Part shown: positions 1-64,000 of the stretch, piece after piece
Layout of the letters: each line of letters begins with the position of its first letter
Numbering within the stretch: position 1 is the stretch's first letter
Origin: a bacterium
Lineage (GTDB): Bacteria; Hydrothermota; Tepidihabitantia; SM23-42; JAOAFX01
NCBI GenBank assembly: GCA_036796695.1
Contig: DAIRCK010000015.1
Coordinates: 438-64,437 of the forward strand
Length of the DNA: 64,000 bases
Direction of reading: 5' to 3'
Made by a program: the position numbers and the translations under genes
The notes under the pieces: model-generated
What the model saw: the letters and a program-made list of their open reading frames with translations, nothing else
Databases searched by the model: none
What the model was told of the DNA's origin: nothing

Positions 1-218
1 CCTTGAGTAATTTCAAAGCTGGCCTGGCGTTGGGACAACCTTTGAAATATAAAAATCTAATTGTCATATTTAACTACGATTTTTCATAACGGCTTTGCGT
101 ATGAGCGGTGACGGAGTTTAAAGTAATCGCTCGCCAAAATACAGGAGCAATAAGGCAAAGAGCAAACCTTGACACTGCCAAAAACCTGCAATTGCTTACA
201 CACTTCGTTAGGAACAGT

Positions 219-800
219 CTATTTTTCCAATAGTTTTGTTTGAATTTTATCAATCGTCGTTTCAAGTTTATCAAGATTAATGCTATAAGTTTTAGCGCCT
301 GATTTTCTGAGCTGTTCAATATATGAAACAATTCCATTATACCCATCTTCCATTTCCTTTATTTCATCTTTAAAATCATTTCTAAGCTGAACTTGTGAAC
401 CAAGTTTTATTAAAAGCTCAGGTATTTTATCAAATAATTGTTGGTTCAGTTTCTTTTCACTACCCATGTTATTCTTTCTTCTAAGAATTGCTATTTTTAA
501 AGAAGTGGCTATCTGGTATGCTTCAACTTTGCTATTAATTAAGGTCTTTTCAAGTTCATATTTAATATTTAATTCGTTCTTATAATCTTCAATTTTTTTC
601 AAATATTCTAATTTTACCGATTCAACTTTCTGTGTTAGAAGTTCAATATCTTTCCTCGTCGCATTTATTTCGCTTCGCACTTTTACATAAGTTGTCAAAT
701 AAATTATAATTGAGGCTAAAAAAACTTTTAACAAAAAGATAATTATACTTAAAAGACTGACATGTTTCAACTTTGTTATTAAATCTTGAATCAGTTTCAT
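219..800 (-). CDS. hypothetical membrane-anchored coiled-coil protein (193 aa)
   Basis: ATG start at 800 (rc cat 798-800). Hydrophobic N-terminus, then heptad-rich K/E/L sequence. No recognisable catalytic motif. Confidence 0.45.
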   Translation of the reverse strand: MKLIQDLITKLKHVSLLSIIIFLLKVFLASIIIYLTTYVKVRSEINATRKDIELLTQKVESVKLEYLKKIEDYKNELNIKYELEKTLINSKVEAYQIATSLKIAILRRKNNMGSEKKLNQQLFDKIPELLIKLGSQVQLRNDFKDEIKEMEDGYNGIVSYIEQLRKSGAKTYSINLDKLETTIDKIQTKLLEK

Positions 801-840
801 AGTGCTATATTTATTTTAATAATTAGTAGGAATAATGTTT

Positions 841-1014
841 GCGGATAAAGTAAGATACCAAAACGAAGCGTAGGCAATTTGGGTGAGGCTGTGCAAAAGC
901 CGAACCGTTTATCCGCTGTTATGTGCCCCGAGCCGATAGGCGAGAGTGCAACGTGGCAAGGAAGCCGAAGGCTTCCGCAGAGTTCGAAAACCTGCCGTAA
1001 ATTATGTTGTTGCC
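841..1014. repeat. composite structured repeat, copy 1. Module A is a hairpin GCGGATAAA..TTTATCCGCTGTTA with a GGCAATTTGGG loop core. Module B is TTCGAAAACCTGCCGTAAATT..GTTGTTGCC.
   Basis: A 9-bp stem at 841-849/908-916 encloses a loop containing ggcaatttgggtgaggc. Module B at 984-1014 is the reverse complement of 3541-3599. The palindrome ggaagccgaaggcttcc lies between the two modules. Confidence 0.5.
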
Positions 1015-1066
1015 GTAGTTTTTTCTTACTTTCAGTCATCTCATTTTCTCCGTAAGGGCGGGGACT

Positions 1067-2224
1067 TTAATAAATTATTTCTTGAAAAATAAGATTATTA
1101 TCTTCTAACTCATACTCAATATATTTTATAGGCATACAACGATTGTTCTTCTTATTGAATTGTTTGAAACTATCTATAATTCTTGTATAGTTTTCTGATG
1201 TTTTGTTGGATATTTTTTTAGAAATTAAGACCGGCTGTACATCGCTTATTCTATTAGGGATATAATATTGCTCTAACCAATCAACATATCTTTGAATTTG
1301 AATTACATTTTCAGTACTTGCTTCAACGGATTTTAGTTCAATAGGTAATATAATTTTGATATTTCCATTAACCAAAGAAAGCATTACATCTATTCTTTGC
1401 ATTCCTACACCACAAGAAACTTCATTGCCCAGCCATTCGAAACTCAAACCATTAAGCAAACTATTATCCAAACTTTTATTAGTTCCTCTACCAATATTTT
1501 GGACAATATACGCCTGTAAATGAGTTTCAAAAGCTCTATTATCTTTATATTTTTTAATTAATCTCGGAAGAATGTTTATTTTTTCTTTTCTCCCTGAATA
1601 ATTGTGTGTAGTATTGTCCTGATTTATTTCTTGAGTTTGGGCATTAAAAGTAAATTTATCCCCTGAAAGTGTTTGGCGATTATTTTTATCTCTCAACAAT
1701 TTAAAAAGTCTTTCGCTTTCATATATTGTAATCATCGTATTGCCACGATTACCTTTGAGTTTTCTATAAATTAAACTCCAAAGCATTTGATTGGGTGATT
1801 GAATATATTTAATTTCATCTAATGCTTCCCATTCGGTAACACCTTTTGGGTAAACTTCAAAAGGTTCAATTAAAGTTCTGAATGTTAAAGACTTCTTTAG
1901 TTCTTGTTTTAAGAATTGATGTGAGTCGTTGTTGTCCAAAAAGGATAAATCTTCTTTAGCTTTAAAAATTCCATAGAATTTACCCTCCCAAACTTTTTTG
2001 GAGTAATTTTGTTGGAGGTAAAAAATAACAAAATCTCCCTTTCTGATTCTTTGTGAATCAGCAATCATTCCAACCAGATTATTCTCGGTTGTATGATTTA
2101 AGGATGTATCAGGATTGTTATTAAAATCAATAATGTTATCTTTTGCGCCTGTCCCTGCAAAAAGATATTCCAAATGATATTTGAATGTGGTTGTATCTAC
2201 AATAAAAACATGTGTTGTAGTCAT
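1067..2224 (-). CDS. putative restriction endonuclease: N-terminal EVE/PUA-like domain plus C-terminal PD-(D/E)xK nuclease (385 aa)
   Basis: ATG at 2224. The N-terminus has GDFVIFY..VWEGKFYGIFK, which is EVE/PUA-like. The C-terminus has RIDVMLSLVNGNIKIILPIELK, a D..ExK nuclease motif. Its start overlaps the stop of the adjacent methyltransferase (ATGA). Confidence 0.55.
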   Translation of the reverse strand: MTTTHVFIVDTTTFKYHLEYLFAGTGAKDNIIDFNNNPDTSLNHTTENNLVGMIADSQRIRKGDFVIFYLQQNYSKKVWEGKFYGIFKAKEDLSFLDNNDSHQFLKQELKKSLTFRTLIEPFEVYPKGVTEWEALDEIKYIQSPNQMLWSLIYRKLKGNRGNTMITIYESERLFKLLRDKNNRQTLSGDKFTFNAQTQEINQDNTTHNYSGRKEKINILPRLIKKYKDNRAFETHLQAYIVQNIGRGTNKSLDNSLLNGLSFEWLGNEVSCGVGMQRIDVMLSLVNGNIKIILPIELKSVEASTENVIQIQRYVDWLEQYYIPNRISDVQPVLISKKISNKTSENYTRIIDSFKQFNKKNNRCMPIKYIEYELEDNNLIFQEIIY

Positions 2225-3366
2225 TTTTTCACTTTTTTAAATAAAAATATATATTCGTGTTTGAAAATATAAAATCCACCAACCAGAGCCCTATATCTCC
2301 ATAATTCTTTCTGATTCATTTTCCCTTTGGTCTCTTCAAAATTTTTAACTATTATAGACTTTAGTATATACCCTCTTTTTAAAACTTCGTTCATAACATA
2401 AAATCCCAATGGAATCCATTCACCTTGCGAATACTTGTCTCCTATTACTACAGCAAAGTATCTATTTTTATCCAAAATATCATAAGTGTTATCTACAACT
2501 TTACCTAATAAATGTAAAAATTCATCAACACTTTTAGCGTTTGATAAATCTTTATTATTCTTACTAAATTTTATAATATCCCAATAAGGAGGATGCATTA
2601 TCAAAAATTGCACAGATTTAATATTTCTTTTTTCTAATTCCAGCTTAAAATTCAATTCTGTACTATCAGCATTGATAACTTCAATTCTAACATTAAATTT
2701 ATTTTCCTCGTTAGATATGTTTTTATTTGCTATGTCTACTACTTCTGGTGATAATTCAACGCCTACTCCATTTCTGCCTAATCTTTTGCATTCAATTAAA
2801 GTTGTTCCACTTCCAAGAAAAGGATCTAAAACCCATTCACCCTGTTTAGTGTATCTTCGTAAAAATTGGTTTGGAATTTGCGGTATAAAATTACCCCAGT
2901 AACCTGCATTGTGGGCTCCTGATTTGTCTCGTTTATCTAAAATCCATAAGCTTTCTGTCAGTATGTCACTATATTCTTTCCAACGGTTGAGATTTAAATC
3001 GTTTATTTTACTTGTTTTAATTTCTGTTAAACTTTTCTTTAAACGATTAATATAATATTTTGCTCTTTCAATTGTTTGTGCTTCTACTATTTGGTTTAAA
3101 TCTTCCAAAAGTACCTCTTTATTAACTTTCGCGGTGTCACCATTGTGAGAAATATTTAACAACCCAAAATTATCTTTTCTTGGATTTCTAATAATCTCAA
3201 TAATTTTATGTATTTCAAATTTTATTTTATTATTTTCTTGTAAATCTTCAATTTTAGATAAAAACTCTAAAAACATGTTTTGATTTATTATAGTTTCTTT
3301 TCCCCAATCTATTTTTTCATCAAAGCCACTATTAAAATTAAATAAGGTAATATTATTGTCTTTCAT
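2221..3366 (-). CDS. DNA methyltransferase (N6-adenine or N4-cytosine class), 381 aa
   Basis: Motif I VLDPFLGSGTT is followed by motif IV IMHPPYW. There is an N-terminal extra domain of about 150 aa. ATG at 3366. Confidence 0.8.
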   Translation of the reverse strand: MKDNNITLFNFNSGFDEKIDWGKETIINQNMFLEFLSKIEDLQENNKIKFEIHKIIEIIRNPRKDNFGLLNISHNGDTAKVNKEVLLEDLNQIVEAQTIERAKYYINRLKKSLTEIKTSKINDLNLNRWKEYSDILTESLWILDKRDKSGAHNAGYWGNFIPQIPNQFLRRYTKQGEWVLDPFLGSGTTLIECKRLGRNGVGVELSPEVVDIANKNISNEENKFNVRIEVINADSTELNFKLELEKRNIKSVQFLIMHPPYWDIIKFSKNNKDLSNAKSVDEFLHLLGKVVDNTYDILDKNRYFAVVIGDKYSQGEWIPLGFYVMNEVLKRGYILKSIIVKNFEETKGKMNQKELWRYRALVGGFYIFKHEYIFLFKKVKK

Positions 3367-3540
3367 ATTTAGCCACCATTATATAAAGTTAAGAGTTATC
3401 GTTATTATAAATCTTTTTGTTTTTAAGTCCATAAAAAGCCATCGCCCGTGAAAATAAGAAAAAAATTTTGTTTAACTTTCGTTAGATGAAAGTTGCATAG
3501 CAATTTCATTGTCTCTTTTCCTCCTATGAAGTTAAATGAA

Positions 3541-3670
3541 GGCAACAACAACATCATCATAATTTACGGCCTCCTTTCCGTAAAAGGCAGGTTTTCGAAT
3601 TGCACATAACGTCTTGCGGATAAAAGAGGTTGCCGAAGGCAATTTGGGCGAAGCCTTTTATCCGCTGTTA
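3541..3670. repeat. composite structured repeat, copy 2 (module B then module A)
   Basis: 3541-3599 is GGCAACAAC..AATTTACGGC..GGCAGGTTTTCGAA, inverted relative to 984-1014 and carrying two short insertions. 3616-3670 is a hairpin GCGGATAAAAG / CTTTTATCCGC with loop aggttgccgaaggcaatttgggcgaag, then CTGTTA. The orientation of A matches copy 1. Confidence 0.5.
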
Positions 3671-4164
3671 GGCGATGTGCTGCTTGAAGATTCGTGCTTA
3701 CCACTCAACCACTTCCTCAACACCTCTGCCTTCTCTATCCTACCCAGCTTCAGATATGCCTGATATTCATATTCTAAAGAAAGTACGGGTACTTGTATTC
3801 CCTCCAGCTCTATAACCCGTTTGTGTCGCTCCAAATCCACAGGGTTCTCCCAACTTCCATCCTCAAGCCGCTTCTGAATGTCTCCCATAATTTCTACCTT
3901 GATTCCATCAATAATCAGTTCACCAAAGTGCGAGCGGATTCTCTCTGTGGAGAAGAATTTAACCCTTTTGGTCACAAACTCGGAAAAGAGGCGATCAATC
4001 TCATAGGCTCCCTCCCGGTCAGTTTGGATGTCAATGTCATTAGATTCGACAGGCACACCTTGAAGTGCAAAACCGAGGCTGCCTGTGACTACCCAATTCA
4101 CGTTCCTGTCGTTCAGTCGAGCATATATCTTTCGAAGGATGTTAAGGTAGACTGGCTCAATCAT
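3658..4164 (-). CDS. minimal nucleotidyltransferase (Pol-beta superfamily), paralog 1 of 3
   Basis: Has WVVTGSLGFALQG..NDIDIQTD (hG[GS]..DhD). The track ORF runs to 4269 with a GTG start and would translate through palindromic DNA. An internal ATG at 4164 with RBS AGGTGA is the preferred start. The C-terminus overlaps repeat copy 2. Confidence 0.55.
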   Translation of the reverse strand: MIEPVYLNILRKIYARLNDRNVNWVVTGSLGFALQGVPVESNDIDIQTDREGAYEIDRLFSEFVTKRVKFFSTERIRSHFGELIIDGIKVEIMGDIQKRLEDGSWENPVDLERHKRVIELEGIQVPVLSLEYEYQAYLKLGRIEKAEVLRKWLSGKHESSSSTSPNSG

Positions 4165-4303
4165 TCTCTCACCTCTGGTAGCATTTCGCCTAACTCGTTC
4201 ATATCCGAACCTGGTTCGGATATCCTTCCAAAATTGGTGGTATAGACGAACTTGGTTCGGATATACCACCCTCTAACTGAACTTTTGTTTGAAATAATGT
4301 TCC

Positions 4304-5416
4304 TCATGTTTTGTCCCCCTGTTTTTGTTTTAAATCCAGATTGTCCAACGGACTGTTAAATTTACCAATCTGCTTTGTACTAACATGAGTATAAACTTCA
4401 GTGGTTTTGCTACTTTTGTGCCCAAGTATCTCCTTAATATACCTTAAATCTACACCACTCTCCAAAAGATGTGTGGCAAAACTATGGCGCAGGCTATGAA
4501 CTGTTGCCTTTTTTAAAATTTTTGCAGACTCACAGGCATTAGAAAATATCTTTTCAACAGTCCGTGTTGTTATATGCTTTTCTTTTTCTTGTCCTAAAAA
4601 TAACCACTTTCTTGGTCTATATTCCTGCCAGTATTCTCTCAACACCTCCAATGCGGTCTTTGAAAGCATCGTATACCTATCTTTCCGTCCCTTTGACCCT
4701 TTTATGTGTATCAACATCCTTTTACTATCAATATCTTCAGGTCTCAATTTTACTACCTCTCCAACTCTTAATCCAGCAGAGTATACCAGCATAAGAATTG
4801 CCTTGTGTTTGATATTATCCATCGAATCAAGAATTTTTGCAACTTCTTCCTTGCTTAAAACTACAGGAAGTTTTTTATCCTTGCGGGGTCTTTTGACTTC
4901 ATAAACAAATTTCTTTTTTAACATTGTGCCATAGTAAAACTTCAGAGCGTTAATTGCCTGATTTAAAGTAGAGGTTGATGCTTCTTTCTTTTCCGATAAA
5001 TAGACCAGATACTCTTTTATGTCATTATCAGTTATTTCTAATGGGTTTTTGCGAGTAAAATTCCGAAAATCTCTATTGAAGTAAATATAGGCTTTAACGG
5101 TCTTATAACTGTATTTTCTTGAAAGAAGTTCTCTACGGAGGTCTTCAAATTCCCCCTCACCCTTACCCTCTCCCACAAGGGGCGAGGGAAATTCTTTAGT
5201 CTGTAATGCAGGGTCTATGTAGACTTTTTCACCTTCAAAGACCTCCAAAATTTTCTCCAGCGTTCCATTAGAGTTTGGAAAACCCCAATATTTTCCTCCA
5301 GGATGCCATCTGTGCCCTTCTATTGTCCTTATTTTTTCCACAAATTGAGGATTATATGAAAAAGAAACCATTAAATTATTTTCTCTGTCTTTTAGGATTT
5401 TAATTTTCAAATACAT
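4304..5416 (-). CDS. tyrosine site-specific recombinase/integrase (XerC/D-phage integrase family), 370 aa
   Basis: C-terminal HSLRHSFATHLLESGVDLRYIKEILGHKSSKTTEVYTHV gives the R..H..R..Y catalytic tetrad. A SAM-like core-binding domain is present. The N-terminal extension of about 90 aa resembles an arm-type DNA-binding domain. Confidence 0.85.
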   Translation of the reverse strand: MYLKIKILKDRENNLMVSFSYNPQFVEKIRTIEGHRWHPGGKYWGFPNSNGTLEKILEVFEGEKVYIDPALQTKEFPSPLVGEGKGEGEFEDLRRELLSRKYSYKTVKAYIYFNRDFRNFTRKNPLEITDNDIKEYLVYLSEKKEASTSTLNQAINALKFYYGTMLKKKFVYEVKRPRKDKKLPVVLSKEEVAKILDSMDNIKHKAILMLVYSAGLRVGEVVKLRPEDIDSKRMLIHIKGSKGRKDRYTMLSKTALEVLREYWQEYRPRKWLFLGQEKEKHITTRTVEKIFSNACESAKILKKATVHSLRHSFATHLLESGVDLRYIKEILGHKSSKTTEVYTHVSTKQIGKFNSPLDNLDLKQKQGDKT

Positions 5417-5581
5417 AATTTTATTTTATACATTTTTAGTTAAAAGTCAAGGAGAATTTTATTAAATATTCCAGCACAAAAAACACCGTTTGTCAATTAA
5501 CCGAACTTTGTTTAATTCTTATTATTTATACCAATTTTGATACCTTTCTTTGATTTTGAAAGAGAACTTATCTCTGAACTG

Positions 5582-5621
5582 GGAGCACGGTGAAAATTTT
5601 TTCGCGGTTGGAAACCGCTCC
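5582..5621. other. conserved nested hairpin motif, copy 1: GGAGCAC..TCGCGGTT-GGA-AACCGCTCC
   Basis: Nearly identical to 15614-15657. Inner stem is GCGGTT/AACCGC and outer stem is GGAGC/GCTCC. Lies upstream of the integrase and downstream of the 5758-6234 gene. Confidence 0.4.
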
Positions 5622-5757
5622 TAAAGAATTATGTACAATAAAGTGCACCATTTTCGAGCGTCTAAATAAGGAAATTCTTCGTCCGCTAAACTGTGGCGGA
5701 TTCGGATTTGGAATTTGTATAAAAATTTCTTAAAGTCTAATACCTGAACATACTTAT

Positions 5758-6234
5758 TTAAATCTGTGATTTCAGGTATTTTAAATCTTCCAAATCCTTT
5801 GGCCTTTTAAGTATTTCTTTATTCTGGATTAATTCGTTCAGCCCAATATAAAAAATTTCAATGACCTGCTTTTTTACTTTTATCTTCTCAATTTTCTTAT
5901 TTCGCCATGCATCAGAAAAATTTACACCGGTGATTTTGTTCATAAGGTCAATTCTGTTTGGCGGAACACCAAACTGGATTATAATGCCTGGTTCTGCCAA
6001 TTCTTCTTTTCTTTCAATCCCTGGTATCTTTCCTTCCCAAAATTCATTTATGGCTTTAAATAAACAATCAATATTTTCAGGAGTATTCTCAAAAAAGAGA
6101 TCAATATCACCTGTCAGGCGGGCATATCCATAATGAATAACAGCCTCACCTCCGACAATCAGATACTTCACAGAGAATTTGTAAAGAAGATGAAGAAATT
6201 CTAATATATCCTTTGAGAAGTTGCTGACTTTCAT
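5758..6234 (-). CDS. minimal nucleotidyltransferase, paralog 2 (158 aa)
   Basis: Has IVGGEAVIHYGYARLTGDIDLF, the G[GS]..D.D NTase motif. The C-terminus KILKRPKDLEDLKYLK is shared with the other paralogs. Its start overlaps the stop of the upstream small ORF (ATGA). Confidence 0.6.
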   Translation of the reverse strand: MKVSNFSKDILEFLHLLYKFSVKYLIVGGEAVIHYGYARLTGDIDLFFENTPENIDCLFKAINEFWEGKIPGIERKEELAEPGIIIQFGVPPNRIDLMNKITGVNFSDAWRNKKIEKIKVKKQVIEIFYIGLNELIQNKEILKRPKDLEDLKYLKSQI

Positions 6235-6425
6235 TTTTCATTCTGAATGCGTTTTTTAGAAAAAACTCTACTTTCTCTAACATCAGGTCTCTTTCTACCA
6301 TACACCCTGATTTTAATTAGGTATGCAATCTTTTGCCTTTGCTCTGGTGTTAGCGCTCTATGTTGCATTATGTCATATTCTTCTGCGTCTTTAAAATCTT
6401 TTGCCTTATGAACAATTCTTTTCAT
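6231..6425 (-). CDS. small basic partner protein of NTase paralog 2 (64 aa)
   Basis: Translationally coupled to the NTase. Its tail IRVYGRKRPDVRESRVFSKK is homologous to the tail of the 17326-17571 partner. Confidence 0.45.
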   Translation of the reverse strand: MKRIVHKAKDFKDAEEYDIMQHRALTPEQRQKIAYLIKIRVYGRKRPDVRESRVFSKKRIQNEK

Positions 6426-6431
6426 AATTTC

Positions 6432-7976
6432 TCAAAATATCTTCTGTTCTTTGTATTCGCCGTAGACTTTTTTAAGTTCAGTGGTTATTTCACCGACTGT
6501 AGCATAAGCCTTTACACAGTCAAGAATATAAAGCATTAAGTTTTCTCCGCTCTCGGCTGCAGATTTCAAACGAGCAAGCATCTCTCTAACACGATTATTA
6601 TCACGCTCATTCAAAATCTTTTTTAGCCTTCTCAATTGTTTCTGAACAACCTTTGGATTCACCTTCAAAATTTTTTGTTTACTCTCTTCTCCACTTTTGA
6701 ATTTATTTACACCAAGGATACTAATCTCACCACTCTCTACCTTCTTCTGATACTCATACGCACTCTTGTGTATCTCTTTTTGGAAATAACCCTGTTCAAT
6801 TGCCTTTATTGCACCACCCATATTCTCAATCCTTTCAAGGTACTCATTTACTTCGTTTTCAATTTTATTGGTCATCGCTTCAATCGCATAAGAGCCTCCA
6901 AAGGGGTCAATTATCTCAGGAATACCTGTCTCATAACCAATAACCTGCTGGGTTCTTAAAGCAAGTTTTACTGATTCTTCAGTTGGCAGACCAAGTGCCT
7001 CATCATAAGAATTTGTATGGAGGGATTGGGTTCCACCAAAGACTGCAGCAAGTGCCTGATATGCAACCCTGATTGCATTATTCAATGGCTCCTGGGCAGT
7101 TAAAGTGCATCCTGCGGTCTGGGTATGGAATCTCAACATCCAGGACTTAGGATTCTTTGCATTAAATTTATCTTTCATTATCCTTGCCCAGAGTCTCCTT
7201 GCAGAACGGAACTTTGCAACCTCCTCAAGGAAGTTGTTATGGCAATTAAAGAAGAAGGAAAGCCTCGGTGCAAAAGAATCTACATCCATCCCCCTTTTAA
7301 TTGCCTCTGAAACATAGGTGATTGCATTAGCAAATGTGAAGGCAATTTCCTGAACCGCAGTTGCGCCTGCCTCACGAATATGATAACCGCTGATTGAGAT
7401 TGTATTCCATTTTGGTAGATTTTTACTACAGTATTCAATCAAATCTATCGTCAATTTCATTGATGGTTCAGGTGGAAAAATATATGTTCCACGCGCAATA
7501 TACTCTTTTAAAATATCATTCTGGACCGTGCCTTCGAGGACTGCCGGAGACACACTCTGTTTTTCTGCAACTGCAACATACATACATAGGATTATTGAGG
7601 CAGTTGCATTTATCGTCATTGAAGTGCTCACTTTATCGAGTGGTATACCATTGAATAGAATCTCCATATCAGCAAGTGTATCAATTGCCACACCGGTCTT
7701 ACCCACTTCACCTAAAGCCATTGGGTCTGATGAATCATAGCCCATCTGGGTTGGTAGGTCAAATGCTACAGAGAGACCAGTCTGACCATGCTGAAGTAGA
7801 TACTTGTATCGTTTATTGGATTCTTCAGCAGTTCCATAACCTGCATACTGGCGCATCGTCCATAATCTTCCCTTATACATCGTGGAATAAATCCCACGGG
7901 TATATGGGTATTCGCCGGGATTACCTAAATCCCGGTTGTAATCAAAATTAATTAAGTCATCAGGTTTGTATAACAT
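6432..7976 (-). CDS. methylmalonyl-CoA mutase-type large subunit, catalytic (beta/alpha)8 domain only (514 aa)
   Basis: Strong acyl-CoA mutase similarity ([25 protein letters not shown]). Carries the MCM-specific Tyr (RQYAG) and Arg ([12 protein letters not shown]). No fused B12 domain. ATG at 7976. Confidence 0.85.
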
Positions 7977-8121
7977 AATTTCCTATTAAATTCTAAATTC
8001 TAATCTCTAAATCCTAAACAAATTCTAATTTTCAATGTTACAAATCCAAAATAATCTTTAGGACATTAGAATTTGTAAGAAAATTCTTCAGCATTTTATG
8101 CAATATGTGACGCAGAATTTA

Positions 8122-8613
8122 TTACTCTATTACTATCAGTGTATCTTTACTATTAACGGTCTGTCCTTTTTGCACCATTATCTTTTTCACAATACCGTCT
8201 CTTGGTGACTTGAATTCATTCTGCATCTTCATCGCCTCAATTATCAAAAGCCCCTGGCCTTTTTTGACGCTGTCGCCTTCTTTTACTTCAACCTCTATGA
8301 CCAGACCCGGCATAGGTGCAGTGACGATCGCCTCTTTCTTATGTGTTACTTCTGTTCCAGATTTTAATACCTTTGCAACCTGCTCATCAATAACTTCAAA
8401 ATTGTAGAGTTCACCATTTATATTAAACGTGTCATCAGAATCAAGGAATATCTGATATGGTTTATTATCAATTATCAGTGTGATTTTATCTTTATCAGAT
8501 TGTGCAACTTCAACCCGGAATTCCCTTCCATCAAGCAGGACTTTAAAAATATTTCCTGCTTTTGCTATATCAGCTTTGAATTCTTTATCTTCAATTTTTA
8601 TGATATAGGACAT
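8122..8613 (-). CDS. biotin carboxyl carrier / biotinyl-domain protein (163 aa)
   Basis: C-terminal biotinyl domain has the EAMKM biotinylation motif. Confidence 0.8.
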   Translation of the reverse strand: MSYIIKIEDKEFKADIAKAGNIFKVLLDGREFRVEVAQSDKDKITLIIDNKPYQIFLDSDDTFNINGELYNFEVIDEQVAKVLKSGTEVTHKKEAIVTAPMPGLVIEVEVKEGDSVKKGQGLLIIEAMKMQNEFKSPRDGIVKKIMVQKGQTVNSKDTLIVIE

Positions 8614-8743
8614 AGTTAAACACCTAACCTGGATTATTCATACTGTTTTTGGCTAAATTCGCTCAAATGCAGTGCCAGAGCGGGTTTGCGGTATTTTTTG
8701 ATAAAAAATAAACTCCACACATTGTTTTTTCTTTGCCATTGCG

Positions 8744-8840
8744 AGCCCTCGCCCATTATCAATGGGCGGGGCGAAACAATCCGACTTCGTCGTATCAGAG
8801 ATTACCACGCCCACGCCTTCGGCGTATGCTCGCAATGACA
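8744..8840. other. GC-rich structured intergenic element between accC and the BCCP gene
   Basis: A 10-bp outer inverted repeat (CATTGCGAGC / GCTCGCAATG) encloses hairpins CGCCCATTATCAATGGGCG and ACGCCTTCGGCGT. Local GC content is far above that of the surroundings. Confidence 0.35.
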
Positions 8841-8963
8841 TTGAGTATGAATAATGCAGACTAAATACTAAAATGCCTAGCCGAGTAAACTCGGCCACTA
8901 CATTAAATGAACCATCATTCGTCCGAATAAATTTGGACGCTACATTCATAGTAGAGATTATTA

Positions 8964-8992
8964 TGTGCGATAAATCGCACCGCTACATTTTT
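8964..8992. repeat. ATAAAT-loop hairpin motif, copy 1: TGTGCGATAAATCGCACCGCTACATTTTT
   Basis: Aligns with copies at 12081, 25851 and 26986. The palindromic arms covary around a fixed ATAAAT centre. Abuts the accC stop codon. Confidence 0.5.
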
Positions 8993-10485
8993 CTAAGCAT
9001 TGATTGACGGGCAGCGAGTTTCCAGGGACTTATACCTGCAGATGTAGACTTCACTTTATAAATCGTTGCTTTTTGTTCCTGGAGCAATTTTTTAACCATA
9101 GCCGCAATTGCTGCGGTCTGGTAATTCTCTTTTTTGTATTCAATCTTACCAAGTATTCTATCTATAAATGTCGTATCATAATCACCGGCAATGAATTGCG
9201 GATTTTCCATAACAAGTAAATGGAACGGAATTGAGGTTTTAATACCTCTTATCGTATACTCCTTCAATGCCCTTTTCATCCGTTTAATTGCTTCTTCTCT
9301 TGTCGGTGCCCAGACCAATAATTTGGCAATCAATGGGTCGTAGTATATTGGCACTTCAAAACCTTCGTATATTCCACTATCCAAACGCACACCTGGGCCA
9401 CCGGGTTCAATCAATTCTATTACCTTTCCAGTTGATGGCGCAAAATTGTTTTCCGGATCTTCAGCAGTGATACGACATTCAATTGCCGAACCATTTATTT
9501 TTATATCTCCCTTTCTTAATGACAACCTCTCACCTGCAGCAATCTTAAACTGCTCTTTCACAATATCAATTCCGGTGACAAGTTCAGTGACCGGATGTTC
9601 AACCTGCAAACGGGTATTCATCTCAAGAAAATAAAAGTTTCTATCTATATCAACCATAAATTCCACAGTACCGGCATTACTATAGCCTGATGCCTTTACT
9701 GCCTTTATTGCAGCCTCACCCATCTTTTCTCTCAATTCAGGTATCATAATTGCTGAGGGTGATTCCTCTATCAATTTCTGATGCCGACGCTGGATTGAAC
9801 ACTCCCTTTCGCAAAGATGCACAACATTACCGTAATTATCTGCAAGAACCTGGAATTCTATGTGCCGGGGCTGTTCAAGGAACTTTTCTATAAATATCGT
9901 GGGATTTCCAAATGCTGATTGTGCCTCACCAGTCGCCTGTTTTATCGCAGTTGACAAATCTTTTATATCGCGCACAACCCTCATCCCTTTTCCACCACCA
10001 CCACCTGCCGCTTTAATCAGAACCGGTAGACCTATCTTCTCAATGATTTTTAATGCCTCTGCCTCGTCCATTATTGCGCCTTCACTTCCTGGAATCACCG
10101 GTACACCTGCCTTTGTCATCGTAACCTTTGATGCAATCTTATCACCGAGTAATTCAATTGCCCTTGAATTGGGACCAATAAAGACAACACCTGAATCCTC
10201 ACACGCCTTTGCAAATTCAGTATTTTCTGCAAGGAAACCATATCCTGGGTGGATTGCCTCAGCACCACTCTTCTTCGCAATATCAATTATCTTTTCTATC
10301 CTTAAATAACTCTCACTTGCAGGTGAAGGTCCGAGATAATACACCTCATCTGCATATTTAGTATGCAGGGCATTTCGGTCTGCATCTGAATAGACCGTGA
10401 CCGACTTTATGCCCATCTCTCTGCAGGCACGCAGAACACGAACTGCAATCTCTCCCCTGTTGGCTACTAAGATTTTCTTGAACAT
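8983..10485 (-). CDS. accC: biotin carboxylase subunit of an acyl-CoA/pyruvate carboxylase
   Basis: N-terminus MFKKILVANRGEIAVRVLRA is classic AccC. ATP-grasp fold. The track begins at a TTG at 10509; the ATG at 10485 is preferred. Confidence 0.85.
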   Translation of the reverse strand: MFKKILVANRGEIAVRVLRACREMGIKSVTVYSDADRNALHTKYADEVYYLGPSPASESYLRIEKIIDIAKKSGAEAIHPGYGFLAENTEFAKACEDSGVVFIGPNSRAIELLGDKIASKVTMTKAGVPVIPGSEGAIMDEAEALKIIEKIGLPVLIKAAGGGGGKGMRVVRDIKDLSTAIKQATGEAQSAFGNPTIFIEKFLEQPRHIEFQVLADNYGNVVHLCERECSIQRRHQKLIEESPSAIMIPELREKMGEAAIKAVKASGYSNAGTVEFMVDIDRNFYFLEMNTRLQVEHPVTELVTGIDIVKEQFKIAAGERLSLRKGDIKINGSAIECRITAEDPENNFAPSTGKVIELIEPGGPGVRLDSGIYEGFEVPIYYDPLIAKLLVWAPTREEAIKRMKRALKEYTIRGIKTSIPFHLLVMENPQFIAGDYDTTFIDRILGKIEYKKENYQTAAIAAMVKKLLQEQKATIYKVKSTSAGISPWKLAARQSMLRKM

Positions 10486-10515
10486 AGTTTTTAAAAGTTT
10501 AACGTTCAACCATCT

Positions 10516-12063
10516 TTACAATGGTATATTTCCGTGTTTTCGTGGAGGATTTGTATCACGCTTGTTTTCAATCATCTCAAACGCCTCAATTACCCTTGGC
10601 CTTGTCTCGTGCGGTCTAATGACAGCATCAATATAGCCTTTTGACGCAGTCACAAATGGATTGGCAAACTTGTCTGTATATTCATCTATCAGTTTCTTTT
10701 CCAACGCCTTTGGGTCTTTTGCCTCTTTGAGTTCTTTGCGGTATAGAATTTTCACTGCGCCATCAGGCCCCATCACTGCAATCTCAGCACTGGGCCAGGC
10801 AAAATTTATATCCGCGCGAGTATGTTTTGAACTCATAACACAATAGGCACCACCATAAGCCTTTCGAGTAATAACTGTAACACGGGGAACAGTCGCTTCA
10901 CAGAAGGCATATAAAAGTTTTGCCCCGTTCTTTATCACACCACCCCATTCCTGGGCAGTGCCAGGTAAAAATCCTGGAACGTCAACAAAGGTCAAAATTG
11001 GAATATTGAAACAGTCACAAAAACGAACAAATCTTGCACCTTTCATTGCTGAATCACAATCCAGAACACCAGCAAGAACCACAGGCTGATTTGCAACAAT
11101 ACCAATTGACCTGCCGTTTAATCGGGCAAAACCAACAATTAAATTCTTTGCATAATGTTTATGAACCTCAAGAAACTCACCATTATCAACCACCCTTTTT
11201 ATTACCTCGGACATATCATAAGGTTTTGTCGGACTATCCGGAATTATCTCATCAAGTTCTTTGTCCTGACGATTTATATCATCTGTGCAATCAATAGCAG
11301 GTGGGTCCTCAAGGTTATTCTGTGGAATATATGATAATAATTTTTTAATAAGCTCAATACACTCAACTTCGTTTTCTACAGCAAAATGGGCAACACCGGA
11401 TTTTTCATTATGAACCATTGCACCACCGAGTTGCTCAAATGTCACATCCTCATGGGTCGCAGCCTTTACTACATCAGGGCCAGTCAAAAACATATATGAG
11501 CCCTGAACCATTATCACAAAATCAGTCATCGCTGGTGAATAGACTGCACCACCAGCACAGGGCCCCATAATTGCTGAAATCTGTGGCACAACACCTGAAG
11601 ACAGAACATTGCGCAAAAAGACATCGGTATAACCGGCAAGACTATCTACCCCTTCCTGAATGCGTGCCCCACCAGAATCTTTAAGACCAATGATTGGACA
11701 ACCCATCTTCATCGATAAGTCCTGAAGTTTACAAATTTTCTCTGCATACGCTTTGGACAAAGAACCACCAAAGACTGTAAAATCTTCGGCAAAAACACAA
11801 ACCGGTCTGCCATTTATTCTACCATAACCTGTCACCACACCATCTCCAAGAATCTTTTGTTTATTCATATCAAAATCTGTGCAGCGGTGGGTAACAAACA
11901 TATCGGTCTCACGAAATGTGCCTTTATCAAGTAGCAAATCTATGCGCTCACGGGCAGTGAGTCTTCCTTTGTCATGCTGTGCCTTAATCCTTGCCTCTCC
12001 CCCACCAAGTAATGCCTGTTTTTCAAGCTCTTCGAGATGTTTCAATTTGTCTTTTATCTTCAT
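10516..12063 (-). CDS. pccB: acyl-CoA carboxylase carboxyltransferase subunit (PccB/MmdA, 12S family)
   Basis: Carboxyltransferase domain similarity throughout. The track start is a TTG at 12087. An ATG at 12063 preceded by GGGAGG is the likely start. Confidence 0.85.
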
Positions 12064-12080
12064 GAATCCTCCCAAATTAT

Positions 12081-12110
12081 TGTGCAATAAATTGCACCGC
12101 TACAAATTTT
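12081..12110. repeat. ATAAAT-loop hairpin motif, copy 2: TGTGCAATAAATTGCACCGCTACAAATTTT
   Basis: Lies in the 45-nt gap between the MBL gene stop and the pccB RBS. The arms covary with the other copies (TGCAAT/ATTGCA). Confidence 0.5.
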
Positions 12111-12990
12111 AATCCGAAATTGGTTGTAATACCGGCTTCCCATCTTTTTCTTTAATGAAGGCGAAGATCACCTTCGGGTCGTGTTCAAAAATCAATAACC
12201 AGTTTTCTGCAATCGCCTGTTTCAGAAATTTCTTTTTCAATTCTATCAATTCCAGAGGATAAAGGTCAAAACTTGTATGATAGGGTATTCTTATATGGGC
12301 TGAAGTGGGCATAAGATCACCCCAGAATATCGCCTTTTTACCTTCAGATTCAATCATTATTGATTGGTGTCCCTTTGTATGACTAATTGTATTTATAACT
12401 TTTATTCCAGGAATAATTTCGTATTCACCTTCTACCAGTATCAATTGTCCGGAGTTTTCAAGGGGAATGAAATTTTCTTTTAAATAGCTCGCCCTGGTTC
12501 GCTCATTAGGATGGGTTGCGTCATACCATTCCTGCTTTTGAATTATGTATTTTGCACGAGGAAAGGTGGAAATAATCTCATTGTTTCCAGACATAGGTCT
12601 ACCACTACTATCTGTGGCATTAAACTCTGGCTTATAGATTGTATTCCAGCCACAATGATCAAAATGGAGATGGGTATTTATGACAAAATCTATATCTTCA
12701 AGTTTTAATCCAAGATTTTTTAACCCAGTCTCAAGATCCGGTGGTTGTTTAACCGAATATATCTCACGAAATTTTTCATCAAGTTTATTTCCAATTCCAG
12801 TATCCAGGAGTATATTTGCATTCGGGGCCTTTATCAAAAGGCAGTTCAGGGGTATTTCAACGCGATTTAAATTATCAGGTTCAACAATTTTAGACCATAA
12901 CAATTTGGGCACAACCCCAAACATCGTTCCGCCATCAAGATAGAATGAACCATCTGATATTGGTATCAAATCAAATTTGCCGAGTTTCAA
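12109..12990 (-). CDS. MBL-fold metallo-hydrolase (293 aa)
   Basis: Has the HLHFDHCGWN zinc-binding motif. Apparent TTG start with an AGGAG RBS. Confidence 0.75.
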   Translation of the reverse strand: MKLGKFDLIPISDGSFYLDGGTMFGVVPKLLWSKIVEPDNLNRVEIPLNCLLIKAPNANILLDTGIGNKLDEKFREIYSVKQPPDLETGLKNLGLKLEDIDFVINTHLHFDHCGWNTIYKPEFNATDSSGRPMSGNNEIISTFPRAKYIIQKQEWYDATHPNERTRASYLKENFIPLENSGQLILVEGEYEIIPGIKVINTISHTKGHQSIMIESEGKKAIFWGDLMPTSAHIRIPYHTSFDLYPLELIELKKKFLKQAIAENWLLIFEHDPKVIFAFIKEKDGKPVLQPISD

Positions 12991-12993
12991 ATC

Positions 12994-13209
12994 CTACTCC
13001 TGCTTTTCTGTTTTATTCAATTTTTTCTCAATCGGATTTAGGAATTGTTCAATGGTAATATAAGGATTTACCTTCATCAATTTCTCAAGTATTTTTTTCC
13101 GTTCTTCATCAGTTTTTGCATTTAAATATTTTATTCGTAAAATATTTGTTTTTTCCCTTCTTTTTGCTCTTTTATGTAATTCAGATTGTCTGATTTGTCC
13201 TTTTCTCAT
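12994..13209 (-). CDS. small basic hypothetical protein (71 aa)
   Basis: ATG at 13209 with a strong RBS (GGAGGTG). Lys/Arg-rich. Function unknown. Confidence 0.5.
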   Translation of the reverse strand: MRKGQIRQSELHKRAKRREKTNILRIKYLNAKTDEERKKILEKLMKVNPYITIEQFLNPIEKKLNKTEKQE

Positions 13210-13321
13210 TTACACCTCCTCATTAAAAAGTTAACGGATAATGGTTTATGGGCATTGCAGCCCGTGAAAAAGAATTTTTAATTATCATTTGCTTTGAAAA
13301 GTCTATATTTCCGTATACCGT

Positions 13322-13762
13322 TCATTTTCGCTTCTTTGGTTTCTTCTGGTTTGCCTTTGTAATTTTAACTTCCTTTTTCACATTATTGTTTATCCAGTCA
13401 ACAATTTCACTCGTTGGGGTTCCTGGACCAAAAAGTTTCTTCACACCCATCTTTTCAAGTTTTTTCATATCATCCAGCGGAATTATTCCGCCACCAATGA
13501 CAGGGATATCCGCTTTCTTCTCTTTAAGTAGTTTCAATATCTTCGGGAATATTGTCATATGCGCACCAGAAAGAATAGAAAGTCCGATGACATCCACATC
13601 TTCCTGTATTGCGGCTTCCACGATTGCCTCACAGGTTTGATGAAGTCCTGTATAAATAACTTCCATTCCTGCATCACGCAGGGCTGCTGCAACAACCTTT
13701 GCCCCACGGTCATGGCCATCAAGACCGGGTTTACCGATTAAGACGCGAATTTTTTTATCCAT
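13322..13762 (-). CDS. acyl-CoA mutase B12-binding small subunit (146 aa)
   Basis: Has [12 protein letters not shown], the DxHxxG cobalamin-binding motif. Rossmann-like B12 domain. RBS GGAGGT. Confidence 0.85.
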
Positions 13763-13783
13763 ACTACCTCCTAAAAAAGCAGG

Positions 13784-13836
13784 AATCGCAGTATCATTAC
13801 ATTCGCAGTATCGTGCCTATCGGCACTCGCAGTATC
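13784..13836. repeat. three direct repeats of TCGCAGTATC between the B12-subunit gene and the icmA-like gene
   Basis: Copies at about 13786, 13803 and 13827. Related inverted units TTCTGCGAA lie at about 13859 and 13893. Confidence 0.4.
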
Positions 13837-13938
13837 GCATTCGGTTCATAAAACCGTTTTCTGCGAATCTGCCGACGGTGATGATACTGGGTCTTCTGCG
13901 AACACGCCAAACGGTGTGGCGGGCGATCCTGCACTTTC

Positions 13939-15579
13939 TTAAAAAATGATTGGTTCATGATACACACCGAATTCTTCTTTCAAAGTAGAACACATCTCTC
14001 CAAGTGTAGCATATGCGCGGACACACTCAAGGATTCTGGGCATCAAGTTTTCACCATTTGCTGCTGCCTTACGCAGGTCTTTCAATTTTTCTTTTACTTT
14101 TGCGTTATTTCTTTCTTTCTTAACCTTCTTCAAACTCTTTATCTGTTCAATCTCAACTTCAGGCGGGATTTTTAAAATCTCAATATCTGGTTTTTCTTCT
14201 TCTTCAAAGATATTTATCCCCACATGGTATTTTTCTCTTTTTTCAATTGCCTGCTGATATTCATAGGCACTGCGAGCAATCTCTTTCTGGAAGAATCCTT
14301 TTTCAATTGCTGGCAATACACCGCCCAGTGCATTTATTTTATCAAAATACTCATAAGCCTTTTTCTCCATTTCATTTGTAAGGTATTCAACATAGTATGA
14401 ACCACCGAGTGGGTCAATTACATTTGCTACACCTGTTTCATAGGCAATGAGTTGTTGAGTTCGTAGAGCAATCTTCACTGCCTTTTCAGTAGGTAAAGCA
14501 TATGTCTCATCCATTGAATTCGTATGTAACGATTGAGTTCCACCGAGGACTGCGGCAAGTGCCTGGAATGCAGTTCGCACGATATTATTTTCTGGTTGCT
14601 GGGCAGTCAATGTGCATCCTGCAGTCTGGGTATGGAATCGCATAAGCCAGGAGCGAGGGTCCTGGGCATTATATTTTTCGCGCATCAATTTTGCCCATAT
14701 CCTTCGTGCCGCACGATATTTAGCAATCTCTTCAAAAAAATCAAGATGGGAATTAAAGAAAAAAGAAAGACGAGGTGCGAATTTATCAACCGGTAATCCC
14801 GCCTTTATTCCATATTCAACATAGGTAAATCCATTGGCAAGGGTAAAGGCGAGTTCCTGGATTGCAGTTGCACCGGCTTCACGAATATGGTATCCGGAGA
14901 TTGAAATTGTATTCCACTTTGGCACATTGTCTGAGCAAAAAGCAAGAATATCAGTTATTATTCTCATTGAGGGTCCAGGTGGATAAATCCAGGTTTTCTG
15001 TGCCTGGTATTCCTTTAACATATCATTCTGGATTGTGCCGGTAAGCATATGCGAAGGAACACCCTGCTTTTCACCAACTACAATATACATAGCAAGTAAC
15101 ATTGCTGCAGGTGGATTGATGGTCATTGAGGTAGAGATTTTATCAAGGGGAATTCCATCAAATATTATTTCCATATCCCTCAATGTATCAACTGCAACCC
15201 CGCATTTACCAACTTCACCGTGGGAGAATGGATCATCAGAATCTCTACCGTAAAGTGTAGGAAAATCAAAGGCAACAGAAAGACCTGTCTGTCCGTGCTT
15301 TAATAAATATTTATATCTCTTATTCGTATCCTTTGGTGTGCCCATTCCAGAAAACTGGCGCATTGTCCAGAGCCTGCCCCGATACATTGTAGTTTGAACA
15401 CCTCTGGTAAATGGGTATTCACCTGGATATCCGAGATCGCGTTCATAAACAAAATCAGGTATATCATCAGGGGTATATAGTGGGTTTAGTGGAATACCAG
15501 AAATTGTTGTAAATTTGTGGTCTCGCTCATTGCAAGTTTTATACTTTTGTTCCCATTGCTCTTTTTGCTTCTTAGACAT
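13939..15579 (-). CDS. icmA: isobutyryl-CoA-mutase-type acyl-CoA mutase large subunit (catalytic domain only)
   Basis: Paralog of 6432-7976. It has Phe (RQFSG) and Gln ([12 protein letters not shown]) where MCM has Tyr and Arg; this is the known ICM-versus-MCM signature. ATG at 15579 with RBS AAGGAGGT. The track start is a TTG at 15594. Confidence 0.8.
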
Positions 15580-15613
15580 TGCACCTCCTTTCAATCTTTT
15601 CAGAAACTGTAGA

Positions 15614-15657
15614 GGAGCACCCAGTCCTTAATAGTATCGCGGTTAGGAAACCGCTCC
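15614..15657. other. conserved nested hairpin motif, copy 2, in the icmA leader
   Basis: GGAGCACCCAGTCC..TCGCGGTTAGGAAACCGCTCC. Shares both stems with 5582-5621. Lies between meaB and icmA. Confidence 0.4.
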
Positions 15658-15731
15658 AACTTTAGTTTTGCTACATAAAATCCATGGATAATCACTAATC
15701 AGAACACAGATTTCCGCAGAAAAATTTAATA

Positions 15732-16667
15732 TCATTTTTTATTAATTAAACTTCTTAATATTTTCTTTGCTACTTTATATGGGCTCAATTTTCTTTCAAA
15801 AATTCTTTCTACAAATCTATCAAGTTCTTTGTCGTCAATTACTGATTCGTGCAAATGTCTTCTTATTTCTGATTCTATAAACTCATGTATTTGATTTAAA
15901 ATGCGCAATTTTCTAATTTTCTTTAATTCGCCGCTATTTTTGAGATGATCTTCGTGCATCTTTAATGCCTTAATAAATTCATCAATGCCTGATTCATCTG
16001 TAGCAATTGTCTTCAAAATGGGTACACGCCAGGAAGTCTTAGGTCTTAAATCAAAAGCGAATTTCAATTCCATTAAAAGTGCATCACTCCCTTCGCGGTC
16101 TGCCTTATTTACCACTACGATATCTGCGATCTCCAACAATCCTGCCTTCATTGTCTGTATAGAATCACCTGATTCTGGAACAAGCACCACAACTTTTGTA
16201 TCACAGACCTGGGCAATATCAAGTTCTATTTGACCAACTCCAACGGTTTCGATGAGAATATAATCCATCCCTGCGGCATCAAGAACCAGAGCCACATCCT
16301 TTGTCTTCTTTGAAAGACCACCGAGGCTTCCCCTTGTTGCCATACTGCGGATAAAGACATTCTTCTGGAGTGCCAAATCGCCCATTCTTATTCTATCACC
16401 AAGCAATGCACCACCAGAAAATGGTGATGTTGGGTCAACGGCAATAATACCAATTTTGTGATTTTCTTTAAGCAATTTTTTTGCAATTGCATTGACCAGA
16501 GTTGACTTCCCCGCACCAGGAGGACCGGTAATACCAATTTGATATGCCCTGCCTGTATAAGGGGAAATTTTATCAAGGATATCTACTCCTGTATCATTTT
16601 CAACCAAACTGATTATCTTTGCAATACTGATTTTATCGCCTTTTAGAAGATTTCTTATCAAATCCAT
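15732..16667 (-). CDS. meaB: MeaB/ArgK-type G-protein chaperone of acyl-CoA mutase
   Basis: P-loop GITGPPGAGKST and VNKADREG (NKxD). Confidence 0.9.
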   Translation of the reverse strand: MDLIRNLLKGDKISIAKIISLVENDTGVDILDKISPYTGRAYQIGITGPPGAGKSTLVNAIAKKLLKENHKIGIIAVDPTSPFSGGALLGDRIRMGDLALQKNVFIRSMATRGSLGGLSKKTKDVALVLDAAGMDYILIETVGVGQIELDIAQVCDTKVVVLVPESGDSIQTMKAGLLEIADIVVVNKADREGSDALLMELKFAFDLRPKTSWRVPILKTIATDESGIDEFIKALKMHEDHLKNSGELKKIRKLRILNQIHEFIESEIRRHLHESVIDDKELDRFVERIFERKLSPYKVAKKILRSLINKK

Positions 16668-16829
16668 TTAAAACACCAATTTATTTTTAATATCTTCGGG
16701 AATTAATGCAATCGATCTCTTGTCTGCGTCAATAAAAGGAATCTTCTTTTCCTTAAGTATCCTCGTAAATTCCTGTAATAAATCTTTCTTCTCTTTTGCC
16801 ACTCTTTTAACAAATTCTTTTTTAGTCAT
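16668..16829 (-). CDS. possible small ORF (53 aa) translationally abutting meaB
   Basis: Reads MTKKEFVKRVAKEKKDLLQEFTRILKEKKIPFIDADKRSIALIPEDIKNKLVF. Its TAA stop is immediately followed by the meaB ATG. No clear RBS. Confidence 0.3.
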   Translation of the reverse strand: MTKKEFVKRVAKEKKDLLQEFTRILKEKKIPFIDADKRSIALIPEDIKNKLVF

Positions 16830-16855
16830 AATTTTGAAATGCAGAATGTAATTGC

Positions 16856-17350
16856 CTATTGGCCAAAATTTCTTTTCTTTAACTTATTTAACCAATATAC
16901 ATCTGCTCTATCTCTTTCTCGGAATGAGTTTTTTTTTGTGGCTATGAGTTTATTAATACTTAATACTGGAATTTTAATGTTACCTATCTCCTTAATTATC
17001 ATATCTTTGCTTGCCTCTTCATAATCTAATTGCCATAATTTTGAGATAAGGTCTATTTCAATTTCACCCGCAATTTTTACAGTCTGGTATTTTTTAATGT
17101 CACTCAATCTCAATTTTTTTATTTCAGGATTTATTGACTTTAAGGAATCTTTTATTTTTTTGGCATTCTCAATAGAAGGTTCAACAATAAAATCATAATC
17201 AATGGTTAACCTTTCTTGACCAGAAATTTCTTCAATTCCATGTAGTTTGCAGGCGTAGGCACCACAAACAACATATTTTACTTCATATTCATTAAACCTT
17301 TGGCAAATTTCTACGAATTGTTTATCTATCTTTTTATTAGTCCATCCCAT
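16856..17350 (-). CDS. minimal nucleotidyltransferase, paralog 3 (164 aa)
   Basis: Has VVCGAYACKLHGIEE..TIDYDFIV, a G[GS]..D.D-like motif. The C-terminus RERDRADVYWLNKLKK is shared with the other paralogs. Confidence 0.6.
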   Translation of the reverse strand: MGWTNKKIDKQFVEICQRFNEYEVKYVVCGAYACKLHGIEEISGQERLTIDYDFIVEPSIENAKKIKDSLKSINPEIKKLRLSDIKKYQTVKIAGEIEIDLISKLWQLDYEEASKDMIIKEIGNIKIPVLSINKLIATKKNSFRERDRADVYWLNKLKKRNFGQ

Positions 17351-17571
17351 GAGAACATTACCCTTTTAAATTCATCTTCATTCTTCTCTTTTATAGTCTT
17401 GAACCGATATATTCCTGAAGGATATGCCTTTACTCTCAGACGAATCCACTCAAATCGGTCAAAATCTTCTACCTTTTCACCTTTTTCTAATCGGTTTATC
17501 AGCTCCCATCCGCTCTGCTCCTCAATTGTTTTGAACCTAATAATACGGTCTTTCTTCTTTTTGAATTTCAT
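17326..17571 (-). CDS. small partner protein of NTase paralog 3 (about 81 aa from the ATG at 17571)
   Basis: Overlaps the NTase start. Its LRVKAYPSGIYRFKTIKEK tail is homologous to the 6231-6425 protein. Its ATG shares one base with the GNAT stop codon (TGATG). Confidence 0.45.
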   Translation of the reverse strand: MKFKKKKDRIIRFKTIEEQSGWELINRLEKGEKVEDFDRFEWIRLRVKAYPSGIYRFKTIKEKNEDEFKRVMFSWDGLIKR

Positions 17572-18125
17572 CACCAAACTTCTTTGGTCTTCCTTTTCTT
17601 TATAAAATCTTTCTTTAACAAACCAAACATTAGCACATCAACAAAATTTCTTCCATCAAAATATGCCTTGCGTCTTACGCCTTCTTTTTTAAAACCCAGC
17701 GATTTTAACAAATAGTAACTTACTTTATTAAACTCATAGACTTCTGCATCAACACGATGAGCGCCTTTTTTAAACAGGAAATTTAAGAAACATATCAGCG
17801 CTTCCTTTGCATAACCTTTGTCCCGCTCTTCGCCTAAAGCAAATCTCAACCAAGCAAGACGGTGTGCGTAGCCAAACCAATTGATACGAATATAACCAAT
17901 TGGCTTGTCTGTTTTTTTAATAACAATTATGCTATATAAATCGGATTTTGATTTCAGTGCCCTCTTAATATCATCTCTCTGATTTCTTAATGATATCTTC
18001 ATATCTGGGCTGAGTGCCATCTTCTTTACAAGCGGGTCTTTTTTCCATTTTGTAATAATCTTCGATTCTGATATTTTAACTTCTCTTATATAGATTCTAT
18101 TGTTTTTAAAAATAATATTTGACAT
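17571..18125 (-). CDS. GNAT family N-acetyltransferase (184 aa)
   Basis: Acetyl-CoA binding core RINWFGYAHRLAWLRFALGEE..KGYAKEAL. Confidence 0.75.
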   Translation of the reverse strand: MSNIIFKNNRIYIREVKISESKIITKWKKDPLVKKMALSPDMKISLRNQRDDIKRALKSKSDLYSIIVIKKTDKPIGYIRINWFGYAHRLAWLRFALGEERDKGYAKEALICFLNFLFKKGAHRVDAEVYEFNKVSYYLLKSLGFKKEGVRRKAYFDGRNFVDVLMFGLLKKDFIKKRKTKEVW

Positions 18126-18156
18126 TAGTGTCTATAAATTGAATTATGCTAATTTA

Positions 18157-20318
<2,162 letters not shown>

Positions 20319-20531
20319 AATATGGTTAAATGGTTAAATGTTTTAATCACGGTTTTCACATTGATAAAATTTTTTACGAGATTCTTAAAAAAACGATTAA
20401 TTCCCTCTATTCGCGGTTCTTTCCCTATCCAATCCAGTTTTTTTTTGATTCAACCTTAGTACACATTATTCATAGTAATGACAGGCGTAGAAGAGAGATT
20501 GCCACGAATTAAGAATCATAGAAGGCTACTA

Positions 20532-21707
20532 CTACTTGAGCGATTCCCACAGTATCTCTGAAACATCCATTACCTTTATCTCAGAATTCATTGATTTCAG
20601 TGTCTCTTCAAACATCTGGAGACAATAAGGGCAAGCAACAGCAATCACTTCTGCACCAGTATTTAACAATTGTTTCAATCGCAAATTCGCAAGCCTCTCT
20701 TCATTTGCATATTCACGCCATAATCCCATTGAACCAGCACCACAGCAAATACTATTTTTCCGGTTAAAGAATGGGACTTCAACGAGTTTCAATTCTGGAA
20801 TAGATTTTAATATCTCTCTTGGCTCTTCATAAATACCACTCTGCCTTCCGAGAGTGCAAGGGTCATGATAAACAACAGTCTTATTGAATGGATTTCTTGG
20901 TTTTATTTTACCTGTTTTTATCTGCTCAAAGATGACCTGTGTATAGTGGAATGGCTGGATATTATGATAATTTTTATACTCGTTATTGAAAATCGTATAA
21001 CAATGGGATGAAATTGTAATTGTATTTTTCACATTTAAATCTCTGAACATTTTGAGATTGCTATCAAAGAGTTGCCTGAACACCTTTTCTCCACCAGCCC
21101 GACGCACCGCCTCACCACAACAAACCTCTTTATCGCCATCTATTCCAAACTTTATTTCTGCCTTCTGAAGTACCTGTGCTATGGAATATGCTACACTCTT
21201 TGCCCTTGTATCATAAGCAGTTATACAACAGACAAAAAGAAGATAATCAAGTTCTCCAGTAAATTTTGGTATTGTTAGTCCATCTGCCCAACCCTTTCTC
21301 TTATCCTGTGATTCACCCAGGGGATTACCATTGCTACTCAACCTTAGGAATAAACTCTTCAACTCCTGTGGATATGAACCAAAATCAATCATTATTCTGC
21401 GTGCAGAACGAAGAATATTGGATATATTCACTTTTCTCGGGCACTCATAAAGGCAACTATCACAGCCAACACACCGAAAGACCTCATTGGTTTCCTGACA
21501 GATTGCATCTTTTTCTTCACTGCAAAGAATCGCTCCCAATCTTATTAAATCAGGGAATTGGTAAGTTGTATAGTTCACACTATCAACCATATTCCAGGGA
21601 CAGGCAGCCATACATCTGCCGCACTCATAACATTTTAATGCATCTTCTGCTCCCTGTTCAAGGAGCAGTTCACGGATTTCAGGATTGAGTTTGATTATGC
21701 TGGACAT
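20532..21707 (-). CDS. (Fe-S)-binding oxidoreductase of the HdrD/GlcF/GlpC family with two CCG domains (391 aa)
   Basis: Two 4Fe-4S ferredoxin motifs (CYECGRCMAACP, CVGCDSCLYECP). Two CCG motifs (VCCGEAV, ICCGAGS). No TM helices seen. Confidence 0.8.
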   Translation of the reverse strand: MSSIIKLNPEIRELLLEQGAEDALKCYECGRCMAACPWNMVDSVNYTTYQFPDLIRLGAILCSEEKDAICQETNEVFRCVGCDSCLYECPRKVNISNILRSARRIMIDFGSYPQELKSLFLRLSSNGNPLGESQDKRKGWADGLTIPKFTGELDYLLFVCCITAYDTRAKSVAYSIAQVLQKAEIKFGIDGDKEVCCGEAVRRAGGEKVFRQLFDSNLKMFRDLNVKNTITISSHCYTIFNNEYKNYHNIQPFHYTQVIFEQIKTGKIKPRNPFNKTVVYHDPCTLGRQSGIYEEPREILKSIPELKLVEVPFFNRKNSICCGAGSMGLWREYANEERLANLRLKQLLNTGAEVIAVACPYCLQMFEETLKSMNSEIKVMDVSEILWESLK

Positions 21708-21759
21708 AATTTGGTTATTTGGTTAATAGTTTAAATGACGTACGTATTTTTTGTAATTC

Positions 21760-22161
21760 TTAAGAATTCTTTTCTAATATCTCCACAATTTCATCAGCAA
21801 CATCCTTAGCGGATTTGTCCGTTATATCAACCTCTACTTTTGTTTTCTCTTTCCAGCGCCCAGCCTCTTTTTCTTTAAAGATAATAAGAACTTTTTGTTC
21901 AGCCATCTTCTCCGGTGAGATATCCAGGCGGACACTTTTATTATTTTTGTCACTTTTTAACATCATTTCAAAACTAACAATTTCTTTTTCTATTTCTTTA
22001 TCCCAACCTTTGGTGGGAACGGTATATTTTGACCCGATTTTCTTTATTATTGCATCTTCCAATTTCGCTTTTTCTTCTCTATACCTCTGTATGGCATCTC
22101 TTATCGTCTCTATATTTTTCAGAAAAAATTTGCTGAATTCCCCAAAAATTGGTCCTTCCAT
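21760..22161 (-). CDS. hypothetical protein (133 aa)
   Basis: ATG with RBS AAGGAGGT. Charged, soluble. No motif recognised. Confidence 0.45.
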   Translation of the reverse strand: MEGPIFGEFSKFFLKNIETIRDAIQRYREEKAKLEDAIIKKIGSKYTVPTKGWDKEIEKEIVSFEMMLKSDKNNKSVRLDISPEKMAEQKVLIIFKEKEAGRWKEKTKVEVDITDKSAKDVADEIVEILEKNS

Positions 22162-22162
22162 T

Positions 22163-23125
22163 TTAACCTCCTTGGCATGATAATATTCTAAATCTCCTCA
22201 GGTTATTTTCTATGTGTTTCCGATTTTCACCATTGAAAAATTTAATCAACTTGGTTATAATCTGTGTAATAAATTGTGCTATAGCAAATTTAAAATATGG
22301 ATTTATAGTCTTATTATTTTCAATTTCCACATATAATTCCGAAATCAATAAAATGAGTCTCCACCAATCCATTACTTTCCATTCATCTGAACTGAGTTTG
22401 ATTTGATTGTCTTTATTCGGATCAGGATTTAATTTAGGATCTAAATATATTTTAAATTGCCTAGGTCTGTTTAATTTAGAATTGTTTAAAGCCTCATCGT
22501 ATCTTTTTAATTGATTTCTGCCTTCTTTTGTGCGAATTTTCATTTCTATTGCACAAAAAAATTTATCAGACACAATGAGCAAATCAATTCCATATTTTTC
22601 CCGTTGAACTATAGTGTTTGTAAAATCATCATCAGAAAATGGGGTTTTATCTTCGTTTTGGTCACCACAAGTTTTTACGATATAATTTACAAAGATTTTG
22701 GTAAATAAATTTCCTAAAGCATGGCAAGAATTTGAATTAAGAAGCCAAGCTAGAAAATCGCGATAATGTCCTTCTTGGATGTCAAAATATTCAAATAAAT
22801 TAATTTTGCATTCATTCATACTTAGAATTTCAAAAACTTTTCTTTCTCTTGGGTCTAAATTTCTAATTTCATCAACAATCATCTCACAATATTGTTTTAA
22901 AAATTTTTTAAATTCCTCTTCCTTTTCCTTCATAAGTTTTTTGTATCCATAAAGGAAAACATGGAACTTCTTTGCTCTATTATCCTCTGCCTCTCTCAAA
23001 TATTGCTTATATTGCTCCACAAAATTAGTTAATAAAGCTAAATTGTGATAGTGATAGTTGTTTATCATTTGTGTGTATTCCTGAACAAATTTGTTAAATT
23101 TTTCTATGAGCGAGAAATCACTCAT
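22163..23125 (-). CDS. hypothetical protein with a possible PD-(D/E)xK nuclease core (320 aa)
   Basis: IDLLIVSDKFFCAIEMKIRTKE fits a D-x13-E-x-K pattern. Otherwise unassignable. Confidence 0.4.
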   Translation of the reverse strand: MSDFSLIEKFNKFVQEYTQMINNYHYHNLALLTNFVEQYKQYLREAEDNRAKKFHVFLYGYKKLMKEKEEEFKKFLKQYCEMIVDEIRNLDPRERKVFEILSMNECKINLFEYFDIQEGHYRDFLAWLLNSNSCHALGNLFTKIFVNYIVKTCGDQNEDKTPFSDDDFTNTIVQREKYGIDLLIVSDKFFCAIEMKIRTKEGRNQLKRYDEALNNSKLNRPRQFKIYLDPKLNPDPNKDNQIKLSSDEWKVMDWWRLILLISELYVEIENNKTINPYFKFAIAQFITQIITKLIKFFNGENRKHIENNLRRFRILSCQGG

Positions 23126-23161
23126 AAGACTCCACTGTCTTTGATTCTTCGGATAAATTTA

Positions 23162-23407
23162 TTATTCCCATGTATCATAAAACATGCCTTCCTTAAAACA
23201 GTTTGTTAAGAAAGAGGAGAATTCATCATCTACCCATATAGCACGCCAATCTTCTAAATCTTCTACGCTACATTCTACCCAATTAATTCTCCTGCCTTTT
23301 GTAGATTCCATTCTTATTGATACTGCTGAGGGAAAATGAATCGCTTCGTATCCAGGCTGGTATACAACTTCGAATCCAACTTCCATTTCTAACTTAACGC
23401 AATTCAC
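23162..23407 (-). CDS. hypothetical protein (81 aa)
   Basis: ORF only. Confidence 0.3.
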   Translation of the reverse strand: MNCVKLEMEVGFEVVYQPGYEAIHFPSAVSIRMESTKGRRINWVECSVEDLEDWRAIWVDDEFSSFLTNCFKEGMFYDTWE

Positions 23408-23465
23408 ATAGGGTTTTTTGAATAATGTGGGGGCAATTTGATTAAACTGTGCAAGAGCCGATGCT

Positions 23466-24431
23466 TCAAATAATGATAAGGCAGCACCGACCCCCCCATA
23501 ATTTTCCGGCTTTTATACAGGCCTGGCGTGCTTTTTTGCTCATAGCGTAAGAAATAGTTACAGTGCTATCTTTATACTCAACTGAAACAGATCCTCTTTT
23601 CACATCGGCTGTTTGGGTCCATACCTTCTCTATAATCTTAAGAATTTTTGCTTCAAGTTCTTTTCTCTCTCGTTCCAACTTTGCTAATCTTATTTCTTCC
23701 TGCTTCTTTGCTTCTTCAAATTTATTAAATAACGTAATAAATGAGGATGGTATCGTAAGTTCTTGTTTAACCGTAGGTTCGTCTGCTAATTTAACCAGAA
23801 AGTTTATTTCTGCTTTTTCTGGACATAATTTTATAATGCTATCCGCAGGAATACTGATTACGCCCAATGAGTCAGTTTTTAGGACTAATGAATATGGAGT
23901 CTCATTGATTTCTACAGTTATGTATTTATAATGAAGAGGGATAGGAGTAAAATCGATATCGTCATCAAATTTTTTCTGAGTTTTAATATATTTTTTATGC
24001 TGACCCAAAAACAATGCTGAAACAACCCCGATGCTACCCACGCCAATTAAATCTCTACCAAGCGCAATATAACCGGTGGTCGCATTTGTATCAAGTAATA
24101 GGTAACAGCCCACTCCCCCTAAAACACAGCCGCTAATCCCCATAGTCCATGCGGCGATTGGATGTAAATACTTTTCATAAGTAATTATAGAATTATAATT
24201 ATGCCTTTCCCGAATAAGTTCCTGAAAACGTAAAACGAAATTAGGGTCAACCTTTGAATAAGCATTCAATTCTTCACTCGGCTCCAGGTCAAAATGTGGA
24301 GATGAGACCAATTTAATTTCTATTTTTCGTTCAATTCTTTCATCACCTAATGGCACTCTTTCTGTGCCGACTTTTATTGTTGCACAATGAATAAGCAAAA
24401 GGCTAAAAACCACTATCTTTATGTTGTTCAT
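23466..24431 (-). CDS. secreted/membrane protein with a C-terminal coiled coil (321 aa)
   Basis: N-terminal signal-like segment MNNIKIVVFSLLLIHC, internal TM helices, and a KQEEIRLAKLERERKELEAK coiled coil. Confidence 0.5.
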   Translation of the reverse strand: MNNIKIVVFSLLLIHCATIKVGTERVPLGDERIERKIEIKLVSSPHFDLEPSEELNAYSKVDPNFVLRFQELIRERHNYNSIITYEKYLHPIAAWTMGISGCVLGGVGCYLLLDTNATTGYIALGRDLIGVGSIGVVSALFLGQHKKYIKTQKKFDDDIDFTPIPLHYKYITVEINETPYSLVLKTDSLGVISIPADSIIKLCPEKAEINFLVKLADEPTVKQELTIPSSFITLFNKFEEAKKQEEIRLAKLERERKELEAKILKIIEKVWTQTADVKRGSVSVEYKDSTVTISYAMSKKARQACIKAGKLWGGRCCLIII

Positions 24432-24642
24432 TTTCGCTCCTTTTTTGAAAATACATCAAGCGCAAATCCCTAGCCATCTATTTGCAATTGAAGTGTTTTT
24501 TTTCGCATTGTCAGTTCACCTCTGATATTATTTTGTATTTGTTTTTCCCCGTATTTAAAAAATTTCATTTATCAACGGAGACTCTTCCTTAAAGTAAATA
24601 AAGAATTTATTTTAGCGCTTCTTGATAATAAATCAGGTTTAT

Positions 24643-25101
24643 TCACGGTCTTATTTTTATTATACGAAGCCCATCGTCATCATCTGCAACATAGGCATAA
24701 GAACCACAAACATAGACATCGTTTGCATAGTCCGGGGTATCATAATAGCCAACCTCAGTGGGAAGACTCTTAACTATTGTAGAATCAGTTTTGCGCCAGT
24801 TGCCTGCAACATCAAAGGCTTTAGCCCATATGGTATGCATAGAACCATCCATAATCCTCTGCCATTGATAAGAGAATGGTTTACTGTTAAGTGTGGTAAG
24901 AAGCGTATCGTCAGCGTAGAGTTCAACTTTTTCAACATTTTTATTGTCATCTACTTGAAGAACTATTTCGACTTTCTCCGAAATAAAAGAACCTTCCTCA
25001 GGCGAAATTATTTTAACCTCAGGCGGTTCTATGTCAAAAATAAAATCGCATTTTACCAGACCGATTACAAGTAAACTTATTATTAGAGGAGTTAAACGCA
25101 T
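24643..25101 (-). CDS. small secreted protein (152 aa)
   Basis: Signal peptide [18 protein letters not shown]. Predicted beta-rich. Confidence 0.5.
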
Positions 25102-25153
25102 TATTCACCCCCTTTATTTAAAATGCTGACATTGTTTATCAGAAAATATTTAA

Positions 25154-25411
25154 TCATTTTATTTTTACAACATTATACTCATTGAAAAGGTTATTTTTTA
25201 CCCAAGCATCCGCCGATTTCATTACTTTTTTAATGTCGGATTCTATGGATAAAGGATACAATATAGGAATTACTTCAGTAGGACTTCTTTTGAAAAAGAG
25301 AATAGAACAATAGTAATTTAGAAAGTCTCCATATCTACTAATGATTAACCGACAACAATCTTTACCATCCCGGGCTATAAACCTATAGATGAAAGTTTCT
25401 ATTTTAATCAT
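25154..25411 (-). CDS. hypothetical protein (85 aa)
   Basis: ORF only. Confidence 0.3.
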   Translation of the reverse strand: MIKIETFIYRFIARDGKDCCRLIISRYGDFLNYYCSILFFKRSPTEVIPILYPLSIESDIKKVMKSADAWVKNNLFNEYNVVKIK

Positions 25412-25850
25412 TTCAAGTAGTTATAGCAAAGAATAAAAGAAAGTCAATATCCAGGCTAATGAGCTTTATCTTTCTACCCTATCGAGCATTCGCGAAAGAC
25501 CTTTTAAGTATCTTGTAACTATACCTACGATTACTAATCTCTGTAATAAACTCTTCCAACAATGTCTTCATTTTAAGACAACCCAGTAAGTCCGACAAAA
25601 TATAGCAAAGTCATGAGTTCTATTCGGTGTTTCACCTTTGTTCTCTTCATTTTTTGCCTCGTATACTTTTCCAGAACGAAATGGCACATAAAGACTTTGT
25701 AGATATACGCACCAGTGTTAAACATATGTGAGGCAGTATCAAACTCATAAATTGTAGAATCTAACAAGTTCTGAGGTTTGATTTCATCGGTGATTAACAA
25801 ATTCTATTAAAAAATACCGTAAGGCAATATCACTATTTACTACTATCTTT

Positions 25851-25882
25851 TGTGCGATAAATTGTAACGTTACAATTTCTTG
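25851..25882. repeat. ATAAAT-loop hairpin motif, copy 3: TGTGCGATAAATTGTAACGTTACAATTTC
   Basis: Aligns with copies 1 and 2. Has an additional perfect palindrome AAATTGTAACGTTACAATTT. Lies downstream of etfA. Confidence 0.45.
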
Positions 25883-25955
25883 TTTTTGAATTTGGAATTT
25901 TTATCATTGGTGCTTGTTTAGAATTTAGGTTTTAGTGCTTAGGATTTCATTCTTT

Positions 25956-26936
25956 TTATTTTGCTTGTTTTAACTCAAGTATCTTATTCTTCAAAACCGG
26001 CACGACTTTGAACAGATCTTCAACAATTCCGTAATCTGCTTCGTTGAATATTGGTGCATTCGGGTCTTTATTCACAGCAATAATTGTATCAGAATTTTTC
26101 ATTCCCATTATATGTTGAAATGCACCAGAGATTCCAAGTGCGATGTATAACTTCGGTTTCACTGTCTTTCCTGATGAACCGACCTGATGTTCTTTTGGTA
26201 ACCAGCCTGCATCAACTACCGGTCTTGTGCATCCGAGAACACCGCCAATTGCCTTTGCAAAATCTTCTATTACTGGCAGATTAGCTTTATCTTTTATACC
26301 TCTTCCCACAGAGACAATTATGTCTGCCTTAGTAATATCAACTGCACCAACCGCTGCCTCAATGTATTCAATAAATTTCCGATATTCAGGTTGGGAATTC
26401 AGCGGTGTCTCTAATTTAACAACTTCTGCCTCAAGATTTCCAGTTTCTACCGGTATACTGCCGCTACGATAAGTCACAAGATACGATGGATTCTCTTTCA
26501 ATAAAATTCTTGCATTCAACTTTCCATCATACATTGACCTTATGACCCTTAATTTACCATCAAAAACCTGAACATCTATACAATCAGTGGAAAATGGAAT
26601 ATTCAATTGTGTAGCAAGAGATGGTCCTAAATCCATACCCATTGCAGTGTGGCCAATAATTGTGAGAAATGGATTTTCTTTTTTCAATATCTCATTTAAG
26701 GCAATCTGATAACTCTCCGCATTGAAATCCTTAAAAATCGCATTTTCCATCACGATAATCCTGTGGGCACTATTTTTCAACTGCCCGATAAATTTTTCTG
26801 TATTGTCAGAAAGTAAGACTGCACTGCACTGGGTATTTAAAGTTTGAGCAAGTTTTCTTCCCAGAGTTAAAAGTTCAAATGTAATATCCCTTATCACACC
26901 CTGACGGTGTTCAACCAAAGCAAAAATTCCATTCAT
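25956..26936 (-). CDS. etfA: electron transfer flavoprotein alpha subunit
   Basis: Etf alpha FAD-binding domain (VSVGRGI, PKLYIALGISGAFQH). 326 aa. No N-terminal ferredoxin domain. Confidence 0.9.
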   Translation of the reverse strand: MNGIFALVEHRQGVIRDITFELLTLGRKLAQTLNTQCSAVLLSDNTEKFIGQLKNSAHRIIVMENAIFKDFNAESYQIALNEILKKENPFLTIIGHTAMGMDLGPSLATQLNIPFSTDCIDVQVFDGKLRVIRSMYDGKLNARILLKENPSYLVTYRSGSIPVETGNLEAEVVKLETPLNSQPEYRKFIEYIEAAVGAVDITKADIIVSVGRGIKDKANLPVIEDFAKAIGGVLGCTRPVVDAGWLPKEHQVGSSGKTVKPKLYIALGISGAFQHIMGMKNSDTIIAVNKDPNAPIFNEADYGIVEDLFKVVPVLKNKILELKQAK

Positions 26937-26985
26937 AGTGGCTCCTTAGTCAATAATTGTAGTTGTCTGATTCATCAGATATGTT

Positions 26986-27012
26986 TGATAAATCAAACCG
27001 CTACATTGGAAC
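26986..27012. repeat. ATAAAT-loop hairpin motif, copy 4: TTTGATAAATCAAACCGCTACATTGG
   Basis: Lies between etfB and etfA. The arms covary (TTTGAT/ATCAAA). Confidence 0.45.
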
Positions 27013-27159
27013 TACTGAAAAAACTATAAACCATACTATTCGTCATGCTGAACCTTATCCTGGATTTAGTTCAGGATTGTTTAAGCATCCTATTAGACCC
27101 TGAAATAAATTCAGGGTGACAGAATACTTTTTCAGCAATTGCGCATAGATTATTCGGCA

Positions 27160-27930
27160 TTAAAGTAATCCCTTTTCCTTTATTATTCCGGCAAGTTTTG
27201 TTGCAACTTCATCAGCACTGCCTGTGAGTATTTCTGCCCTTTTTCCAACAGGTGGCAAGAAAAGTTCCTCAAGTGTAGTATTTGAAATAACATCTAAACC
27301 AATATCAGATTTCCCTATTGTCTTTATCTCCTTGCTTGCAGCCCTTCTGATTGCAATAAGAGATGCAAAACGCGGAGTGTTTATCCCAGTCTGTATTGTA
27401 ACCAATGCCGGAAGGTTTAGTTCAAGATGTTCAAGTAACCCACCTTCAAGTTCACGATAGACCTGTGCCTTATTGTTTGCAATATCAAATTTTGTAACGA
27501 GTGAGGCGTGTGGGATTCCTAATAACTCTGCCAATGTCTGTCCCACCATTGAATAGGCATCATCGGTTGACATACAACCAGTGAGGATCAAATCATAAGG
27601 TAATCCTTTTATCACCGAGTTTAATATTACTGCAGTCTTATAACCATCTATCTCGCCAAAATCCTCAGCCTTAATTCTTACTGCTGAATCACCACCTTTT
27701 GCCAGTGCAATCCTTAAGGTATCCTCGGTATCTGGATAACCAAGACTCACCACAGTAACAGTTCCACCATATTTCTCCTTTAATAAAATAGCCTCTTCAA
27801 GTGCATAACTATCAGATTCATTCATATCAAAGGCAAGACGGTCTTTTACAATATCCTTGCCCGTTGAATCAATCTTTACATCCGCCTCTGCGGTTTGAGG
27901 CACCCGTTTGATGCAGACGATAATATTCAA
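27160..27930 (-). CDS. etfB: electron transfer flavoprotein beta subunit
   Basis: Etf beta family throughout (MNIIVCIKRVPQT..). TTG start with RBS GGAGG. Confidence 0.9.
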   Translation of the reverse strand: MNIIVCIKRVPQTAEADVKIDSTGKDIVKDRLAFDMNESDSYALEEAILLKEKYGGTVTVVSLGYPDTEDTLRIALAKGGDSAVRIKAEDFGEIDGYKTAVILNSVIKGLPYDLILTGCMSTDDAYSMVGQTLAELLGIPHASLVTKFDIANNKAQVYRELEGGLLEHLELNLPALVTIQTGINTPRFASLIAIRRAASKEIKTIGKSDIGLDVISNTTLEELFLPPVGKRAEILTGSADEVATKLAGIIKEKGLL

Positions 27931-28004
27931 ATTGCCTCCTTATCTATAAAGGAAAAATTGATGCATACAAATTTAAGCAAATTCAGACGGATTAAGTATC
28001 CGTT

Positions 28005-28030
28005 TGCATCCGCAATCATCAGTTTGAATC
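28005..28030. promoter_or_regulatory. acd/etf upstream box, copy a (reverse orientation): TGCATCCGCAATCATCAGTTTGAATC
   Basis: Shares the two-half-site consensus seen at 29194, 29676 and 32421. Confidence 0.4.
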
Positions 28031-29173
28031 TTACTTAAGTAATTCCCTTGCAATCACAATCTTCTGGATCTCGCTTGTTCCTTCATAGAGTTCAAGAATC
28101 TTGGCATCGCGGTAGAATCGTTCAACTGCGTAGTCTTTTGTATAACCATAACCACCAAATATCTGCACAGCCTTACGTGTTACATCAACCGCAATTGTCG
28201 CAGCGTAGTATTTGCACATTGCTGATTCCTTAGAAAATCTTGGCATACCTTTATCTTTACAATAACCAGCATAATATACGAGCAATCTTGCTGCATGGAT
28301 CTGGGTCGCCATCTCTGCGAGCATTGATTGTATCATTTCAAATTCGCATATTGGCTGTCCAAATGCCTTTCGTTCTTTTGAATATTTTACTGCGGCCTCA
28401 AGGGCTGCCTGGGAAATTCCCACAGCCTGGGCACCAATATCCACCCTTGAAACATCGAGTGTATTCATACAGATCTTAAAACCTTCCCCTTCTTTACCAA
28501 GGAGATTTTCTTTTGGAACACGGCAATCCTCAAATATCAACTCACAATTACCACTTGCCCTTATACCCATAAGGTCTTCGTGTTTGCCCAGGGAAAATCC
28601 TGGTGTGCCGCGTTCCACAATAAAAGCACTCATCCCTTTGTGTTTAAGTTCTTTATTGGTATAAGCAAATACTACATAAATTCCGGCCTCTGTTCCATTA
28701 GTGATAAACCTCTTTGTTCCATTTAAAATATAATAATCACCATCAAGTTTTGCGGTCGTTTCCATACCTGCAACATCACTACCTGCATTGGGTTCGGTGA
28801 TACCAATTGCACCGATCTTTTCGCCACTACATAATAACGGCAGATATTTTTGTTTCTGTTCCTCAGTTCCAAAAGTCAAAATAGGGTAGGTACACAATGA
28901 GTTGTTCACAGCAACAACTACGCCCGTAGTTGCACAAACACGGGAAATTTCTTCAATGGCAATTGCCAGAGAAACAAAATCAAGACCTGAACCACCATAT
29001 TTTTCCGGCACAACAATGCCTAACAACCCCTGCTTTGCACATTTTTTTATGTTATTCCAGGGGAATTGTCCTGTTTTATCAATCTCCGGTGCTACAGGCG
29101 CAAGTTCTGCTTCGGCAAATTTGCGCACCTGGTCCTGTAGCATCTTTTGCTCAGATGTCAGATCAAAGTTCAT
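28031..29173 (-). CDS. acyl-CoA dehydrogenase (short/medium-chain, Bcd-like)
   Basis: ACAD N, middle and C domains with the catalytic Glu region (YEGTSEIQ). ATG at 29173 with RBS AAAGGAGG. The track's TTG start at 29200 would read through the upstream motif. Confidence 0.9.
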   Translation of the reverse strand: MNFDLTSEQKMLQDQVRKFAEAELAPVAPEIDKTGQFPWNNIKKCAKQGLLGIVVPEKYGGSGLDFVSLAIAIEEISRVCATTGVVVAVNNSLCTYPILTFGTEEQKQKYLPLLCSGEKIGAIGITEPNAGSDVAGMETTAKLDGDYYILNGTKRFITNGTEAGIYVVFAYTNKELKHKGMSAFIVERGTPGFSLGKHEDLMGIRASGNCELIFEDCRVPKENLLGKEGEGFKICMNTLDVSRVDIGAQAVGISQAALEAAVKYSKERKAFGQPICEFEMIQSMLAEMATQIHAARLLVYYAGYCKDKGMPRFSKESAMCKYYAATIAVDVTRKAVQIFGGYGYTKDYAVERFYRDAKILELYEGTSEIQKIVIARELLK

Positions 29174-29193
29174 ATTACCTCCTTTAACTATTA

Positions 29194-29219
29194 GATTCAA
29201 ACAGATTTATGCGGATTCA
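29194..29219. promoter_or_regulatory. acd/etf upstream box, copy b: GATTCAAACAGATTTATGCGGATTCA
   Basis: Lies 20-45 nt upstream of the acd start at 29173. Confidence 0.45.
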
Positions 29220-29272
29220 CACTGATTATTATTCGTTCACATCCCCAGCTCATCTTTTTGAATTCATATTTT

Positions 29273-29663
29273 TTATACAGACTTACGCCTTACTAAGCGA
29301 ATATACTCTAATTCAGGACTTCCAAAATTCACAAGCAACCCCACTTCGTAAGGCGAAGCCTTTAATTGAGAAATTAACTGTTCACGGAAAACTTTCGGTA
29401 AAAATTCAACCGCTTTCAATTCAAGAATAACTTTACCATCTATCACCAAATCAAGAAGAAATTTCCCAATTATCTTATTGTTATATTTGATATTTATCAC
29501 TTTCTCTTTTTTCGTACGGTATTTTTTGCTCATTTAATTCAATCTCTATCGCTCGCTGGTAAACCTTTTCGGGGAAACCACAACCAAGTGTTTTATGAAC
29601 CTTAAATAATATTCCAATTATTTTATATGTTAAATCTTTATAAAGCAATTTATCTGAATGCAT
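29273..29663 (-). pseudogene. GxxExxY-family protein gene split by a frameshift
   Basis: Two overlapping ORFs (29481-29663 and 29273-29533). Together they cover a GxxExxY protein (GCGFPEKVYQRAIEIEL .. LELKAV .. GLLVNFG). The frame changes in an A/T homopolymer near 29480-29530. Confidence 0.5.
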
Positions 29664-29675
29664 TATTTATCCGTT

Positions 29676-29703
29676 TGAATTCGCTAAAATCTGTTTGAAT
29701 CGG
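29676..29703. promoter_or_regulatory. acd/etf upstream box, copy c: TGAATTCGCTAAAATCTGTTTGAATCGG
   Basis: Lies downstream of acd 29713-30834, in opposite orientation to copies b and d. Confidence 0.4.
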
Positions 29704-29712
29704 TAGTATTTT

Positions 29713-30834
29713 TTATTTTCCCAGCACCTGTCTTGCAATAACAATTTTTTGAATCTCGCTCGTGCCTTCACCAATTTCCATCAGTTTTTCATCGCGCAAA
29801 AATCGTTCTACAGGGTATTCATCTGTTATTCCAAACAATCCATGTATATCAATCGCCAGACTCGTTGCCTTCATCCCGATTGTTGATGCATAATATTTTG
29901 CCATTGCCGATTCTTTAACATAAGGCAAACCAGCATCTTTTAATTGTGCTGCGTTGTAGATCAATAACCTCGCAGCTTCAATCTCAGTTGACATCTCAGC
30001 AATCCTTGATTGTATCGATTGTTCTTTGTGGAGATTATTCTCTTTAACAAACTTTATTGAGGCATCAAGTGCACCCTGGGCAATTCCCAAGGCAAGGGCA
30101 CCTATAGAAATCCTGCCACCATCAAGGGTTTCCATAAATATCTTAAAACCATCACCCTCTTTTCCCAGAAGATTTTCTTTTGGAATTACACAATCCTCAA
30201 ATATTAATTCCGATGTTATTGAACCACGAAGTCCGAGTTTATCCTCTTCCCTGCCTGGTGTAAATCCTGGAGTTCCTTTTTCCACAACGAATGCGGAAAT
30301 TCCTTTGTAACCCAATGATGGATCACTGGTCGCGGTAAAAATAATCACATCGGCAATATGGCCTGAGGTAATAAACCTCTTCGTCCCATTGATGATATAC
30401 TTATCACCGACCAATTTAAATCTTGTCTGGGTTCCAGCTGCGTCACTACCTGCATTAGGTTCGGTCAGACCAAATGAACCAATCTTTTCACCCCTTGCAA
30501 GGGGTATGAGCCACTTTTTTTTCTGTTCTTCAGTCCCGGCATAGTATATCGGAAACACCCCAAGTGAAGAATGGGCAGCAAGAAAAATGCCGGTAGAACC
30601 GCAAACCCTGCCAATCTCTTCTACCGCTATTGCATAAGAAAGAACATCAAGGCCTGCACCGCCATATTCTTCAGGCACATAAAGGGCAAGGAGTTTTAAC
30701 TCTGCCATCCTTTTCACTAAATCCCAGGGGAATTCACCCTTCTTATCTATCTCCTTTGCCCTGGGTGCAACCTCATTATCTGCAAAAGAGCGAACCATAT
30801 CTCTAAATTCTTTGTGTCTTTCACTCAAAATCAT
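29713..30834 (-). CDS. acyl-CoA dehydrogenase
   Basis: ACAD family. Roughly 50 percent identical to 28031-29173 by eye (LTEPNAGSD, GEGTSEIQ). Confidence 0.9.
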   Translation of the reverse strand: MILSERHKEFRDMVRSFADNEVAPRAKEIDKKGEFPWDLVKRMAELKLLALYVPEEYGGAGLDVLSYAIAVEEIGRVCGSTGIFLAAHSSLGVFPIYYAGTEEQKKKWLIPLARGEKIGSFGLTEPNAGSDAAGTQTRFKLVGDKYIINGTKRFITSGHIADVIIFTATSDPSLGYKGISAFVVEKGTPGFTPGREEDKLGLRGSITSELIFEDCVIPKENLLGKEGDGFKIFMETLDGGRISIGALALGIAQGALDASIKFVKENNLHKEQSIQSRIAEMSTEIEAARLLIYNAAQLKDAGLPYVKESAMAKYYASTIGMKATSLAIDIHGLFGITDEYPVERFLRDEKLMEIGEGTSEIQKIVIARQVLGK

Positions 30835-30939
30835 GATTCACCGCCTTTTTATCTTTTAAAAATCTCCCTCTTTAATTTCAAGGTGTGCCTCCTGTTAGGT
30901 AAAACCTCTTGGTAAGATAATCCTCTTTTGAAAAGAGAT

Positions 30940-31176
30940 TTAGAATCGTTTTCTGCTCTGTACTAAGAATTTTCTCTTCCTGGGCCATAACAAAAATTCC
31001 AAAAATCTTTTTGTCTCGGGGTCCATAAAAAGTTTCTTCCAGTATTTTCTGACTAATCTCTCGCTCAGTTTTTCACCACCCAATCCATAGTTAATCATCT
31101 GCTGGATCTTCCAGATTTTATACCCTTCCGGGTCTTCTTTTTTGAATTTCTTTTCATCAACAGACCAGTTATACAT
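30940..31176 (-). CDS. hypothetical small protein (78 aa)
   Basis: ORF only. Confidence 0.3.
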   Translation of the reverse strand: MYNWSVDEKKFKKEDPEGYKIWKIQQMINYGLGGEKLSERLVRKYWKKLFMDPETKRFLEFLLWPRKRKFLVQSRKRF

Positions 31177-31298
31177 AATTTCTCAATAGTGATTATTAAT
31201 GTAATGGTTTACACTGCATTTCGTTCCAGTTAAAGATACTCATTACCTTTAAATTTTATATATATTTGCCGAAAAAAATATTCAATTTTAAAATGATA

Positions 31299-32387
31299 TT
31301 AACCGAGTAATTCTCTTGCGATTTTCTCTTTCAAGACAAAGTTAGGTAGTCCCAAGACCTGGATTGTCTTTGCATCCCGCAGATAACGTTCCACTGGGTA
31401 ATCCTTTGTATAACCATAACCACCAAAAATCTGAACTCCCTTAATCCCGCAATAGAATGCGGCCTCGGTGTTTGAAACAAAAGCAAGTTTAACTGCCATT
31501 TTGTAGTCTTCTTTTGAATCATACCTATTTGCTGCATCATATAAAAGATTCCTTGATGATTCAATCTTTATCTTCATCTCTGCAAGCATCTCTTGAACCA
31601 TTGGAAATTCACAGATTGGTCTATTAAACTGCCGACGCTCTTTTGCATATTTTGTTGAAGCATCTAATGATGCCTGGGCAATGCCAAGACCTACTGCGGA
31701 AAGGCAGAGATTAAAATAATCTCTTATCTCCTTTGTAGCAGTATCATATTCCGGATTATCAAGTAAACAAAAACCATCAGGAATTTCGAAATTTTCAAAC
31801 GAGATATCAGCAACCCCTGAAGACCTCATCCCCAGTAGATAAGGATTTGTAACTCTGAATTTGTCAGAAGATTCAATGAGATATAGACTCCGGCCATTTT
31901 CAGTTTTTATATCTAATAACAAAAATTTTGCAAATGCACCATTTAAGACAAAACGGCTTCTACAATCTATCTTCAAAGGATTGTGGGAGATAATCTGAAG
32001 ATTCTTATCAAAGTCAATATCAATTCCACCCAGTTCACCATTACCAAGGCGTTTAAGATAAGTTTTTGATTTTTCATTTTGGGATTTCATCAAAGAATAG
32101 GCAACGAGACCATTATTTACCGCAATAACCAGTCCGACTGAAGCACAGACCTTTGACAACTCCTCAATTATTATGCATAAACTTGTGGTGTCAAATCCTG
32201 CTCCACCAAATTCTTGAGGAATTATTGGCGATAATATGCCGAGTTCATTTAGTTTCCTAAAAATCACTTCAGGGATACTTGCATTTTTTTCTATTTCCTG
32301 AACAATCGGCTCTATCTCCTGAAGGGTAAATTTCTTCACTTCATTCTGAATCATCTTCTGCTCATTGTTAAGATTGATTAAACCCAT
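31299..32387 (-). CDS. divergent acyl-CoA dehydrogenase-like protein (362 aa)
   Basis: Has the ACAD fold signature (GGYGYTKDYPVERYLRDAK) but a divergent N-terminus and middle domain. ATG with RBS AGGAG. Confidence 0.75.
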   Translation of the reverse strand: MGLINLNNEQKMIQNEVKKFTLQEIEPIVQEIEKNASIPEVIFRKLNELGILSPIIPQEFGGAGFDTTSLCIIIEELSKVCASVGLVIAVNNGLVAYSLMKSQNEKSKTYLKRLGNGELGGIDIDFDKNLQIISHNPLKIDCRSRFVLNGAFAKFLLLDIKTENGRSLYLIESSDKFRVTNPYLLGMRSSGVADISFENFEIPDGFCLLDNPEYDTATKEIRDYFNLCLSAVGLGIAQASLDASTKYAKERRQFNRPICEFPMVQEMLAEMKIKIESSRNLLYDAANRYDSKEDYKMAVKLAFVSNTEAAFYCGIKGVQIFGGYGYTKDYPVERYLRDAKTIQVLGLPNFVLKEKIARELLG

Positions 32388-32420
32388 AGTACTCCTTTTT
32401 GATTTAATGTCTAAAAAACG

Positions 32421-32446
32421 GATTCAAACAGATTTTAGCGGATTCA
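32421..32446. promoter_or_regulatory. acd/etf upstream box, copy d: GATTCAAACAGATTTTAGCGGATTCA
   Basis: Lies 35-60 nt upstream of the acd-like start at 32387. Confidence 0.45.
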
Positions 32447-32621
32447 TACGGATAAGGGTTGCCCGCGCTATCGCTTGACATTTGTGGGGAAAATTGGTGC
32501 AGGCTACCGCCCTTGTCAGTTACAGAGTCACCCATAACTGAACCCAAAAATACCAGATGCAATGAAGATTAATAATCATTACTATTATATAGAAATTAGA
32601 ATTAATGTCAATAAATTATAA

Positions 32622-32650
32622 TATTGACAGGGGCTTAAAAATCCCTATAA
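32622..32650 (+). promoter_or_regulatory. sigma70-like promoter (TTGACA-16-TATAAT) abutting the kinase start
   Basis: ttgacaggggcttaaaaatccctataat. The -10 ends 7 nt before the first ATG, which implies a leaderless or very short-leader transcript. Confidence 0.45.
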
Positions 32651-34630
32651 TTGGTAGTAATGAAACGCCGCTTTTTCCCCTTACAAACAAAGTTGATTTT
32701 AAGTTTCTCCACAGTTATAATTATCGGGATATTCTTATCGACCTTTACCGGCATACAGATAATTGGGAATACAATAGTGGCACAGGGACAGGAAAAGGTT
32801 AAACTTGATTTAAATACTGCAAGAGAAGTTCTTGAAGAGGAAAAAAGGACGATAAAAAACATACTCAGATTGACCGCGAGCCGTTATTTTGTAAAGGATG
32901 CCCTTATTAAAAGAGATCGCATTTTTTTATTAAAAGAATTGAGAACGGTTAAAACTGATGAAAACCTGGATATATTAAATATCACAGACAATCTCGGCCG
33001 TATAATACTACGCGTGGAAAATCCAGAATATTGTAATGATTTTCCGGAAAATGAAATTTTAAAAAAAGTCTTAAAACAAAAAGAAAGCATATATGGAGTT
33101 CTAATAATATCCGAAGAAGAACTTAAAAAAGAAAGCGAGAAACTTGCTGAACGAGCAAAAATTAAAATACTACCCACACCCAAGGCAAAACCCCGTAATG
33201 ATACATTAGAAACATCCGGGTTGATTATTATTGCCGGGGCACCGATCTTTGATGATAATGGTAATCTCATCGGTGTTGTCTATGGTGGTAGATTATTAAA
33301 CAGGAATTTTGACATTGTAGATAAAATAAAGGATATTGTTTATAAAGAAGAAAAATTTAGAAAAAAAGAGATTGGCACAGCAACGATCTTCCTCAAGGAC
33401 CTTCGAATAACAACAAATGTTCGTGATATCACCGGACAAAGGGCTATCGGCACAAGGGTATCAGAAGAAGTATACAACCAGGTTTTAGTAAATGGCAGAC
33501 CCTGGGTCGGCAGGGCGTTTGTGGTAAATGACTGGTTTATTACGGCATACGAACCGATCCGGGATATAAATAATCAGATCGTTGGTATCCTGTATGTTGG
33601 AATGCTTGAGGCACCTTATGTATATCTAAAGAACCGTGTTATCTCAATATTCATTCTTATTGCAGTTCTAAGCATTATTGCGCTTGCAATAATTTCGTTC
33701 GTTACAGTAAAACGTATCACCAGACCGATAAATGAATTATATCAACTTACTGAAAGGGTTTCAAAGGGTGACCTCTCAGCACGAGCGAAGATTAGTTCAG
33801 ATGATGAAATTGGAGAATTGATAAAATCATTTAATCAAATGATTGATTCCCTTCAAAATGTTACCGAAGGCTACGTCAATCTTACCAAAACCCTTGAACA
33901 GAAGGTTCAGGAAAAGACAAACGAACTGGAAAAGGCAATGGAACAGTTAATCCAGAATGAAAAATTATCCGCCCTTGGCAGGCTTGCTGCAGGTATTGCC
34001 CACGAAATCAATAATCCGCTGACCGCAATCCTAATCAATGGCCATCTGATAAAAGAAAAGGTAAAAGGAGATACCAAACTATCAGAAAAACTTGATATGA
34101 TTATTGATGAGACACAACGGTGTGCAAAGATTGTAAGCGGACTTTTGGAATTTTCACGCCAGACACCACCTGAAATGAAACTTATCTCTATAAATGAAGT
34201 TATTAATAAAACACTCATCCTCTTTGAAAGCGTTTTTCTTGCCAATAATGTGAAAGTTGAAATCTCCCTTGATAAAAATCTATCTCAAATTATGGCGGAT
34301 GAGAGTAAAATAAAACAAGTATTGACGAATATTCTACTAAATGCACTTGACGCAATGCCCAACGGCGGGATTCTAAAAATTTATTCTCAACTTTCTTTAG
34401 ACAATAAATTTGTAGAAATAGAAATCGAAGACTCGGGTATAGGCATACCAGAGGAAAATCTGGATCGCATATTTGACCCTTTCTTTACAACAAAAAAATC
34501 AAAAGGAACAGGACTTGGGTTATCAATAAGTTATGGTATTATCCAGCAACATAATGGAAGTATTGAAGTAAATAGTGAAGTCAATAAAGGAACAAAAGTT
34601 AAAATAAAATTGCCTATATTAGAAAATTGA
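32651..34630 (+). CDS. sensor histidine kinase with a periplasmic Cache-like domain, HAMP, HisKA and HATPase (659 aa)
   Basis: Two TM helices flank a periplasmic region of about 290 aa. H-box AHEINNPL. The N box and G1/G2 boxes are present in the C-terminal ATPase (DSGIGIP, GTGLGLS). Confidence 0.85.
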   Translation: MVVMKRRFFPLQTKLILSFSTVIIIGIFLSTFTGIQIIGNTIVAQGQEKVKLDLNTAREVLEEEKRTIKNILRLTASRYFVKDALIKRDRIFLLKELRTVKTDENLDILNITDNLGRIILRVENPEYCNDFPENEILKKVLKQKESIYGVLIISEEELKKESEKLAERAKIKILPTPKAKPRNDTLETSGLIIIAGAPIFDDNGNLIGVVYGGRLLNRNFDIVDKIKDIVYKEEKFRKKEIGTATIFLKDLRITTNVRDITGQRAIGTRVSEEVYNQVLVNGRPWVGRAFVVNDWFITAYEPIRDINNQIVGILYVGMLEAPYVYLKNRVISIFILIAVLSIIALAIISFVTVKRITRPINELYQLTERVSKGDLSARAKISSDDEIGELIKSFNQMIDSLQNVTEGYVNLTKTLEQKVQEKTNELEKAMEQLIQNEKLSALGRLAAGIAHEINNPLTAILINGHLIKEKVKGDTKLSEKLDMIIDETQRCAKIVSGLLEFSRQTPPEMKLISINEVINKTLILFESVFLANNVKVEISLDKNLSQIMADESKIKQVLTNILLNALDAMPNGGILKIYSQLSLDNKFVEIEIEDSGIGIPEENLDRIFDPFFTTKKSKGTGLGLSISYGIIQQHNGSIEVNSEVNKGTKVKIKLPILEN

Positions 34631-34673
34631 TTTTAAAATCTATTTCTGTGATAAAATAAAAAAGGGGGTATAA

Positions 34674-35429
34674 ATGGATCAAAAGAAATTTAAAATTTTG
34701 GTTGTTGATGATGAGATAACTGTATGTAAAAGTATTACAAGTGCCCTTGAAGATTTTGACTATGTAGTCGATATGGCACTGAGTGGTGAAGAAGCAACTT
34801 TTAAACATAATAAAAACCATTATGATTTGGTCATTGCAGATTTAATGATGCCGGATATAACAGGCATTGAATTGCTGAAAAGAATAAAAGCAACAACTCC
34901 TGAGGTTCAGTTTATTCTCATAACCGGTTATCCATCAATAAAAACTGCTGTTGAGGCTATAAAATTCGGGGCATTTGATTATATACCAAAACCATTCACG
35001 CCTGATGAATTAAGAAGTATAATAAATCGCGCCCTTGATTATTATAAAAAGGAAAAAATTGAACTAATGCCCGTGCCTGCAGACTATTACTGCATAACAG
35101 ATAATTCCTGGGCAGAAATTGAAAAAGATGGCAATGTCAGAATTGGTGCCCATGAAAGACTGGTTAAAGGAATTAAAGAAATCTCAATGTTAGAATTTCC
35201 ATCCATTGGTGAAATGCGATATCAGGGTGAAGCCTGCGCAAGGATAAATACGGGTGCTAATCAAATATACAGGGTATGGACTCCAGTTTCCGGAAAAATA
35301 ATTAAAATAAATCAAGACCTTAATAAGAACTACAGTAAATTAATTACTGACCCCTATAATGAAGGCTGGTTGTTGATAATACAACCAACAAACTTAGAAT
35401 CGGATTTAAAAAATCTGACCAGATGCTAA
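34674..35429 (+). CDS. response regulator: REC domain fused to a glycine-cleavage-H-protein-like domain (251 aa)
   Basis: REC has VVDDE and the phospho-acceptor Asp in VIADLMMP. The C-terminal region of about 120 aa (VRIGAHERLVKG..GEACARINTGANQIY..DPYNEGWLLI) aligns with GcvH/lipoyl-fold proteins. The lipoyl-lysine position is not Lys. No HTH. Confidence 0.8.
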   Translation: MDQKKFKILVVDDEITVCKSITSALEDFDYVVDMALSGEEATFKHNKNHYDLVIADLMMPDITGIELLKRIKATTPEVQFILITGYPSIKTAVEAIKFGAFDYIPKPFTPDELRSIINRALDYYKKEKIELMPVPADYYCITDNSWAEIEKDGNVRIGAHERLVKGIKEISMLEFPSIGEMRYQGEACARINTGANQIYRVWTPVSGKIIKINQDLNKNYSKLITDPYNEGWLLIIQPTNLESDLKNLTRC

Positions 35430-35430
35430 A

Positions 35431-38400
35431 TTGAATTCATTCGATATTGAAAAATTATTTAAAAAAATTCAGCTCTTACTTAAAAATTATGATTGCTATG
35501 ATGTTTATTTCTTAGATAACAAAGGCAAATGGAATAAAAACCCAGAGACCCTTAAAGACATAATCTCAAGTGAAGTCTGGTTCCGTATATGGGCATCATC
35601 TCGTTGTTCTAATAATGAAGAAACCCTTGATCTTTTTAAGCCCATCTTAAATAATGCCTATTTTCAAGACTTAATGAGTAAATTCACAAATATTGCAGAT
35701 GGAATGGAAATTGATATAACCGACACGCTAATTACCTTTGAAATCTTATACGTCCTAATTGAATACCAGATATACATATTGAATACTGAAAAATATATTC
35801 CGGATTGGAATTATCAAGAAAAGAAAATACAGAATGAATATCTTATAAGATTGGATAATTTTAAGAAAAATCTAAAAAATATTTTGAGTGATCCGATATT
35901 GTTTGATAGTTTTTTTCACATTCATAAAGAATTAACAAAGAACAACCTCTTCAATTCCATTTCAGTAACAATCAATGAAGAAATCAAATTTTATGAACAA
36001 CAGATTTTACATAAAGCAAAACTTGAAGAACCAAGAAAAATCACTCAAATTTATAATTTTTTGAGTAATAAAATAGATTTTGATATCGCTTCTGCTGTAA
36101 CCAAGAAACAGGCTCTTATCAGACCATTTTTAAGAGCACTAAATGATGCTACAAATCTTGTTCCAGTTGGTTTACAATTTGAAATTGTCTCAATCCTTGG
36201 TGCGTTAAAAGATCCGAGGTGTGCAAGAACCCTGTTCAACCTTTTGAAAAATACGAGTCTTGAATATATAAATCTCATATCAAATATTATATACACATTA
36301 GGAAATCTCCAGTTTAACGAGATGTCTGAATATTTAAAAATGATTCTCCAGTTACCTGATTACATTGATCTTTCTTCAGGATACAAACAGCCTATTTACG
36401 ATATAAAATCCGAAACGATTTGGTCTACCGGCAAACTTGGCATCTCAGGAATAAATCTCATCAATGAAATGGTAAAATACATATCTCACAAGGATAATAT
36501 AATAAAAATCGCGCTTGCCTGGGCAATGGCAATGATTGGTATAAAAGAGAAGAAAGAAGAAGGTGTCGTTGATCTTGAAATTCTCACAACTTTATTAGGA
36601 CTCCTGAAAGATAAAGATAAAAAGGTATTTGAAGAATCTATCTATGGTTTAAAAGTCTTAGGATTTTATGAACTCATTGATAATCTGAATCTAAACAATA
36701 TTCCAGCAACACCCATACTCGCTCTCAAGCCAAGCAGTATTGGTCTTTATGAACTCTCTGAAACTATTTATCATCTTGTTAATCTGAAAAAACCTGTTGT
36801 TATAGCAGTCACTGGAGATTCGGGCACAGGAAAGACTTATTTTTGTGAATCAATCAGATATGGTTTTGGTGACATTTCAAAAGATGATATACTTTATCTA
36901 ATGAGGGATAATCCTGCTCACCGAACAATATTCAGCAGGATGATTGATAAAAAATTCACAAAAGATTTTCTCGATCCACAATATTATACCATTGAAACAA
37001 TGGATGAAAGAAATCTTGAACCGTTTCAGGGTTTTTTTGACTTCATAAGACAAAATAGCCACAAGAAATTAATTATCCTTGATGGCTGGCTTGATGAGAT
37101 ATATTTTTATCAGGTTCTTAAGACTTTTTACATATATAGCTATCTTGATTGTATAATAAACTTCAGGGCAACATATTCAACAAGGAGAATCAATCTGGAG
37201 GAAAGAGAAGGAATCCTGGAACGGGTCAGAGATTGTTTAAGGTTTGTTGAGAATCCACCTATCGAAGAAACTGAATTTTATCGCAATGGTGATGTCTTTG
37301 TTTATAATCTTGATAACTCTATTGGTTCACGCCTCAGTGCTGATGAAATCAAAGAAGTCTTCAGTAGAAAAAAGGTCAGATTATGGGCCGAGCATATCCG
37401 AATTGGAAATTTTGAAAAGGAACTGAGAGAATTAAAAATCACAGAAGAAACTTTGAACAGACGGACCGAAGATTTTGTAATACAAAATGACGGTAAAATA
37501 GAAAGCGAAGAAGAAGCAATAGAAATATATAACGAACATTTTTTTAGAATAATTAATAGTGATATAGTTGAAAAGCCGATCCTGCTTCAGAAAATAAGAT
37601 TAAAAAAATCCATTCCAGAAAAAATATCGCGTTATGCACCAGGTGTAATTGCCTACCATAATACTAATGGCATTGTCGGTATATTAACTGGAATTAATGA
37701 CCAGAATTATTTTACGCAGATTAAAGAAAATAAAATCTATGATCACTGCATTTATAATGATTTGTTCTTTGCAATTGGAGAGGAAAGTAAAATCTATGCG
37801 TTTGATTTTAGTAAAAATCTTTTGAGAACCTTAAAAATATCAGCCTCTCCCCTATCTGCAATTGCTACCGACCGGAATAATATCATTGCCACCGGACATC
37901 AGGATGGAACAATAAGATTATGGGATATTAACTCAGAGATGACGTACCTGCTCAAAGGACATAAGAATTCAATAATCAGTATCGTGATTGATAAGAAAGG
38001 TATAATTGTATCAAATAGTAGTGATGGCGAATTGAGATTATGGAATTTACATAAAAATTCAATAAAAATATACAATAATATGAATTTTAACACCAACCTG
38101 ATAGGTCTGGAACGACCCTCAGGTAACATAATTTTTGTTAAAAGAAATAATGTTGTAAGATTAGACCCAGAAAATGAAACAGTAAAAATAATTTCTTTAC
38201 CGAATTACATTGAACCAATTGCATTCTGTCCCTATTATGACGGCAGAATATTCGCAGGTTATAGAAAAGAAGATAGAACATATTTTATCGTTATTGAATT
38301 TAAAAAAGACAAAGGATTTTACAATACCATCAGGATTGATATAAATAAAATTAATGGTATAACGGCAATGGGACCCAGGATTATCATATCTGGTATGGAC

Positions 38401-38520
38401 AACGATGGAGCAATCATAGAGATTCTGGGTAGTGAAGACTATGTCCGGGGCGAGATTGAAAAACTAAAGATTCTCAAGAATTCAAAACGTCGTTTTCAAT
38501 ACCATAGTATGATATTCTGA
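35431..38520 (+). CDS. large multidomain protein: HEAT-like repeats, PRK/uridine-kinase-like P-loop domain and a WD40 beta-propeller (1029 aa)
   Basis: HEAT/PBS-lyase-like repeats (ALAWAMAMIGIKEK..LLGLLKDKDKK). Walker A VIAVTGDSGTGKTYF matches the PRK/UK family; hhhhDG at KLIILDGWLD. WD repeats (GHQDGTIRLWDINS, SDGELRLWNLH). TTG start 2 nt after the regulator stop. Confidence 0.7.
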   Translation: MNSFDIEKLFKKIQLLLKNYDCYDVYFLDNKGKWNKNPETLKDIISSEVWFRIWASSRCSNNEETLDLFKPILNNAYFQDLMSKFTNIADGMEIDITDTLITFEILYVLIEYQIYILNTEKYIPDWNYQEKKIQNEYLIRLDNFKKNLKNILSDPILFDSFFHIHKELTKNNLFNSISVTINEEIKFYEQQILHKAKLEEPRKITQIYNFLSNKIDFDIASAVTKKQALIRPFLRALNDATNLVPVGLQFEIVSILGALKDPRCARTLFNLLKNTSLEYINLISNIIYTLGNLQFNEMSEYLKMILQLPDYIDLSSGYKQPIYDIKSETIWSTGKLGISGINLINEMVKYISHKDNIIKIALAWAMAMIGIKEKKEEGVVDLEILTTLLGLLKDKDKKVFEESIYGLKVLGFYELIDNLNLNNIPATPILALKPSSIGLYELSETIYHLVNLKKPVVIAVTGDSGTGKTYFCESIRYGFGDISKDDILYLMRDNPAHRTIFSRMIDKKFTKDFLDPQYYTIETMDERNLEPFQGFFDFIRQNSHKKLIILDGWLDEIYFYQVLKTFYIYSYLDCIINFRATYSTRRINLEEREGILERVRDCLRFVENPPIEETEFYRNGDVFVYNLDNSIGSRLSADEIKEVFSRKKVRLWAEHIRIGNFEKELRELKITEETLNRRTEDFVIQNDGKIESEEEAIEIYNEHFFRIINSDIVEKPILLQKIRLKKSIPEKISRYAPGVIAYHNTNGIVGILTGINDQNYFTQIKENKIYDHCIYNDLFFAIGEESKIYAFDFSKNLLRTLKISASPLSAIATDRNNIIATGHQDGTIRLWDINSEMTYLLKGHKNSIISIVIDKKGIIVSNSSDGELRLWNLHKNSIKIYNNMNFNTNLIGLERPSGNIIFVKRNNVVRLDPENETVKIISLPNYIEPIAFCPYYDGRIFAGYRKEDRTYFIVIEFKKDKGFYNTIRIDINKINGITAMGPRIIISGMDNDGAIIEILGSEDYVRGEIEKLKILKNSKRRFQYHSMIF

Positions 38521-38753
38521 TGGCTTAATGACTTGTCAAAATACCGTTTTGCAGGATTTATGGTATTTGTGCGAGATGAAAATAGTTGATTTTTTATTAA
38601 TTTTATATATAATTATCTATTGGACTCTGAGATCACTTTTACCAAAAAATTTGCCTTCTCAGGCAATTAGTATCAAAGAGTATCTTCTCGGTTTGGTTTT
38701 TAATAAATAAATTATTAATGAGATGAACAGCAAAATCGAAAGGGGGCAAAAAC

Positions 38754-40040
38754 ATGGCTCAAACAAAAATTAATCCTTACCAGATGGCGCAACGTCAGTT
38801 TGATGAAGTTGCTGATCTTCTGGGGCTTTCAAAATCAGTAAGGGCAATTTTACGGGAACCAATAAGAGAATATCATTTTAACATTCCCGTAAAAATGGAT
38901 AACGGTGAGATCAAAGTTTTTAGAGGTTTTAGGGTTCAACATAATGATGCCCGGGGACCGGCAAAAGGTGGCATCCGCTTTGCCGCCAATGAAACAATAG
39001 ACACGGTCAGGGCACTCGCAATGTGGATGACCTGGAAATGTGCAGTAGCTGATATTCCCCTTGGTGGTGGAAAAGGTGGCGTGGTTGTTGACCCTGCTGA
39101 ACTTTCATCTGGTGAGCAGGAAAGGCTGTGTCGCGGCTGGATTGACCAGATGTGGAAGAATGTTGGTCCACTTATGGATGTTCCAGCACCCGATGTAGGA
39201 ACAAATTCACAAATGATGGCGTGGATGATGGATGAATATATAAAGCTCAAAGGCGAGTATTATCCTGGTGTCATTACTGGAAAACCAATCTCTATAGGCG
39301 GATCACTGGGTAGAACCGAAGCAACGGGATTTGGGGTAGTTTTTACTATTAGAGAGGCACTAAAACATCTTAATCTGAAACCTGAAAAATGCACTGCATC
39401 AATTATGGGATTTGGAAATGTTGCTCAGTATGCGGCAATTGGCTTTAAAAATCTTGGTGGAAAAGTTGTCGCTGTTTCCTGCTGGAATCGTAATGACAAA
39501 AAATCCTATACAATTTCAAAACCTGATGGTATAGACCCGGTATTTCTCCAATCAATTACTGATATTTATGGCACCATAGATAATGAAAAGGCAAAAAAAG
39601 AAGGTTACAAGATTGAAGATGGAGATGCCTGGTTAAAGAAAGAAGTTGATATCTTAATACCTTCAGCAATTGAAGGTGTATTGACAAAAGAAACAATAGA
39701 AGAGATCAGTCCCAGTGTAAAATTGATTGCCGAAGGCGCCAATGGTCCAACCACCCCGGAGGCAGATGAGGTTATTAAGAAAAAGAAAATATTTGTAATC
39801 CCTGATTTTCTATGCAATGCGGGTGGTGTAATCTGTTCATACTTTGAAGGGGTTCAAAATAATATGAATTACTACTGGTCTAAAGAAGAAGTTCTTAAAA
39901 GGCTTGATGAAAAAATGACGAATGCGTTCAACAAAGTATTACAGATGGCACAAGAAAAGAGTGTATATACCCGTAATGCCGCCTATATGGTTGCAATAGA
40001 CAGTGTAGTCAACGCAATGAAACTGCGGGGCTGGATTTAA
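38754..40040 (+). CDS. gdhA: glutamate dehydrogenase (Glu/Leu/Phe/Val dehydrogenase family)
   Basis: Has KGGIRF. Glycine-rich NAD(P) site GFGNVAQYAA. RBS AGGGGG. 428 aa. Confidence 0.9.
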   Translation: MAQTKINPYQMAQRQFDEVADLLGLSKSVRAILREPIREYHFNIPVKMDNGEIKVFRGFRVQHNDARGPAKGGIRFAANETIDTVRALAMWMTWKCAVADIPLGGGKGGVVVDPAELSSGEQERLCRGWIDQMWKNVGPLMDVPAPDVGTNSQMMAWMMDEYIKLKGEYYPGVITGKPISIGGSLGRTEATGFGVVFTIREALKHLNLKPEKCTASIMGFGNVAQYAAIGFKNLGGKVVAVSCWNRNDKKSYTISKPDGIDPVFLQSITDIYGTIDNEKAKKEGYKIEDGDAWLKKEVDILIPSAIEGVLTKETIEEISPSVKLIAEGANGPTTPEADEVIKKKKIFVIPDFLCNAGGVICSYFEGVQNNMNYYWSKEEVLKRLDEKMTNAFNKVLQMAQEKSVYTRNAAYMVAIDSVVNAMKLRGWI

Positions 40041-40057
40041 AAAACTTAATAACAATA

Positions 40058-40088
40058 AAAAGGGCACGCAGTTGCGTGCCCTTTTTTC
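40058..40088 (+). terminator. rho-independent terminator after gdhA
   Basis: GGGCACGCAGTTGCGTGCCC followed by TTTTTT. Confidence 0.7.
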
Positions 40089-40139
40089 TGCAGTGCTATT
40101 GACTTTCAATTATAATTCAATTATAATAAATTTAGTAAT

Positions 40140-40511
40140 ATGAATCTTTCTAATATTAAAGAAATCCTTAATGCAAAAATTCTTACCAATTATGTTTCGC
40201 TGGAGATTGATGTTAAAAATGTAATTGCATCAGACCTGATGAGCGATGTCTTAAATAGTAAGAATCCTGCGGATTTACTCTTAACCGGATTGATTAATAC
40301 CCAGGCTATAAGGACCTGTGAGATTGCAGGGATAAAGGCAATTCTGTTTGTTAAAGGTAAAACCCCAGATGAAGAGACGATAAAACTTGCTGAATCCTGT
40401 AATATTCCATTGCTTTCCTGTTCTCTCTCTATGTTTGAAGCCTGCGGGATATTATATTCATATGGTCTCATCTACCCTGATTCAAAGAATGGAAACAGAA
40501 ATAATCCTTAA
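40140..40511 (+). CDS. DRTGG-domain protein (123 aa)
   Basis: Similar to the 42193-42543 protein and to DRTGG domains (LLLTGL..AIRTCE..AILFVKG). Confidence 0.6.
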   Translation: MNLSNIKEILNAKILTNYVSLEIDVKNVIASDLMSDVLNSKNPADLLLTGLINTQAIRTCEIAGIKAILFVKGKTPDEETIKLAESCNIPLLSCSLSMFEACGILYSYGLIYPDSKNGNRNNP

Positions 40512-40932
40512 TGAGGAGTTTGAAATTACCGGTGGTGATTTCATAAATGGTGGAGCTGCCTCCTGCAGGGTTAAGAATATTCTTAAAGAGATCGGACTTG
40601 CACCAGAAATCATCCGCAGGGTTGCAATCGCATCTTATGAAGCAGAAATGAATGTTGTAATGTATGCAAAAAAAGGAATAATGAAACTTATTCTGACATC
40701 TGATAAAATAATCATAAAGGTTGATGATGAAGGACCAGGGATACCCGATATAGAGTTAGCAATGCAACCCGGGTATTCAACTGCGACGCCAGAAATAAGA
40801 GAGATGGGCTTTGGTGCAGGAATGGGTTTACCAAATATAAAGAAGAACGCTGATATTTTTAATATAAATTCTACGGTTGATAAAGGAACAAACCTTGAAA
40901 TAATTATAAACCTGAATACCAAAAATGACTGA
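40489..40932 (+). CDS. small histidine-kinase-like ATPase (anti-sigma-factor/Ser-protein-kinase type)
   Basis: HATPase_c-like (DDEGPGIP, GFGAGMGL). The internal ATG at 40489 is the preferred start; the track begins at 40387. Confidence 0.6.
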   Translation: METEIILNEEFEITGGDFINGGAASCRVKNILKEIGLAPEIIRRVAIASYEAEMNVVMYAKKGIMKLILTSDKIIIKVDDEGPGIPDIELAMQPGYSTATPEIREMGFGAGMGLPNIKKNADIFNINSTVDKGTNLEIIINLNTKND

Positions 40933-42196
40933 ACCAATATACCATTCAATTAAAATAAACGAAACAAAATGCATTGGCTGTGTCGTATGTATGAAAGCCT
41001 GCCCGACCAAGGCAATTAGAATCAAACAGAGGAAGGCACGGGTTATTGCTGAACGTTGCATTGATTGTGGTGAATGTCTCAGGGTCTGTCCATATAATGC
41101 AATAACCCCTTTAACCACCCAGTCTTCAGATATCAATCGTTTTAAAATGAAGATTGCCCTACCCAGTCCGGTAATCTATTCACAATTTGGTTCTGAGGTT
41201 ATGCCCTATCAAATTCTCAATGCATTAAAAGAGCTGGGTTTTGACTATGCCTTTGACGAAGCACTTGCCTGTGAGATGGTATCTATCGCTATACAGGAGT
41301 ATCTTGTAAGAAATCCCCTGCCAAGACCAATAATTTCATCAACCTGCCCGGTCGTGGTCCGACTTATACAGAGATTATTCCCGGGTCTCGTATCATTGAT
41401 AATCAAAATGGAACCACCAAGGGAGATTGCAGCCAAAAATTTAAGAAAAGAATTATCCAGGGAATATAAAATTCCTGAGTCTGATCTCGGTATATTCCAT
41501 ATTACACCCTGTCCTGCAAAGATGGTTTCTATAAACAGGCCTGAAACTATGGAAAAATCATATCTTGATGGTGCAATTTCAATAAAAGAAATTTATAACC
41601 AGGTGATGGCACGTTTAAAAAAGAAAGAAAAAAAATTTTTGTTGCATACACAGAGCCAGGTTAGCGGTATTGGTATTGGTTGGGCAATCTCAGGTGGTGA
41701 GATAAGGGGTATAAAGGGTGATTCTGTGGTTTCAGTTTCTGGTGTCTATGATACAATAAAAATTCTGAGTGATGTAGAAAGTGGAAAGATAAAGAATATT
41801 GATTACCTTGAATGCCTCATCTGTCCTGACGGTTGTATTGGTGGACCTTTAACAGTAGAAAATAGATTCCTGGCAAAAAGCACCATTCTCAGCCTGATTA
41901 GACAGTTTGGCGGAAAAAACCGGATTGATACCAATTATGTCCGACAACTATACGAGAAAAATTTCTTTTCGTTTGAAAGGGATATAAAACCAAAACCATT
42001 CCCGCCCCTTGACCCAAATAAAAATGAAGCGATAAAAAAACTGAAAAAGAAAGAAAAAATACTAAAAAACCTGCCCGGCATCAACTGTGGGGTCTGTGGT
42101 TCACCAGATTGTGAATCATTTGCCGAAGACCTTGTCCGCAATGAACAGGGACTTACAGTTGGTAGGTGTGTATTCTTAGGAGAATCAAATCTATGA
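40925..42196 (+). CDS. [FeFe]-hydrogenase-like protein (putative sensory, HfsB/HydS type) with an N-terminal 2x[4Fe-4S] ferredoxin and a C-terminal extra Cys cluster
   Basis: Ferredoxin motifs CIGCVVCMKACP and CIDCGECLRVCP. H-domain motifs L1 ISSTCP (canonical TSCCP), L2 ITPCPAKM (MPCxxK) and L3 ECLICPDGCIGGP (ExMACxGGCxxGGGQP). C-terminal CGVCGSPDC..C. Confidence 0.75.
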   Translation: MTEPIYHSIKINETKCIGCVVCMKACPTKAIRIKQRKARVIAERCIDCGECLRVCPYNAITPLTTQSSDINRFKMKIALPSPVIYSQFGSEVMPYQILNALKELGFDYAFDEALACEMVSIAIQEYLVRNPLPRPIISSTCPVVVRLIQRLFPGLVSLIIKMEPPREIAAKNLRKELSREYKIPESDLGIFHITPCPAKMVSINRPETMEKSYLDGAISIKEIYNQVMARLKKKEKKFLLHTQSQVSGIGIGWAISGGEIRGIKGDSVVSVSGVYDTIKILSDVESGKIKNIDYLECLICPDGCIGGPLTVENRFLAKSTILSLIRQFGGKNRIDTNYVRQLYEKNFFSFERDIKPKPFPPLDPNKNEAIKKLKKKEKILKNLPGINCGVCGSPDCESFAEDLVRNEQGLTVGRCVFLGESNL

Positions 42197-42543
42197 AGAT
42201 ATTAAAACTTGCCGAAATAATAAAAAATTTAAACCTGAAGATAGAATATGGTGAAAAATATAAAGACCGCGATGTTAGCGGTGGATATGTGAGCGACCTC
42301 TTGAGTGATGTAATGGCAAATGCGAAAAAGGGTGATATATGGATTACTTTGCAGACACATCCTAATATCGTAGCAGTTGCAGTTTTAAAAGAAATATCTG
42401 GGATCATTATTGTTGGCAATCGCAAACCTGAACCTGAAACTTTAAAAAAAGCAGAACAGGAAAAAATCCCGATAATGACGACCGAATTATCCGGCTTTGA
42501 GATTGTAGGAAGATTGTATGAGATGGGCATAGGTGCGACCTGA
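42193..42543 (+). CDS. DRTGG-domain protein (about 116 aa)
   Basis: Has a DRDVSGGYVSDLLSDVM motif. Its ATG overlaps the stop of the hydrogenase-like gene (ATGA). Confidence 0.6.
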   Translation: MKILKLAEIIKNLNLKIEYGEKYKDRDVSGGYVSDLLSDVMANAKKGDIWITLQTHPNIVAVAVLKEISGIIIVGNRKPEPETLKKAEQEKIPIMTTELSGFEIVGRLYEMGIGAT

Positions 42544-42557
42544 TAACCATTAGCAAT

Positions 42558-43403
42558 ATGCTAAAATGTTACCGTGCCGACCTCCATATCCATACCTGCC
42601 TCTCACCCTGTGCAGATTTGACGATGTCACCGAAAAGATTGGTAGAAAGGGCAAAGGTTAAGATGCTGGATATCATTGGGATATGTGATCATAACTCGGC
42701 TGAGAATATCCAATATGCTATAAATGCTGTAAGAACGCCTCACCTTAATCCTTTTCCTGTTAAAACGGGGAGAGAGAAGGATGGGGGGATGGACTGCAGG
42801 CACAGTCAGCCATTTCGTATGGCGGATTTTCCCTGTCCGTCTTTAACAGTGCTTCCTGGTATGGAAATCTGCACAAAAGAAGAGGTTCATATTCTCGGGA
42901 TCTTTGATGAACTAAGTGCAGTGTTGAAATTGCAGGAACTCGTTTATCAGTCATTACCAGAAGAAAAAAATAATCCTGAATTATTTGGCGAACAGATTAT
43001 TGCCAACGAGTTTGACGAGGTTGAAGGTTATAATGAAAGGTTGCTTATAGGTGCATCCAGTTTATCCATAAAAGAGGTTGTTGATGAAATACATAGACTC
43101 AGAGGTATAGCAATCGCCTCACATATTGACCGTGAGAGTTTTAGTGTTATCAGTCAACTGGGATTTATTTCTGAGGAATTAAATTTTGATGCCTTAGAAA
43201 TCTCCCCAAATATTACAATAGAAGAAGCAAATAGAAAATTTCCTGAAATCAAAAAATTTCCCATAATACAAAATTCTGATGCCCATTTCCTTGAAGATAT
43301 TGGAAAGGCGAACACTGATTTTTATATTCAAGAGCCAACAATAGAAGAAATAAGAATGGCATTACTCAATGAAAAAGGCAGGAGGATAAGTTACCAATGC
43401 TAA
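42558..43403 (+). CDS. PHP-domain phosphoesterase (281 aa)
   Basis: N-terminal ADLHIHTCLSPCAD and GICDHNS form the PHP His-rich metal site. Confidence 0.8.
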   Translation: MLKCYRADLHIHTCLSPCADLTMSPKRLVERAKVKMLDIIGICDHNSAENIQYAINAVRTPHLNPFPVKTGREKDGGMDCRHSQPFRMADFPCPSLTVLPGMEICTKEEVHILGIFDELSAVLKLQELVYQSLPEEKNNPELFGEQIIANEFDEVEGYNERLLIGASSLSIKEVVDEIHRLRGIAIASHIDRESFSVISQLGFISEELNFDALEISPNITIEEANRKFPEIKKFPIIQNSDAHFLEDIGKANTDFYIQEPTIEEIRMALLNEKGRRISYQC

Positions 43404-43605
43404 ATTCTAAATCCCAAATTCTAATCCACCGAACTGTGTGGTGGACTAAACAAATTCCAATTATCAAACTTTACAATTTCCCAAACATTTTTAAATATTG
43501 GAATTTAGGATTTAAATATTGTTTAGAAATTGGTGCTTGGTCCGCCACTCTTCCGCCAATCAGTGTGGTGAATGGTGGTTTGGAATTTAAATTTTTGGGT
43601 GTCTG

Positions 43606-44157
43606 ATGCAGGACTTATCTCTCCATATCTTAGATATTGTGGAAAATTCCATAGATGCAGGAGCAACGAAGATTGAAATTATGATTGATGAAGATATTGA
43701 ACATAATCAATTGAAAATCAAAATAAAGGACAATGGCAAGGGAATGGATAAAGAAACATTGAAAAAGGTTCTCGACCCATTTTACACGACAAAGACCGTA
43801 CGTCGGGTAGGAATGGGGTTATCACTATTTGCCCAAACAATCCAGGAGGCAGAAGGTAAGATTGTAATAAAATCTAAACTTAAAAAAGGAACATCGGTCA
43901 GTGCCACATTAAAGTATAACCATATAGACCGGAAACCAATGGGCAATATGATAGAAACAATAATGGCACTATTAGCAACAAAGGCACACGACATAGACTT
44001 TATATATGTTCACAGAAAAAATAAAGAGGAGTTTATATTGAATACAAAAGAGATAAAGAAAGAACTGGATGGTGTTATGATAAATGAACCTGAGGTTCTA
44101 AAATTTTTAAGAACCCAAATTAAAAAGGGTTTGAAGGAAATAGGTGTGGCGGTATGA
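43606..44157 (+). CDS. stand-alone histidine-kinase-like ATPase (183 aa)
   Basis: N box HILDIVENSIDAGA, G1 DNGKGMD, G2 GMGLSL. Confidence 0.7.
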   Translation: MQDLSLHILDIVENSIDAGATKIEIMIDEDIEHNQLKIKIKDNGKGMDKETLKKVLDPFYTTKTVRRVGMGLSLFAQTIQEAEGKIVIKSKLKKGTSVSATLKYNHIDRKPMGNMIETIMALLATKAHDIDFIYVHRKNKEEFILNTKEIKKELDGVMINEPEVLKFLRTQIKKGLKEIGVAV

Positions 44158-44798
44158 ATAAGGCGCTGGAAAACAGAATTAGCGGACAACCACAAGGGTT
44201 GTCCCTACATAATAAAATCCCCAATGTAGGGACAGGGTTTATCCCTGTCCGAATTAAAAAAAGCAATGTAGGGACAGGGCTTGTCCCTGTCCGAAAAAAC
44301 GGACAGCCACAAGGGCTGCCCCTACATAATAATATTTATCCAAAACGAAAAAACCCACGACTAAAAGGCTTTGACTATGCCTTACCTTATGCATATTTTA
44401 TTACAATTTGTGCCTTTAATAAAAATAATTACTTTGTTAAAAAAAACTTAAATACAAAAATAGTAGATTGCCTTGTCTATGAAAAAAACAGAAGGAATTT
44501 TATTATCTTTGCCTATTGTCTAATGCCTAATCATCTACATTTGCTTGTTTCACCTGGAAATTCAAAAATTAGCGTATCAAAATTCATTGGGGGATTTAAA
44601 AGCAAAACAACACGTATCGCCTGGGATAATGGCATTAAAAAATTATGGCAAGACAGGTTTTATGACCATATTTTACGGAAAAACGAGGATTTAAGGGAAA
44701 TTGCCTATTACATTTTGAACAATCCTGTGAGAAAGAGACTGGTTAAATCTTTCGAAGAATATGAGTTTTGCGGAGTGATAGATGAGATACCGATATAA
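44154..44798 (+). CDS. REP-associated tyrosine transposase (RAYT, IS200/IS605-like Y1 HUH family)
   Basis: HUH motif CLMPNHLHLLV. C-terminal REIAYYILNNPVRKRLV is the Tyr-helix of RAYTs. The N-terminal 57 codons of the track ORF read through the REP array. The functional start is probably near 44334, possibly non-ATG. Confidence 0.7.
   Translation: MNKALENRISGQPQGLSLHNKIPNVGTGFIPVRIKKSNVGTGLVPVRKNGQPQGLPLHNNIYPKRKNPRLKGFDYALPYAYFITICAFNKNNYFVKKNLNTKIVDCLVYEKNRRNFIIFAYCLMPNHLHLLVSPGNSKISVSKFIGGFKSKTTRIAWDNGIKKLWQDRFYDHILRKNEDLREIAYYILNNPVRKRLVKSFEEYEFCGVIDEIPI
44183..44325. repeat. REP (repetitive extragenic palindrome) cluster, 5' side of the RAYT gene
   Basis: Four palindromes, each bounded by GTAG: CGGACAACCACAAGGGTTGTCCCTAC; GTAGGGACAGGGTTTATCCCTGTCCGAA; GTAGGGACAGGGCTTGTCCCTGTCCGAA; CGGACAGCCACAAGGGCTGCCCCTAC. 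Confidence 0.7.
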
Positions 44799-44801
44799 AA
44801 A

Positions 44802-44905
44802 TGTAGGGACAGGGTTTATCCCTGTCCGAATTAAAAAAAGCAATGTAGGGACAGGGCTTGTCCCTGTCCGAAAAAACGGACAACCACAAGGGTTGTCCCT
44901 GCTGA
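44802..44905. repeat. REP cluster, 3' side of the RAYT gene
   Basis: The same three palindromes as the 5' cluster, in the same order. Confidence 0.7.
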
Positions 44906-44940
44906 AATCAGTAAAATAAAAATAGAAAAAGGAGAGAACA

Positions 44941-45324
44941 ATGAAAAAACTTAAGATTGGTGACCTTGAAAAAATAAGGGAAAAGGTCGCCCGAACAAAG
45001 GTCTTGAGAGAAGGTAAAGCAAGGGCGCGGATAACGGTTCATATGGGAACCTGTGGTATTGCTGCAGGTGCCCGGGATATCTTAAGTGCCATAATGGAAG
45101 AAATTGAAAAGAAGAAAATAACAGATGTTATCGTCACGACTTCTGGATGTGCTGGACTATGCAGTCGTGAGCCAATGGCGACTGTAGAACTTGTTGATAA
45201 ACCACCGGTCAAATATGTGGATTTGACTCCGGAAAAGATAAGAAAGATATTCGCCGAACATATTCTTAAAGGGAATATCGTGACCGAATATGCCCTTGCT
45301 GTAGGAAGTGAGACAACACATTAA
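44941..45324 (+). CDS. thioredoxin-like [2Fe-2S] ferredoxin (NuoE/HndA-like), 127 aa
   Basis: Cys pattern GTCGIAAGA .. TSGCAGLCSREP. RBS AAAGGAG. Confidence 0.7.
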   Translation: MKKLKIGDLEKIREKVARTKVLREGKARARITVHMGTCGIAAGARDILSAIMEEIEKKKITDVIVTTSGCAGLCSREPMATVELVDKPPVKYVDLTPEKIRKIFAEHILKGNIVTEYALAVGSETTH

Positions 45325-45449
45325 AAATATCAAACAAACAAGTTATCAGGTATTGGTTTCTGCCTGATATTAAAGAAGTTTTTTTGCCCTGCAGGGTTAC
45401 CGGTTCATTTACAAGTTTAAACAGTAACTTGCTTAATAACCATTGATTT

Positions 45450-47111
45450 TTATCTAAATATATCAATCTTTCTCGCCAGAACTGCCTTACCACGATATTC
45501 GGGAAATAAAATCGGTGCCTTTCGTGTCGTAATTATGCCTGCCTCTGCCATCATCTTTTTATATTTTTTAAGATGTTCAAGTGTTAGTTTACCAAACTGC
45601 GGATTTGACTTCAAATATTCTGCAGTTGATATGCCTGCTCTCCTACCAAAAACAAGACAGTCAAGTGTAGAGTTACCCATCAATCTATTTTTTCCATGCA
45701 CACCACCAGAGACCTCACCTGCAACCCATAACCCTTCTATATTCGTCCTTCCCCAGGGATCGGTTTCAACACCACCGTTCTGATAATGTAAAGTTGGAAA
45801 TACAAGCACAGGATCTTTTCTTATATCAATGTCAAATCTTTTATATAGACGGAGCATCCCAGGAAATGCCTTTTCTATCGTTCCAGGACCATTTTTCAGA
45901 TCAATCAACGGAGTATCAAGCCAGACCCCACGCATCCCTGTTGGCGTAACAATCCCTTTACCATTAACATAACATTCCTTGATAAACGAAGCTGCCTCAA
46001 CATCCCTTGGTTCAAGCGGATATACAAATGCCTCACCATCAATATTTATTGGCTGGGCACCCATACCCCTTAATTTCTCTGTCAATAATAATCCTATTAT
46101 CTGTTGTGGATATGCAGCACCTGTGGGATGATACTGGACCGTATCAGTATCCCTGAGTTTTGCACCAACACGATAAGCAAGGACAATTCCATCTGCTGTT
46201 GCACCGTAATGATTGGTCGTTGGAAATCCCCTTATATGCAATCTGCCAAAACCACCCGTGGCAAGTATAATTGCCTTTGCCTGGACTATTTTATAATCAC
46301 CTGTTTCAAGATTATAAAGAATTGCACCAGTTACTCGATTACCATCAGTTAAAAATTCAATCACGGGATAAAATTCAATATATGGTATCTGGCGACACCT
46401 GAATTCATCTCTTAAGACCCGCAACTCTTCCAGACCAGTATAATCTTTACAGGCATGCATTCTCAATCTTGAACCGCCCCCAAATGCCTTTTCTACAAAA
46501 CTACCGTCCGGATTTCTATCGAGCATCGCACCAAGATTACAGAGCCACTCCATCACAAAAGGTGCATCATTTACCAGTGCCTCTACAACCTCTGGTTTAT
46601 TCGCAAAATGACCACCACCGATAGTATCTATGTAATGAATCAACGGCGAATCATTCTCTCTATCCGCAGCCTGAGTTCCACCTTCAGCCATCATTGAATT
46701 CGAATCACCATGGCGCAACTTGTTTACCAATAGAATATTTTCTGCCTTTACACCATTGTCATTAGCAAGTAATGCTGCTGCTGTTCCAGCAAGTCCACCA
46801 CCGATTATTAAAAGATCAACAGCATAATCAGGGTTGGTTATGGTGAATTGTTCGGGGTCGATCAATGGATTTGCCTCTATGAGATCTACTACTTCATTGG
46901 GTGCAAGGTCTCCTGCATTCGGTCCAAATAATAGTTGTCTTTTTCCACCAGGTGCATAATCAGGATGGCACAATTTCAAGACCTCTTCCCTTTCTGCCAT
47001 AGACATTGCTTTAGGTGTATAATCCTTTCTCTGCGGCCTTGTTTTATTCACCACATCAATGAGTTTGCGCATATATTCAGGATAACCACCGATAAATTTT
47101 AGTTCTGCCAT
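45450..47111 (-). CDS. fumarate reductase/succinate dehydrogenase-family flavoprotein, non-covalent FAD type, with a 95-aa N-terminal extension
   Basis: Dinucleotide fold DLLIIGGGLAGTAAAL. Active-site residues QYHPTG and LHYQNGGV. GGVHGKNRLMGNSTLDCLVFG present. Asn replaces the FAD-linking His (NSMMAEGG). RBS AGGAGG. Confidence 0.75.
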   Translation of the reverse strand: MAELKFIGGYPEYMRKLIDVVNKTRPQRKDYTPKAMSMAEREEVLKLCHPDYAPGGKRQLLFGPNAGDLAPNEVVDLIEANPLIDPEQFTITNPDYAVDLLIIGGGLAGTAAALLANDNGVKAENILLVNKLRHGDSNSMMAEGGTQAADRENDSPLIHYIDTIGGGHFANKPEVVEALVNDAPFVMEWLCNLGAMLDRNPDGSFVEKAFGGGSRLRMHACKDYTGLEELRVLRDEFRCRQIPYIEFYPVIEFLTDGNRVTGAILYNLETGDYKIVQAKAIILATGGFGRLHIRGFPTTNHYGATADGIVLAYRVGAKLRDTDTVQYHPTGAAYPQQIIGLLLTEKLRGMGAQPINIDGEAFVYPLEPRDVEAASFIKECYVNGKGIVTPTGMRGVWLDTPLIDLKNGPGTIEKAFPGMLRLYKRFDIDIRKDPVLVFPTLHYQNGGVETDPWGRTNIEGLWVAGEVSGGVHGKNRLMGNSTLDCLVFGRRAGISTAEYLKSNPQFGKLTLEHLKKYKKMMAEAGIITTRKAPILFPEYRGKAVLARKIDIFR

Positions 47112-47121
47112 TTTACTCCTC

Positions 47122-47880
47122 CTATTCCTTCTCTATGTCGCGAGAAGTATAGATTTTCCTCAATTCTTCAATCGGGGCAGTCATCAATCTCTTAAGTTCT
47201 GATTCGTATTTTCCCTGTTTTAATTCTTCAAGCCTTTTTTTAAGATGTTCAGGGATTGGCATTCCATATTTACCAAACAATCTCCTTCCTAACTGGGCAT
47301 AATTATATTGTGCGAGTTCAGCAGGACAACGAATTGAGCATAATCCACACATTATACAATCAAATGAAATCTCAGCCATCTTTTCAACATCCCCTCTTTT
47401 TCCGCAGGCAATATATTCCATCACATCAATATCCTGAGGACAGGCTTTGGTACAGGTATTACAACCAAGACACTTTAATATTTCTGGATAAACCTTTAAA
47501 AATGCCTCAATTCCCGGGCTCAACTGGTTTATATCATAATTTGCACGCTGGGCAGGGGTAAAAGGAATCTGGACAAGATACATTCCGTCCTCAGCCCGGG
47601 TTTGACAGGCGAGTGCAGTTTTCAATCGGTAATCACCTTCAATTCTATAAACTGTGGTGCAGGCACCGCAGAATCCTGCACGGCAACCACAGGACCTTAT
47701 AAATCTATATCCTGCAAATTCCATTGCCTGCATAATAGTTAAACCTGCAGGCACGCGATACTTTTTTCCCATAATTGAAATATTTATCCAATGTTGAATA
47801 TCTTTCTCATCAATCCCGGTCACTACAGACTTATTCGCCTCAGCAATTTCATCCATAATATTCTTTTTTTCCTCAGCCAT
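47122..47880 (-). CDS. fumarate reductase/succinate dehydrogenase-type iron-sulfur subunit (252 aa)
   Basis: SdhB-like [2Fe-2S] motif CRAGFCGAC. Two CxxCxxCxxxCP motifs. RBS AAGGAGG. Confidence 0.75.
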   Translation of the reverse strand: MAEEKKNIMDEIAEANKSVVTGIDEKDIQHWINISIMGKKYRVPAGLTIMQAMEFAGYRFIRSCGCRAGFCGACTTVYRIEGDYRLKTALACQTRAEDGMYLVQIPFTPAQRANYDINQLSPGIEAFLKVYPEILKCLGCNTCTKACPQDIDVMEYIACGKRGDVEKMAEISFDCIMCGLCSIRCPAELAQYNYAQLGRRLFGKYGMPIPEHLKKRLEELKQGKYESELKRLMTAPIEELRKIYTSRDIEKE

Positions 47881-48069
47881 TTAAACCTCCTTTTTAAAGA
47901 GCCGTTTATAGGTAAAGGGTTACGATGCCCCTATTAATTAATCGTCGAAAGGTTATGGCTGTTAAAACCAAAAGTTACCTTTATCAACGAATCTGGCTTC
48001 AATTTCGTATCCCTTTAACAAATTTCTAAATACTACCTGCAACCACATTATATTTAAAAATCCTGTGCT

Positions 48070-48105
48070 GTCAACTGTTGACTTTGAATTACATTTAAGT
48101 ATAAT
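48070..48105 (+). promoter_or_regulatory. promoter with an overlapping perfect palindrome upstream of the Wza-like gene
   Basis: GTCAACTGTTGAC (13-bp palindrome) overlaps a TTGACT -35. A 16-nt spacer leads to TATAAT. The ATG lies 5 nt downstream, so the mRNA is leaderless. Confidence 0.45.
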
Positions 48106-48110
48106 ACTTT

Positions 48111-49364
48111 ATGAAGGTATTTTTAACAATTTCTTTTTTCCTTTTAATCTCTACTTCGACCTTTTTTTATGCACAACAGAATTTAGCATCAACTGCCCCA
48201 GGGCTTGAAAAACCTATAGTTTCTGAAGAATACATATTGATGCCAGGAGATTCATTACTTGTAACGATCACTGGTGCGACCAATTATTCATATAAGACCG
48301 GGATAACATATGAAGGTAAAATCACTATAAATATGCCTGTTGCTTCTTTACCAAGTACCCAGGGTATTTATATCCCTCAATATGATGTAGTCGCAGCGAT
48401 TCCTATTTATGGTCTAAGTTTGAAATCCGCACGGGATTCACTATCACAGGTATTTGCCAGATATTACAGGAATATAAATGTCGATCTAACCCTTCTCGGT
48501 ATGCGCACATTTTTCGTCTATGTTGCAGGTGAAGTGAAAAATCCAGGAAGTGTATATGCCTATCCGATTGACCGTGTATCTGAAGTAATAAAAAGGGTTG
48601 GTGGCACAACCTCCATCGGTTCAAGGACAATGATTGAATTGAGAAGAAAAAACCAACTCTATAAGACCGTAAACCTTGAAGAATTTGAAAGATTGGGTAT
48701 TACTGAAAATAATCCTTTTGTCCAGGATGGTGATTTGATATTTGTTCCCAAAATGAAGAAATCAGTGATTGTAAAGGGTGCGGTATTTGGGAAAATGGGC
48801 TATGAACTAAAGGTCTCACAACTCACGGCCGCAATGGAAAGGACGAGCGAAGGTCTATATGAGTTAATTGAAGGTGAAAAGATATCAGACCTGATAAGTA
48901 AGGCAGGCGGTGTTACACCCTGGGCTGATTTGAAAAGTTGCTATGTTCAAAGAAGTAATAAAAGGATAGAAACGAACCTTCAAGAAATATTAACCAATGA
49001 AAGTTCTGAAGCGAATATTGAATTAGAAGATGGCGACATTCTGGTCGTGCCTTCCCTCAATTCAGTAGTTTATGTCCAGGGTCAGGTAGTTAATCCAGGA
49101 CCTTTCCCTTTCCAGCCCAATCTAAAAGCGAGCGATTATATAGGACTGGCTGGTGGCCCACTTGCTGAAGCAAGTATGTCAGGTGCCTATGTATTGAGAG
49201 GTAAAAAAAGGATTGCAGTTAAAAAAGACCCGATAATAATGGAAGGTGACAGAATTATGGTACCGAGACAGGTATTCAAATTCTGGCAGGATTATGTTGA
49301 GATAGGATCTGTTGTAGCATCGCTTCTGATAAGTTATTTGACTTTAAGGACCGCAACAAAATAG
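48111..49364 (+). CDS. polysaccharide export protein (Wza-like, SLBB domains), 417 aa
   Basis: Signal peptide. Repeated GD-L/I-V-VP beta-grasp (SLBB) segments (GDLIFVP, GDILVVP, GDRIMVP). C-terminal TM helix. Confidence 0.6.
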   Translation: MKVFLTISFFLLISTSTFFYAQQNLASTAPGLEKPIVSEEYILMPGDSLLVTITGATNYSYKTGITYEGKITINMPVASLPSTQGIYIPQYDVVAAIPIYGLSLKSARDSLSQVFARYYRNINVDLTLLGMRTFFVYVAGEVKNPGSVYAYPIDRVSEVIKRVGGTTSIGSRTMIELRRKNQLYKTVNLEEFERLGITENNPFVQDGDLIFVPKMKKSVIVKGAVFGKMGYELKVSQLTAAMERTSEGLYELIEGEKISDLISKAGGVTPWADLKSCYVQRSNKRIETNLQEILTNESSEANIELEDGDILVVPSLNSVVYVQGQVVNPGPFPFQPNLKASDYIGLAGGPLAEASMSGAYVLRGKKRIAVKKDPIIMEGDRIMVPRQVFKFWQDYVEIGSVVASLLISYLTLRTATK

Positions 49365-49505
49365 TGGTTGGAATAAGCGCTGAATTCAAAATTCTAAGTC
49401 CCGAAAGAATATTAAAACTGAAGTTGCAAAACCGCGTGGAGTCAATCTTTTGCTATTTTTAGAAATTTAAATAAAATTTTGAAATTGAATTGTGAAGGAG
49501 GTGTT

Positions 49506-50333
49506 ATGCATATAATTTTGCTAATGATTGCCAGTGAAGGCAGTCAATCATCAGGGGTGCAGATTTTCAATATTGCGCGATTAAATATTCTTATCGCGCT
49601 AATAATTTATGGTGCACTACTTTTATGGTTCATATATCACGCACGAAAAGGAAAACAATTGTTTATACGAAAAATAAGCGGTCTTGATGCCCTTGATGAA
49701 GCAGTAGGAAGGGCAACAGAGATGGGAAAACCAGTGCTTTATGTGCCCGGTCTGGCAACGATTGATGTTATCTCTACTATTGCCTCTATGAATATCCTAT
49801 CACAGGTTGCGAAAAAGACTGCACAATATAACACCACACTCCTCGTTCCCAATCGGGACCCGGTTGTCTATACCGTAGCAAGGGAAGTTGTGAAAGAAGC
49901 ATATACAGATGCAGGAAGGCCTGATGCCTTCAATCCTGATAATGTCTATTTTTTAACCCAGGACCAGTTTGGTTATACTTCAGCAGTCTGCGGAACAATG
50001 GTTAGAGACAAACCTGCAACAAATCTATTTGTTGGATATTTCTGGGCTGAATCATTGGTCCTTGCTGAGACCGGTGCAACAACCGGTGCAATTCAAATTG
50101 CTGGAACCGATTCCATTTTCCAGTTACCATTTTTCATTGTTGCCTGTGATTATACGCTCATCGGTGAAGAATTATATGCGGCAAGTGCCTATCTCTCGCG
50201 TGAACCATTGTTATTAGGTTCTCTAAAGGGCCAGGACTGGGGCAAAATGATAATCCTTGTTGTGCTAATTCTGAGTTCAATATTAGCACTTTTAGGCTGG
50301 GAAAAGGTCGTTTCGCTGTTTAATATAGGATGA
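49506..50333 (+). CDS. hypothetical integral membrane protein (operon gene 1 of 4)
   Basis: ATG at 49506 with RBS GGAGG. The track starts 27 nt upstream. N- and C-terminal TM helices with a soluble middle. Confidence 0.5.
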   Translation: MHIILLMIASEGSQSSGVQIFNIARLNILIALIIYGALLLWFIYHARKGKQLFIRKISGLDALDEAVGRATEMGKPVLYVPGLATIDVISTIASMNILSQVAKKTAQYNTTLLVPNRDPVVYTVAREVVKEAYTDAGRPDAFNPDNVYFLTQDQFGYTSAVCGTMVRDKPATNLFVGYFWAESLVLAETGATTGAIQIAGTDSIFQLPFFIVACDYTLIGEELYAASAYLSREPLLLGSLKGQDWGKMIILVVLILSSILALLGWEKVVSLFNIG

Positions 50334-50457
50334 ATATACCTGAATTACCTAAATACTTAAAGATAAAAAAATGCCTGAAAAAGATTGAAATGTCTCCTAT
50401 AAATTTTAGGTATTTAGGAATTTTGGACTTTTAGGTATTTCCTTTCCGGGAGGTTTT

Positions 50458-51084
50458 ATGAAAAAACAAATTCCTTTATTTATATGTATGTTGATGGGTT
50501 TTATAATGATTATCCAGTTCTTTATCGGACATCCGATCAGTACCCAGGCAAACGAACATATCAACAACTGGGCAATAGTGGTCTCTGCCTTCAGTATTAT
50601 CCTGGGTATAGGTAGTCTCATTGACCATCATACTGACCGACTGAGGAGAAAAAGTGAAGGCTGGCAATTCAGCATTGTAGTCCTATTTAGTCTGGTGACG
50701 ATGGCTGTAATTGGGCTATTCGGTGGTATAAAAAGCGGCACATTCTTTATGACCATATACTCAAATGTCATATTACCACTGGGTGCAAGTATGTTTGCTA
50801 TCCTTGCATTCTATATGGCATCTGCTGCTTATCGGGCATTCCGTGCCAGAACATTTGAGGCAACATTACTCCTTCTCGCTGCATTCATTGTAATGCTCGG
50901 GTTTGTTCCATTTGGTTATTTTATCCATCCCAAATTATCAGAGATTGCTGAATGGTTGTTAAAGGTTCCAAATATGGCAGCAAAAAGGGGTATTATGTTC
51001 GGCGTTGCCTTAGGTGTGGTTTCCACCTCTTTAAAGATAATCCTGGGCATTGAACGTTCCTGGCTTGGTGGAGGAGGTAAATAA
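50458..51084 (+). CDS. hypothetical polytopic membrane protein (operon gene 2 of 4)
   Basis: 5-6 predicted TM helices. RBS GGGAGG. Stop overlaps the next start (TAATG). Confidence 0.5.
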
Positions 51085-51926
51085 TGAACTTTGCAGAAAA
51101 AATTGCAAAAATTCCAAGACAGATCATTTATGTTATAATTGCACTTGCAATAATTATCCCGCTCATTGTTCCTATTGGAATGGCGATAAATGTAATGCCC
51201 CAGACCCAGAAATTGATAGATGCAATAGAATCACTACCCCCTGATTCCAAACCGGTTTTGATTTCCTGTGATTTTGACCCCCAATCAATGCCTGAACTCT
51301 ATCCAATGCTTGAAGCAGCACTCAATCATTGCTTTAATAAAGGAATTAAGGTTCTCGTTCTTGCCTTATGGCCCCAGGGTGCGGGTATGGCTGAGATAGC
51401 ATTAAAGAAAGTGCCAGAGGTATACAACAAAACATATGGTGAAGATTATGTTTTTTTAGGATATAAGGCAGGTGCTGCTGCAGTAGTCCTTGGACTTGGT
51501 GATAATTTTAAAAATGTTTTTCCTGCTGACTATTACAACACACCCCTTGATTCACTGCCATTGACTGCGAATATAAAAAATTATAATGACATAAGTCTCG
51601 TTATAAGTTTTTCTGCGGGTGACCCTGGTTATAGAACCTGGCTTTTATATGGACAGTCAAAATTTGGTTTTAAATTGGGAACCGGTGTTACAGCAGTATC
51701 TGCTGCTGACACATATCCATATTTAAACAGCGGTCAGCTCACCGGGGTCTTTGCCGGGATGAAGGGTGCGGCAGAATATGAAACTGCCCTGGCAAAAAAG
51801 GGTTATACATTAACAAGCAGAAATGCTACAAAGGCGATGGATGCCCAATCTTTAGGCCATTTCTTTATAATGGTCTTTATCATAATTGGCAATGTTGGTT
51901 ATTTTCTTTTAAGGAGGAAGAAATGA
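51084..51926 (+). CDS. hypothetical membrane-anchored protein with a periplasmic domain (operon gene 3 of 4)
   Basis: N-terminal TM, soluble domain of about 200 aa, C-terminal TM. Confidence 0.5.
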   Translation: MNFAEKIAKIPRQIIYVIIALAIIIPLIVPIGMAINVMPQTQKLIDAIESLPPDSKPVLISCDFDPQSMPELYPMLEAALNHCFNKGIKVLVLALWPQGAGMAEIALKKVPEVYNKTYGEDYVFLGYKAGAAAVVLGLGDNFKNVFPADYYNTPLDSLPLTANIKNYNDISLVISFSAGDPGYRTWLLYGQSKFGFKLGTGVTAVSAADTYPYLNSGQLTGVFAGMKGAAEYETALAKKGYTLTSRNATKAMDAQSLGHFFIMVFIIIGNVGYFLLRRKK

Positions 51927-52552
51927 ATTTATCACAAGACATATTAGTCTGGATTTCTTCACTTCTTACCCTGTTTATATTTTCATTTATCTTCAGGGAT
52001 AATCCATTCTATCGGTTTGCTGAGCACCTCTTTGTTGGGACATCTGCCGGTTATTTTATTGCGCTCCAATATCATAATGTCGTTTATCCCAATCTTATCG
52101 TGCCTTTGTTCAAAGAAGGACAGTTTCTATATGTCATACCATTGATACTCGGAGTATTATACATTACGAGATTCATACCTCAATTATCCTGGATGATAAG
52201 AATTCCCATCGCATTCCTTTTAGGCTGGGGCTCGGGTGTGGCGATTCCAGCAGCACTCCAGGCAGATGTGGTAAAACAGATTCAGGGGACAATGTTAACA
52301 AGGTCTGTTTTTCAACGCTGGGATAATGGTTTATGGGCAGTAATAATTTTGATTGGTGTTATTGCCACATTGATATTTTTCTTCTTTTCAAGGGAAAGAA
52401 AAGGTATATTTAAACCGATCGCAAGTTTGGGGATAATATTTATTATGCTGGGATTCGGCGCCTCATTTGGCTATACAGTTATGGCAAGAATCAGTCTATT
52501 GATTGGGAGATTTCAGTTTCTGCTCGGAGACTGGCTGGGGATCATTAAATAA
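51923..52552 (+). CDS. hypothetical polytopic membrane protein (operon gene 4 of 4)
   Basis: 5-6 TM helices. Start overlaps the previous stop. Confidence 0.5.
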   Translation: MNLSQDILVWISSLLTLFIFSFIFRDNPFYRFAEHLFVGTSAGYFIALQYHNVVYPNLIVPLFKEGQFLYVIPLILGVLYITRFIPQLSWMIRIPIAFLLGWGSGVAIPAALQADVVKQIQGTMLTRSVFQRWDNGLWAVIILIGVIATLIFFFFSRERKGIFKPIASLGIIFIMLGFGASFGYTVMARISLLIGRFQFLLGDWLGIIK

Positions 52553-52612
52553 GTATTGGTTAAATTGTTAAATGGTTAAATAAAAATTATTATTTAACCT
52601 ATTACAATCTTA

Positions 52613-53446
52613 CTATAACATTTTTCTTATCTGTCTTACAAGGTCAATGGCATTTGCATATTTACCAATCGGGATGACATAAAAACCATCCACATAATTC
52701 TTTAATTTTTTTGCGGTTTCAAGGAGTAATTCGGTTTCATCAACCTCTTCTATTTTTGTAATATATTCATAAGGGATACCCAAAAATTTCATTAATGAAA
52801 ATGCCCTCTTTTTTGTGTATAAAAAAGAGAGCCCTGCAATGATTTTAATATCTGGTTGACGTCTACGCAACTCCTTTAATGTTTCAATAAATCTTTCCGA
52901 CTGGAACACAGGCTGGGTAAAAAAGACCTCTGCCCCACATCGGCACTTCTCCCCTGCCTTTATCAACTCACCCTGGATATTCAAAACATTCGGATTGAAA
53001 CTCGTGCATAAGCAGAAATCAACCGGTGCTATCGTCTTCCTTGCTGAAGTTAGACCCTGTCTCAAATTTTTTGCAACATCCAGTAATTTTGAAGAATTCA
53101 ATTCAAACATACTCCTGCCTTCAACCGGAGAATCACCCGTAACACACAAGATGTTTTCTACTCCCAGTGCCTTGGCACCAAGCAACTGACTCTCAAATGA
53201 TAAAAGTGTAAAATGTCGTGCTACAAAGTGTGGTATGGTTTCTATTTTTAGTCTTTCCTGTAAGATATGAGCAAAACACAGGGAATCAGGTCTTAATTTT
53301 CCCAATGGATTTGAAGGAATATTTACTGCATCAATGTATTCCCTGAATACCTGCAGTTCTTTTATGAGGTTTTCTATATCAACACTCGTAGGCAAAAGAA
53401 CCTCAAGTGTGATAATCTTCTTAAGTTTCAATTTATCTCTTATCAT
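52613..53446 (-). CDS. metF: methylenetetrahydrofolate reductase-like protein
   Basis: MTHFR TIM-barrel similarity (LEVLLP, VTGDSP). Lies adjacent to metH. Confidence 0.7.
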   Translation of the reverse strand: MIRDKLKLKKIITLEVLLPTSVDIENLIKELQVFREYIDAVNIPSNPLGKLRPDSLCFAHILQERLKIETIPHFVARHFTLLSFESQLLGAKALGVENILCVTGDSPVEGRSMFELNSSKLLDVAKNLRQGLTSARKTIAPVDFCLCTSFNPNVLNIQGELIKAGEKCRCGAEVFFTQPVFQSERFIETLKELRRRQPDIKIIAGLSFLYTKKRAFSLMKFLGIPYEYITKIEEVDETELLLETAKKLKNYVDGFYVIPIGKYANAIDLVRQIRKML

Positions 53447-53507
53447 ATTCCTTTAAGATTCCTGTATGAAACTAAAATCTCTATTTCATTGAACTCTGTT
53501 TCAAACA

Positions 53508-55898
53508 TTATGCAATACCCTTTATTATTTTCAAACCATCAAATGCATTCCTTGCTGCTGCATAGGCACCTATCTTTTTTGCAAACCCTTCGCTTACATT
53601 TGGGCCACCAATTATAACCGGTGTATCAAGACCATTCTTTCTCAATAATTTTATTACATTTTCCATTTCTAACATCGTCGTTGTAAGAAGTGCACTCAGT
53701 CCTAATGCAACAGGATTATATCTTCTCACCGCCTCAACAATTTTAATCGCCTCCACATCCTTGCCCAGGTCTATAACCTCATAACCTGCAGATTCGAATA
53801 CCATTGAAACAATATTCTTGCCGATATCGTGTATATCACCTTTTACAGTAGCGAGCACGACCCTCTTCTTTTTTACTGGTTCATTAGAAACACCGATGTG
53901 CTGCTCCATTCTTTTTTTAATTACCCTTAGAACTGCCTTTGTGGCATCAGCAGATTTCAGCAAATCAGGGATGAAAAATATTCCTTTTTCATAATTTTCT
54001 CCAACCTTTTTCATTCCATTAAAGACATAGTAATCAATTATCTTTTCAGGTGGCACATTGGAATCAAGTAATTTTTTTGTCTCATCAAGCGCCAATTTTA
54101 TATTACCATCAATAATCGCCTTTATCAATCCTTCAGCATTAGATGTCTCTGTCTCCTCTTTTTTAATATCAATCTTTACAGGAACAACATTTTTCCGGGA
54201 ATATTCCTTTACCCGTTTTATATATTCATTCACTTCTTTTTTAAGAATTGCAGATACTGACCAAAAACTTTCCATCACCCTCTGATCAAGCGGATTGATA
54301 ATAAGAAAATTAACTCCGGAATTGATTGCAAGCGTGACGAGTGTAGAATTTAATAAACTCCTTTCGGGCAGACCAAAAGAGACGTTGGAAATACCCAATA
54401 TCGTATTCAATCCCATTTTGTGTAATTCTTTAACGGTCTTAAGAGTTTCATTAACCTGTTCTGGTTCAGTTGCCGTAGAAAAGACAAGTGGGTCAAATAT
54501 CATATCCTCTACTGGAAATTTTAATCTTTTTGCAATTTTTATTGCGAGTTTAACATTTTTCATCCTTTCCGTGAATGTTTTCGGAATCTTCTCACCGACA
54601 AGAGAGATAACTGCCTTAAATCCAAATTTCCTAACAAGCGGCAGAAATCTTTTTAATTCCTTTTCTCGTGAGGGGATTGAGTTGTAAACTCCAATACCTG
54701 GATAGATAGCCATTGCCTTTTCTGCTGCATAAAAATTCTGGGTATCAATGAATACCGGAAGTTTACAGTTTTTTATAACTTCATAAAGGCAATTTAATAA
54801 AATTTCTTCCTCATTAATCTCAGGCACAAAGGCATTTACATCAATAGCATGGGCACCTGCATCTTCCTGAGATTTCGCTTCAGTGCCATAGATTGTATAA
54901 TCATTATTAATAAGACTCTCTTTCAATTTTTTTCTGCCTGAAGGATTCAATCGCTCACCGACAATGATTGTGGAATCTGTATCGATTTTTATATACCTTT
55001 GAGGAGAGGCAAGAAAAGATATATTTGGGGGGCGCACCCTGAAACTTATATCTACATCTTTATTTCTGGATATCAATTCTATATACCGTGGTGTTGTTCC
55101 ACAACAACCACCGATCAGGCGTGCGCCTGATTTGACAAATTCTTTAAAATAACCTGCCAGTTCCTTATCTGAAATGGAATTCTTTACTCTATTATCTTCT
55201 ATTGCTACCTTTCCTGCATTAGGCTTGGCAATAAGAGGCAAATCCGTAACCAAAGACATCCTCTTCAAAACTTCTAATGCAATATCAGGTTCTGTGCAAT
55301 TCACACCAATCGCCTTTGCACCAAGTTTATCAAAAGTAATCGCAATCGATTCAGGTGTATCCCCAAATATCGTCCGGTAATTATCCTGAAAAGTAAAACT
55401 TACAAGTATATTCTCGGAAAATTCTTTACCGGCAAGAAATGCAGTCTTTGCCTCAATCATAGAATTAAATGTTTCAATCAAAAATGTTTTAATGCCATAA
55501 AAATAAAAAACCCTGAAAATTTCACGATAAATTTTACAGGTCTCTTCAAAATCACCATCCCCATAGGGCTTTATCAAAATTCCAAGTGGTCCAATATCTC
55601 CGAAAATTAACTTTTTATCCCCTGCTGCACTGCGGGCAATCTTTATAGCACTTTTTATCACGTCTTTATATCTATCACCCTTAAAATTTATAGGATTGGC
55701 ACTGAATGTGTTCGTCAGTATTACATCACTACCTGCATCAATATATCTTTTCTCCAACTCATATACCGCTTCAGGATTTTTCAAATTTAAATTCGCTGGT
55801 GGTTCTCCGGGTAGCAAACCTTTTTCAAAAAGATTCGTGCCTGTAGCACCATCAAGTATAAGAATTCTTTTCTTGAGCAACCTTTTAAGAATATTCAT
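53508..55898 (-). CDS. metH: cobalamin-dependent methionine synthase lacking the C-terminal reactivation domain (796 aa)
   Basis: Hcy-binding and pterin-binding barrels. B12-binding DxHxxG (GDIHDIGKNIV). The protein ends after the B12 domain. Confidence 0.85.
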   Translation of the reverse strand: MNILKRLLKKRILILDGATGTNLFEKGLLPGEPPANLNLKNPEAVYELEKRYIDAGSDVILTNTFSANPINFKGDRYKDVIKSAIKIARSAAGDKKLIFGDIGPLGILIKPYGDGDFEETCKIYREIFRVFYFYGIKTFLIETFNSMIEAKTAFLAGKEFSENILVSFTFQDNYRTIFGDTPESIAITFDKLGAKAIGVNCTEPDIALEVLKRMSLVTDLPLIAKPNAGKVAIEDNRVKNSISDKELAGYFKEFVKSGARLIGGCCGTTPRYIELISRNKDVDISFRVRPPNISFLASPQRYIKIDTDSTIIVGERLNPSGRKKLKESLINNDYTIYGTEAKSQEDAGAHAIDVNAFVPEINEEEILLNCLYEVIKNCKLPVFIDTQNFYAAEKAMAIYPGIGVYNSIPSREKELKRFLPLVRKFGFKAVISLVGEKIPKTFTERMKNVKLAIKIAKRLKFPVEDMIFDPLVFSTATEPEQVNETLKTVKELHKMGLNTILGISNVSFGLPERSLLNSTLVTLAINSGVNFLIINPLDQRVMESFWSVSAILKKEVNEYIKRVKEYSRKNVVPVKIDIKKEETETSNAEGLIKAIIDGNIKLALDETKKLLDSNVPPEKIIDYYVFNGMKKVGENYEKGIFFIPDLLKSADATKAVLRVIKKRMEQHIGVSNEPVKKKRVVLATVKGDIHDIGKNIVSMVFESAGYEVIDLGKDVEAIKIVEAVRRYNPVALGLSALLTTTMLEMENVIKLLRKNGLDTPVIIGGPNVSEGFAKKIGAYAAARNAFDGLKIIKGIA

Positions 55899-56016
55899 AC
55901 AGATATTCTATATAATTTATCTATTATGTCAATAATAGTAAATAACAGTGCCACATATAAAAAATTGACCTATACTTTTTCGTTGACACCATCAATAATA
56001 TCAATATAATCACAAA

Positions 56017-57573
56017 ATGGCAGATATAACCAGGGGTGTCCGCTCATTCACACTTGGAACTGCGGTCAGCCGTGTCACAGGTCTAATCAGGGAAATGGTA
56101 TTTGCCTATCTTTATGGAGCAAACACCTCTACTGACGCATTCCAGGCATCATTCCGTCTGCTTGATCTATTAAGAGACCTCTTTGCCGAAACAACCCTGT
56201 CATCAGCGATAATACCAATTTTGACCGAAGAAAAAAGCAAGGGTCGAAAGAATCAGAATCTGCTTGCCAGTAATATCTTTAATCTGCTTTTCATAGTCGT
56301 TGGTATCATCACAATATTATGTATAATTTTTGCACCGTATCTGGTCCGTGTCATTGCCTTTGGATTTGCAAATATCCCTGGTAAATTTGACCTCACTGCC
56401 CGACTTGCGCAAATCATTCTTCCATTTCTTTTATTCGTTGCCTTTGCTGCGTGGGCTATGAGTTATCTCAATACTGAAAATAAATTTTTTATTCCTTCTG
56501 TGGCACCTGCCTGGTTCAATATCTTCTCAATCCTTGTTCCAATTATGTTATACAAATATTTAATAAACAAAGGAATAGACCCCATCTTTGGTATGGCATA
56601 TGGTGTTCTGGCTGGTGGTCTGATGCAATTTGGTTCTCAAATCCCGGGACTTGTTAAAAATGGATTCCGTTACCATTTCTATCTGAACCTCAAAGAACCT
56701 GCTTTGAAAAAGGTGATATTTTTATTCATTCCCGTTGCATTGGGGCTTGCAAGTTCAAGAATAAATGTAATGGTAGATACGATAATGGTGTCTTTCCTTG
56801 AAGAAAGGAGTATGACCTGGCTACATTATGCCTTCAGAGTTATGCATTTGCCTTTAGGACTTTTTGGAATTGCAGTCGGCGCAGTTGCCCTACCCTCCCT
56901 TTCAAAGCTTGTTGTTGAAACAAAATTTGAAGAACTGCGTAAAACATTAATTGATTCATTAAGACTCGTATTTTTACTGACAATTTTCAGTTCAGTTTTT
57001 ATTATCTTTTTCTCCCATCCAATTACAAGAATTATTTATGAACGGGGCAAATTCACTTCTTTTGATACATCAGCCACTGCCTCGGCATTGATTTTTTACA
57101 TAATCGGTGTTCCTTTTGCCTCAGGATTGCGCAATGTGGCATCTGGATTCTATGCCTTAAAAGATTCAAAAACACCGATGTATGTAAGCCTCGGAATGAT
57201 CGGTGTCAATGTTTGTTTAAATTACATTTTAATGAAACTTATGAGTTTCCGTGGCATTGCCCTTGCCACATCGATATCTGCATTTTTTAACTTTATCATA
57301 TTATTCAGCATACTTCCCAAAAAAGTGGGAAACCTTGAGGTCAAAGGATTAATAAAATATGTATTATTGATTACGCTCGGCTCAATAATTACCAGTCTTA
57401 TTGGAATAATAATTTTTAATTATCTTATCAAGACCTTTCATCCCAATCTAATGATCCAGGTCATCGCCCTGGTCGTTATGTGTTTTTCTGTCCTGTTTAT
57501 TTTCTATCTCTTCTGCAAAATATCTAAGATCAATGATGCTACGAGAATTTTAAAGCAACTTTTTAAACGATAA
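56017..57573 (+). CDS. murJ: lipid II flippase MurJ/MviN
   Basis: N-terminus RSFTLGTAVSRVTGLIREMVFAYLYGA is typical of MurJ. 14 TM helices predicted. Confidence 0.85.
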   Translation: MADITRGVRSFTLGTAVSRVTGLIREMVFAYLYGANTSTDAFQASFRLLDLLRDLFAETTLSSAIIPILTEEKSKGRKNQNLLASNIFNLLFIVVGIITILCIIFAPYLVRVIAFGFANIPGKFDLTARLAQIILPFLLFVAFAAWAMSYLNTENKFFIPSVAPAWFNIFSILVPIMLYKYLINKGIDPIFGMAYGVLAGGLMQFGSQIPGLVKNGFRYHFYLNLKEPALKKVIFLFIPVALGLASSRINVMVDTIMVSFLEERSMTWLHYAFRVMHLPLGLFGIAVGAVALPSLSKLVVETKFEELRKTLIDSLRLVFLLTIFSSVFIIFFSHPITRIIYERGKFTSFDTSATASALIFYIIGVPFASGLRNVASGFYALKDSKTPMYVSLGMIGVNVCLNYILMKLMSFRGIALATSISAFFNFIILFSILPKKVGNLEVKGLIKYVLLITLGSIITSLIGIIIFNYLIKTFHPNLMIQVIALVVMCFSVLFIFYLFCKISKINDATRILKQLFKR

Positions 57574-57574
57574 A

Positions 57575-58372
57575 TCAGGGAGTAAATTTAATCCCAATCT
57601 GATGGGCATTTGAAAATTGTGTGTATACAAACGAATAGCCAAGTTCATATTCATCAAAAGTAATCGTCAGACCACCTGAAAAATGGCAATCAGATAAAGA
57701 AACCTTTTCAATATAAGTGGAAGGTTTGATATATTTCATACCCGCAAAAATTTTTAAATTCTCATAATTATACATCAAACCACTACTCAATTCAAAACCC
57801 CTGCCCCTTGCCTCAATAAAAATTTCAAAATCTTCAAAGAAAGTATATTTAACCCCGGTTGCAAAAATCAATGGCACATCTACTCTATGAACGAACTCAC
57901 CTCCGATATTATCAATCTTTGCACCGATTGAAAATTTCCCTGAATTAATCATTAAACCAGTGCCTATTGCAATCCCGATAAATGTGACCGAATCAATCCT
58001 TGATTGAAAATTTTTAATAGATATGCCCAATGGACCAAAATTTCTGGCAATACCGATATTCAAATCATAGGGTGAAAATCTATTTGTGGGAACACCGTAG
58101 TCATCATAACCCTGGATATCTCCATAATCAAGATAATAAAGACCAAAGGCATTATTTTTATATGAAGCACCTGCTGTCATTACATTCGTTCCATAAAGCC
58201 ATCTACCGATTATAAAATTGAATGTAGTCTTAAAATTTACTGCTGGATTGTGGAAAACTGATAATCCTTCATCTACAAGTGTTGTTATCCCGCCCAGTCC
58301 ATTTGATTGAATGCCCGCAAACAATTTTGTGGAATTATCAATATAAATATTCAAGATAAAGAATAGTATCAT
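57575..58372 (-). CDS. outer-membrane beta-barrel protein, possibly T9SS-associated (PorQ/PorV-like), 265 aa
   Basis: Alternating amphipathic beta-strands. C-terminal aromatic residue. Neighbours T9SS cargo genes. Confidence 0.4.
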   Translation of the reverse strand: MILFFILNIYIDNSTKLFAGIQSNGLGGITTLVDEGLSVFHNPAVNFKTTFNFIIGRWLYGTNVMTAGASYKNNAFGLYYLDYGDIQGYDDYGVPTNRFSPYDLNIGIARNFGPLGISIKNFQSRIDSVTFIGIAIGTGLMINSGKFSIGAKIDNIGGEFVHRVDVPLIFATGVKYTFFEDFEIFIEARGRGFELSSGLMYNYENLKIFAGMKYIKPSTYIEKVSLSDCHFSGGLTITFDEYELGYSFVYTQFSNAHQIGIKFTP

Positions 58373-59619
58373 TTCACAACCGCAAGTTTGGTCCGATAAT
58401 AATGCTCACCATATTTTGTTTGAATCTGGATATGGACAAAATAGATACCGACATTTAATTTATCATTACTTATAGAAACGGCATAAGGGTTAAAACTTTC
58501 AGTTTCATAAACCCTTTGCCCTATAATATTTGTTATGGTAATCTTAGCCCTTTGAAAATCATCAAGGTGGGGTAATTTTATATAAGCCTGTTTGTGCATT
58601 GGGTTGGGATATATTGCCAGTTCTTTTATCTCTGTTTTATTAGTATAGCCATCCATAACGACCACAGAAACTGGTAGATGGTCTGATGCATAATAGAGTG
58701 CCCGTGCTATTTCATCAGGCACAGCATAATTAATACCACTATTTATTGATTTATTAAAATGTTTTCCATCATTTCCAAATACTGTATAAGATTCTACAGG
58801 CAGAAAGAGTCCGGCAGTATCTATAAGATTTGGCGAACATAAGATAAGGTCAAATCGATCATCAAGCCCACCAGTTGAACCCATATCAGGCAACGCCTCA
58901 TTTCGTGTTGACTGGGTATGTGCATAGGCATATGTATAATTGTCATGCCAGACACCGGAAAATGCCAATGGGTCTCGCAAGCCCCTTGAATTAGTCTGGA
59001 TACTATCTATGAGTTTGAGATAACCAGATTCATTATAGTAGAAATTAAAATCACCCATAACAATATATTCTGTAGAATCAGGAAGAGAATCAAGATGATT
59101 GCGTAACCTAATCGCCTCCTGGAGTCTTATTAGCTCAGATTCAGCACCTGCCTTTAGATGAACAGAAAAGATATAGAACTCCCTCTTTGAATCCTTCATT
59201 CTTATTTTATATCTTGCTATGTCCCGGTTTGAAGTCGGAATGTATATAGCATCAATGAATTCAGATTTTGAGCGTCGATAAAATAAGCCATTATCTGTAT
59301 CAGGACCATCATTAAAAGGTGCAATTGAAAAATCATTCTGTTTATAGTTCAGAACTGAATCCCGGAACAATTCCATTCCAAATTCACTTTGCATTTCCTG
59401 GACAACGAGAACATCCGGCTTTATATAATCCATTATCTGCCGGTAATATTTAATCCGTTCATAACCCATTGTGTTGGGAAAATTTAAAAGATTATAGGTA
59501 GCAACCTTTAGTTGACCCGCATTTGCTATGGGAAATAAAAGAACTGATTGTAATATTATCCTTAGAATAATTCTATTTGCGAGAAACATCAATAATTCTG
59601 CCCTCGACATCCTTTTCAA
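58369..59619 (-). CDS. endonuclease/exonuclease/phosphatase-family hydrolase with a T9SS C-terminal sorting domain
   Basis: EEP motifs VATYNLLNFPN..LVVQEMQ. C-terminal LAIYPNPMHKQAYIKL..VGIYFVHIQ matches the Por secretion tail. Track start is a TTG at 59619; an ATG lies at 59610. Confidence 0.7.
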   Translation of the reverse strand: MKRMSRAELLMFLANRIILRIILQSVLLFPIANAGQLKVATYNLLNFPNTMGYERIKYYRQIMDYIKPDVLVVQEMQSEFGMELFRDSVLNYKQNDFSIAPFNDGPDTDNGLFYRRSKSEFIDAIYIPTSNRDIARYKIRMKDSKREFYIFSVHLKAGAESELIRLQEAIRLRNHLDSLPDSTEYIVMGDFNFYYNESGYLKLIDSIQTNSRGLRDPLAFSGVWHDNYTYAYAHTQSTRNEALPDMGSTGGLDDRFDLILCSPNLIDTAGLFLPVESYTVFGNDGKHFNKSINSGINYAVPDEIARALYYASDHLPVSVVVMDGYTNKTEIKELAIYPNPMHKQAYIKLPHLDDFQRAKITITNIIGQRVYETESFNPYAVSISNDKLNVGIYFVHIQIQTKYGEHYYRTKLAVVK

Positions 59620-61078
59620 TCGGCGTATGCCTTCTTATGTAATCAGCAATTATATTACGTAGATATGTAAATGTCTCCTGAATTTCCTTCCCTCCCTTAA
59701 AAATAGCATAATCCCCGCCACCTCCAGCAAGAAATGAATTGGTGACAAGCAGATATTCTTTTTCAGGGTTTAACAAACTACCATCTGACAAACGAACTTC
59801 AAGGACCCTTTCATTTATTGGTTTCTTAGAATTATATTTAAATTTTATTCCTGAGACCTGGAATATTGCATGTCTGCCATTGACTCCAACCTCAAGCACC
59901 TTTAATATCTGTGCGCCTGTCATTTTCATAAGAACCGCAGTATTGGAAAGTGCATCAACATAATAGCAATCCCGATAAGTTATCTCCCCTTTTGCAAGAT
60001 TTGCCCTTATCCCTCCTGAATTATGTATGGCAATATCAGCATTAAAGTATTCACGCATTGCATCAGTGATTAAATTACCCATTGGTGACTCTTCAAAGCC
60101 CGCACGGGTTAAATCCTTTTTTGCATAACCGATGACTTCATCAAACCCCTTTTTGGTATCCTGTTCCCACTTGTATAACAAATTAAGAAGTATTGTATCA
60201 AGTTCAATCTCGTCACTCAAAAGGTCGATCAATTCACCGCGATACCCTTTAATCTTTTTTGTCGTGGGGTCAATCATCAAATCAAGAAATCCTATGCTTG
60301 TGAGATGACTATAATTCTGGCAGATTATTGTATGATTTATTGAATCTTCATAGGGCACTTCAAGTGCGGTTGAACTGTGGGACCCAAAAATTACATCAAT
60401 TCCTGGAGTATTTTCTGCAAGCCTTTTATCACGACGTAAGCCAATTCCGGTCATTGCAAATATCAAATCCACACCTTTTGTTTTCAATGTATCAACATAT
60501 CTCCTTGCTGTTTCAAGCTCGGGTAAAACTATATGATTTTTAAAACGTTCAGGGGTTGTCATTCCTTTCATATATTCAGTAAGCAATCCAAAAACACCAA
60601 TCTTTAAATCACCAAATTCTACAATTGTATATGGTTTGAGATATTCAACATTTTCCTTTGTATCTTCATAGACGATGTTACTACATATAAACTGTGCCTT
60701 TACACTCGCAACAAAATCCTTGAATACATCCACACCCATATCATAATCGTGATTACCTGGAGAGAGCAAATCATAACCACAATAGTTGAAGTAATCAACC
60801 ACTGCCTTGCCCTTAGAAAATTCGCCTATGGGCGAGCCAATGAACATATCACCGGTATCAAGCAGAAGAAATCCATAACCAAGACTGTCTGCCTCTTTTT
60901 TCTTTTCTTTTATTAAAGTGGCTGCGCCTGCTGCATTACCAATGGGTGGAGGAAAATATGGATTCATCCACCAGGCAGTGCTCGGAAGAAGACCTCCTTC
61001 TATGTCATTTGTATAAAGAATATAGATGTGCTCGGGTGCACCTGCAAAAAGAATATAAGTTAGTAAACAAAATAACAT
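59573..61078 (-). CDS. bifunctional metallophosphatase/5'-nucleotidase (501 aa)
   Basis: Calcineurin-like GNHDYD motif and a C-terminal 5'-nucleotidase substrate-binding domain. Confidence 0.8.
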   Translation of the reverse strand: MLFCLLTYILFAGAPEHIYILYTNDIEGGLLPSTAWWMNPYFPPPIGNAAGAATLIKEKKKEADSLGYGFLLLDTGDMFIGSPIGEFSKGKAVVDYFNYCGYDLLSPGNHDYDMGVDVFKDFVASVKAQFICSNIVYEDTKENVEYLKPYTIVEFGDLKIGVFGLLTEYMKGMTTPERFKNHIVLPELETARRYVDTLKTKGVDLIFAMTGIGLRRDKRLAENTPGIDVIFGSHSSTALEVPYEDSINHTIICQNYSHLTSIGFLDLMIDPTTKKIKGYRGELIDLLSDEIELDTILLNLLYKWEQDTKKGFDEVIGYAKKDLTRAGFEESPMGNLITDAMREYFNADIAIHNSGGIRANLAKGEITYRDCYYVDALSNTAVLMKMTGAQILKVLEVGVNGRHAIFQVSGIKFKYNSKKPINERVLEVRLSDGSLLNPEKEYLLVTNSFLAGGGGDYAIFKGGKEIQETFTYLRNIIADYIRRHTPIEKDVEGRIIDVSRK

Positions 61079-62157
61079 TACAATTTAAATCCAAGTGAAA
61101 GAATGTAATGGATATTTGTCTCATCAAATATATATTTCTCTTCTATACCCAATCCACCAAAATCAGTATTTGCATAGTCCCTTTTGCCAAAAGAGAAACC
61201 TACATCAAAATAATAGTTCTTGAATTGCCCACCAAGACCAAGGGTTATGTTTGTTGTCCATACTGCAGGTTGGTTATAATCAGAATAAAGACTGAATCCA
61301 TATCTAAGAGCATAATTATAAAGGACCGTATGCTCAACCCCAAATTTATAACAATATATTGGTTCATCCCATATTCTATAATTGAATTCTATGACAAATT
61401 TAGTTGGTATGCGGTATGGTGGCTGGTAATAAAAACCGAAATTGTGGCATACTGGATATTCAATTGTATCATTTCCAGTATAAACTTTAAATTTATTTTC
61501 AAAGAAATAAGCAACCCTTACATAGATTGATGGTGCATAAATAATTCCAGATTTAAACCCATTACCTGAAAGATTTTTCTTATCACTCTTTACTGAATCT
61601 CCAGCAGAAGGATAGATTGTTTTTAATTCACTCTTTATTGAACCATACATAAAGCCAGTCTCAAAACCTATGTTCACCCCTTTATAACTGATTCCAATTA
61701 TCGGTGCAAGTGAATTGAGTGCACCATCATAGGTATTATCAACAGTCTTTATAATCTGATAAAAATAGTCACGGTAGGTATGATGGAAATAGTAACCAAA
61801 ATCATACAATCGATAATTTCTAATACCAAACCTGAAAATTTTAATCGGCACCACCAGACTCACAGGACCAAGGTCTAAAAATGAGGTCTGACACACAGAA
61901 ATGGTTGATATCCCAATATTATTTCCATAGGAATCGTAAACCCTTAAACCCCTCTTTTCTGTTCCTTCGTATAAAAAACCACTTAGATTGAGATGTATTT
62001 TTTCATTCAAACATATCGTTGCAGGATTGAAGGTATTCTCAATAACAGTTCCATTTCCACCCAATCCAAGAGAACGGGCATCATAATAAAAAACAGGGTC
62101 ACCCTGGAATGAAACACCCGGTAAAGTAAAATTAAGAATAAAAAATAATAGCATCAA
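61078..62157 (-). CDS. outer-membrane beta-barrel protein, PorV/PorQ-like (359 aa)
   Basis: N-terminal ARSLGLGG-like segment and beta-strand periodicity. ATG at 62154 just inside the TTG track start. Confidence 0.4.
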   Translation of the reverse strand: MMLLFFILNFTLPGVSFQGDPVFYYDARSLGLGGNGTVIENTFNPATICLNEKIHLNLSGFLYEGTEKRGLRVYDSYGNNIGISTISVCQTSFLDLGPVSLVVPIKIFRFGIRNYRLYDFGYYFHHTYRDYFYQIIKTVDNTYDGALNSLAPIIGISYKGVNIGFETGFMYGSIKSELKTIYPSAGDSVKSDKKNLSGNGFKSGIIYAPSIYVRVAYFFENKFKVYTGNDTIEYPVCHNFGFYYQPPYRIPTKFVIEFNYRIWDEPIYCYKFGVEHTVLYNYALRYGFSLYSDYNQPAVWTTNITLGLGGQFKNYYFDVGFSFGKRDYANTDFGGLGIEEKYIFDETNIHYILSLGFKL

Positions 62158-62163
62158 TCCATT

Positions 62164-62709
62164 TTACGGAACCAGAACCGCTGCTGCGATCACCGTTGTC
62201 CAGAGTCCATATTTATCTCCGATTGCAGTCTGGGTTATATTCATCGTTTTAACGATTTTGGTTGAAATTTTCCACAATTCTTTCCTCTCATCATAACTTG
62301 TATCCGGGTCAAAAGGCACACCAAGGGTTGTAGCAAGCATCTGTGCAGCAAGATCTTCAGCCTTATCCCCTGCCTTATTTTCAGTCTCACCATATGAATG
62401 ATATTCAGAAAGATAGCCATACTGATTTCTATCAGCCGGCACCGCAACACCTATGCTTGCGGCAATCAATCTGTGCGGTTCATTTGTGCTACATTCTGAT
62501 ACAACAACATAAACAATCTCGCCCGGTGATAGATATTGTAATCCCTTTGCCTTTGAAACAAGTTTTGCCCCTGGTGGTAAAATACTTGAAACCCGCACGA
62601 TATTAAAAGGCGCAATACCAGCATCCCTCAATGCAGACTCAAAACTTGCTAATTTTTCTTTATGCCTTCCAACACCTTTTGTTAAAAACACCCTTTTTGG
62701 TATTATCAT
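62164..62709 (-). CDS. pdaD: pyruvoyl-dependent arginine decarboxylase
   Basis: [15 protein letters not shown] matches the PdaD self-cleavage region (Ser-Ser). Length fits. Confidence 0.8.
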
Positions 62710-62724
62710 TTTTTCTTCCTCATC

Positions 62725-62797
62725 TGGAGCAGACCAGAGTCGAACTGGCGACCTTCTCGCTGCGAACGAGACGCTCTCCCAACTGAGCTACTGCCCC
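62725..62797 (-). tRNA. tRNA-Ala (anticodon CGC)
   Basis: Minus-strand sequence GGGGCAGTAGCTCAGTTGGGAGAGCGTCTCGTTCGCAGCGAGAAGGTCGCCAGTTCGACTCTGGTCTGCTCCA. Cloverleaf with a G3:U70 Ala identity pair, anticodon loop TTCGCAG, and a T-loop TTCGACT. CCA is not encoded. Confidence 0.85.
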
Positions 62798-62868
62798 ATT
62801 AAAATTTTAATGATTATAACAAAAATTTTTTAAATGTCAATAATAAAAATTGTTATTCCTAAACAAAA

Positions 62869-62896
62869 AGCCCCTCTTTTAAAAGAGGGGCTCAAG
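62869..62896 (-). terminator. rho-independent terminator downstream of the T9SS-CTD protein gene
   Basis: AGCCCCTCTTTT/AAAAGAGGGGCT hairpin followed by a T-run on the minus strand. Confidence 0.6.
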
Positions 62897-62910
62897 AAAT
62901 TAATTGTGCT

Positions 62911-64000
62911 CTATTGTAACAGTATCGCCTTCTGGCTGATCATAATATTGCCATCTGTGATTCTCAAGACATATATCCCTGCAGGCAATTTCCTGCCCTG
63001 TTTGTCAGTCGCATTCCAGGCGATGGATGTAGTATTAACATTAATTGAATTTGCAGCAATCAATTTTCCTGTGAGATCATAGACATTCAAGGTCAAATTC
63101 TTGCCTTTTAATTCAGGATTCAGATCAATCGTAACCTTATCCTTGAATGGATTCGGATACAACCTTAATTTGCCGAATTTTCTGATATTGGATTCGCTGA
63201 TGCCAATGGGTGCATTCCTTCTTGAGGCATATATCTCTATTCCATCGGTTCCTTGATTTCTTGTATCCTCCCATACAGAATGGAAATAAGCAGGTGTCCA
63301 CAAAAGTGCAGTTGAATGATAGCCAGAATTTGCCGATGCGTTATCAGTAACAACCTCTGGAGTTGGTTGCCAGGTTCCATCCTGTCCATTCAAGACAGAA
63401 AAATTATGCCTGACAGTGGTAGTTTGGTAAAGATAATTGCAACCGATTGTTGTAGAAAAACCATGTAACCTTGGATAGGTTTCATTTGCAGAATTGGTAT
63501 TGGTAATGTTAATCAGTGTTCCATTCCAGGTAGCACCGTAATCAGTCGAGTAATTGAATAAAATATCATTAAGACCACCAGCCCCAGAAATTGCTGACTG
63601 GAAAGCCACATAGGCATATCCCTGGGTGCAGAAAACAGACGGATAACGGTCATCAAGGGTATTGTTTGTGACCCAACCATAAAGACGCCATATACTCAAA
63701 GTATCAATGTACCAAACCACATCATAATCACTGCCTGTGGCATCAAAGTATTCAACAGCGTGGATGAGAATTGTATCAGGAGTTGGATCCGCAGGACCTA
63801 TTGTTAATCCGATTGAGGTCATTAATGGTGCACCCCCTGATGGTCTAAACCTTACGCTAGTCCAACTTACTGTGTCCCGCGTGAGCAGAACTTGAACAGA
63901 ATCATAATCAGTACCGGTCCGATCGATTGTATATTGAACAACACACAAGCCATTACCAGGCCCGTGTGTAATACATTCGGGATATAAACGGTAAGATCTT
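62911..64000 (-). CDS. secreted protein with a T9SS C-terminal sorting domain (5'-partial; the N-terminus lies beyond the window)
   Basis: C-terminal LRLYPNPFKDKVTIDL..NVYDLTGKLI..GIYVLRI matches the Por secretion tail. The reading frame stays open to position 64000. Confidence 0.7.
   Translation of the reverse strand, partial: RSYRLYPECITHGPGNGLCVVQYTIDRTGTDYDSVQVLLTRDTVSWTSVRFRPSGGAPLMTSIGLTIGPADPTPDTILIHAVEYFDATGSDYDVVWYIDTLSIWRLYGWVTNNTLDDRYPSVFCTQGYAYVAFQSAISGAGGLNDILFNYSTDYGATWNGTLINITNTNSANETYPRLHGFSTTIGCNYLYQTTTVRHNFSVLNGQDGTWQPTPEVVTDNASANSGYHSTALLWTPAYFHSVWEDTRNQGTDGIEIYASRRNAPIGISESNIRKFGKLRLYPNPFKDKVTIDLNPELKGKNLTLNVYDLTGKLIAANSINVNTTSIAWNATDKQGRKLPAGIYVLRITDGNIMISQKAILLQ

Follow-up and report, generated by a model that had tools for sequence, protein, structure and literature searches.

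Positions 1-5416 of the window, by which we mean the whole 64-kb stretch of DNA analysed here, probably represent the start of an integron-like gene-cassette array on the minus strand, a reading to which we assign a probability of roughly 0.75. In the proposed order, a tyrosine recombinase gene would be followed by an attI-like insertion site and then by cassettes, each comprising one or more genes and a structured attC-like site (Table 1). The initial annotation had described a restriction-modification (R-M) cassette bracketed by two copies of a composite repeat with two modules, A and B, and had suggested that these were cassette boundaries acted upon by a recombinase. This suggestion was borne out, and the two copies of module A appear to be direct-orientation recombination sites. 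As judged from sequence, the array is an integron-like system and not a canonical integron, and we infer the activity of its recombinase. We lean towards regarding it as a member of a second, unrecognised lineage of the integron type, in which a Xer-like recombinase carrying a HARP-like domain in place of the I2 element would recombine folded hairpins and shuttle cassettes with defence and other genes among numerous phyla, mostly uncultivated ones. The literature searched, which omits most subscription journals, did not yield a description of either this recombinase type or this site type.

Layout of the proposed array and its attC-like sites

The genes named in the initial annotation (a nuclease-methylase pair, a nucleotidyltransferase, and a tyrosine recombinase) proved correct by profile matches, and the recombinase is the sole tyrosine recombinase in the window. 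The coding sequence of cassette 1 spans 3658-4164, and the gene was called at 168 aa in locus L001. Searches of Pfam, NCBIfam, and PADLOC gave zero matches for the cassette 3 protein. The possible site downstream of cassette 3 has the stem and R boxes and lacks the loop motifs, and the covariance model described below scored it at only 13.4 bits (E 0.08 when 7 kb was searched with filters off). Its assignment is tentative, and its flank fits the start of cassette 3 less well than it fits the adjacent R'. Another ORF begins past this site, at 67→65, and leaves the window. With the R' box of site 2 degenerate and the third site scoring 13 bits, the distal part of the array in the window may be decaying. 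Promoter and terminator scans of the window yielded matches at the level of chance.

Table 1. Features of the candidate cassette array at the start of the window and the evidence for each.
Feature	Position	Strand	Evidence
Tyrosine recombinase, 370 aa	4304..5416	-	Pfam PF13495 + PF00589
attI-like insertion site, directly 3' of the recombinase gene	4188..4270	-	fold z = -4.55
Cassette 1, 584 bp: ANT(2'')-family nucleotidyltransferase and its own 3' site	3610..4193	-	PF10706, 7.9e-33
attC-like site 1 (module A, copy 2)	3596..3680	-	covariance model, 83.6 bits
Cassette 2, 2774 bp: R-M cassette	836..3609	-	homologous cassette copies in L015, L016, L022
Module B, putative 3' arm of the outer closing stem of the R-M cassette	3541..3599	-	inverted relative to module B'
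Type II DNA methyltransferase, 381 aa	2221..3366	-	PF01555, 2e-23; PADLOC MTase_II, 4.4e-138
Putative restriction endonuclease, 385 aa	1067..2224	-	weak NucS_C and YhcG_C matches
Module B', putative 5' arm of the outer closing stem of the R-M cassette	983..1014	-	complementary to module B
attC-like site 2 (module A, copy 1), own site of the R-M cassette	828..931	-	covariance model, 58.4 bits
Cassette 3 gene, encoding a 193-aa protein (unknown function; hydrophobic segment at the N-terminus)	219..800	-	
Possible third, divergent site, 3' of cassette 3 (tentative)	76..220	-	TCCTAAC ... GTTATGA

Regarding module A, which had been placed at 841-921 and 3616-3670 in the same orientation, both copies were confirmed and no further copy is present in the 64-kb window; the locations stood, and the extent did not, as the full sites are larger than had been noted and lie on the minus strand. 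The module follows the pattern GCGGATAAA...TTTATCCGCTGTTA with GGCAATTTGGG. Short-pattern searches of the window for the modules gave counts that were not above chance on their own. A covariance model seeded with 9 sites recovered sites 1 and 2 (E ~1e-19 and ~3e-13, respectively) and, with default filters, nothing else in the window at E<=1. The boxes by which a canonical attC is recognised are found in both sites: R'' GCCTAAC (3673→3667) and R' GTTATGT (3610→3604) in site 1, and R'' ACATAAC (924→918) and the degenerate R' ATTATTC (836→830) in site 2. Site 1 has an 11-bp L stem (3665-3655 paired with 3626-3616), a 5-nt bulge (AAGAC), and the loop motifs CCCAAATT, GCCTTCGGC, and AACCT, and its DNA folds with z = -4.3 on the top strand and -4.8 on the bottom strand; the L stem of site 2 is GCGGATAAA/TTTATCCGC.

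The site family to which both belong is 54-155 nt in length, with the consensus boxes GCCTAAC/GTTAGGC (~60 sites). Its members share a junction with spacers of 1 nt on the 5' side and 5 nt on the 3' side, an 11-bp L stem that is fully paired without bulges, the conserved loop motifs CCCAAAT and AACTT, and an R stem (16-20 bp or longer) in which the mismatch at position 11 is fixed. The canonical attC register, with 5-nt spacers on both sides, was rejected because the "spacer" would then be paired. Pairing was retained in 83.6% of the alignment cells, compared with 64.6% in shuffles and 30-41% in slid controls, and double changes were present in 19 of 20 pairs of the structure. The bottom strand folds more stably in 53 of 57 sites (-17.8 vs -15.4 kcal/mol, p = 2e-10).

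In loci retrieved through homologues of the recombinase or the nuclease, the model gave 25, 18, and 37 matches. All 37 of the last set, from 80 metagenome loci, lie on the strand of the recombinase, and 36 of them are downstream of it (p = 1e-15), the DNA searched being 278 kb upstream and 150 kb downstream. Only 20 of the 47 loci whose downstream sequence reached at least 700 nt gave a match; narrowness of the model, or the use of different sites by some relatives, would explain this. The modules are not scattered through genomes without a link to cargo or recombinases, and are confined to recombinase-linked arrays. Dispersed repeats of the REP/BIME or MITE type were also considered; this candidate was rejected because the 64-kb window has two copies, both within the array, and because 36 of the 37 matches in the 80 loci are downstream of the recombinase. 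The sites follow every cassette and number more than two, which does not suit the further proposal that they are the att sites of one integrative island.

Cassette exchange and the proposed outer stem of the R-M cassette

The attI-like site comprises two hairpins and a CCAAAT motif, in the order hairpin 1 (4236-4270), the CCAATTTTGG motif, hairpin 2 (4201-4223), GAACGA, and the core GTTAGGC (4194→4188), and the same architecture is present 3' of the recombinase gene in ~20 loci. Between near-identical genomes or MAGs, the cassette content changes exactly at the attI-like core. Loci L011 and L012, whose flanks on either side show 99.4-99.9% identity, have different first cassettes, the exchanged cassette being bounded by ...AACGA-GTTAGGCG and CC-GTTATCTGAA, and L016 and L020 split directly past the attI-like GAGT|T; in both pairs, the replacement is located at the core just 3' of the recombinase gene, as is expected of an attI. 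L016 and L017 diverge within the L' arm, ~16 nt before G|TT, and, therefore, some exchanges may be homologous recombination between similar sites and not site-specific.

Across 43 cassettes, the 5' end of the cassette matched the flank of its own 3' site at 9.8 of 16 positions, compared with 5.5 for the adjacent R' (Wilcoxon p = 9e-7; 34 wins, 4 losses). At positions 5-7, the own end matched in 0.84-0.89 of the cassettes versus 0.34-0.42 for the adjacent site, and a mismatch at position 11 of this pairing is conserved. In cassette 1, 15 of 20 positions at the 5' end (GTTAGGCGAAATGCTAC) are complementary to the own-site flank and 8 of 20 to the adjacent R'. This complementarity is the signature that would be left by circular cassettes crossing over at G|TT. 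Since it holds from position 5 on, the crossover is placed 5' of position 5, a resolution limited by the invariance of positions 2-4. We propose that the recombinase most likely cuts and swaps strands at G|TT of the GTTRRRY-type core, that site-by-site exchange would excise a cassette as a circle, and that circles would be inserted at the attI-like core. The recombinase at 4304-5416 would be the catalyst of this exchange, and its substrate would, by analogy with integrons, be the folded bottom DNA strand.

In the R-M cassette, a promoter-like site lies between module B and the methyltransferase gene; the nuclease gene comes next, followed by module B', a small hairpin, and the 3' site that belongs to the cassette. 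The promoter-like match ahead of the methyltransferase (3431→3404) is not above chance. The endonuclease has a PD-(D/E)XK / NucS_C-like C-terminus, its start overlaps the stop of the methyltransferase by 4 nt, and it has 2670 relatives, many of which are 80-95% identical across phyla and always adjoin the methyltransferase. The R-M cassette as such shows 80-95% identity over several phyla. The proposal that the pair is an exchangeable defence cassette is supported by the presence of the same cassette in other arrays: copies with 84-87% identity are present in L015, L016-21, and L022-24, with homology running from the G|TT core (window 3612-3624) to the inside of its own site (876-905), and the flanks upstream of it are unrelated among L015, L016, L022, and the window.

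Module B, claimed to be inverted between 984-1014 and 3541-3599, is present with only its first boundary shifted, to 983. A perfect 14-nt core (TTCGAAAACCTGCC at 983-996 and GGCAGGTTTTCGAA at 3586-3599) is accompanied by a 27-nt arm that is 81% complementary, and copy 2 holds two insertions of 16 and 6 nt. Both arms have been kept in four independent copies of the R-M cassette, in which the 14-nt core is invariant; the changes in B' of L015 and L016 are uncompensated in B. Between B' and R'' lies a conserved module of ~55 nt that includes the hairpin GGAAGCC-TTC-GGCTTCC (960-976), for which L016 has a compensatory change (GGTTTC/GAAACC). The Shine-Dalgarno sequence and ATG of a non-conserved small ORF are also located in module B. 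This ORF (45 aa, 3559→3422) is probably not coding, since neither its length nor its sequence is conserved in L015, and its candidacy as a leader or regulator was rejected on this ground.

Module B begins at cassette position 12, just past the R' box and the conserved mismatch, and the outer stems of other cassettes (L025, with 16 nt, L004, L009, and L040) also begin at this position. Past position 12, complementarity to the own end exceeds that to controls only modestly (8.1 vs 7.1, p = 0.006), and only 2 of 42 cassettes are above the 99th percentile of controls. When a circular junction was simulated, B and B' paired as an outer helix on both strands. We suggest that B, at the 5' end of the cassette, and B', upstream of its own site, are the arms of an unusually long outer closing stem; as the cassette circle would be opened at G|TT on integration, the 3' part of the site-closing stem would land at the 5' end of the cassette. 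Module B itself lacks the features of a core site and does not appear to be a recombination site.

The recombinase and its N-terminal domain

The recombinase consists of a HARP-like domain (residues ~1-70), a variable linker, and core-binding and catalytic domains of the Xer/IntI type, which are nearest to XerA (5hxy) and IntI. It passed the NCBIfam XerA model NF040815 (233.9 bits, cutoff 220) and failed both integron-integrase models, TIGR02249 (217, cutoff 265) and PRK15417 (160, cutoff 435), while the PGAP name of the protein is "site-specific tyrosine recombinase/integron integrase". VchIntIA (2a3v) is its top PDB sequence match; the alignment splits at query residues 262-278, where 17 residues stand against 59 in the chain (180-238), and none of the 43 aligned members of the family has the IntI-specific insertion.

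The "arm-binding-type" N-terminus of the initial annotation is better described as HARP-like on the basis of profile matches and of matches with weak E-values to a predicted structure. HARP (PF07443) matches 24 of 28 N-terminal fragments of the family (best E 4.7e-7), the protein of the window itself being above E 1, and the N-terminal profile matched 4o66 in the PDB at E 0.22. The AlphaFold2 model of this region (pLDDT 88.8) has a predicted beta-beta-alpha-beta-beta-alpha-beta fold, for which Foldseek returned 4o66 (HARP; E 0.045, probability 0.91) and the XPB damage-recognition domain (probability 0.96-0.97), with 6p66, 2fwr, and the T4 MotA C-terminal domain among further top matches and E 0.05-0.2 overall. 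Forks and distorted DNA are among the DNA structures bound by HARP and XPB damage-recognition domains, and we infer that the domain in the recombinase reads the folded structure of the site in place of the I2 insertion of IntI. The literature searched contained no mention of a fusion between a HARP domain and a tyrosine recombinase.

A scan of genome contigs with the single protein gave 5 loci, and an alignment-based metagenome scan was far more productive; the family size given by the N-terminal profile search is only rough because the matches are mostly short truncated fragments. Relatives are carried by phyla named in their sources as WOR-3, Nitrospirota, Acidobacteriota, Marinimicrobia, Zixibacteria, and Armatimonadetes, by a Micrarchaeota archaeon, and by plasmids of cultured Bacteroidota, including Chryseobacterium. 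The family is 60-80% identical across phyla and its gene lies within a variable array, which is the behaviour of a mobile element and not that of a housekeeping resolvase.

Alternative readings and known systems

A small share of the probability falls to the same cassette system with a recombinase that acts on double-stranded DNA, either in a Xer/dif-like manner or on a cruciform at the stem, bulge, and GTTA core. The I2 element that is tied to the single-strand activity of IntI is missing from the Xer-like core of the protein, and the four copies of the TATCCGAAC-type motif in the attI-like site could be ordinary duplex binding sites. However, stem sequences vary freely with pairing kept, the bottom strand is systematically more stable, and the mismatch at position 11 is conserved, all of which count against a duplex substrate because they matter only if strands self-fold. 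A canonical integron, with a divergent IntI and ordinary attC sites covered by existing definitions and tools, is less probable still, and we regard it as quite unlikely. The boxes RYYYAAC/GTTRRRY, the cassette logic, the lengths of the sites, the PGAP name, and the VchIntIA match all fit it, whereas the missing IntI insertion (43 of 43 members), the scores below both integrase cutoffs, the extra HARP-like domain, the recombinase co-oriented with the cassettes, and the geometry of the sites (spacers, paired L stem, loop motifs, and long mismatched R stem) do not.

That the hairpins act as RNA (terminators, insulators, or the new structured RNA family raised by the initial annotation), with cassette boundaries coinciding by accident, is very improbable. 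In favour of it are their position between genes, their orientation, which is that of the genes, their structure with conserved loops, and one terminator-like match within site 1; nevertheless, Rfam covariance models returned zero matches to the sites at the gathering score or at E<=1, the sense strand is the less stable one in 53 of 57 sites, pairing partners are kilobases apart in the linear array, the elements are missing from the other 59 kb of the window, and differences between strains start at the core. Scarcely credible is the reading of module B as inversion sites of the R-M segment or as terminal inverted repeats of an R-M transposon, for which the inverted geometry around both genes and the invariant 14-nt core might speak. 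The cassette has one orientation in four independent arrays, which likewise disposes of the earlier idea of an invertible cassette; target-site duplications are absent; and homology between copies runs past B on both sides, to the core and into the own site. It was rejected on these three grounds; moreover, every copy keeps the outer site context, and B starts exactly at position 12, similar to outer stems elsewhere.

A second integron-type lineage, if true, would mean either that the recombination of single-stranded hairpins evolved convergently or that a sister of the integron ancestor has survived. Structure-specific, site-specific recombination of single strands has its textbook example in integrons, whose derivation from Xer-like enzymes is attributed to a single gained insertion, the I2 helix; the same cassette logic with another protein solution would make the question of their origin directly testable. 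Cassette capture would also be wider than integron finders report because these require the IntI domain, and a large hidden route for R-M, toxin-antitoxin, and resistance-type genes between distant phyla would exist. Experimental work could start from the relatives on plasmids of cultured Bacteroidota such as Chryseobacterium.

The array resembles integrons in having a tyrosine recombinase by an insertion site followed by co-oriented cassettes, imperfect-palindrome sites with the same boxes and a crossover consistent with G|TT, first cassette bases complementary to the own site, ORF-less cassettes (L105), typical cargo (R-M, toxin-antitoxin, and ANT(2'')), and natural variation cassette by cassette. 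Canonical IntI has an additional I2-helix domain near patch III, whereas the recombinase here lacks it and has the HARP-like N-terminus. Canonical attC sites have ~5-nt unpaired spacers on both sides and extrahelical L bases, in contrast to the unequal spacers and bulge-free L stem found here, in which the asymmetry sits in the 5-nt bulge and the fixed R-stem mismatch. The conserved loop motifs, the long R stem, and the two-hairpin attI-like site with CCAAAT are further differences, as is gene orientation: canonical intI is divergent from its cassettes with Pc directed into the array, while the recombinase is co-oriented with them in the window and in all loci. Coleman et al. reportedly described, in 2004, "reverse-orientation" integrons of Treponema and other Spirochaetota with an integrase gene co-directional with the cassettes. 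As described, these share the orientation seen here, and their integrases are true IntIs that contain the additional domain. This orientation is also mentioned in PMC9668308, and the I2 element is reported as needed by IntI for single-strand activity in two other papers (PMC4792948; PMC7790495).

Xer recombinases (XerA, XerC/D, and XerH) are alike in their core-binding and catalytic domains, those here being closest to XerA and IntI, whereas Xer/dif and pdif sites are 28-30 bp with two 11-bp arms and a 6-8-bp centre, and flank their modules in inverse orientation, in contrast to the longer direct hairpins of the array. The HARP domain of SMARCAL1 and the XPB domain may, at weak E-values, share the fold of the N-terminus, which is here fused to a tyrosine recombinase. 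Among related arrays, L009 holds three R-M cassettes together with GIY-YIG and McrA-like genes, and L014 has GmrSD and HicAB among its cassettes. Defence genes as cassettes in sedentary chromosomal integrons are the subject of a preprint (bioRxiv 10.1101/2024.07.02.601686); the array is similar to those integrons in its R-M and defence cassettes and differs from them in the types of its recombinase and sites.

Organization of the array and structure of its sites

Every gene between positions 1 and 6400 of the window lies on the minus strand, in the order listed below.

Gene order of the array, from the recombinase onward, and positions of adjacent features in the window
Feature	Position	Strand	Place or assignment
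Tyrosine recombinase	5416 to 4304	minus	first in array order
Structured non-coding stretch		minus	second; between recombinase and nucleotidyltransferase
ANT(2'')-type nucleotidyltransferase	4164 to 3658	minus	domain assignment
Module A copy 2, then module B	3596-3680; 3541-3599	minus-strand order	between nucleotidyltransferase and methyltransferase
Type II methyltransferase	3366 to 2221	minus	domain assignment
PD-(D/E)XK-like nuclease	2224 to 1067	minus	domain assignment
Module B', then module A copy 1	983-1014; 828-931	minus-strand order	between nuclease and 193-aa ORF
193-aa ORF	800 to 219	minus	last in order
Toxin-antitoxin-like pair (64-aa ORF and DUF6036/DUF2204 nucleotidyltransferase)	5758-6425	minus	immediately upstream of recombinase, immediately after methylmalonyl-CoA mutase
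Hairpin GGAGCGGTTTCCAACCGC...GCTCC	~5590-5630		near toxin-antitoxin-like pair
Minimal palindrome TTTGTTTAAC-tttc-GTTAGATGAAAG	3463-3495	plus	5' untranslated part of R-M cassette, opposite orientation
45-aa ORF (MMMLLLPSFNF...)	3422-3559	minus	begins inside module B
tRNA gene	62725-62797	minus	sole Rfam match in window; no relation to array

Two independent Logan assemblies (SRR27457925 and SRR1986369; loci L001/L003) were 100% identical to the window, and both break at one base, 54 nt to the left of position 1, within the next ORF (MTIRFLYFKGCPNARPALKLLKEVLEEKGI...); such a common break would be expected from a repeat or from variation in cassettes between strains. No attC-like site was found adjoining the toxin-antitoxin-like pair.

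Re-examination of the window sequence located both repeat modules where the initial annotation had placed them; short module motifs by themselves were not above chance in the window. A covariance model of homologous sites scored the module A copies at 83.6 and 58.4 bits and found no further site in the 64 kb at E<=1. The gene-strand sequence of copy 2 is GCCTAAC-A-GCGGATAAAAG ... CCCAAATT-GCCTTCGGC-AACCT, continuing as CTTTTATCCGC-AAGAC-GTTATGT, an 11-bp stem enclosed by the integron-type inverse core RYYYAAC and core GTTRRRY. Among 21 distinct sites, pairing was present in 83.6% of cells, versus 64.6% in column shuffles and 30-41% with slid partners, and both-sided changes occurred in 19 of 20 stem pairs. 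The stem sequence itself is unconstrained (GCGGATAAA, GCGGGTATCTG, CGGTGTATGCG and CCGGACATACG were each found). Conserved elements are a small second hairpin and two unpaired motifs, CCCAAAT and AACTT. Site length ranges from 54 to 155 nt.

A new structured RNA family had been offered as an alternative for these repeats. Of 57 sites, 53 folded more stably as the bottom (non-coding) strand than as the coding strand (-17.8 vs -15.4 kcal/mol, p = 2e-10), and site mismatches tended toward A.C in the top strand, corresponding to G.T in the bottom strand; both features favor a folded DNA strand over a sense-RNA function. The sites also had no match in Rfam, and the RNA alternative is considered unlikely. 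The minimal palindrome in the 5' untranslated part of the R-M cassette resembles fused R''/R' boxes and scored 13.4 bits (E 0.08) with the covariance model.

Association of the sites with the recombinase

A covariance model (R1) built from nine sites gave 25 matches in the first locus set and 18 in loci retrieved via the nuclease. A set of 80 metagenome loci, retrieved by recombinase alignment, gave 37 (E<=0.01); this was the unbiased set for the examination of strand and position. All 37 matches were on the recombinase strand and 36 were downstream of its gene (binomial p = 1e-15) in a set with nearly twice as much upstream as downstream DNA, and the modules are therefore not scattered without association, a pattern that the initial annotation had named as evidence against its proposal. 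The same arrangement was evident in individual loci. A WOR-3 MAG (L004) has the recombinase gene, then the same hairpin-plus-core element, and the same hairpins after successive genes on the recombinase strand; in another locus (L009), an array of defense cassettes comes after the recombinase, with such a site at the end of each cassette; a GIY-YIG nuclease, a McrA-like gene and three R-M systems are among them.

Directly 3' of the recombinase gene in the window is a GTTAGGC core (4194 to 4188) preceded by two hairpins. Approximately 20 loci share a conserved plan after the gene, namely, hairpin, CCAAAT motif, hairpin, GAACRA, GTTAkrC and GAAATTGC, which we refer to as an attI-like site. A Marinimicrobia array (L016) contains two 211-bp direct copies (3502-3712 and 11224-11434, 97.6% identical), each consisting of a recombinase 3' fragment and the attI-like site, and the cassette content of a second Marinimicrobia contig (L020) differs from it after the second copy. 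Degenerate site copies without good R boxes were also observed just upstream of the recombinase gene (L004 2998-3088, L009 9873-9965 and L033 1358-1460), with cassettes further upstream; the recombinase gene may itself lie within an array or have been inserted into one.

The recombinase passed the NCBIfam XerA model and failed both integron-integrase models. The segment bearing the IntI-specific domain was missing in an alignment to VchIntIA (17 vs 59 residues), and no insertion at this position was found among 43 aligned relatives. All aligned relatives instead have a conserved N-terminal domain of ~70 residues followed by a variable linker. Pfam HARP was matched by 24 of 28 N-terminal fragments scanned alone (best E 4.7e-7), with the window's own fragment above E 1. 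The AlphaFold2 model of this domain (pLDDT 88.8) has a beta-beta-alpha-beta-beta-alpha-beta topology, and its top PDB matches were the HARP domain of SMARCAL1, the damage-recognition domain of XPB and the C-terminal domain of T4 MotA. These domains are structure-specific DNA binders. Some proteins of 240-340 aa (P0349, P0361, P0382 and P0387) carry two to three tandem HARP-like N-terminal domains; other matches to the domain were mostly short fragments truncated at contig ends, an indication that assembly frequently breaks off within the conserved recombinase gene.

The window contains no second tyrosine recombinase. The family is very large (>582 relatives among the metagenome matches listed), with 60-80% identity across distant phyla; by source-given name, its members come from, among others, WOR-3, Nitrospirota, Acidobacteriota, Armatimonadetes, Thermodesulfobacteriota and a Micrarchaeota archaeon. 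Full-length relatives with ~40% identity are carried by cultured Bacteroidota plasmids. On a Chryseobacterium sp. SNU WT5 plasmid (NZ_CP041688, locus L105), the gene is followed by the attI-like CATATAAACAA-GTTGGGA and then by ORF-less units of ~180 nt and gene cassettes, each closed by a long hairpin plus GTTAyyy. Two further genes lie within this array on the opposite strand, one for an IS110 transposase and one for a group II intron reverse transcriptase (L105 13263-14264 and 15729-17045). Group IIC-attC introns target attC sites in classical integrons, and the Chryseobacterium intron may represent a parallel case.

Cassette exchange and the proposed stem formed by modules B and B'

Three related WOR-3 MAGs were 99.4-99.9% identical in the recombinase and both flanks, and the first cassettes of two of these loci (L011 and L012) are nevertheless unrelated: identity ends at ...AACGA-GTTAGGCG and starts again at CC-GTTATCTGAA, each variable cassette closing with its own hairpin. 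The Marinimicrobia contigs L016 and L020 diverge directly after the attI-like ...CCACGAGT|T. Moreover, the R-M cassette of the window was found at 84-87% identity in three more arrays (L015, L016-21 and L022-24) behind differing neighbors, with homology beginning at the core (window 3612-3624) and stopping within its own site (876-905), and its nuclease has many relatives at 80-95% identity in several phyla by source-given names. Cassette replacement at the core and the sharing of this cassette between arrays bear out the earlier proposal of exchangeable cassette boundaries. The exception was L016 versus L017, which diverge within the 3' stem arm, ~16 nt ahead of the core; similar sites probably exchange by homologous recombination as well.

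A comparison of 43 cassettes showed that the 20 nt ending at R'' complement the cassette's own beginning, a stretch that physically forms the R' of the site before it, whereas the adjoining R' is not complementary (9.8 vs 5.5 of 16 positions, Wilcoxon p = 9e-7; 34 wins and 4 losses). For the variable core positions 5-7, the fraction of cassettes with a match was 0.84-0.89 to their own start and 0.34-0.42 to the adjacent site, position 11 was complementary in 0.03, and pairing resumed at positions 12-16. This complementarity implies that cassettes take a form that is circular or has, at a minimum, joined ends. The same argument originally located the integron crossover at G|TT and, as read from sequence, gives the same putative crossover here.

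Module B may be understood on this basis. The R-M cassette starts with G|TTATGTGC-AA-TTCGAAAACCTGCC..., which places the beginning of module B at cassette position 12, with the R' box and mismatch immediately before it. B' is found on the upstream side of the site that belongs to this cassette, with a conserved module of ~55 nt containing a hairpin between B' and R''; this hairpin shows a compensatory change in L016 (GGAAGCC/GGCTTCC to GGTTTC/GAAACC). Other sites of this subclass (TCGGGG.ATAAC) likewise have a GC-rich module of 30-60 nt at the same place, and they possess an outer arm complementary to cassette positions 12-25, with a length of 16 nt in L025 and less in L004, L009 and L040. In a simulation of the junction that circularization of the window cassette would create, B and B' formed an outer closing helix round the site on both strands. 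B and B' are thus modeled as the halves of a single stem, split by the opening of the circle at G|TT, and the inverted repeats that had pointed to an invertible cassette are read instead as its two arms. A caveat is that B' changes in L015 and L016 without compensation in B, that the invariance of B/B' is limited to a 14-nt core, and that family-wide complementarity past position 12 is modest (p = 0.006).

A local hairpin (TTTACGG/CCGTAAA) carries the Shine-Dalgarno sequence of the 45-aa ORF in its loop. This ORF is probably non-coding because its length is not conserved in L015; it could nonetheless affect methyltransferase expression.

Comparison with integrons

No description of a HARP-recombinase fusion, or of integron-like arrays with such an enzyme, was found in the searchable full-text literature, which includes few subscription journals. 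In the paper on archaeal integrons, the integrases are expressly said to have the additional domain. In GCA_002327385 (L022 4480-4570), the R-M cassette follows an attI-like remnant composed of a hairpin and TATGAACAA-GTTAGAT. It is flanked there by RNase J and glycine-cleavage genes, and the vicinity contains no recombinase gene; this array without its recombinase is likened to a CALIN. Integron-like arrays of the present kind may previously have been detected as CALIN arrays.

Taken together, the observations describe an integron-like array whose recombinase is not of the IntI type and is fused to a HARP-like domain. Exchangeable boundaries are the part of the initial interpretation that stands, and the invertible cassette and RNA elements are not retained. 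The recombinase is predicted to catalyze cassette exchange, a single-stranded substrate is predicted, and the role of the HARP-like domain is likewise a prediction. The system has its cassette logic in common with the integron, but differs from it in the defining integrase domain, the fine structure of the sites and gene orientation.

Follow-up and report, generated by a model that had tools for sequence, protein, structure and literature searches.

The closest characterised system to the loci described here, by structure and sequence, and their best analogue, is MenAT1 (Rv0078B/Rv0078A) of Mycobacterium tuberculosis (PDB 8AN4, 8AN5, 8RR5), in which a small gene precedes a short DUF1814-type nucleotidyltransferase (NTase) toxin gene. 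MenT1, of about 190 aa, is neutralised by a 68-aa antitoxin, and its catalytic or phospho-acceptor residues are T39, D41, K137 and D152 (PMC10435456, PMC11375011). Only 21 MenA1 homologues were reported in the MenAT1 paper (PMC10435456). In AbiE and MenAT3 (type IV/VII), which are mobile operons of two genes, the antitoxin gene comes first; the AbiEii/DUF1814 toxins are about 250-300 aa, and the AbiEi or COG5340 antitoxin has a winged HTH and a length of 200-300 aa. In the HEPN/MNT systems (HepT/MntA, type VII), minimal NTases of about 100-170 aa serve as antitoxins; the operon has two overlapping genes, of which the first encodes the NTase and the other an Rx4-6H HEPN RNase. A further family, PF10706, includes TM1012 (PDB 2EWR, 2FCL, 4HX0) and the cassette-borne ANT(2'')-Ia (aadB), and is comparable with only one of the genes below, NTase A.

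Modules B and C and their distribution

The window, that is the whole stretch of 64,000 nucleotides analysed, contains three minus-strand ORFs which, as predicted, each carry an hG[GSA]...DxD core (GS..DID in NTase A, GG..DID in B and GA..DYD in C). Also as predicted, two of them are preceded by small overlapping ORFs. The genes of these two modules are:

6231 to 6425, minus strand: partner B, 64-aa basic protein, putative antitoxin; an ORF with a homologous ORF in 79/79 loci
5758 to 6234, minus strand: NTase B, 158 aa, DUF6036 nucleotidyltransferase, putative MenT-like toxin; PF19502 match
17326 to 17571, minus strand: partner C, 81-aa basic protein, putative antitoxin; an ORF kept upstream in 12/12 loci
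16856 to 17350, minus strand: NTase C, 164 aa, divergent DUF6036/MenT-like nucleotidyltransferase, putative toxin; assigned by hhalign to the NTase B family

The stop codon of partner B (pI 10.3) overlaps the start of NTase B by 4 nt (ATGA), and this exact overlap was found at 58 of 80 B-type partner-NTase junctions. Partner C (pI 9.9) overlaps the start of NTase C by 25 nt, has an alternative TTG start at 17577 that would extend it to 83 aa, and contains the motif IYRFKT-EE twice. NTase B matched PF19502 (DUF6036) with 34.3 bits (cutoff 23.6) and was unmatched by the AbiEii/DUF1814 Pfam models; NTase C scored 19.4 bits against AbiEii PF08843, under the cutoff of 22.5. The two NTases are homologous, with 27% identity by BLASTP (E 1e-7) and a 98.3% hhalign probability between the NTase B family and NTase C (E 1.4e-14).

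For the partners, the original prediction placed the homology in their tails. BLASTP did not bear this out (E 2.5), and the detectable signal was a weak N-terminal motif of about 20 aa (hhalign P 7e-4). Its hhalign score of 22.1 exceeded all 200 column-shuffled controls (maximum 15.3), and HMM matches between the two partner families were weak, reciprocal and enriched; the motif is weak but real. Neither partner belongs to a curated family in Pfam, NCBIfam, PADLOC or PHROGs and the Rx4-6H motif is absent, in agreement with the prediction that they are neither HEPN nor AbiEi proteins; similarity to MenA1 or any known antitoxin was not detectable. The AlphaFold2 (AF2) model of partner C is helical (pLDDT 78), and no PDB fold match to it was found. 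Judged by these comparisons, B and C appear to be diverged copies of one self-contained, widespread, unstudied two-gene family.

Homologues of NTase B formed more than 1300 clusters, and just 8 representative clusters were found for partner C among 1.8 billion proteins. In all 79 loci having upstream sequence, a partner B homologue of about 56 aa lay immediately 5' of the NTase, its recurrence among the 80 loci being taken from a separate HMM search. These 79 loci span WOR-3, Desulfobacterota, Ignavibacteria, Acidobacteriota, Verrucomicrobiota, Spirochaetota, Patescibacteria and others. The 12 loci in which partner C lay upstream of the NTase were metagenomic, and no NTase lacking a partner was seen among the loci examined. 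Invariant or near-invariant positions of the partner family are R3, A14, I19, Q21, R30, L37, R40, D48 and R50; in the NTase B family G28, R39, T41, D43, D45, D96, K139, R144, D147 and D150 are invariant. NTase B is about 60% identical across phyla, an unusually high conservation for a toxin.

Modules B and C sit in unrelated genomic contexts; they are mobile and patchy in distribution. Beyond the NTase and partner B, no flanking ORF family recurred in more than 7 of the 80 loci. On plasmids, a Geminocystis relative lies between hsdS and hsdR with VapC adjoining, a Fibrella relative adjoins AbiEi/AbiEii, and an Acidisarcina relative is flanked by IS6 copies with a RES toxin nearby. A small ORF directly 5' of the NTase is annotated in Geminocystis and Fibrella, and was read from unannotated DNA in Acidisarcina. 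Matches to the modules were absent in PADLOC and in phage genomes. In the window both modules are inside same-strand operons, partner B beginning 6 nt past the stop codon of a mutase gene and partner C abutting a GNAT gene; hardly any intergenic DNA lies in front of them, an unusual arrangement for a toxin-antitoxin pair under its own regulation.

NTase B is present or absent among close relatives. Four of these (L004-L007) hold an intact partner B (92% identity) and neither the NTase nor a remnant of it, and in a fifth (L003) the C-terminal end of the partner was lost along with the NTase. Retention of the partner without the NTase fits a role of the partner as antitoxin. On its right side, the NTase B insertion or deletion is bounded by the following element:

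5596 to 5650, minus strand: single-copy, conserved intergenic element 3' of module B; it terminates with the hairpin GCGGTT-TCC-AACCGC

This element was found in the window and in L003-L007 regardless of the presence of NTase B or of the integrase island described below, and was unmatched in Rfam.

Similarity of NTases B and C to MenT1

The AF2 model of NTase B (pLDDT 87) gave Foldseek matches to LnuA, MenT1 and TM1012. The TM score was 0.65 against MenAT1 (8an5) and about 0.6 against TM1012. The best match was the lincosamide NTase LnuA, a resistance enzyme for which the structural match was as good as that for MenT1, and ANT(2'')-Ia was matched too. By sequence, the NTase C family profile has a weak link to MenT1 (8an4; E 0.019). 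In the profile alignment RFT39RD41VD of MenT1 corresponds to RLTxDYD, K137 to K139, and D149/D152 to D147/D150, and these active-site residues (R-x-T-x-D-x-D, Lys and D-x-x-D) are invariant in both NTase families.

The original prediction held that the modules fit no described layout, which is at odds with MenAT1, where a 68-aa antitoxin that is neither HEPN nor AbiEi accompanies the NTase. Like MenA1, the partners precede a short NTase gene, are similarly small (64 and 81 aa), are predicted to be helical and lack a DNA-binding, HEPN or AbiEi domain, but they have no sequence similarity to MenA1. NTases B and C differ from MenT1 in belonging to Pfam DUF6036 rather than DUF1814/AbiEii and in being about 30 aa shorter, and their family is far larger than MenAT1 and occurs in many phyla. 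With AbiE and MenAT3 the modules have in common the NTase superfamily, its four-motif active-site logic and a mobile two-gene operon with the (putative) antitoxin first, whereas the partners (56-81 aa) lack a winged-HTH domain. They resemble HepT/MntA in the minimal NTase and the overlapping genes, but have the small gene first and no HEPN motif.

NTase A and the integron-like array

The third NTase gene lies in an integrase island, the features of which are:

4304 to 5416, minus strand: tyrosine recombinase (Xer/IntI type) that has an additional N-terminal domain of 90 aa and no IntI-specific insertion
4180 to 4270, no strand assigned: two palindromes (4201-4223 and 4236-4270), then the cassette 1 5' boundary GTTAGGCGAAATGCT (4194-4180, minus strand)
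4161 to 4307, minus strand: 48-aa ORF between integrase and NTase A, covering the palindromes at 4201-4270
3658 to 4164, minus strand: NTase A, 168 aa, TM1012/PF10706 nucleotidyltransferase (ANT(2'')-like by sequence), solitary cassette gene
3606 to 3681, minus strand: attC-like site 1, inverse-core-like GCCTAAC, imperfect hairpin, then G|TTATGT
1067 to 3366, minus strand: cassette 2, a restriction-modification pair of an N6/N4 DNA methylase (2221-3366) and a PD-(D/E)xK-like nuclease (1067-2224)
835 to 924, minus strand: attC-like site 2, end of the restriction-modification cassette

NTase A matched PF10706 (114 bits, E 8e-33) and TM1012 in the PDB (E about 1e-77), and is about 80% identical to this Thermotoga protein over 155 aa. 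Its GC content is 46%, compared with 27-36% in the flanks. From its sequence, NTase A appears to be a horizontally acquired member of the TM1012/ANT(2'') family. It has no credible partner and is outside the B/C family. It was rejected as a paralog of B and C on the strength of the PF10706 and TM1012 matches; BLASTP similarity to NTase B was absent and that to NTase C marginal only (BLASTP E 1e-4; NTase C HMM E 0.005). The "three paralogous modules" of the original prediction are thus two homologous modules, B and C, and a gene of another family, and the toxin-antitoxin-like two-gene reading stands, on sequence grounds, for B and C and falls for A. The prediction itself had named a match to an antibiotic NTase family as an argument against it, and NTase A is such a case because it matched the aminoglycoside-2''-adenylyltransferase family (PF10706/TM1012).

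Upstream of NTase A, the predicted palindromic DNA was found, one palindrome being perfect (11+1+11 at 4201-4223) and the other having 16-nt arms (4236-4270). A fused N-terminus was not, as the TM1012 alignment begins at Met 4164. Nor do the palindromes take the place of a small ORF; they belong to the recombination-site region and look like an integron attI site. The 48-aa ORF across them was annotated by one of three sources only, had no homologues or family matches, and is probably not a gene. An annotated upstream small gene is likewise absent from a Natronorubrum plasmid homologue of TM1012.

The integrase scored 234 bits with NF040815 (cutoff 220) and 217 bits with TIGR02249, under the cutoff of 265. 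It is 36% identical to IntI1, with 31+10 aa missing, including the ALER motif. In the NTase A cassette (cassette 1) the two ends are exactly complementary, with GTTAGGC at the 5' boundary and GCCTAAC at the 3' end. As a circular cassette junction, site 1 folds with -22.5 (top strand) and -28.3 kcal/mol (bottom strand; z -4.9), and the element recurs after a different cargo gene in L004. Site 2 was predicted by the complementarity rule beforehand and then located; its ACATAAC is the complement of GTTATGT at the 5' end of its cassette, and site 1 and both L004 sites can be aligned with it. In cassette 2 (GC 27-29%), the methylase matched PF01555 (E 2e-23) and the NucS_C/YhcG_C matches were weak. 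From this sequence organisation, NTase A appears to occupy the first cassette position in an integron-like array 3' of the integrase.

Chromosomal integrons comprise an integrase (IntI), an attI site and cassettes that are each closed by an attC site. As in these integrons, every island cassette ends with an imperfect hairpin (80-110 nt), the inverse-core site complements the 5' end of its own cassette (3/3 cassettes), as expected for a G|TT crossover, orthologous integrases in two relatives precede differing cargo, and the NTase and restriction-modification pair are typical cargo. Unlike those integrons, the island has an integrase without the I2/ALER domain, under IntI HMM cutoffs, with an extra N-terminal domain and in the same orientation as the cassettes; the outer (R) to inner (L) repeat box spacing of the hairpin also differs from canonical attC. 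NTase A is like aadB in being flanked by attC-type sites, but its host element is not a canonical integron.

Candidate functions and alternative explanations

Taken as a whole, the data make it somewhat probable that B and C are MenT-like toxin-antitoxin pairs and that A is a lone integron-like cassette gene. The downstream gene of each pair, a minimal DUF6036 NTase of the MenT/AbiEii superfamily, would encode a growth-arresting toxin, most likely adding nucleotides to tRNA 3' ends like the MenT toxins. The translationally coupled upstream gene would encode a small, basic, helical antitoxin. By analogy with MenA1, it would use the conserved N-terminal strand-helix motif to bind across the active site of the NTase, and it might also set off auto-phosphorylation at the invariant Thr that lies two positions ahead of the first catalytic Asp.

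The roles could be reversed, as in type VII HepT/MntA, with the NTase as an antitoxin that nucleotidylates a small toxic partner. The antitoxin role of minimal NTases in HEPN/MNT and the small, basic, highly conserved partners agree with this, but the gene order is opposite to that of MntA/HepT in all 79 and all 12 loci, the partners lack the HEPN motif, and none of their invariant residues is a Tyr, Ser or Thr that could serve as acceptor. Without its antitoxin a toxin could not be maintained, so the intact partner without any NTase in L004-L007 argues that the partner is not the toxin, and we regard reversed roles as quite improbable. Less easily set aside, though still unlikely, is that the toxin-antitoxin reading of B and C is wrong and that the NTase is an LnuA/ANT(2'')-like modifier of small molecules or antibiotics, or an RNA-repair enzyme, with the partner as a regulatory or specificity subunit. 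The Foldseek matches to LnuA and ANT(2'')-Ia, the strong conservation of the NTase family, the position of the window genes within metabolic operons and the lack of PADLOC matches are all in its favour. However, known resistance NTases work alone, without an obligate overlapping partner gene, and the MenT-type R-x-T-x-D-x-D, K, DxxD signature is kept. The unrelated flanks among 80 genomes, the variable presence of the NTase among close relatives, and plasmid neighbours comprising VapBC, AbiE, restriction-modification genes and IS elements also speak for the toxin-antitoxin reading of B and C.

The originally predicted single novel toxin-antitoxin or abortive-infection family of three paralogous modules, with the partner of A lost or fused, is largely refuted for A and is now very improbable. 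All three NTases do have the same minimal fold class, as the TM1012 match of NTase B indicates, and NTase A weakly matches the NTase C HMM. Against this, NTase A is in PF10706, close to the stand-alone TM1012, and lacks the T-x-D and K...DxxD spacing of B and C; the only ORF 5' of it sits on palindromes; and the attC-like sites bound it as a single-gene cassette.

Gene layout and kinship of the three nucleotidyltransferases

The three nucleotidyltransferase (NTase) genes, designated A, B and C, were recovered as minus-strand ORFs at the coordinates of the original prediction, and each encoded protein has the pol-beta-type core, in which hG[GSA] is followed by DxD about 13-20 residues on. The small overlapping ORFs described ahead of two of these genes were also found, upstream of B and of C; both encode basic proteins, with a pI of 10.3 for partner B and 9.9 for partner C.

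NTase genes and their upstream features (window coordinates)
3658-4164, minus strand, NTase A, 168 aa
4161-4307, minus strand, ORF upstream of NTase A, 48 aa
4201-4223 (perfect, 11+1+11) and 4236-4270, two palindromes upstream of NTase A
5758-6234, minus strand, NTase B, 158 aa
6231-6425, minus strand, partner B, 64 aa; its stop overlaps the NTase B start as ATGA
16856-17350, minus strand, NTase C, 164 aa
17326-17571, minus strand, partner C, 81 aa, or 83 aa from a TTG at 17577; 25-nt overlap with the NTase C start

Motifs I and II correspond to G28-G29 and D43/D45 in NTase B and to G30-A31 and D51/D53 in NTase C. The motif I glycine and the first aspartate were invariant in both family alignments; the second aspartate was invariant in the B family (D45) and at least 90% conserved in the C family (D53). 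A threonine (T41 in NTase B, T49 in NTase C) was invariant within R-x-T-x-D-x-D, and this motif, K139 and D147/D150 were all invariant across the B family alignment.

The three NTases had been grouped as paralogs, which the analysis of NTase A corrects as over-grouping. Only B and C are homologous: their families aligned over the full length by hhalign (probability 98.3%, E 1.4e-14), and the two proteins were 27% identical by pairwise BLASTP (E 1e-7). With the same pairwise method, A matched C at E 1e-4 and showed no similarity to B, and its match to the C-family HMM reached just E 0.005. NTase A belongs with PF10706, the aminoglycoside-2''-adenylyltransferase family (E 8e-33, 114 bits, cutoff 21), and shares about 80% of 155 aligned residues (E 2e-77) with TM1012, a Thermotoga maritima structural-genomics protein of unknown function. 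Such similarity implies that the gene was recently exchanged between lineages that are very far apart. NTase B matched Pfam DUF6036 (PF19502; 34.3 bits, cutoff 23.6) and also DUF2204; NTase C alone was under the PF19502 gathering threshold, and one of its homologues carries the PF19502 annotation. The AF2 model of NTase B (pLDDT 87) matched LnuA, MenT1 of the Mycobacterium tuberculosis MenAT1 pair (TM 0.65), TM1012 (TM ~0.6) and ANT(2'')-Ia. The family profiles and structural matches therefore indicate a fold subclass common to all three NTases, with A outside the B/C family.

Modules B and C as conserved gene pairs

The NTase B family is tightly conserved, at about 60% identity, and comprises more than 1300 clusters. 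Module B was sampled at 80 genome loci from many phyla, with the partner located by HMM. A partner B homologue was directly upstream of the NTase in 79 of these loci, the remaining one having no upstream sequence, and the partner-NTase junction was an exact 4-nt overlap at 58 of the 80. The partner B consensus was M-R-V-V-H-K-A-K-N-F-x-E-A-E-E-W-D-I-x-Q-x3-M-T-P-E-E-R-Q-x2-A-x2-L-K-x-R-V-Y-G-x4-D-V-R. The NTase C family is small (30 clusters), and a partner of 73-95 aa was present upstream in all 12 metagenome loci. An exhaustive HMMER search of 1.8 billion proteins returned only 8 representative clusters of partner C. The motif IYRFKT-EE occurs twice in partner C, whose AF2 model is helical (pLDDT 78), with no PDB fold match (none at E < 3). 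The small ORFs of B and C were thus borne out as genuine partners. Genes flanking the 80 module B loci were unrelated, with no ORF family other than the NTase and partner B occurring in more than 7 loci. As the partner is always upstream and the flanks are unrelated, each pair is therefore a conserved, self-contained unit.

Searches of both partners, 30 partner B homologues and the plasmid partners against Pfam, NCBIfam, PADLOC and PHROGs gave nothing above noise. The N-terminal helix of kanamycin NTase, the best PDB match of partner B by profile (E 0.011), was rejected as a relative and taken as chance helical similarity. There was no match for NTase B in phage genomes and none for the modules in PADLOC. 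No paper was found on DUF6036 or PF19502, and the literature on DUF2204 gave nothing relevant.

Direct BLASTP of partner B against partner C returned nothing. Comparison of the two families with hhalign gave a 19-column N-terminal match, KRIVHKAKDFKDAEEYDI against KDRIIRFKTIEEQSGWELI, with a probability of 26% and P 7e-4; its score of 22.1 was higher than that of all 200 column-shuffled controls (mean 9.4, maximum 15.3). Reciprocal HMM matches between the partner families were weak, but were strongly enriched for the other family. The homology initially proposed lay in the tails (IRVYG... and LRVKAYP...), which come roughly into register when the alignment is extended, without statistical weight.

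Within the window, modules B and C are located in same-strand operons with essentially no intergenic DNA upstream. They bracket a block of methylmalonyl-CoA pathway genes (6432-16667) that holds two mutase genes, a B12-binding subunit, MeaB, a carboxyltransferase, a biotin carboxylase and a biotin carrier. Partner B begins 6 nt past the mutase stop, and module C is located between a GNAT gene and MeaB. This bracketing may be coincidence or may reflect stabilisation of the region. A 53-aa ORF (16668-16829), 26 nt downstream of NTase C and abutting the MeaB start, had no family match, and its position was not conserved in other module C loci.

Comparison with MenAT1 and other nucleotidyltransferase systems

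The small partners are neither HEPN nor AbiEi proteins, as had been stated from the sequence. In HepT/MntA systems, a HEPN partner with Rx4-6H is accompanied by an NTase gene upstream, whereas at every B and C locus the upstream gene is the small one. The partners had no HEPN match in Pfam; partner C contains no histidine, and the two histidines of partner B, at positions 6 and 22, do not have the arginine spacing that the motif demands. The AbiE antitoxin (COG5340/AbiEi) is a winged-HTH protein of about 200-300 aa, whereas the partners are of 64 and 81 aa and matched no AbiEi model. The accompanying claim that the pairs fit no described layout had to be dropped, as MenAT1 of M. tuberculosis combines a small non-HEPN, non-AbiEi partner with a short NTase and is therefore a characterised precedent for the layout (PMC10435456).

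MenT1 is a tRNA 3'-end nucleotidyltransferase toxin. MenA1, encoded upstream, neutralises it; this 68-aa protein is helical, has no DNA-binding domain and spans two MenT1 protomers when bound (PMC10435456). Auto-phosphorylation of MenT1 at T39 is also induced by MenA1; it requires T39, D41 and K137, and was largely retained in a D152A mutant (PMC11375011), D152 being listed with these three as an active-site residue (PMC10435456).

Both NTases B and C have motifs I and II of the MenT/AbiEii family (hG[GS], [DE]x[DE]), as well as a lysine and acidic residues of motifs III and IV at positions comparable to K137 and D149/D152 of MenT1, with a fold similarity of TM 0.65 for the NTase B model. The C-family profile matched MenT1 (8an4) at E 0.019, which is weak overall. 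In the MenT1 alignment, RFT39RD41VD falls on RLTxDYD, K137 on K139, and D149/D152 on D147/D150. A Ser/Thr phospho-acceptor is found two residues ahead of the first catalytic aspartate in MenT1 (T39) and MenT3 (S78), and T41 and T49 are the candidate equivalents in NTases B and C. The gathering threshold of Pfam PF08843 (AbiEii, DUF1814) was reached by neither protein, NTase C scoring 19.4 bits (cutoff 22.5) and NTase B having no match to this model. The partners are not MenA1 homologues, and the partner B profile retrieved no MenAT1 PDB entry even at E <= 10. From these motifs and the modelled fold, NTases B and C would be partial members of the MenT family.

The original prediction of toxin-antitoxin-like modules is retained in part: B and C are conserved pairs with a putative MenAT1-like layout, while NTase A is a lone cassette gene. 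A MenAT1-like toxin-antitoxin function for B and C, argued by analogy, is by a narrow balance the probable explanation. LnuA was as good a structural match to NTase B as MenT1, and an enzyme with its subunit, unrelated to toxin-antitoxin activity, is an unlikely but credible alternative. Relatives of this genome are relevant to the assignment of roles within the pair. In close relatives the 64-aa partner again follows the methylmalonyl-CoA mutase gene, with 92% identity, and NTase B is absent. Homology with these relatives stops just past a shared ATGAAA and resumes at an intergenic element (5596-5650); no NTase remnant was found in the NTase-less loci, and in one of them, L003, the C-terminal end of the partner (past about residue 39) is lost as well. 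No locus with the NTase and without the partner was seen. Retention of an orphan partner, and never of an orphan NTase, is as expected if the partner is the antitoxin, and a reversal of the toxin and antitoxin roles is very improbable.

Taking B and C as MenAT1-like pairs, they are best described as new, diverged members of an uncharacterised, very widespread two-gene family, a putative MenAT-type variant with a novel antitoxin family. Together with a partner of about 56 aa that carries no annotation, the DUF6036 NTase would constitute an unrecognised and very widespread toxin-antitoxin family, with more than 1300 clusters in many phyla. The partner would represent a new antitoxin family able to neutralise a minimal MenT-like toxin, perhaps by inducing its auto-phosphorylation at the invariant threonine. 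To our knowledge, the NTase toxins described so far are confined to MenT/AbiEii systems, with mycobacteria and streptococci as the organisms studied. If B and C are toxin-antitoxin pairs, they would add a large cross-phylum branch of NTase toxins, together with a new antitoxin family that Pfam, NCBIfam and PADLOC do not contain and that annotators overlook or name wrongly. The invariant R-x-T-x-D-x-D in a minimal 158-aa enzyme would also make antitoxin-induced auto-phosphorylation testable as a general control of NTase toxins.

More distant DUF6036 homologues were found on plasmids of Geminocystis (between hsdS and hsdR, adjoining VapC), Fibrella (adjoining AbiEi/AbiEii) and Acidisarcina (flanked by IS6 copies, with a RES toxin nearby). 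The annotation places a small ORF immediately ahead of the NTase in Geminocystis and Fibrella; for Acidisarcina, one was read from upstream DNA that carries no annotation. The motif SF-E....YW...P.ERL was present in the small partners of these distant NTases on the Geminocystis plasmid pGM02 (locus L104, 1862-2044) and on the Acidisarcina plasmid (locus L100, 2350-2550). The Geminocystis partner is mis-annotated as 'toxin secretion, membrane fusion protein', and that of Acidisarcina either lacks an annotation or has been merged into the gene call of an N-terminally extended NTase. These two loci show that the partner family extends beyond the 79 loci analysed and that its mis-annotation is systematic.

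The element at which homology with the relatives resumes is located between module B and the integrase gene, and was present in the window and in relative loci L001 and L003-L007, irrespective of the presence of NTase B or of the island. Its role may be that of an attachment site for the island or of a terminator; Rfam had no match within 1-20000, this element included.

Conserved intergenic element
5596-5650, about 55 nt, single-copy, with a 6-bp-stem hairpin: GGTGCACTTTATTG.ACATAAT.CT.TAGG.GCGGTTTCCAACCGCGAAAAAAT

NTase A and the integron-like cassette array

NTase A is a horizontally acquired cassette gene of the TM1012/ANT(2'') family. Its GC content is 46%, compared with 27-36% in the neighbourhood; for NTase A plus its upstream region (3658-4303) the value is 42-46%, against about 30-38% for the genome region. 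No match to NTase A was found in viral contigs. The 48-aa ORF was rejected as its partner: it lies across the palindromes, neither homologues nor a family were found for it, and just one of three annotation pipelines called it. A TM1012 homologue on a Natronorubrum plasmid likewise has no annotated upstream partner.

Bounds and content of the cassettes
4194-4180, own strand, upstream bound of the NTase A cassette: GTTAGGCGAAATGCT
3681-3606, own strand, downstream bound of the NTase A cassette: AGCACATCGCCTAAC, then an imperfect hairpin and G|TTATGT
2221-3366, minus strand, DNA methylase of cassette 2
1067-2224, minus strand, PD-(D/E)xK nuclease of cassette 2, forming a restriction-modification pair with the methylase

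GTTAGGC and GCCTAAC are classical integron core and inverse-core sequences. In integrons, cassettes are bounded by attC hairpins, with R'' complementary to R' once the cassette is circularised, and the same arrangement was found here. On circularisation, the ends of the NTase A cassette fold into an imperfect hairpin about 85 nt long (z -4.9). The second cassette begins with G|TTATGT, and the predicted end, ACATAAC with a related hairpin, was found at 924-835. At a relative locus, L004, the gene downstream of the orthologous integrase is another one, encoding a 275-aa membrane protein, and it has the same end element and the bounds GTTATAC/GTATAAC. Core and inverse core were complementary in all three cassettes (GCCTAAC/GTTAGGC for NTase A, ACATAAC/GTTATGT for the restriction-modification pair and GTATAAC/GTTATAC for L004); with four variable positions, our own estimate, which was not computed by a tool, puts the probability of this at about (1/256)^3. 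Hairpin z scores were from -4 to -8, with only -1.8 for the second attC-like site (924-835). A third attC-like site at about 215-75 is more degenerate and does not obey the complementarity rule. A scan for RYYYAAC...GTTRRRY pairs gave only chance-level matches, the second site being found solely through the inverse core predicted from the 5' end, and short-pattern searches with up to 3 mismatches miss diverged attC-like sites. The array extends over 75-4300 (minus strand) in the window and 5370-6560 in L004, downstream of the integrase.

From the cassette bounds and the array, the palindromic DNA upstream of NTase A is therefore best read as an attI-like region running from the integrase to the first cassette junction. 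It had been proposed to stand in place of a small ORF, and on this reading it is no substitute for a partner gene.

The integrase (4304-5416, a tyrosine recombinase) is closest to integron integrases, with 36% identity to IntI1 and a match to NF040815 above cutoff. It scored under the cutoffs of TIGR02249 (217, cutoff 265) and NF011946 (160, cutoff 435), and in the IntI1 alignment it lacks 31+10 residues, which include ALER, a motif of the I2 domain specific to IntI. The I2 domain is the defining feature of integron integrases and is considered a requirement for the recombination of folded attC sites. As the integrase of the window is without it, a canonical integron was rejected. Very tentatively, NTase A and the restriction-modification pair could be cassettes of an integron-like platform with an I2-less recombinase, in an alternative or ancestral-like state of cassette recombination. 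An integron-like cassette array is uncovered in an uncultivated lineage, to judge from the closest NTase B locus probably candidate division WOR-3, and its recombinase, lacking the hallmark IntI domain, bears on the evolution of cassette recombination; compared with the toxin-antitoxin family, this array is the more unusual item.

The closest full-length homologue of the integrase, with 40% identity, is on a Chryseobacterium plasmid, where no clear hairpin pair was found and a single downstream cargo gene (VOC family protein) is followed by GCCTAAC. The integrase of the window has the same orientation as the cassettes and carries an extra 90-aa N-terminal domain with a RWHPGGKYWGFP motif.

Follow-up and report, generated by a model that had tools for sequence, protein, structure and literature searches.

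REPs are small selfish palindromic DNA repeats that carry a GTAG head and are spread by a RAYT (REP-associated tyrosine transposase), also called TnpA-REP, which is an HUH/Y1 enzyme. A known case is the E. coli REP/BIME system with its TnpA-REP (RayT/YafM), in which a GTAG head, a hairpin, intergenic or operon-internal sites and dimers of alternating orientation go along with a domesticated HUH transposase that is present once and has REPs on its flanks. All these features recur with a hairpin found repeatedly in the window, that is, the whole 64-kb stretch of bacterial DNA analysed here. The E. coli REPs are longer (~35 nt), GC-rich and require a bulge, whereas the stems of the present motif class are short and perfect.

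A GTAG-tagged REP superfamily has been described by Di Nocera, De Gregorio and Rocco (2013, PMC3733652). It shares with the motif an unpaired terminal GTAG, a stem of 6-9 bp and a short loop, as well as sub-families that differ by complementary stem changes; GTAG-1 and GTAG-2 also leave two bases unpaired between GTAG and the stem. In both, the units occur as singletons, head-head or tail-tail dimers, tandem units and clusters, they lie mainly between unidirectional or convergent ORFs with occasional intragenic copies, the TAG of the head can serve as a stop codon and the repeats flank RAYT genes. The motif is distinguished by its AT-richness and its conserved 4-nt TTTA/TTCA loop, while loops of many published families have 2-3 nt (many of them TY or CMA). 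The Group 3 RAYT/REP pairs of Stenotrophomonas maltophilia and Marinomonas Mb also have short perfect palindromes after GTAG, and their cleavage depends critically on the loop bases and GTAG and less on the stem sequence (Corneloup et al. 2021, PMC8266576), in agreement with the conserved loop and head and the variable central stem of the present motif. Their loops are of 3 nt instead of 4 nt, and the likeness is one of REP anatomy, not a group assignment of the RAYTs reported below.

GTAG hairpins flank RAYT genes both with the class found in the window (in another genome) and with a sister class (in the window itself), and these are defining features of GTAG-tagged REPs. The recurring hairpin is hence very probably a REP family of the GTAG-tagged superfamily. 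Its sequence family matched nothing in the literature searched or in Rfam; it has not been described previously, but the kind of element is already known.

Anatomy and covariation of the window copies

The window contains seven copies of the motif, six on the minus strand, which carries every gene from 4.3 to 30 kb, and one on the plus strand (Table 1). Read in gene sense, it consists of TGTAGCG, a 6-bp stem arm, TTTA and the second arm. A preliminary description had listed four copies, which are confirmed at their positions and were recovered by an independent de novo repeat search as family D4 (8961-8991, 12078-12108, 25848-25878 and 26979-27009), and a related fifth hairpin at about 8905, which is in fact copy 2; copies 3 and 7 had been missed. 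The pattern ATAAAT-N5-CGCTACA, allowing up to two mismatches, gave 9 matches where 1.9 were expected, a number reached in 0 of 100 shuffles. The CCGCTACA tail, reported there as conserved, is the GTAG head, the REP-defining feature, read on the opposite strand.

Table 1. Repeat units and RAYT-associated features of the window. Read GTAG first, a unit starts at its higher coordinate on the minus strand and at its lower one on the plus strand.
Feature	Position	Strand	Sequence or characteristics	CM score (bits)
REP copy 1	8965..8987	-	TGTAG-CG-GTGCGA-TTTA-TCGCAC; ssDNA hairpin -6.1 kcal/mol (predicted)	44.7
REP copy 2	8920..8944	-	TGTAG-CGTCCAAA-TTTA-TTCGGACG; 8-bp stem, one A.C mismatch	36.4
REP copy 3	8880..8902	-	TGTAG-TG-GCCGAG-TTTA-CTCGGC	37.4
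REP copy 4	12082..12104	-	TGTAG-CG-GTGCAA-TTTA-TTGCAC	39.9
REP copy 5 (decayed)	25852..25874	-	TGTAA-CG-TTACAA-TTTA-TCGCAC	34
REP copy 6	26983..27005	-	TGTAG-CG-GTTTGA-TTTA-TCAAAC; etfB-etfA gap	39.3
REP copy 7 (inverted)	26958..26980	+	TGTAG-TT-GTCTGA-TTCA-TCAGAT	22.8
Upstream REP array of the RAYT	44176..44335		four sister-class GTAG hairpins, both orientations; repeat families D3, D5	
RAYT	44340..44798	+	HUH motif PNHLHLL; catalytic Tyr motif YYILNNPV	
Downstream REP array of the RAYT	44800..44912		97% identical to part of the upstream array; D3, D5	

Copies 1-3 form a head-to-tail tandem trimer (8880-8987) with a spacing of 42-43 nt, and accC (biotin carboxylase, 8983-10509) ends at a stop codon supplied by the TAG of the copy 1 head (8985-8983). 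Copy 4 is inserted between the stop of an MBL-fold gene, 5 nt before it, and the ribosome-binding site of pccB, ~10 nt after it. Copy 5, located 82 nt past the etfA stop, is decayed: its head reads GTAA while the other six have GTAG, its arms are mismatched on the gene-sense strand and pair on the plus strand only through two G.T wobbles, and its predicted minimum-energy fold as single-stranded DNA differs from the canonical hairpin. Copies 6 and 7 constitute a REPIN-like inverted dimer with a 2-nt gap and the GTAG heads outside (TGTAG...CTACA). As single-stranded DNA, the stems of the window are short and weak (predicted -2.5 to -6.3 kcal/mol) and the dimer is predicted to fold as one hairpin of -8.3 kcal/mol.

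The position of copies 1 and 4, hairpins that shortly follow stop codons, would fit intrinsic transcription terminators or attenuators placed between operon genes. This reading is extremely unlikely, since the stem is not followed by a T-run on either strand, the 6-bp stems contain few G-C pairs and antisense and dimeric copies are frequent; a terminator scan of 8000-27500 returned 11 sites against 11.5 expected, with none at a copy.

The arms vary and stay complementary, with very strong covariation. In six window copies, changes on both sides were seen for six of six stem pairs, and 88.9% of the cells are paired compared with 22-50% when the partner is slid. Among 148 copies, 97.4% of the stem cells are paired and 245 cells show double changes, values that none of 500 shuffles matched. 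The class comprises 89 different stem variants. The unit measures 22-25 nt, with a stem of 6-8 bp and a loop of 4 nt, within the 20-50 nt and the 6-13 bp of GTAG-tagged REPs. In 53 copies that the search pattern left unconstrained, the head is G (52 of 53), T (53), A (53) and G (51), and all 53 loops read TTTA or TTCA. Of 318 GTAG hairpins, 266 have the loop 8 nt away from GTAG. A unit is composed of an unpaired GTAG head, usually CG, a 6-8 bp stem whose complementary central pairs vary freely and a conserved TTTA/TTCA loop, which as a rule follows GTAG at 8 nt.

Covarying arms together with a fixed loop and tail indicate a single-stranded nucleic-acid structure and not a dimeric operator, so that on this point the preliminary description holds. 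A duplex-DNA operator bound by a transcription-factor dimer, or a promoter element of the sigma-54-like GG-N10-GC type, could be suggested by the palindromes near gene starts at 12104 and 27005 and by TGCA-N-TTGCA in one copy, which resembles a sigma-54 -24/-12 element. An operator would however keep its sequence, and no conserved half-site exists here; the spacing between GG and GC deviates by one base from the sigma-54 consensus, and most copies lack the -12 element. Moreover, sigma-70-like matches are no commoner in the region than in shuffles, and the distance of the copies to gene starts varies. Such a function is therefore most improbable.

Dispersal, arrangement and turnover

All seven window copies fall between 8.9 and 27 kb, inside two acyl-CoA gene clusters, and the identities of accC, pccB, etfA and etfB given earlier agree with Pfam. 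This distribution, with the covariation and the fixed loop and tail expected of a protein-bound hairpin, is what a dedicated cis-regulatory RNA or ssDNA element of an acyl-CoA/propionate regulon would show, whether as a processing site, an attenuator or the site of an RNA-binding regulator. Outside the window, a pattern with 17 specified bases is found in at least 120 metagenome contigs, and the neighbours there (ABC transporter, HlyD, sulfatase, Fur, nucleotidyltransferases) have no link to acyl-CoA metabolism. Both orientations of the motif and inverted dimers occur there, and some copies fall within ORFs. RAYT genes carry it on their flanks, and orthologous sites are not conserved, the position upstream of pccB being empty in two related loci. 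In Rfam, the sole gathering-level match of the window is a tRNA and, at E up to 10, the only one over the copies is snoZ159 on copy 6, at chance level (E = 9.3). A regulon element is thus very unlikely, and the operon specificity proposed in the preliminary description falls with the dispersal and the RAYT flanks, although its hairpin stands; scattered positions that include coding regions, as seen here, are also what that description had itself named as refuting it.

A regular-expression scan of loci that bear the motif (0.91 Mb) found 277 copies, versus 3 in control loci of distant taxa (1.25 Mb). A covariance model run across 22 pccB loci gave matches only in the two closest relatives. GTAG-tagged REPs typically exceed 100 copies in a genome; for the present class, abundance is seen across metagenomes, where single loci of 9-20 kb hold up to 6-9 copies, and seven copies lie in the 64 kb of the window. 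The copies are mostly intergenic (110 of 148, 74%, versus ~15% of non-coding DNA), and in nine of them the head supplies a TAG stop codon. The hosts of the motif class are uncultivated anaerobes. The closest PccB matches of the window include a Cloacimonadota MAG.

Regarding arrangement, 84 singletons and 47 tandem pairs were counted across metagenomes. Inverted dimers have their GTAG heads outside in 52 cases, with gaps of mostly 2-17 nt, and in 11 further dimers the heads are inside. Head-tail tandems, rare in most published GTAG families, are frequent in this class. As in the REPINs of Pseudomonas (Bertels and Rainey 2011, PMC3116915), two inverted REPs can be joined in one larger hairpin, as predicted for the 26958-27005 dimer; nevertheless, since singletons and tandem pairs reach a similar frequency here, it is not evident that the dimer is what replicates. 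Singletons across metagenomes lie between unidirectional (41), convergent (11) or divergent (7) genes. Between co-directional genes, 41 copies are in sense and 27 in antisense orientation.

Occupancy of orthologous sites differs even among relatives whose PccB is 83-95% identical. Upstream of pccB, the window has one copy, locus L001 two different copies and loci L002 and L003 none. In the accC-BCCP gap, three copies in the window correspond to one in L002, to a decayed remnant in L001 and to abutting genes in L003. The accC stop codon of L002 likewise comes from a REP head. GTAG is in gene sense in 11 of the 12 copies of the window, L001 and L002, a skew that leaves room for RNA-level selection or replication-strand bias in this lineage.

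Elements that are REPs by origin may additionally have been co-opted as RNA hairpins in polycistronic mRNAs, which would be compatible with the REP explanation. By analogy with some E. coli REPs, they would block 3' exonucleases on upstream segments or adjust how strongly the following gene is translated, and would in this way determine how much accC/BCCP, pccB and etfB/etfA are expressed relative to one another. Besides the sense orientation in the window lineage, the closeness of copy 4 to the pccB ribosome-binding site, with L001 occupied at the same site, and the accC stop codons drawn from REP heads in the window and L002 speak in favour of it, and transcription of many GTAG REPs has been argued (PMC3733652). 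On the contrary, singletons across metagenomes are only 26 sense versus 15 antisense, the sites are unconserved among the close relatives and the hairpins are weak. In addition, the sense-strand mismatches are not biased to G.U: on the GTAG strand, A.C mismatches (33) outnumber G.T (18), which simple selection on a GTAG-strand hairpin would not predict. Co-option appears rather unlikely, though it is a better candidate than any of the dedicated functions considered above.

RAYT genes and the origin of the copies

The window encodes a single RAYT (NCBIfam NF047646, 104 bits for a cut-off of 80; Pfam Y1_Tnp), which shows 31% identity to E. coli RayT. It is flanked by arrays of a sister class, GTAG-GGACAGGG-TTTAT/CTTGT-CCCTGTCC and GTAG-GGACAACC-CTTGT-GGTTGTCC upstream, which has the same GTAG-to-loop geometry as the class of the acyl-CoA loci; no RAYT in the 64 kb is flanked by the exact acyl-CoA-locus class. 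Homologues of the window RAYT with 57-70% identity carry the sister class as well in four other contigs.

The acyl-CoA-locus class itself is found around a RAYT of another clade, P0125 (NF047646, 82.1 bits for the same cut-off of 80), in another genome (L208). Its flanks are GTAG-CG-GTGCAA-TTCA-TTGCAC at 9995 (+) and GTAG-CG-GTGGCA-TTTA-TGCCAC at 10488 (-), inverted with the heads outside, which is the classic arrangement around a RAYT (REPtron). In L198, a RAYT of the P0125 clade and a copy of the acyl-CoA-locus class are ~0.8 kb apart. The RAYT cluster of L208 includes a protein labelled Elusimicrobia. For the window RAYT as for P0125, the score exceeds the NCBIfam cut-off for RAYTs but stays under the one for IS200. 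The subterminal hairpins of IS200/IS605 elements are formed by single-stranded DNA and recognised by a Y1 HUH transposase, as those of the motif would be, whereas the present units are ~23 nt long, non-autonomous and without an internal transposase.

Judging from the published RAYTs of E. coli, Stenotrophomonas and Marinomonas, the motif class would be mobilised by a RAYT on single-stranded DNA. The units, being non-autonomous, would fold as single-stranded DNA hairpins, of which the RAYT would read the GTAG head and the hairpin before cutting and rejoining the units. This action would seed copies into intergenic DNA, whether singly, in tandem arrays or as inverted dimers. The copies are not dedicated to acyl-CoA metabolism, and those at accC/BCCP, MBL/pccB and etfB/etfA very probably represent chance insertions into tolerant gaps inside the operons.

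Anatomy of the repeat and its gene setting

From 4.3 to 30 kb every gene of the window lies on the minus strand, and Pfam assigns to this stretch methylmalonyl-CoA mutase, BCCP, biotin carboxylase, a carboxyltransferase (PccB), an MBL-fold protein, MeaB, EtfA, EtfB and acyl-CoA dehydrogenases, in agreement with the acyl-CoA context proposed in the preliminary description. The four hairpins located there between these genes are indeed present, and an independent repeat search recovered them as one family (8961-8991, 12078-12108, 25848-25878 and 26979-27009). Nine matches to ATAAAT-N5-CGCTACA with at most two mismatches were found in the window against 1.9 expected, a number reached in 0 of 100 shuffles. 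Read in the direction of the genes, the motif consists of (T)GTAG-CG, a 6-bp stem, TTTA and the second arm. Two copies, at 8902 and the inverted one at 26958, had been overlooked, and the related fifth hairpin placed at about 8905 does exist but is the 8944 copy, which occupies 8920-8944. One copy, at 25874, has decayed.

A covariance model, R1, was built on an alignment (A1) of the six minus-strand copies. In the window it returned exactly these six above 30 bits, the inverted copy scoring 22.8 bits. The arm covariation reported earlier holds for all stem positions, 6/6 pairs changing on both sides across the six copies. Predicted ssDNA hairpin energies are weak (-2.5 to -6.3 kcal/mol; -8.3 for the inverted dimer). 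The preliminary description was right to pick out this hairpin repeat, which is real, non-random and covarying.

Positions of the repeat copies and of related elements (window coordinates unless a locus is named)
Feature	Position	Strand	Remark
Six minus-strand copies (T of TGTAG)	27005, 25874, 12104, 8987, 8944, 8902	-	TGTAG(C/T)G scan
Seventh copy	26958	+	abuts 27005 copy; inverted pair TGTAG...CTACA
33-38 nt repeat (C)GGATTCAAACAGATTTTAGCGGATTCAnACGGAT	27960-27992, 29194-29231, 32418-32455	+	29664-29704 inverted
L208 upstream REP	starts 9995	+	GTAG-CG-GTGCAA-TTCA-TTGCAC; end about 12 nt before likely P0125 start codon
L208 downstream REP	10488	-	GTAG-CG-GTGGCA-TTTA-TGCCAC; overlaps P0125 3' end
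Hairpins inside P0125-clade RAYTs	L198 about 335-360, 500-525; L207 10133, 10316; L208 10151, 10334; L209 10121, 10304		

Several familiar signals were considered. Arms that change sequence yet stay complementary, with no conserved half-site, exclude a duplex operator. For a sigma-54 promoter the spacing is wrong and the '-12' arm variable, and sigma-70 promoter-like sites occur at chance level in a shuffle control. As for an intrinsic terminator, no T-run follows any copy, and none of the 11 terminator-like sites (11.5 expected) falls at a copy.

The intergenic gaps here gather several palindromic element classes, and other hairpin repeats share gaps with the GTAG hairpins. A GC-rich inverted repeat, cattgcgagc...gctcgcaatg, lies between the trimer of copies and the BCCP gene (within 8740-8845, minus), and the etfB-etfA gap holds, at 27040-27125, the hairpins caccctgaatttatttcagggt and atcctgaac...ggttcag. 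A separate 33-38 nt repeat, made of two GATTCAnAC half-units, occupies four intergenic gaps near acyl-CoA dehydrogenase/etfB genes, twice immediately upstream of gene starts. In contrast to the GTAG hairpins, this repeat might really serve the gene set as an operator or leader, or else be another dispersed repeat. The metabolic clusters also contain apparent insertions (4304-6234 and 22163-25411): a tyrosine recombinase of the phage integrase family and a DUF6036 nucleotidyltransferase stand beside the mutase gene, and a PD-(D/E)XK nuclease-family gene, two unknown ORFs and a Big_7/LVIVD fragment between etfA and a CCG Fe-S oxidoreductase gene. Directly upstream of etfBA, three paralogous acyl-CoA dehydrogenase genes in a row share 73-79% DNA identity over aligned stretches (28374-28828/30041-30495; 28099-28175/31367-31443).

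Turnover and spread of the copies

Of the pccB loci fetched from 80 genomes, 22 were scanned with R1, which matched only the two closest, L001 (95% PccB identity) and L002 (87%), and gave no match in the 20 more distant ones. Upstream of pccB, one copy is found in the window, two with different stems in L001, and none in L002 or in L003, the third close relative. The accC-BCCP gap holds three copies and another GC-rich inverted repeat in the window, one copy in L002 and only a decayed remnant in L001; in L003 these genes are 1 nt apart. The gap between an asparaginase-like gene and meaB has a copy in L001 and none in the window. Since copies are absent, gained or decayed at the same sites in relatives, they behave as insertions into tolerant gaps and not as conserved operon parts. 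The stop codon of the biotin carboxylase gene (accC) is the TAG of a hairpin head (8985-8983), and likewise in the L002 orthologue. Across the window, L001 and L002, 11 of 12 copies are sense-oriented, a bias of this lineage that could stem from RNA-level selection or from a replication-strand bias; GC skew, used to read replication direction (lagging-strand bias), merely tracks gene orientation and is uninformative.

Outside these relatives, at least 120 metagenome contigs match the pattern TGTAGCGGTNNNATTTATNNNAC. R1 identifies 148 copies in the matching metagenome loci listed, the window and the relatives, and a regular-expression scan counts 277 in 0.91 Mb of those loci, among the matches listed. 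The same scan of 77 distant pccB loci (1.25 Mb), taken as a control, gave 3 matches, which is chance level. On crude gene calls, 110 of the 148 copies in the matches listed are intergenic, against about 15% non-coding DNA. The genes adjoining metagenome copies include those for an ABC transporter, HlyD, a sulfatase, Fur and nucleotidyltransferases, none being acyl-CoA-related. Between co-directional genes, the listed matches comprise 41 sense and 27 antisense copies, and their singletons 26 and 15, respectively. The hairpin had been proposed as a processing site, attenuator or regulator site of acyl-CoA operons; such a regulon-specific RNA element is not borne out, being contradicted by unrelated contexts, two orientations and the lack of site conservation in relatives.

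The same listed matches include 84 singletons and 47 tandem pairs. Among them are also 52 inverted dimers whose GTAG heads face outward, mostly separated by 2-17 nt, and 11 dimers whose heads face inward. In 9 of their copies the TAG serves as stop codon for the ORF upstream. A small number of copies are located within long ORFs, one of them (L155, 2296-2329) in an inter-domain linker of PurL. In L126 (174-1691, 1854-1887), in-frame copies were also observed in a Y1-transposase-like gene (three in tandem plus an inverted dimer) and in a nucleotidyltransferase gene (one copy). The in-frame copies encode peptides such as NVAVQFIAQ.

In 53 copies free of the search-pattern constraint, GTAG hardly varies and all 53 loops are TTTA or TTCA; the outer G-C, Y-R and closing A-T pairs are kept and the three central pairs vary freely. 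Among the matches listed, 97.4% of stem cells are paired over the 148 copies, with double changes in 245 cells, and 89 stem variants occur. In 266 of 318 GTAG hairpins the distance from GTAG to the loop start is 8 nt, irrespective of whether 6, 7 or 8 of these bases pair. Stem mismatches on the GTAG strand, counted as a guide to which strand folds (L081-L200, window and L001-L003), comprise 33 A.C against 18 G.T (p about 0.05), the opposite of what selection on this strand, reported to be the one RAYTs bind, would predict. This asymmetry could come from mutational strand bias or from selection on the complementary strand.

A GTAG REP family and associated RAYT genes

Published GTAG REPs have an unpaired GTAG head and a 6-13 bp stem, form sub-families with complementary stem changes, and come as singletons, dimers and clusters (PMC3733652; PMC2817692). 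They lie between unidirectional or convergent ORFs, donate TAG stops, occur within genes and flank RAYT genes as inverted pairs (PMC3733652; PMC2817692). The repeats described here show these defining features; they form a RAYT-associated REP family within the GTAG superfamily and are not a regulator of the acyl-CoA operons. Neither at the gathering score nor with E values up to 10 did an Rfam search give anything meaningful at the copies, and the motif sequence had 0 matches in full-text literature. The family itself therefore appears undescribed, while this kind of element is well known.

RAYTs of E. coli, Stenotrophomonas and Marinomonas take the single-stranded GTAG strand, but not the complementary one, as substrate, need GTAG for cleavage, cut at a nearby CT, and read the short perfect REPs of group 3 chiefly via head and loop (PMC8266576). 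That mode agrees with what the present class shows, a head and loop that are kept and a central stem free to vary. By analogy, we infer that a RAYT would mobilise it.

A RAYT gene of the window (44340-44798) was found by tblastn with Y1-transposase queries. With 104 bits it passes the cut-off of 80 of NCBIfam NF047646 ('REP-associated tyrosine transposase'); it also matches Pfam Y1_Tnp and has intact HUH and catalytic Tyr motifs. Both its sides carry arrays of a sister class, GTAG-GGACAGGG-TTTAT-CCCTGTCC and variants, and this class also flanks homologues with 57-70% identity on four other contigs. No RAYT lies between copies of the present class in the 64-kb window, and the four homologous loci carry the sister class only. 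The common 8-nt geometry makes it possible that the window RAYT would recognise the present class too.

The frame of this gene has no ATG, GTG or TTG near the conserved N-terminus (about 44340). Its only in-frame start, an ATG at 44154, shares bases with the stop codon of the preceding HATPase_c gene (ATGA); the ORF from there runs through the entire upstream REP array and was called as a 214-aa protein (P0001). This may mean that REP-encoded residues extend the N-terminus, that translation begins at a non-canonical codon or that the gene is disabled. RAYTs 70% identical share one neighbourhood in three contigs (window 43606-45324, L201 9388-11274, L202 9480-11464), in the order HATPase_c gene, RAYT and 2Fe-2S thioredoxin-like gene within a hydrogenase/NADH-dehydrogenase-like cluster, with flanking arrays of varying length. 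The common position suggests vertical inheritance of a domesticated gene.

The present class flanks a RAYT of another clade, P0125 in L208 (GCA_002412545.1; 82.1 bits, cut-off 80), as two inverted copies with heads outside, and in L198 a copy is found about 0.8 kb away from a RAYT of this clade. IMG applies the name 'REP element-mobilizing transposase RayT' to members of both RAYT clusters. The L126 Y1-like gene was rejected as cognate RAYT, its HUH motif being degenerate and its score of 36.5 below the NCBIfam cut-off of 80; REPs appear to have invaded this gene. P0125-clade RAYTs also hold two GTAG hairpins at conserved positions within their own coding sequence (GTAG-TK-GCAGAG-MTTG-CTCTGC; on the other strand GTAG-TG-GCAAAG-CTYG-CTTTGC), and L207 and L209 carry hairpins of these types as free REPs as well.

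Significance of the family

The class is near-constant, GTAG-CG-GTGCRA-TTYA-TYGCAC, in hosts that appear to span different phyla. On this constancy and the near-uniform sense orientation in the window lineage rests an improbable reading that goes beyond selfish DNA: a REPtron (a RAYT gene between two inverted REPs) shared horizontally, with copies domesticated as operon-internal RNA or ssDNA signals. Possible roles would then be mRNA segment stabilisers or a host-factor landing pad in the methylmalonyl-CoA/ETF operons of syntrophic anaerobes.

The repeat does not uncover a novel way of regulating propionate or acyl-CoA metabolism. Its chief benefit is for annotation, where such hairpins need to be masked as REPs and called neither regulatory motifs nor small ORFs, such as the spurious 98-aa ORF at 8653-8949, nor N-terminal extensions, as in the RAYT ORF from 44154. 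The two natural RAYT/REP pairs, with one geometry (loop 8 nt after GTAG) and different stems, are usable for tests of how RAYTs read their substrates. Finally, the GTAG-REP/RAYT system is extended to AT-rich, uncultivated anaerobic lineages.

Follow-up and report, generated by a model that had tools for sequence, protein, structure and literature searches.

Three adjacent genes of an uncultured WOR-3 bacterium encode a sensor histidine kinase (HK), a response regulator (RR) and a very large protein, here called the giant; together they are a real non-transcriptional two-component output. As the earlier note had supposed, the combination is apparently undescribed so far: the searchable literature yielded neither a REC-GcvH regulator nor the HK/RR/giant triad. 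On balance, we favour a reading in which the triad forms a self-contained pathway and the RR acts by contact on the kinase-like giant. The membrane-bound HK would sense a small extracytoplasmic ligand through its Cache domain and would phosphorylate the RR at Asp56; the RR, which has no DNA-binding domain, would then act on the giant by protein contact. The giant would serve as a rigid platform, its P-loop kinase-like ATP-binding domain enclosed by a HEAT/ARM solenoid on one side and a WD40 propeller on the other; binding of the phosphorylated RR would switch the ATP-dependent phosphotransfer of this domain, whose substrate the repeat domains would hold. From the features described below we infer the transfer of phosphate from HK to RR, the contact between RR and giant (as well as the RR domain that makes it), the kinase activity of the giant and the existence of its substrate.

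The triad lies in a window of 64,000 nucleotides (the whole stretch of DNA that was analysed), where the ORF list gives three co-directional reading frames (Table 1). The HK is called from a TTG at 32651, and its translation probably starts rather at ATG 32660, because a perfect sigma-70 consensus site ends at 32651; in HK homologues the alignment begins at residue 4-11. A GGGGG Shine-Dalgarno sequence stands ahead of the RR gene. The RR and giant genes, which had been noted as almost contiguous, are indeed separated by a single spacer base (35430) between the stop codon TAA (35427-35429) and the initial TTG (35431); since this TTG stands 1 nt past the RR stop and has no Shine-Dalgarno sequence, translational coupling of the two genes is likely, and an overlap of RR stop and giant start is frequent in homologous loci (e.g. 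L001, L016).

Table 1. Coordinates of the triad genes, their domains and the promoter-like sites in the window.
Feature	Position	Strand	Remarks
Divergent promoter-like site	32611-32584	-	perfect, paired with the + strand site; sigma-70 consensus match alone
Promoter-like site	32624..32651	+	perfect sigma-70 consensus TTGACA-16-TATAAT, 12/12; consensus match alone
HK	32651..34630	+	sensor histidine kinase, sCache_3/HAMP type, 659 aa as called
HK, sCache_3_3 core of sensor domain	33296..33619	+	residues 216-323; Pfam E 4e-33
HK, HAMP	33704..33856	+	residues 352-402; Pfam E 5e-17
HK, transmitter	33974..34618	+	HisKA residues 442-505 and HATPase_c residues 550-656; Pfam E 6e-15 and 3e-27
RR	34674..35429	+	response regulator, REC + GcvH-like, 251 aa
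RR, REC	34695..35024	+	residues 8-117; Pfam Response_reg 6e-30
RR, GcvH-like barrel-sandwich domain	35094..35417	+	residues 141-248; GCV_H 5e-14; Asn196 codon 35259-35261
Giant	35431..38520	+	1029 aa, TTG start
Giant, N-terminal helical domain	35431..36030	+	residues 1-200; AlphaFold2 model
Giant, HEAT/ARM-like solenoid	36106..36681	+	residues ~226-417; profile matches, AlphaFold2 model
Giant, P-loop kinase-like alpha/beta domain	36733..37365	+	residues ~435-645; most conserved part of the giant
Giant, Walker A GDSGTGKT	36814-36837	+	
Giant, WD40 beta-propeller	37426..38427	+	residues ~666-999	

The synteny of the triad is strict across phyla. The triad occurs in about 100 species of uncultured bacteria, and co-location of the three genes in other genomes, on which the earlier note had staked its proposal, holds in nearly every case: in 65 of 67 species-representative loci the giant has the RR gene directly upstream, and in 42 of 43 the HK gene is upstream. 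The syntenic loci are labelled WOR-3, Zixibacteria, Gemmatimonadota (a label that is uncertain), Eisenbacteria, Edwardsbacteria and Aminicenantes, and a KSB1 locus (L004) has the same gene order. The only neighbour families that recur are the triad's own three (90, 80 and 74 loci; next best 18). An exception is the WOR-3 genome CP070705.1 (L011), where the RR accompanies a truncated HK and the giant does not follow. That the three genes are neighbours by chance, with no functional link, is already scarcely credible, given that order and strand are kept at these frequencies over several phyla, with giants 29-35% identical, and that the reading frames overlap or abut.

Both signalling proteins have the parts expected of a two-component pair. 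The HK contains a HisKA dimerisation/phospho-acceptor domain as well as HATPase_c, and its extracytoplasmic Cache domain is flanked by two hydrophobic segments. In the REC domain of the RR, the phospho-acceptor set D12, D13, D56, T84 and K106 is invariant among 43 homologues. A Pfam search of the RR gave Response_reg and GCV_H and no DNA-binding domain, in agreement with the earlier note, which had also read the C-terminus as an H-protein fold deprived of its lipoyl lysine. The GCV_H match scores 52.6 bits (cut-off 22.2), and the domain is homologous to the solved GcvH PDB 3tzu (E 6e-13). Its fold is that of the glycine cleavage H protein (PF01597) and of lipoyl/biotinyl 'hybrid motif' domains, and the PVSG and PY-GW motifs are kept. 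Unlike the H protein, it has Asn196 opposite the lipoyl lysine K65 of E. coli GcvH, it lacks the ESVK hairpin motif that flanks this lysine, and its family has a signature of its own, RYQGE and [HY][RK]xW[ST]P. Judged from these alignments, the C-terminal domain is a real GCV_H fold from which the lipoyl lysine has been lost; being fused to REC, it cannot serve as a swinging-arm carrier, unlike the glycine cleavage H protein.

That the domain is nevertheless a working lipoyl carrier, and the operon a part of glycine-cleavage or lipoate-linked redox metabolism, is very improbable. The GCV_H score above the Pfam cut-off would agree with such a role, as would the lysine found in the aligned column of 21 out of 119 homologues, but this column is highly variable (G33, K21, N20, R9 and others), the RR of the window has asparagine there without the flanking motif, and genes for the glycine-cleavage P, T and L proteins and for lipoate ligase do not recur in triad neighbourhoods.

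Most response regulators act on DNA or through a few well-known enzymatic outputs, and some have protein-binding outputs, such as the PhyR/NepR partner switch, the RssB adaptor and CheY-FliM. Like these, the RR is proposed here to use a phosphorylatable REC to control a protein-protein contact and not DNA, which would give an output independent of transcription. Unlike them, its output domain has the H-protein fold, its presumed partner is a 1029-residue enzyme-like platform, and sigma factors, proteases and motor components play no part. The earlier note proposed that the H domain docks onto the giant; this domain may do so, but it is not always needed, since in a Stahlbacteria locus (L016) the regulator directly before the giant is REC-only and of the same subfamily; the REC itself may be the contact to the giant.

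The giant was modelled with AlphaFold2 (pLDDT 86, pTM 0.79) as four parts, a helical N-terminus, a HEAT/ARM solenoid, a P-loop alpha/beta domain of about 210 residues and a WD40 propeller; with these scores, the inter-domain arrangement is predicted to be fixed. Pfam gave no match for the first 230 residues, and a phosphorelay of HPt type through the N-terminal helical domain was rejected, as this domain has no conserved His. The solenoid is seen as paired helices across residues 226-417 in the model; the isolated segment scores 26.5 bits with HEAT_2, slightly under the cut-off of 27.7, PF13646 and PF03130 are present in homologues, and a search with the family profile finds designed armadillo proteins (5mfd_A, E 7e-26). 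The propeller matches WD40 PF00400 with 32.2 bits against a cut-off of 27, and many propeller families of Pfam match over residues ~746-906. Profile matches and model thus bear out the combination of HEAT/ARM repeats, P-loop domain and WD40 propeller recognised earlier. The label 'eukaryote-like' given to it is not warranted, because the family occurs in bacteria alone, where HEAT and WD40 repeats are widespread.

The P-loop domain has intact residues of catalytic type. Walker A, in the stretch VIAVTGDSGTGKTYF (residues 457-471), is invariant, and most of the invariant columns fall in the P-loop segment: GDSGTGKT, R492, D493, D551, G552, R586, N588, E590, R592, N629 and S630. The motif LYLMRD follows strand 2, LIILDGW lies on strand 3, an Arg-rich helix STRRINLEEREG comes after strand 4, and the AlphaFold2 model places a 55-residue insert of four helices between strands 2 and 3. 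The order of secondary structures in the giant model fits a P-loop kinase. With the P-loop kinases of the AAA_18, uridine kinase/PRK, APS kinase and Clp1/Grc3 (polynucleotide kinase) types the giant shares Walker A, the Asp that follows strand 2, the hhhhDG pattern of strand 3, a lid-like Arg-rich helix and a five-strand beta/alpha secondary-structure order, and these kinases give its best, though weak, fold matches. Almost all of the best 50 Foldseek matches are P-loop small-molecule or polynucleotide kinases (best E 5e-4, TM ~0.3-0.4), scores that are weak because the domain-only AlphaFold2 model is mediocre (pLDDT 66).

The giant differs from these kinases in that it belongs to none of their families by sequence, and in the position of the domain between HEAT and WD40 parts. 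AAA_18 matches 16 of 16 family members across most of its profile. PF00485 gives 14.8 bits, below the 22 required, on profile positions 1-28 alone, and NCBIfam PRK gives E 0.01 over residues 451-480. With hhalign, the domain profile aligns to E. coli Udk over 26 columns around Walker A (probability 41%) and to a three-sequence Udk/UCK2 mini-profile over 31 (78%), the adenylate kinase control reaching 4%. The assignment to a 'phosphoribulokinase/uridine-kinase type' therefore stands in part: the fold weakly matches P-loop kinases in general, but sequence similarity to Udk and PRK ends at Walker A. Against PDB sequences the profile found no match past Walker A (best RAD51D, CbbX and KaiC, E ~0.01). 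Among 1.84 billion proteins searched, the domain is confined to the HEAT/P-loop/WD40 architecture (69 cluster representatives), with no relatives beyond it, unlike known P-loop kinases.

KaiC/RecA-like and AAA+/STAND readings of the domain were considered and set aside for reasons of topology, as it has no lid domain and no catalytic Glu and carries the helical insert between strands 2 and 3. A related proposal concerns the whole protein: the giant could be a nucleotide-dependent switch or assembly scaffold with STAND- or AAA-like logic and not a phosphotransferase, in which RR-gated ATP binding or hydrolysis changes the conformation or oligomeric state and recruits proteins through the HEAT and WD40 surfaces. 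Repeat domains do stand on both sides of the NTPase, as in STAND proteins, and NACHT (15 of 16 members, best E 0.003), AAA_16 and nSTAND3 match weakly from Walker A to Walker B, below the Pfam thresholds. But a helical lid, a winged helix and an ARC domain are all missing, the propeller following directly, some 20 residues past the last helix of the P-loop domain; Walker B is hhhhDG; and the insert, the Arg-rich helix and the overwhelming share of kinases in the Foldseek results are all kinase-like. The PADLOC defence models assigned no system, giving a match to LmuB limited to the Walker A region (residues 435-495) and otherwise REC-level matches alone. We consider such a switch unlikely. Compared with bacterial WD40 signalling proteins such as PkwA (a Ser/Thr kinase with WD40) and with STAND NTPases that carry WD40 or TPR arrays, the nucleotide module of the giant is neither a Hanks kinase nor STAND, and it is genetically tied to a two-component pair.

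A further step from the favoured contact pathway, offered tentatively and with less confidence than the pathway itself, is that the giant founds a new family of RR-gated P-loop kinases: once phosphorylated, the REC domain, with assistance from the lipoate-less H domain in most lineages, would turn on a reaction that uses ATP to phosphorylate a protein or metabolite bound to the HEAT/WD40 platform. In a bolder variant, the phospho-acceptor itself would be the conserved His/Tyr strand of the H domain, which lies beside what was once the lipoyl hairpin. If the giant is such a kinase, the triad would directly link a Cache-sensed extracellular ligand to central redox and fermentation metabolism, independently of transcription, in uncultured fermentative bacteria of the FCB group and Aminicenantes. 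It would add an output class in which an H-protein fold put to new use is joined to an orphan enzyme of P-loop kinase-like type, and the H domain would illustrate how the fold of a cofactor carrier can be recruited for signalling. The triad is conserved in candidate phyla without cultured representatives, whose signalling is hardly characterised, and as a defined three-protein system it is open to in vitro reconstitution.

Among 34 long loci, a NiFe hydrogenase is encoded within 10 kb in seven and GDH in five, and in one clade the triad operon has acquired an inserted gene, for an acetyl-CoA hydrolase/transferase. The recurrence of hydrogenase, glutamate dehydrogenase and acyl-CoA genes nearby is a hint of post-translational control of fermentation. 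It could also suit a different division of labour, which we hold to be rather improbable: the giant would play an accessory regulatory part, for example as connector, phosphatase scaffold or feedback element on the HK or the RR, and the real output would come from the H domain through some other target. Such targets could be the enzymes to which H or lipoyl domains normally bind, or the products of the neighbouring hydrogenase and amino-acid fermentation genes. The locus L016, where a regulator is linked to the giant without needing an H domain, leaves room for a different H-domain partner, and the redox and fermentation genes and the gene within the operon also speak for this reading; but the neighbourhood of the triad holds no second conserved partner, and conservation in the giant is strongest at P-loop residues of catalytic type, which is unusual in a protein that acts purely as an adaptor.

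We class the triad as a two-component system whose output module, apparently undescribed, includes a P-loop domain of an orphan family. The three ORFs are co-directional on the plus strand, spanning 32651-38520, and encode a sensor histidine kinase (HK), a response regulator (RR) composed of a receiver (REC) and a GcvH-like domain (H domain), and a giant protein combining HEAT repeats, a P-loop domain and a WD40 propeller; these ORFs and domain identities confirm the operon described in the earlier note. The closest named relatives of the giant belong to candidate division WOR-3.

Features of the triad and its flanking regions in the window
Feature	Coordinates	Strand	Basis
ETF alpha, ETF beta, three acyl-CoA dehydrogenase paralogues	25956-32387	-	
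Sigma-70 consensus site, 12/12, promoter-like	32611-32584	-	consensus match
Sigma-70 consensus site, 12/12, promoter-like	32624-32651	+	consensus match
HK, 659 aa as called	32651-34630	+	ORF call
RR, 251 aa	34674-35429	+	ORF call
Giant, 1029 aa, TTG start	35431-38520	+	ORF call
DRTGG, HATPase_c_2, Fe-only-hydrogenase-like protein, DRTGG, PHP_C, HATPase_c	40140-44157	+	

A GGGGG Shine-Dalgarno sequence precedes the RR gene, and the giant starts one nucleotide past the RR stop codon TAA, with no Shine-Dalgarno sequence seen before it; this spacing and this absence suggest that the two genes are translationally coupled. The two sigma-70 sites are divergent, with adjacent -35 boxes, and occupy the gap between the acyl-CoA dehydrogenase and HK genes (32584-32651). 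Since the plus-strand site ends, with its -10 box, exactly at the called HK start TTG (32651), the true start is probably the ATG at 32660; alignments of HK homologues begin no earlier than residue 4-11. Such a start would leave a very short or absent leader. No terminator-like site was seen within the operon on the plus strand, and the next gene downstream, encoding glutamate dehydrogenase (GDH), begins at 38754 with its own promoter-like site.

Pfam assigns to the HK an sCache_3_3 domain (4e-33), HAMP, HisKA and HATPase_c. Two hydrophobic segments, identified by inspection of the sequence, flank the Cache region and place it outside the cytoplasm. The REC domain looks fully competent, because D12, D13, D56, T84 and K106 are invariant in 43 homologues. 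As had been proposed, the RR carries no DNA-binding output: the Pfam search returned REC (6e-30) and GCV_H (52.6 bits; cut-off 22.2), and no DNA-binding domain was found. The claimed H fold lacking the lipoyl lysine was also upheld, the C-terminal domain matching solved H proteins (3tzu, E 6e-13) and Asn196 standing, in the alignment, where E. coli GcvH has its lipoyl lysine. Among 119 family members this column holds G (33), K (21), N (20), R (9), Q (7), D (7) and others, and the family conserves RYQGE upstream and a neighbouring strand [HY][RK]xW[ST]P. Asn196 and the variability of the column point to an H fold whose carrier function has been lost as a family trait; that the domain is a true lipoyl carrier, as the lysine-bearing members might invite, is very improbable.

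The AlphaFold2 model of the giant, for which 49 homologues were used, reached high confidence (pLDDT 86, pTM 0.79). It shows a helical N-terminal region (residues 1-200), for which no Pfam match was obtained, a HEAT/ARM solenoid (about 226-417) and, at about 435-645, a P-loop domain that is compact and alpha/beta in fold. For the solenoid, designed armadillo proteins are matched by the family profile (E 7e-26), and HEAT_2 in the window protein scores 26.5 bits, under its cut-off of 27.7.

Conservation along the giant peaks in the P-loop domain. In the model its elements are ordered as strand 1, P-loop and helix; strand 2; a four-helix insert; strand 3 and helix; strand 4 and an Arg-rich helix; strand 5. 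The invariant features include GDSGTGKT; R492-D493, which follow strand 2; D551-G552, on strand 3; S583/R586/N588/E590/R592, in the helix that comes after strand 4; and N629-S630, which follow strand 5. P-loop kinases share this layout; in them an Asp following strand 2 acts on the acceptor, and arginines of the lid stabilise the transition state. Nearly all Foldseek matches in the PDB are P-loop kinases, led by the putative kinase 2rhm (E 5e-4) and followed by APS kinase, gluconokinase, UMP/CMP kinase, dephospho-CoA kinase and PSTK, with UCK2 at rank 30; the isolated-domain model, with a pLDDT of 66, accounts for the weakness of these scores. All 16 members tested match AAA_18 along most of the profile, at a best E of 5e-6 that stays under the family cut-off. 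Of the earlier assignment to the PRK/uridine-kinase type, a kinase-class fold is favoured by these weak matches; specific membership is not supported: PF00485 reached 14.8 bits against 22, over the Walker A only, hhalign against Udk sequences aligned only 26-31 columns, and a PDB profile search gave nothing significant. An AAA+/STAND reading is disfavoured, the domain having no lid, winged-helix domain or catalytic Glu. That the giant works as a scaffold or switch driven by nucleotide, with no phosphotransfer, would suit its repeat domains; beside the kinase-class matches we consider it unlikely. When the domain profile was run with HMMER against the complete set of 1.84 billion representative proteins, only 69 were recovered, all giants of about 1000-1070 aa or their fragments, so that the domain has no detectable relatives beyond this architecture.

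In all distant homologues looked up (29-35% identity; a KSB1 genome, Aminicenantes, Eisenbacteria and metagenome bins), the order kinase, REC-GcvH, giant and the strand are kept. The P-loop domain occurs in 101 of 185,579 species scanned, one genome per species, all of them metagenome-assembled genomes titled WOR-3, Stahlbacteria, Zixibacteria, Gemmatimonadota (an uncertain label), Eisenbacteria, Edwardsbacteria or Aminicenantes/Acidobacteriota. Of 80 loci retrieved, 67 extend far enough to be scored for the regulator, and 65 of these have the REC-GcvH gene upstream of the giant at a distance of no more than 400 bp; the Cache kinase is upstream in 42 of 43, which bears out the expected co-location; chance adjacency is scarcely credible. 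Only the triad families recur among clustered neighbouring ORFs (90, 80 and 74 loci), the next commonest (18 loci) reflecting synteny inside one lineage, and the triad is thus a self-contained module. The label 'eukaryote-like' is unjustified, since the family is bacterial and HEAT and WD40 repeats are generic; the earlier interpretation as a whole is partly supported.

Several loci depart from this arrangement. In L016 (Stahlbacteria MAG JAUWGT010000046.1) the regulator is REC-only (8322-8687, 121 aa), of the same subfamily as the window RR (58% identity to its REC); its stop overlaps the giant start, and nowhere does the locus encode an H domain. L024 has an additional REC-only gene (3621-4001) between REC-GcvH and giant, and the Zixibacteria loci L020 (6981-8703) and L021 (3636-5373) have two tandem REC-GcvH genes before the giant. 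An acetyl-CoA hydrolase/transferase gene (PF02550/PF13336; 75-82% identity among loci) separates kinase and regulator in L009, L010, L022, L026, L029, L031 and L032, one clade labelled Eisenbacteria or 'Gemmatimonadota'. L036 has no kinase. In L011 (complete WOR-3 genome CP070705.1, 7132-8777), a truncated kinase (291 aa, without Cache domain, beside phage-like genes) and a REC-GcvH regulator are followed by no giant, and this may be a decayed copy. The most constant feature is the REC-giant adjacency, and these variants call for caution over the H domain as the docking element. An H domain acting elsewhere, with the giant as an accessory regulator, would fit L016, and we rate it somewhat below the scaffold alternative. 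The bacterial triad also occurs in L017 and L019 (DXJL01000014.1, DXJL01000041.1), contigs assigned to the bin 'Candidatus Heimdallarchaeota MAG_8'; their P-loop domains are 63-64% identical to that of the window, and the assignment is probably a binning error.

The best reading, which we favour by a modest degree, is a four-step pathway. An extracellular ligand sensed by the Cache domain would set the kinase activity; the kinase would phosphorylate D56 of the RR; the RR would bind the co-translated giant; and binding would gate an ATP-dependent activity of the kinase-like domain towards a substrate that the HEAT and WD40 surfaces hold in place. Of this, the domain identities, the conservation of residues and the synteny were observed, and phosphotransfer, contact, catalysis and substrate are inferred from them. 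The proposed pathway would work like PhyR, RssB and CheY, which are non-transcriptional response-regulator outputs. The literature that could be searched contained no description of the REC-GcvH architecture or of this giant. The module is real, occurs widely among uncultured lineages and lends itself to experiment.

Upstream of the triad, on the opposite strand, are the three acyl-CoA dehydrogenase paralogues and ETF genes; in the nearest paralogue (31299-32387) the Acyl-CoA_dh_M middle domain gave no match, and an 86-aa ORF (29273-29533) lies between two of them. Downstream, GDH is followed by the DRTGG/HATPase/Fe-only-hydrogenase-like/PHP cluster, which resembles a sensory and regulatory unit of the hydrogenase type and whose hydrogenase-like protein (40925-42196) carries Fer4/FeS domains. 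The cluster also adjoins the triad in the WOR-3 loci L012 and L015. An IS200-like Y1 transposase ORF (44154-44798, plus strand) overlaps the end of its last HATPase_c ORF by 4 nt. A NiFe hydrogenase operon (Fer4_22, NAD-binding subunit, small and large subunits, HycI) directly precedes the triad in KSB1 L004 and the similar metagenome-bin loci L006-L008 (about 700-5200), and is directly upstream or within 10 kb in L036, L040, L047, L064, L077, L078, L083 and L089. Of 34 long species loci, 7 have a NiFe large subunit and 5 have GDH no more than 10 kb away. This association with fermentative and redox metabolism is recurrent, not universal, and we take it as a pointer rather than as evidence for function. 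A Rex-like repressor is also present in L036.
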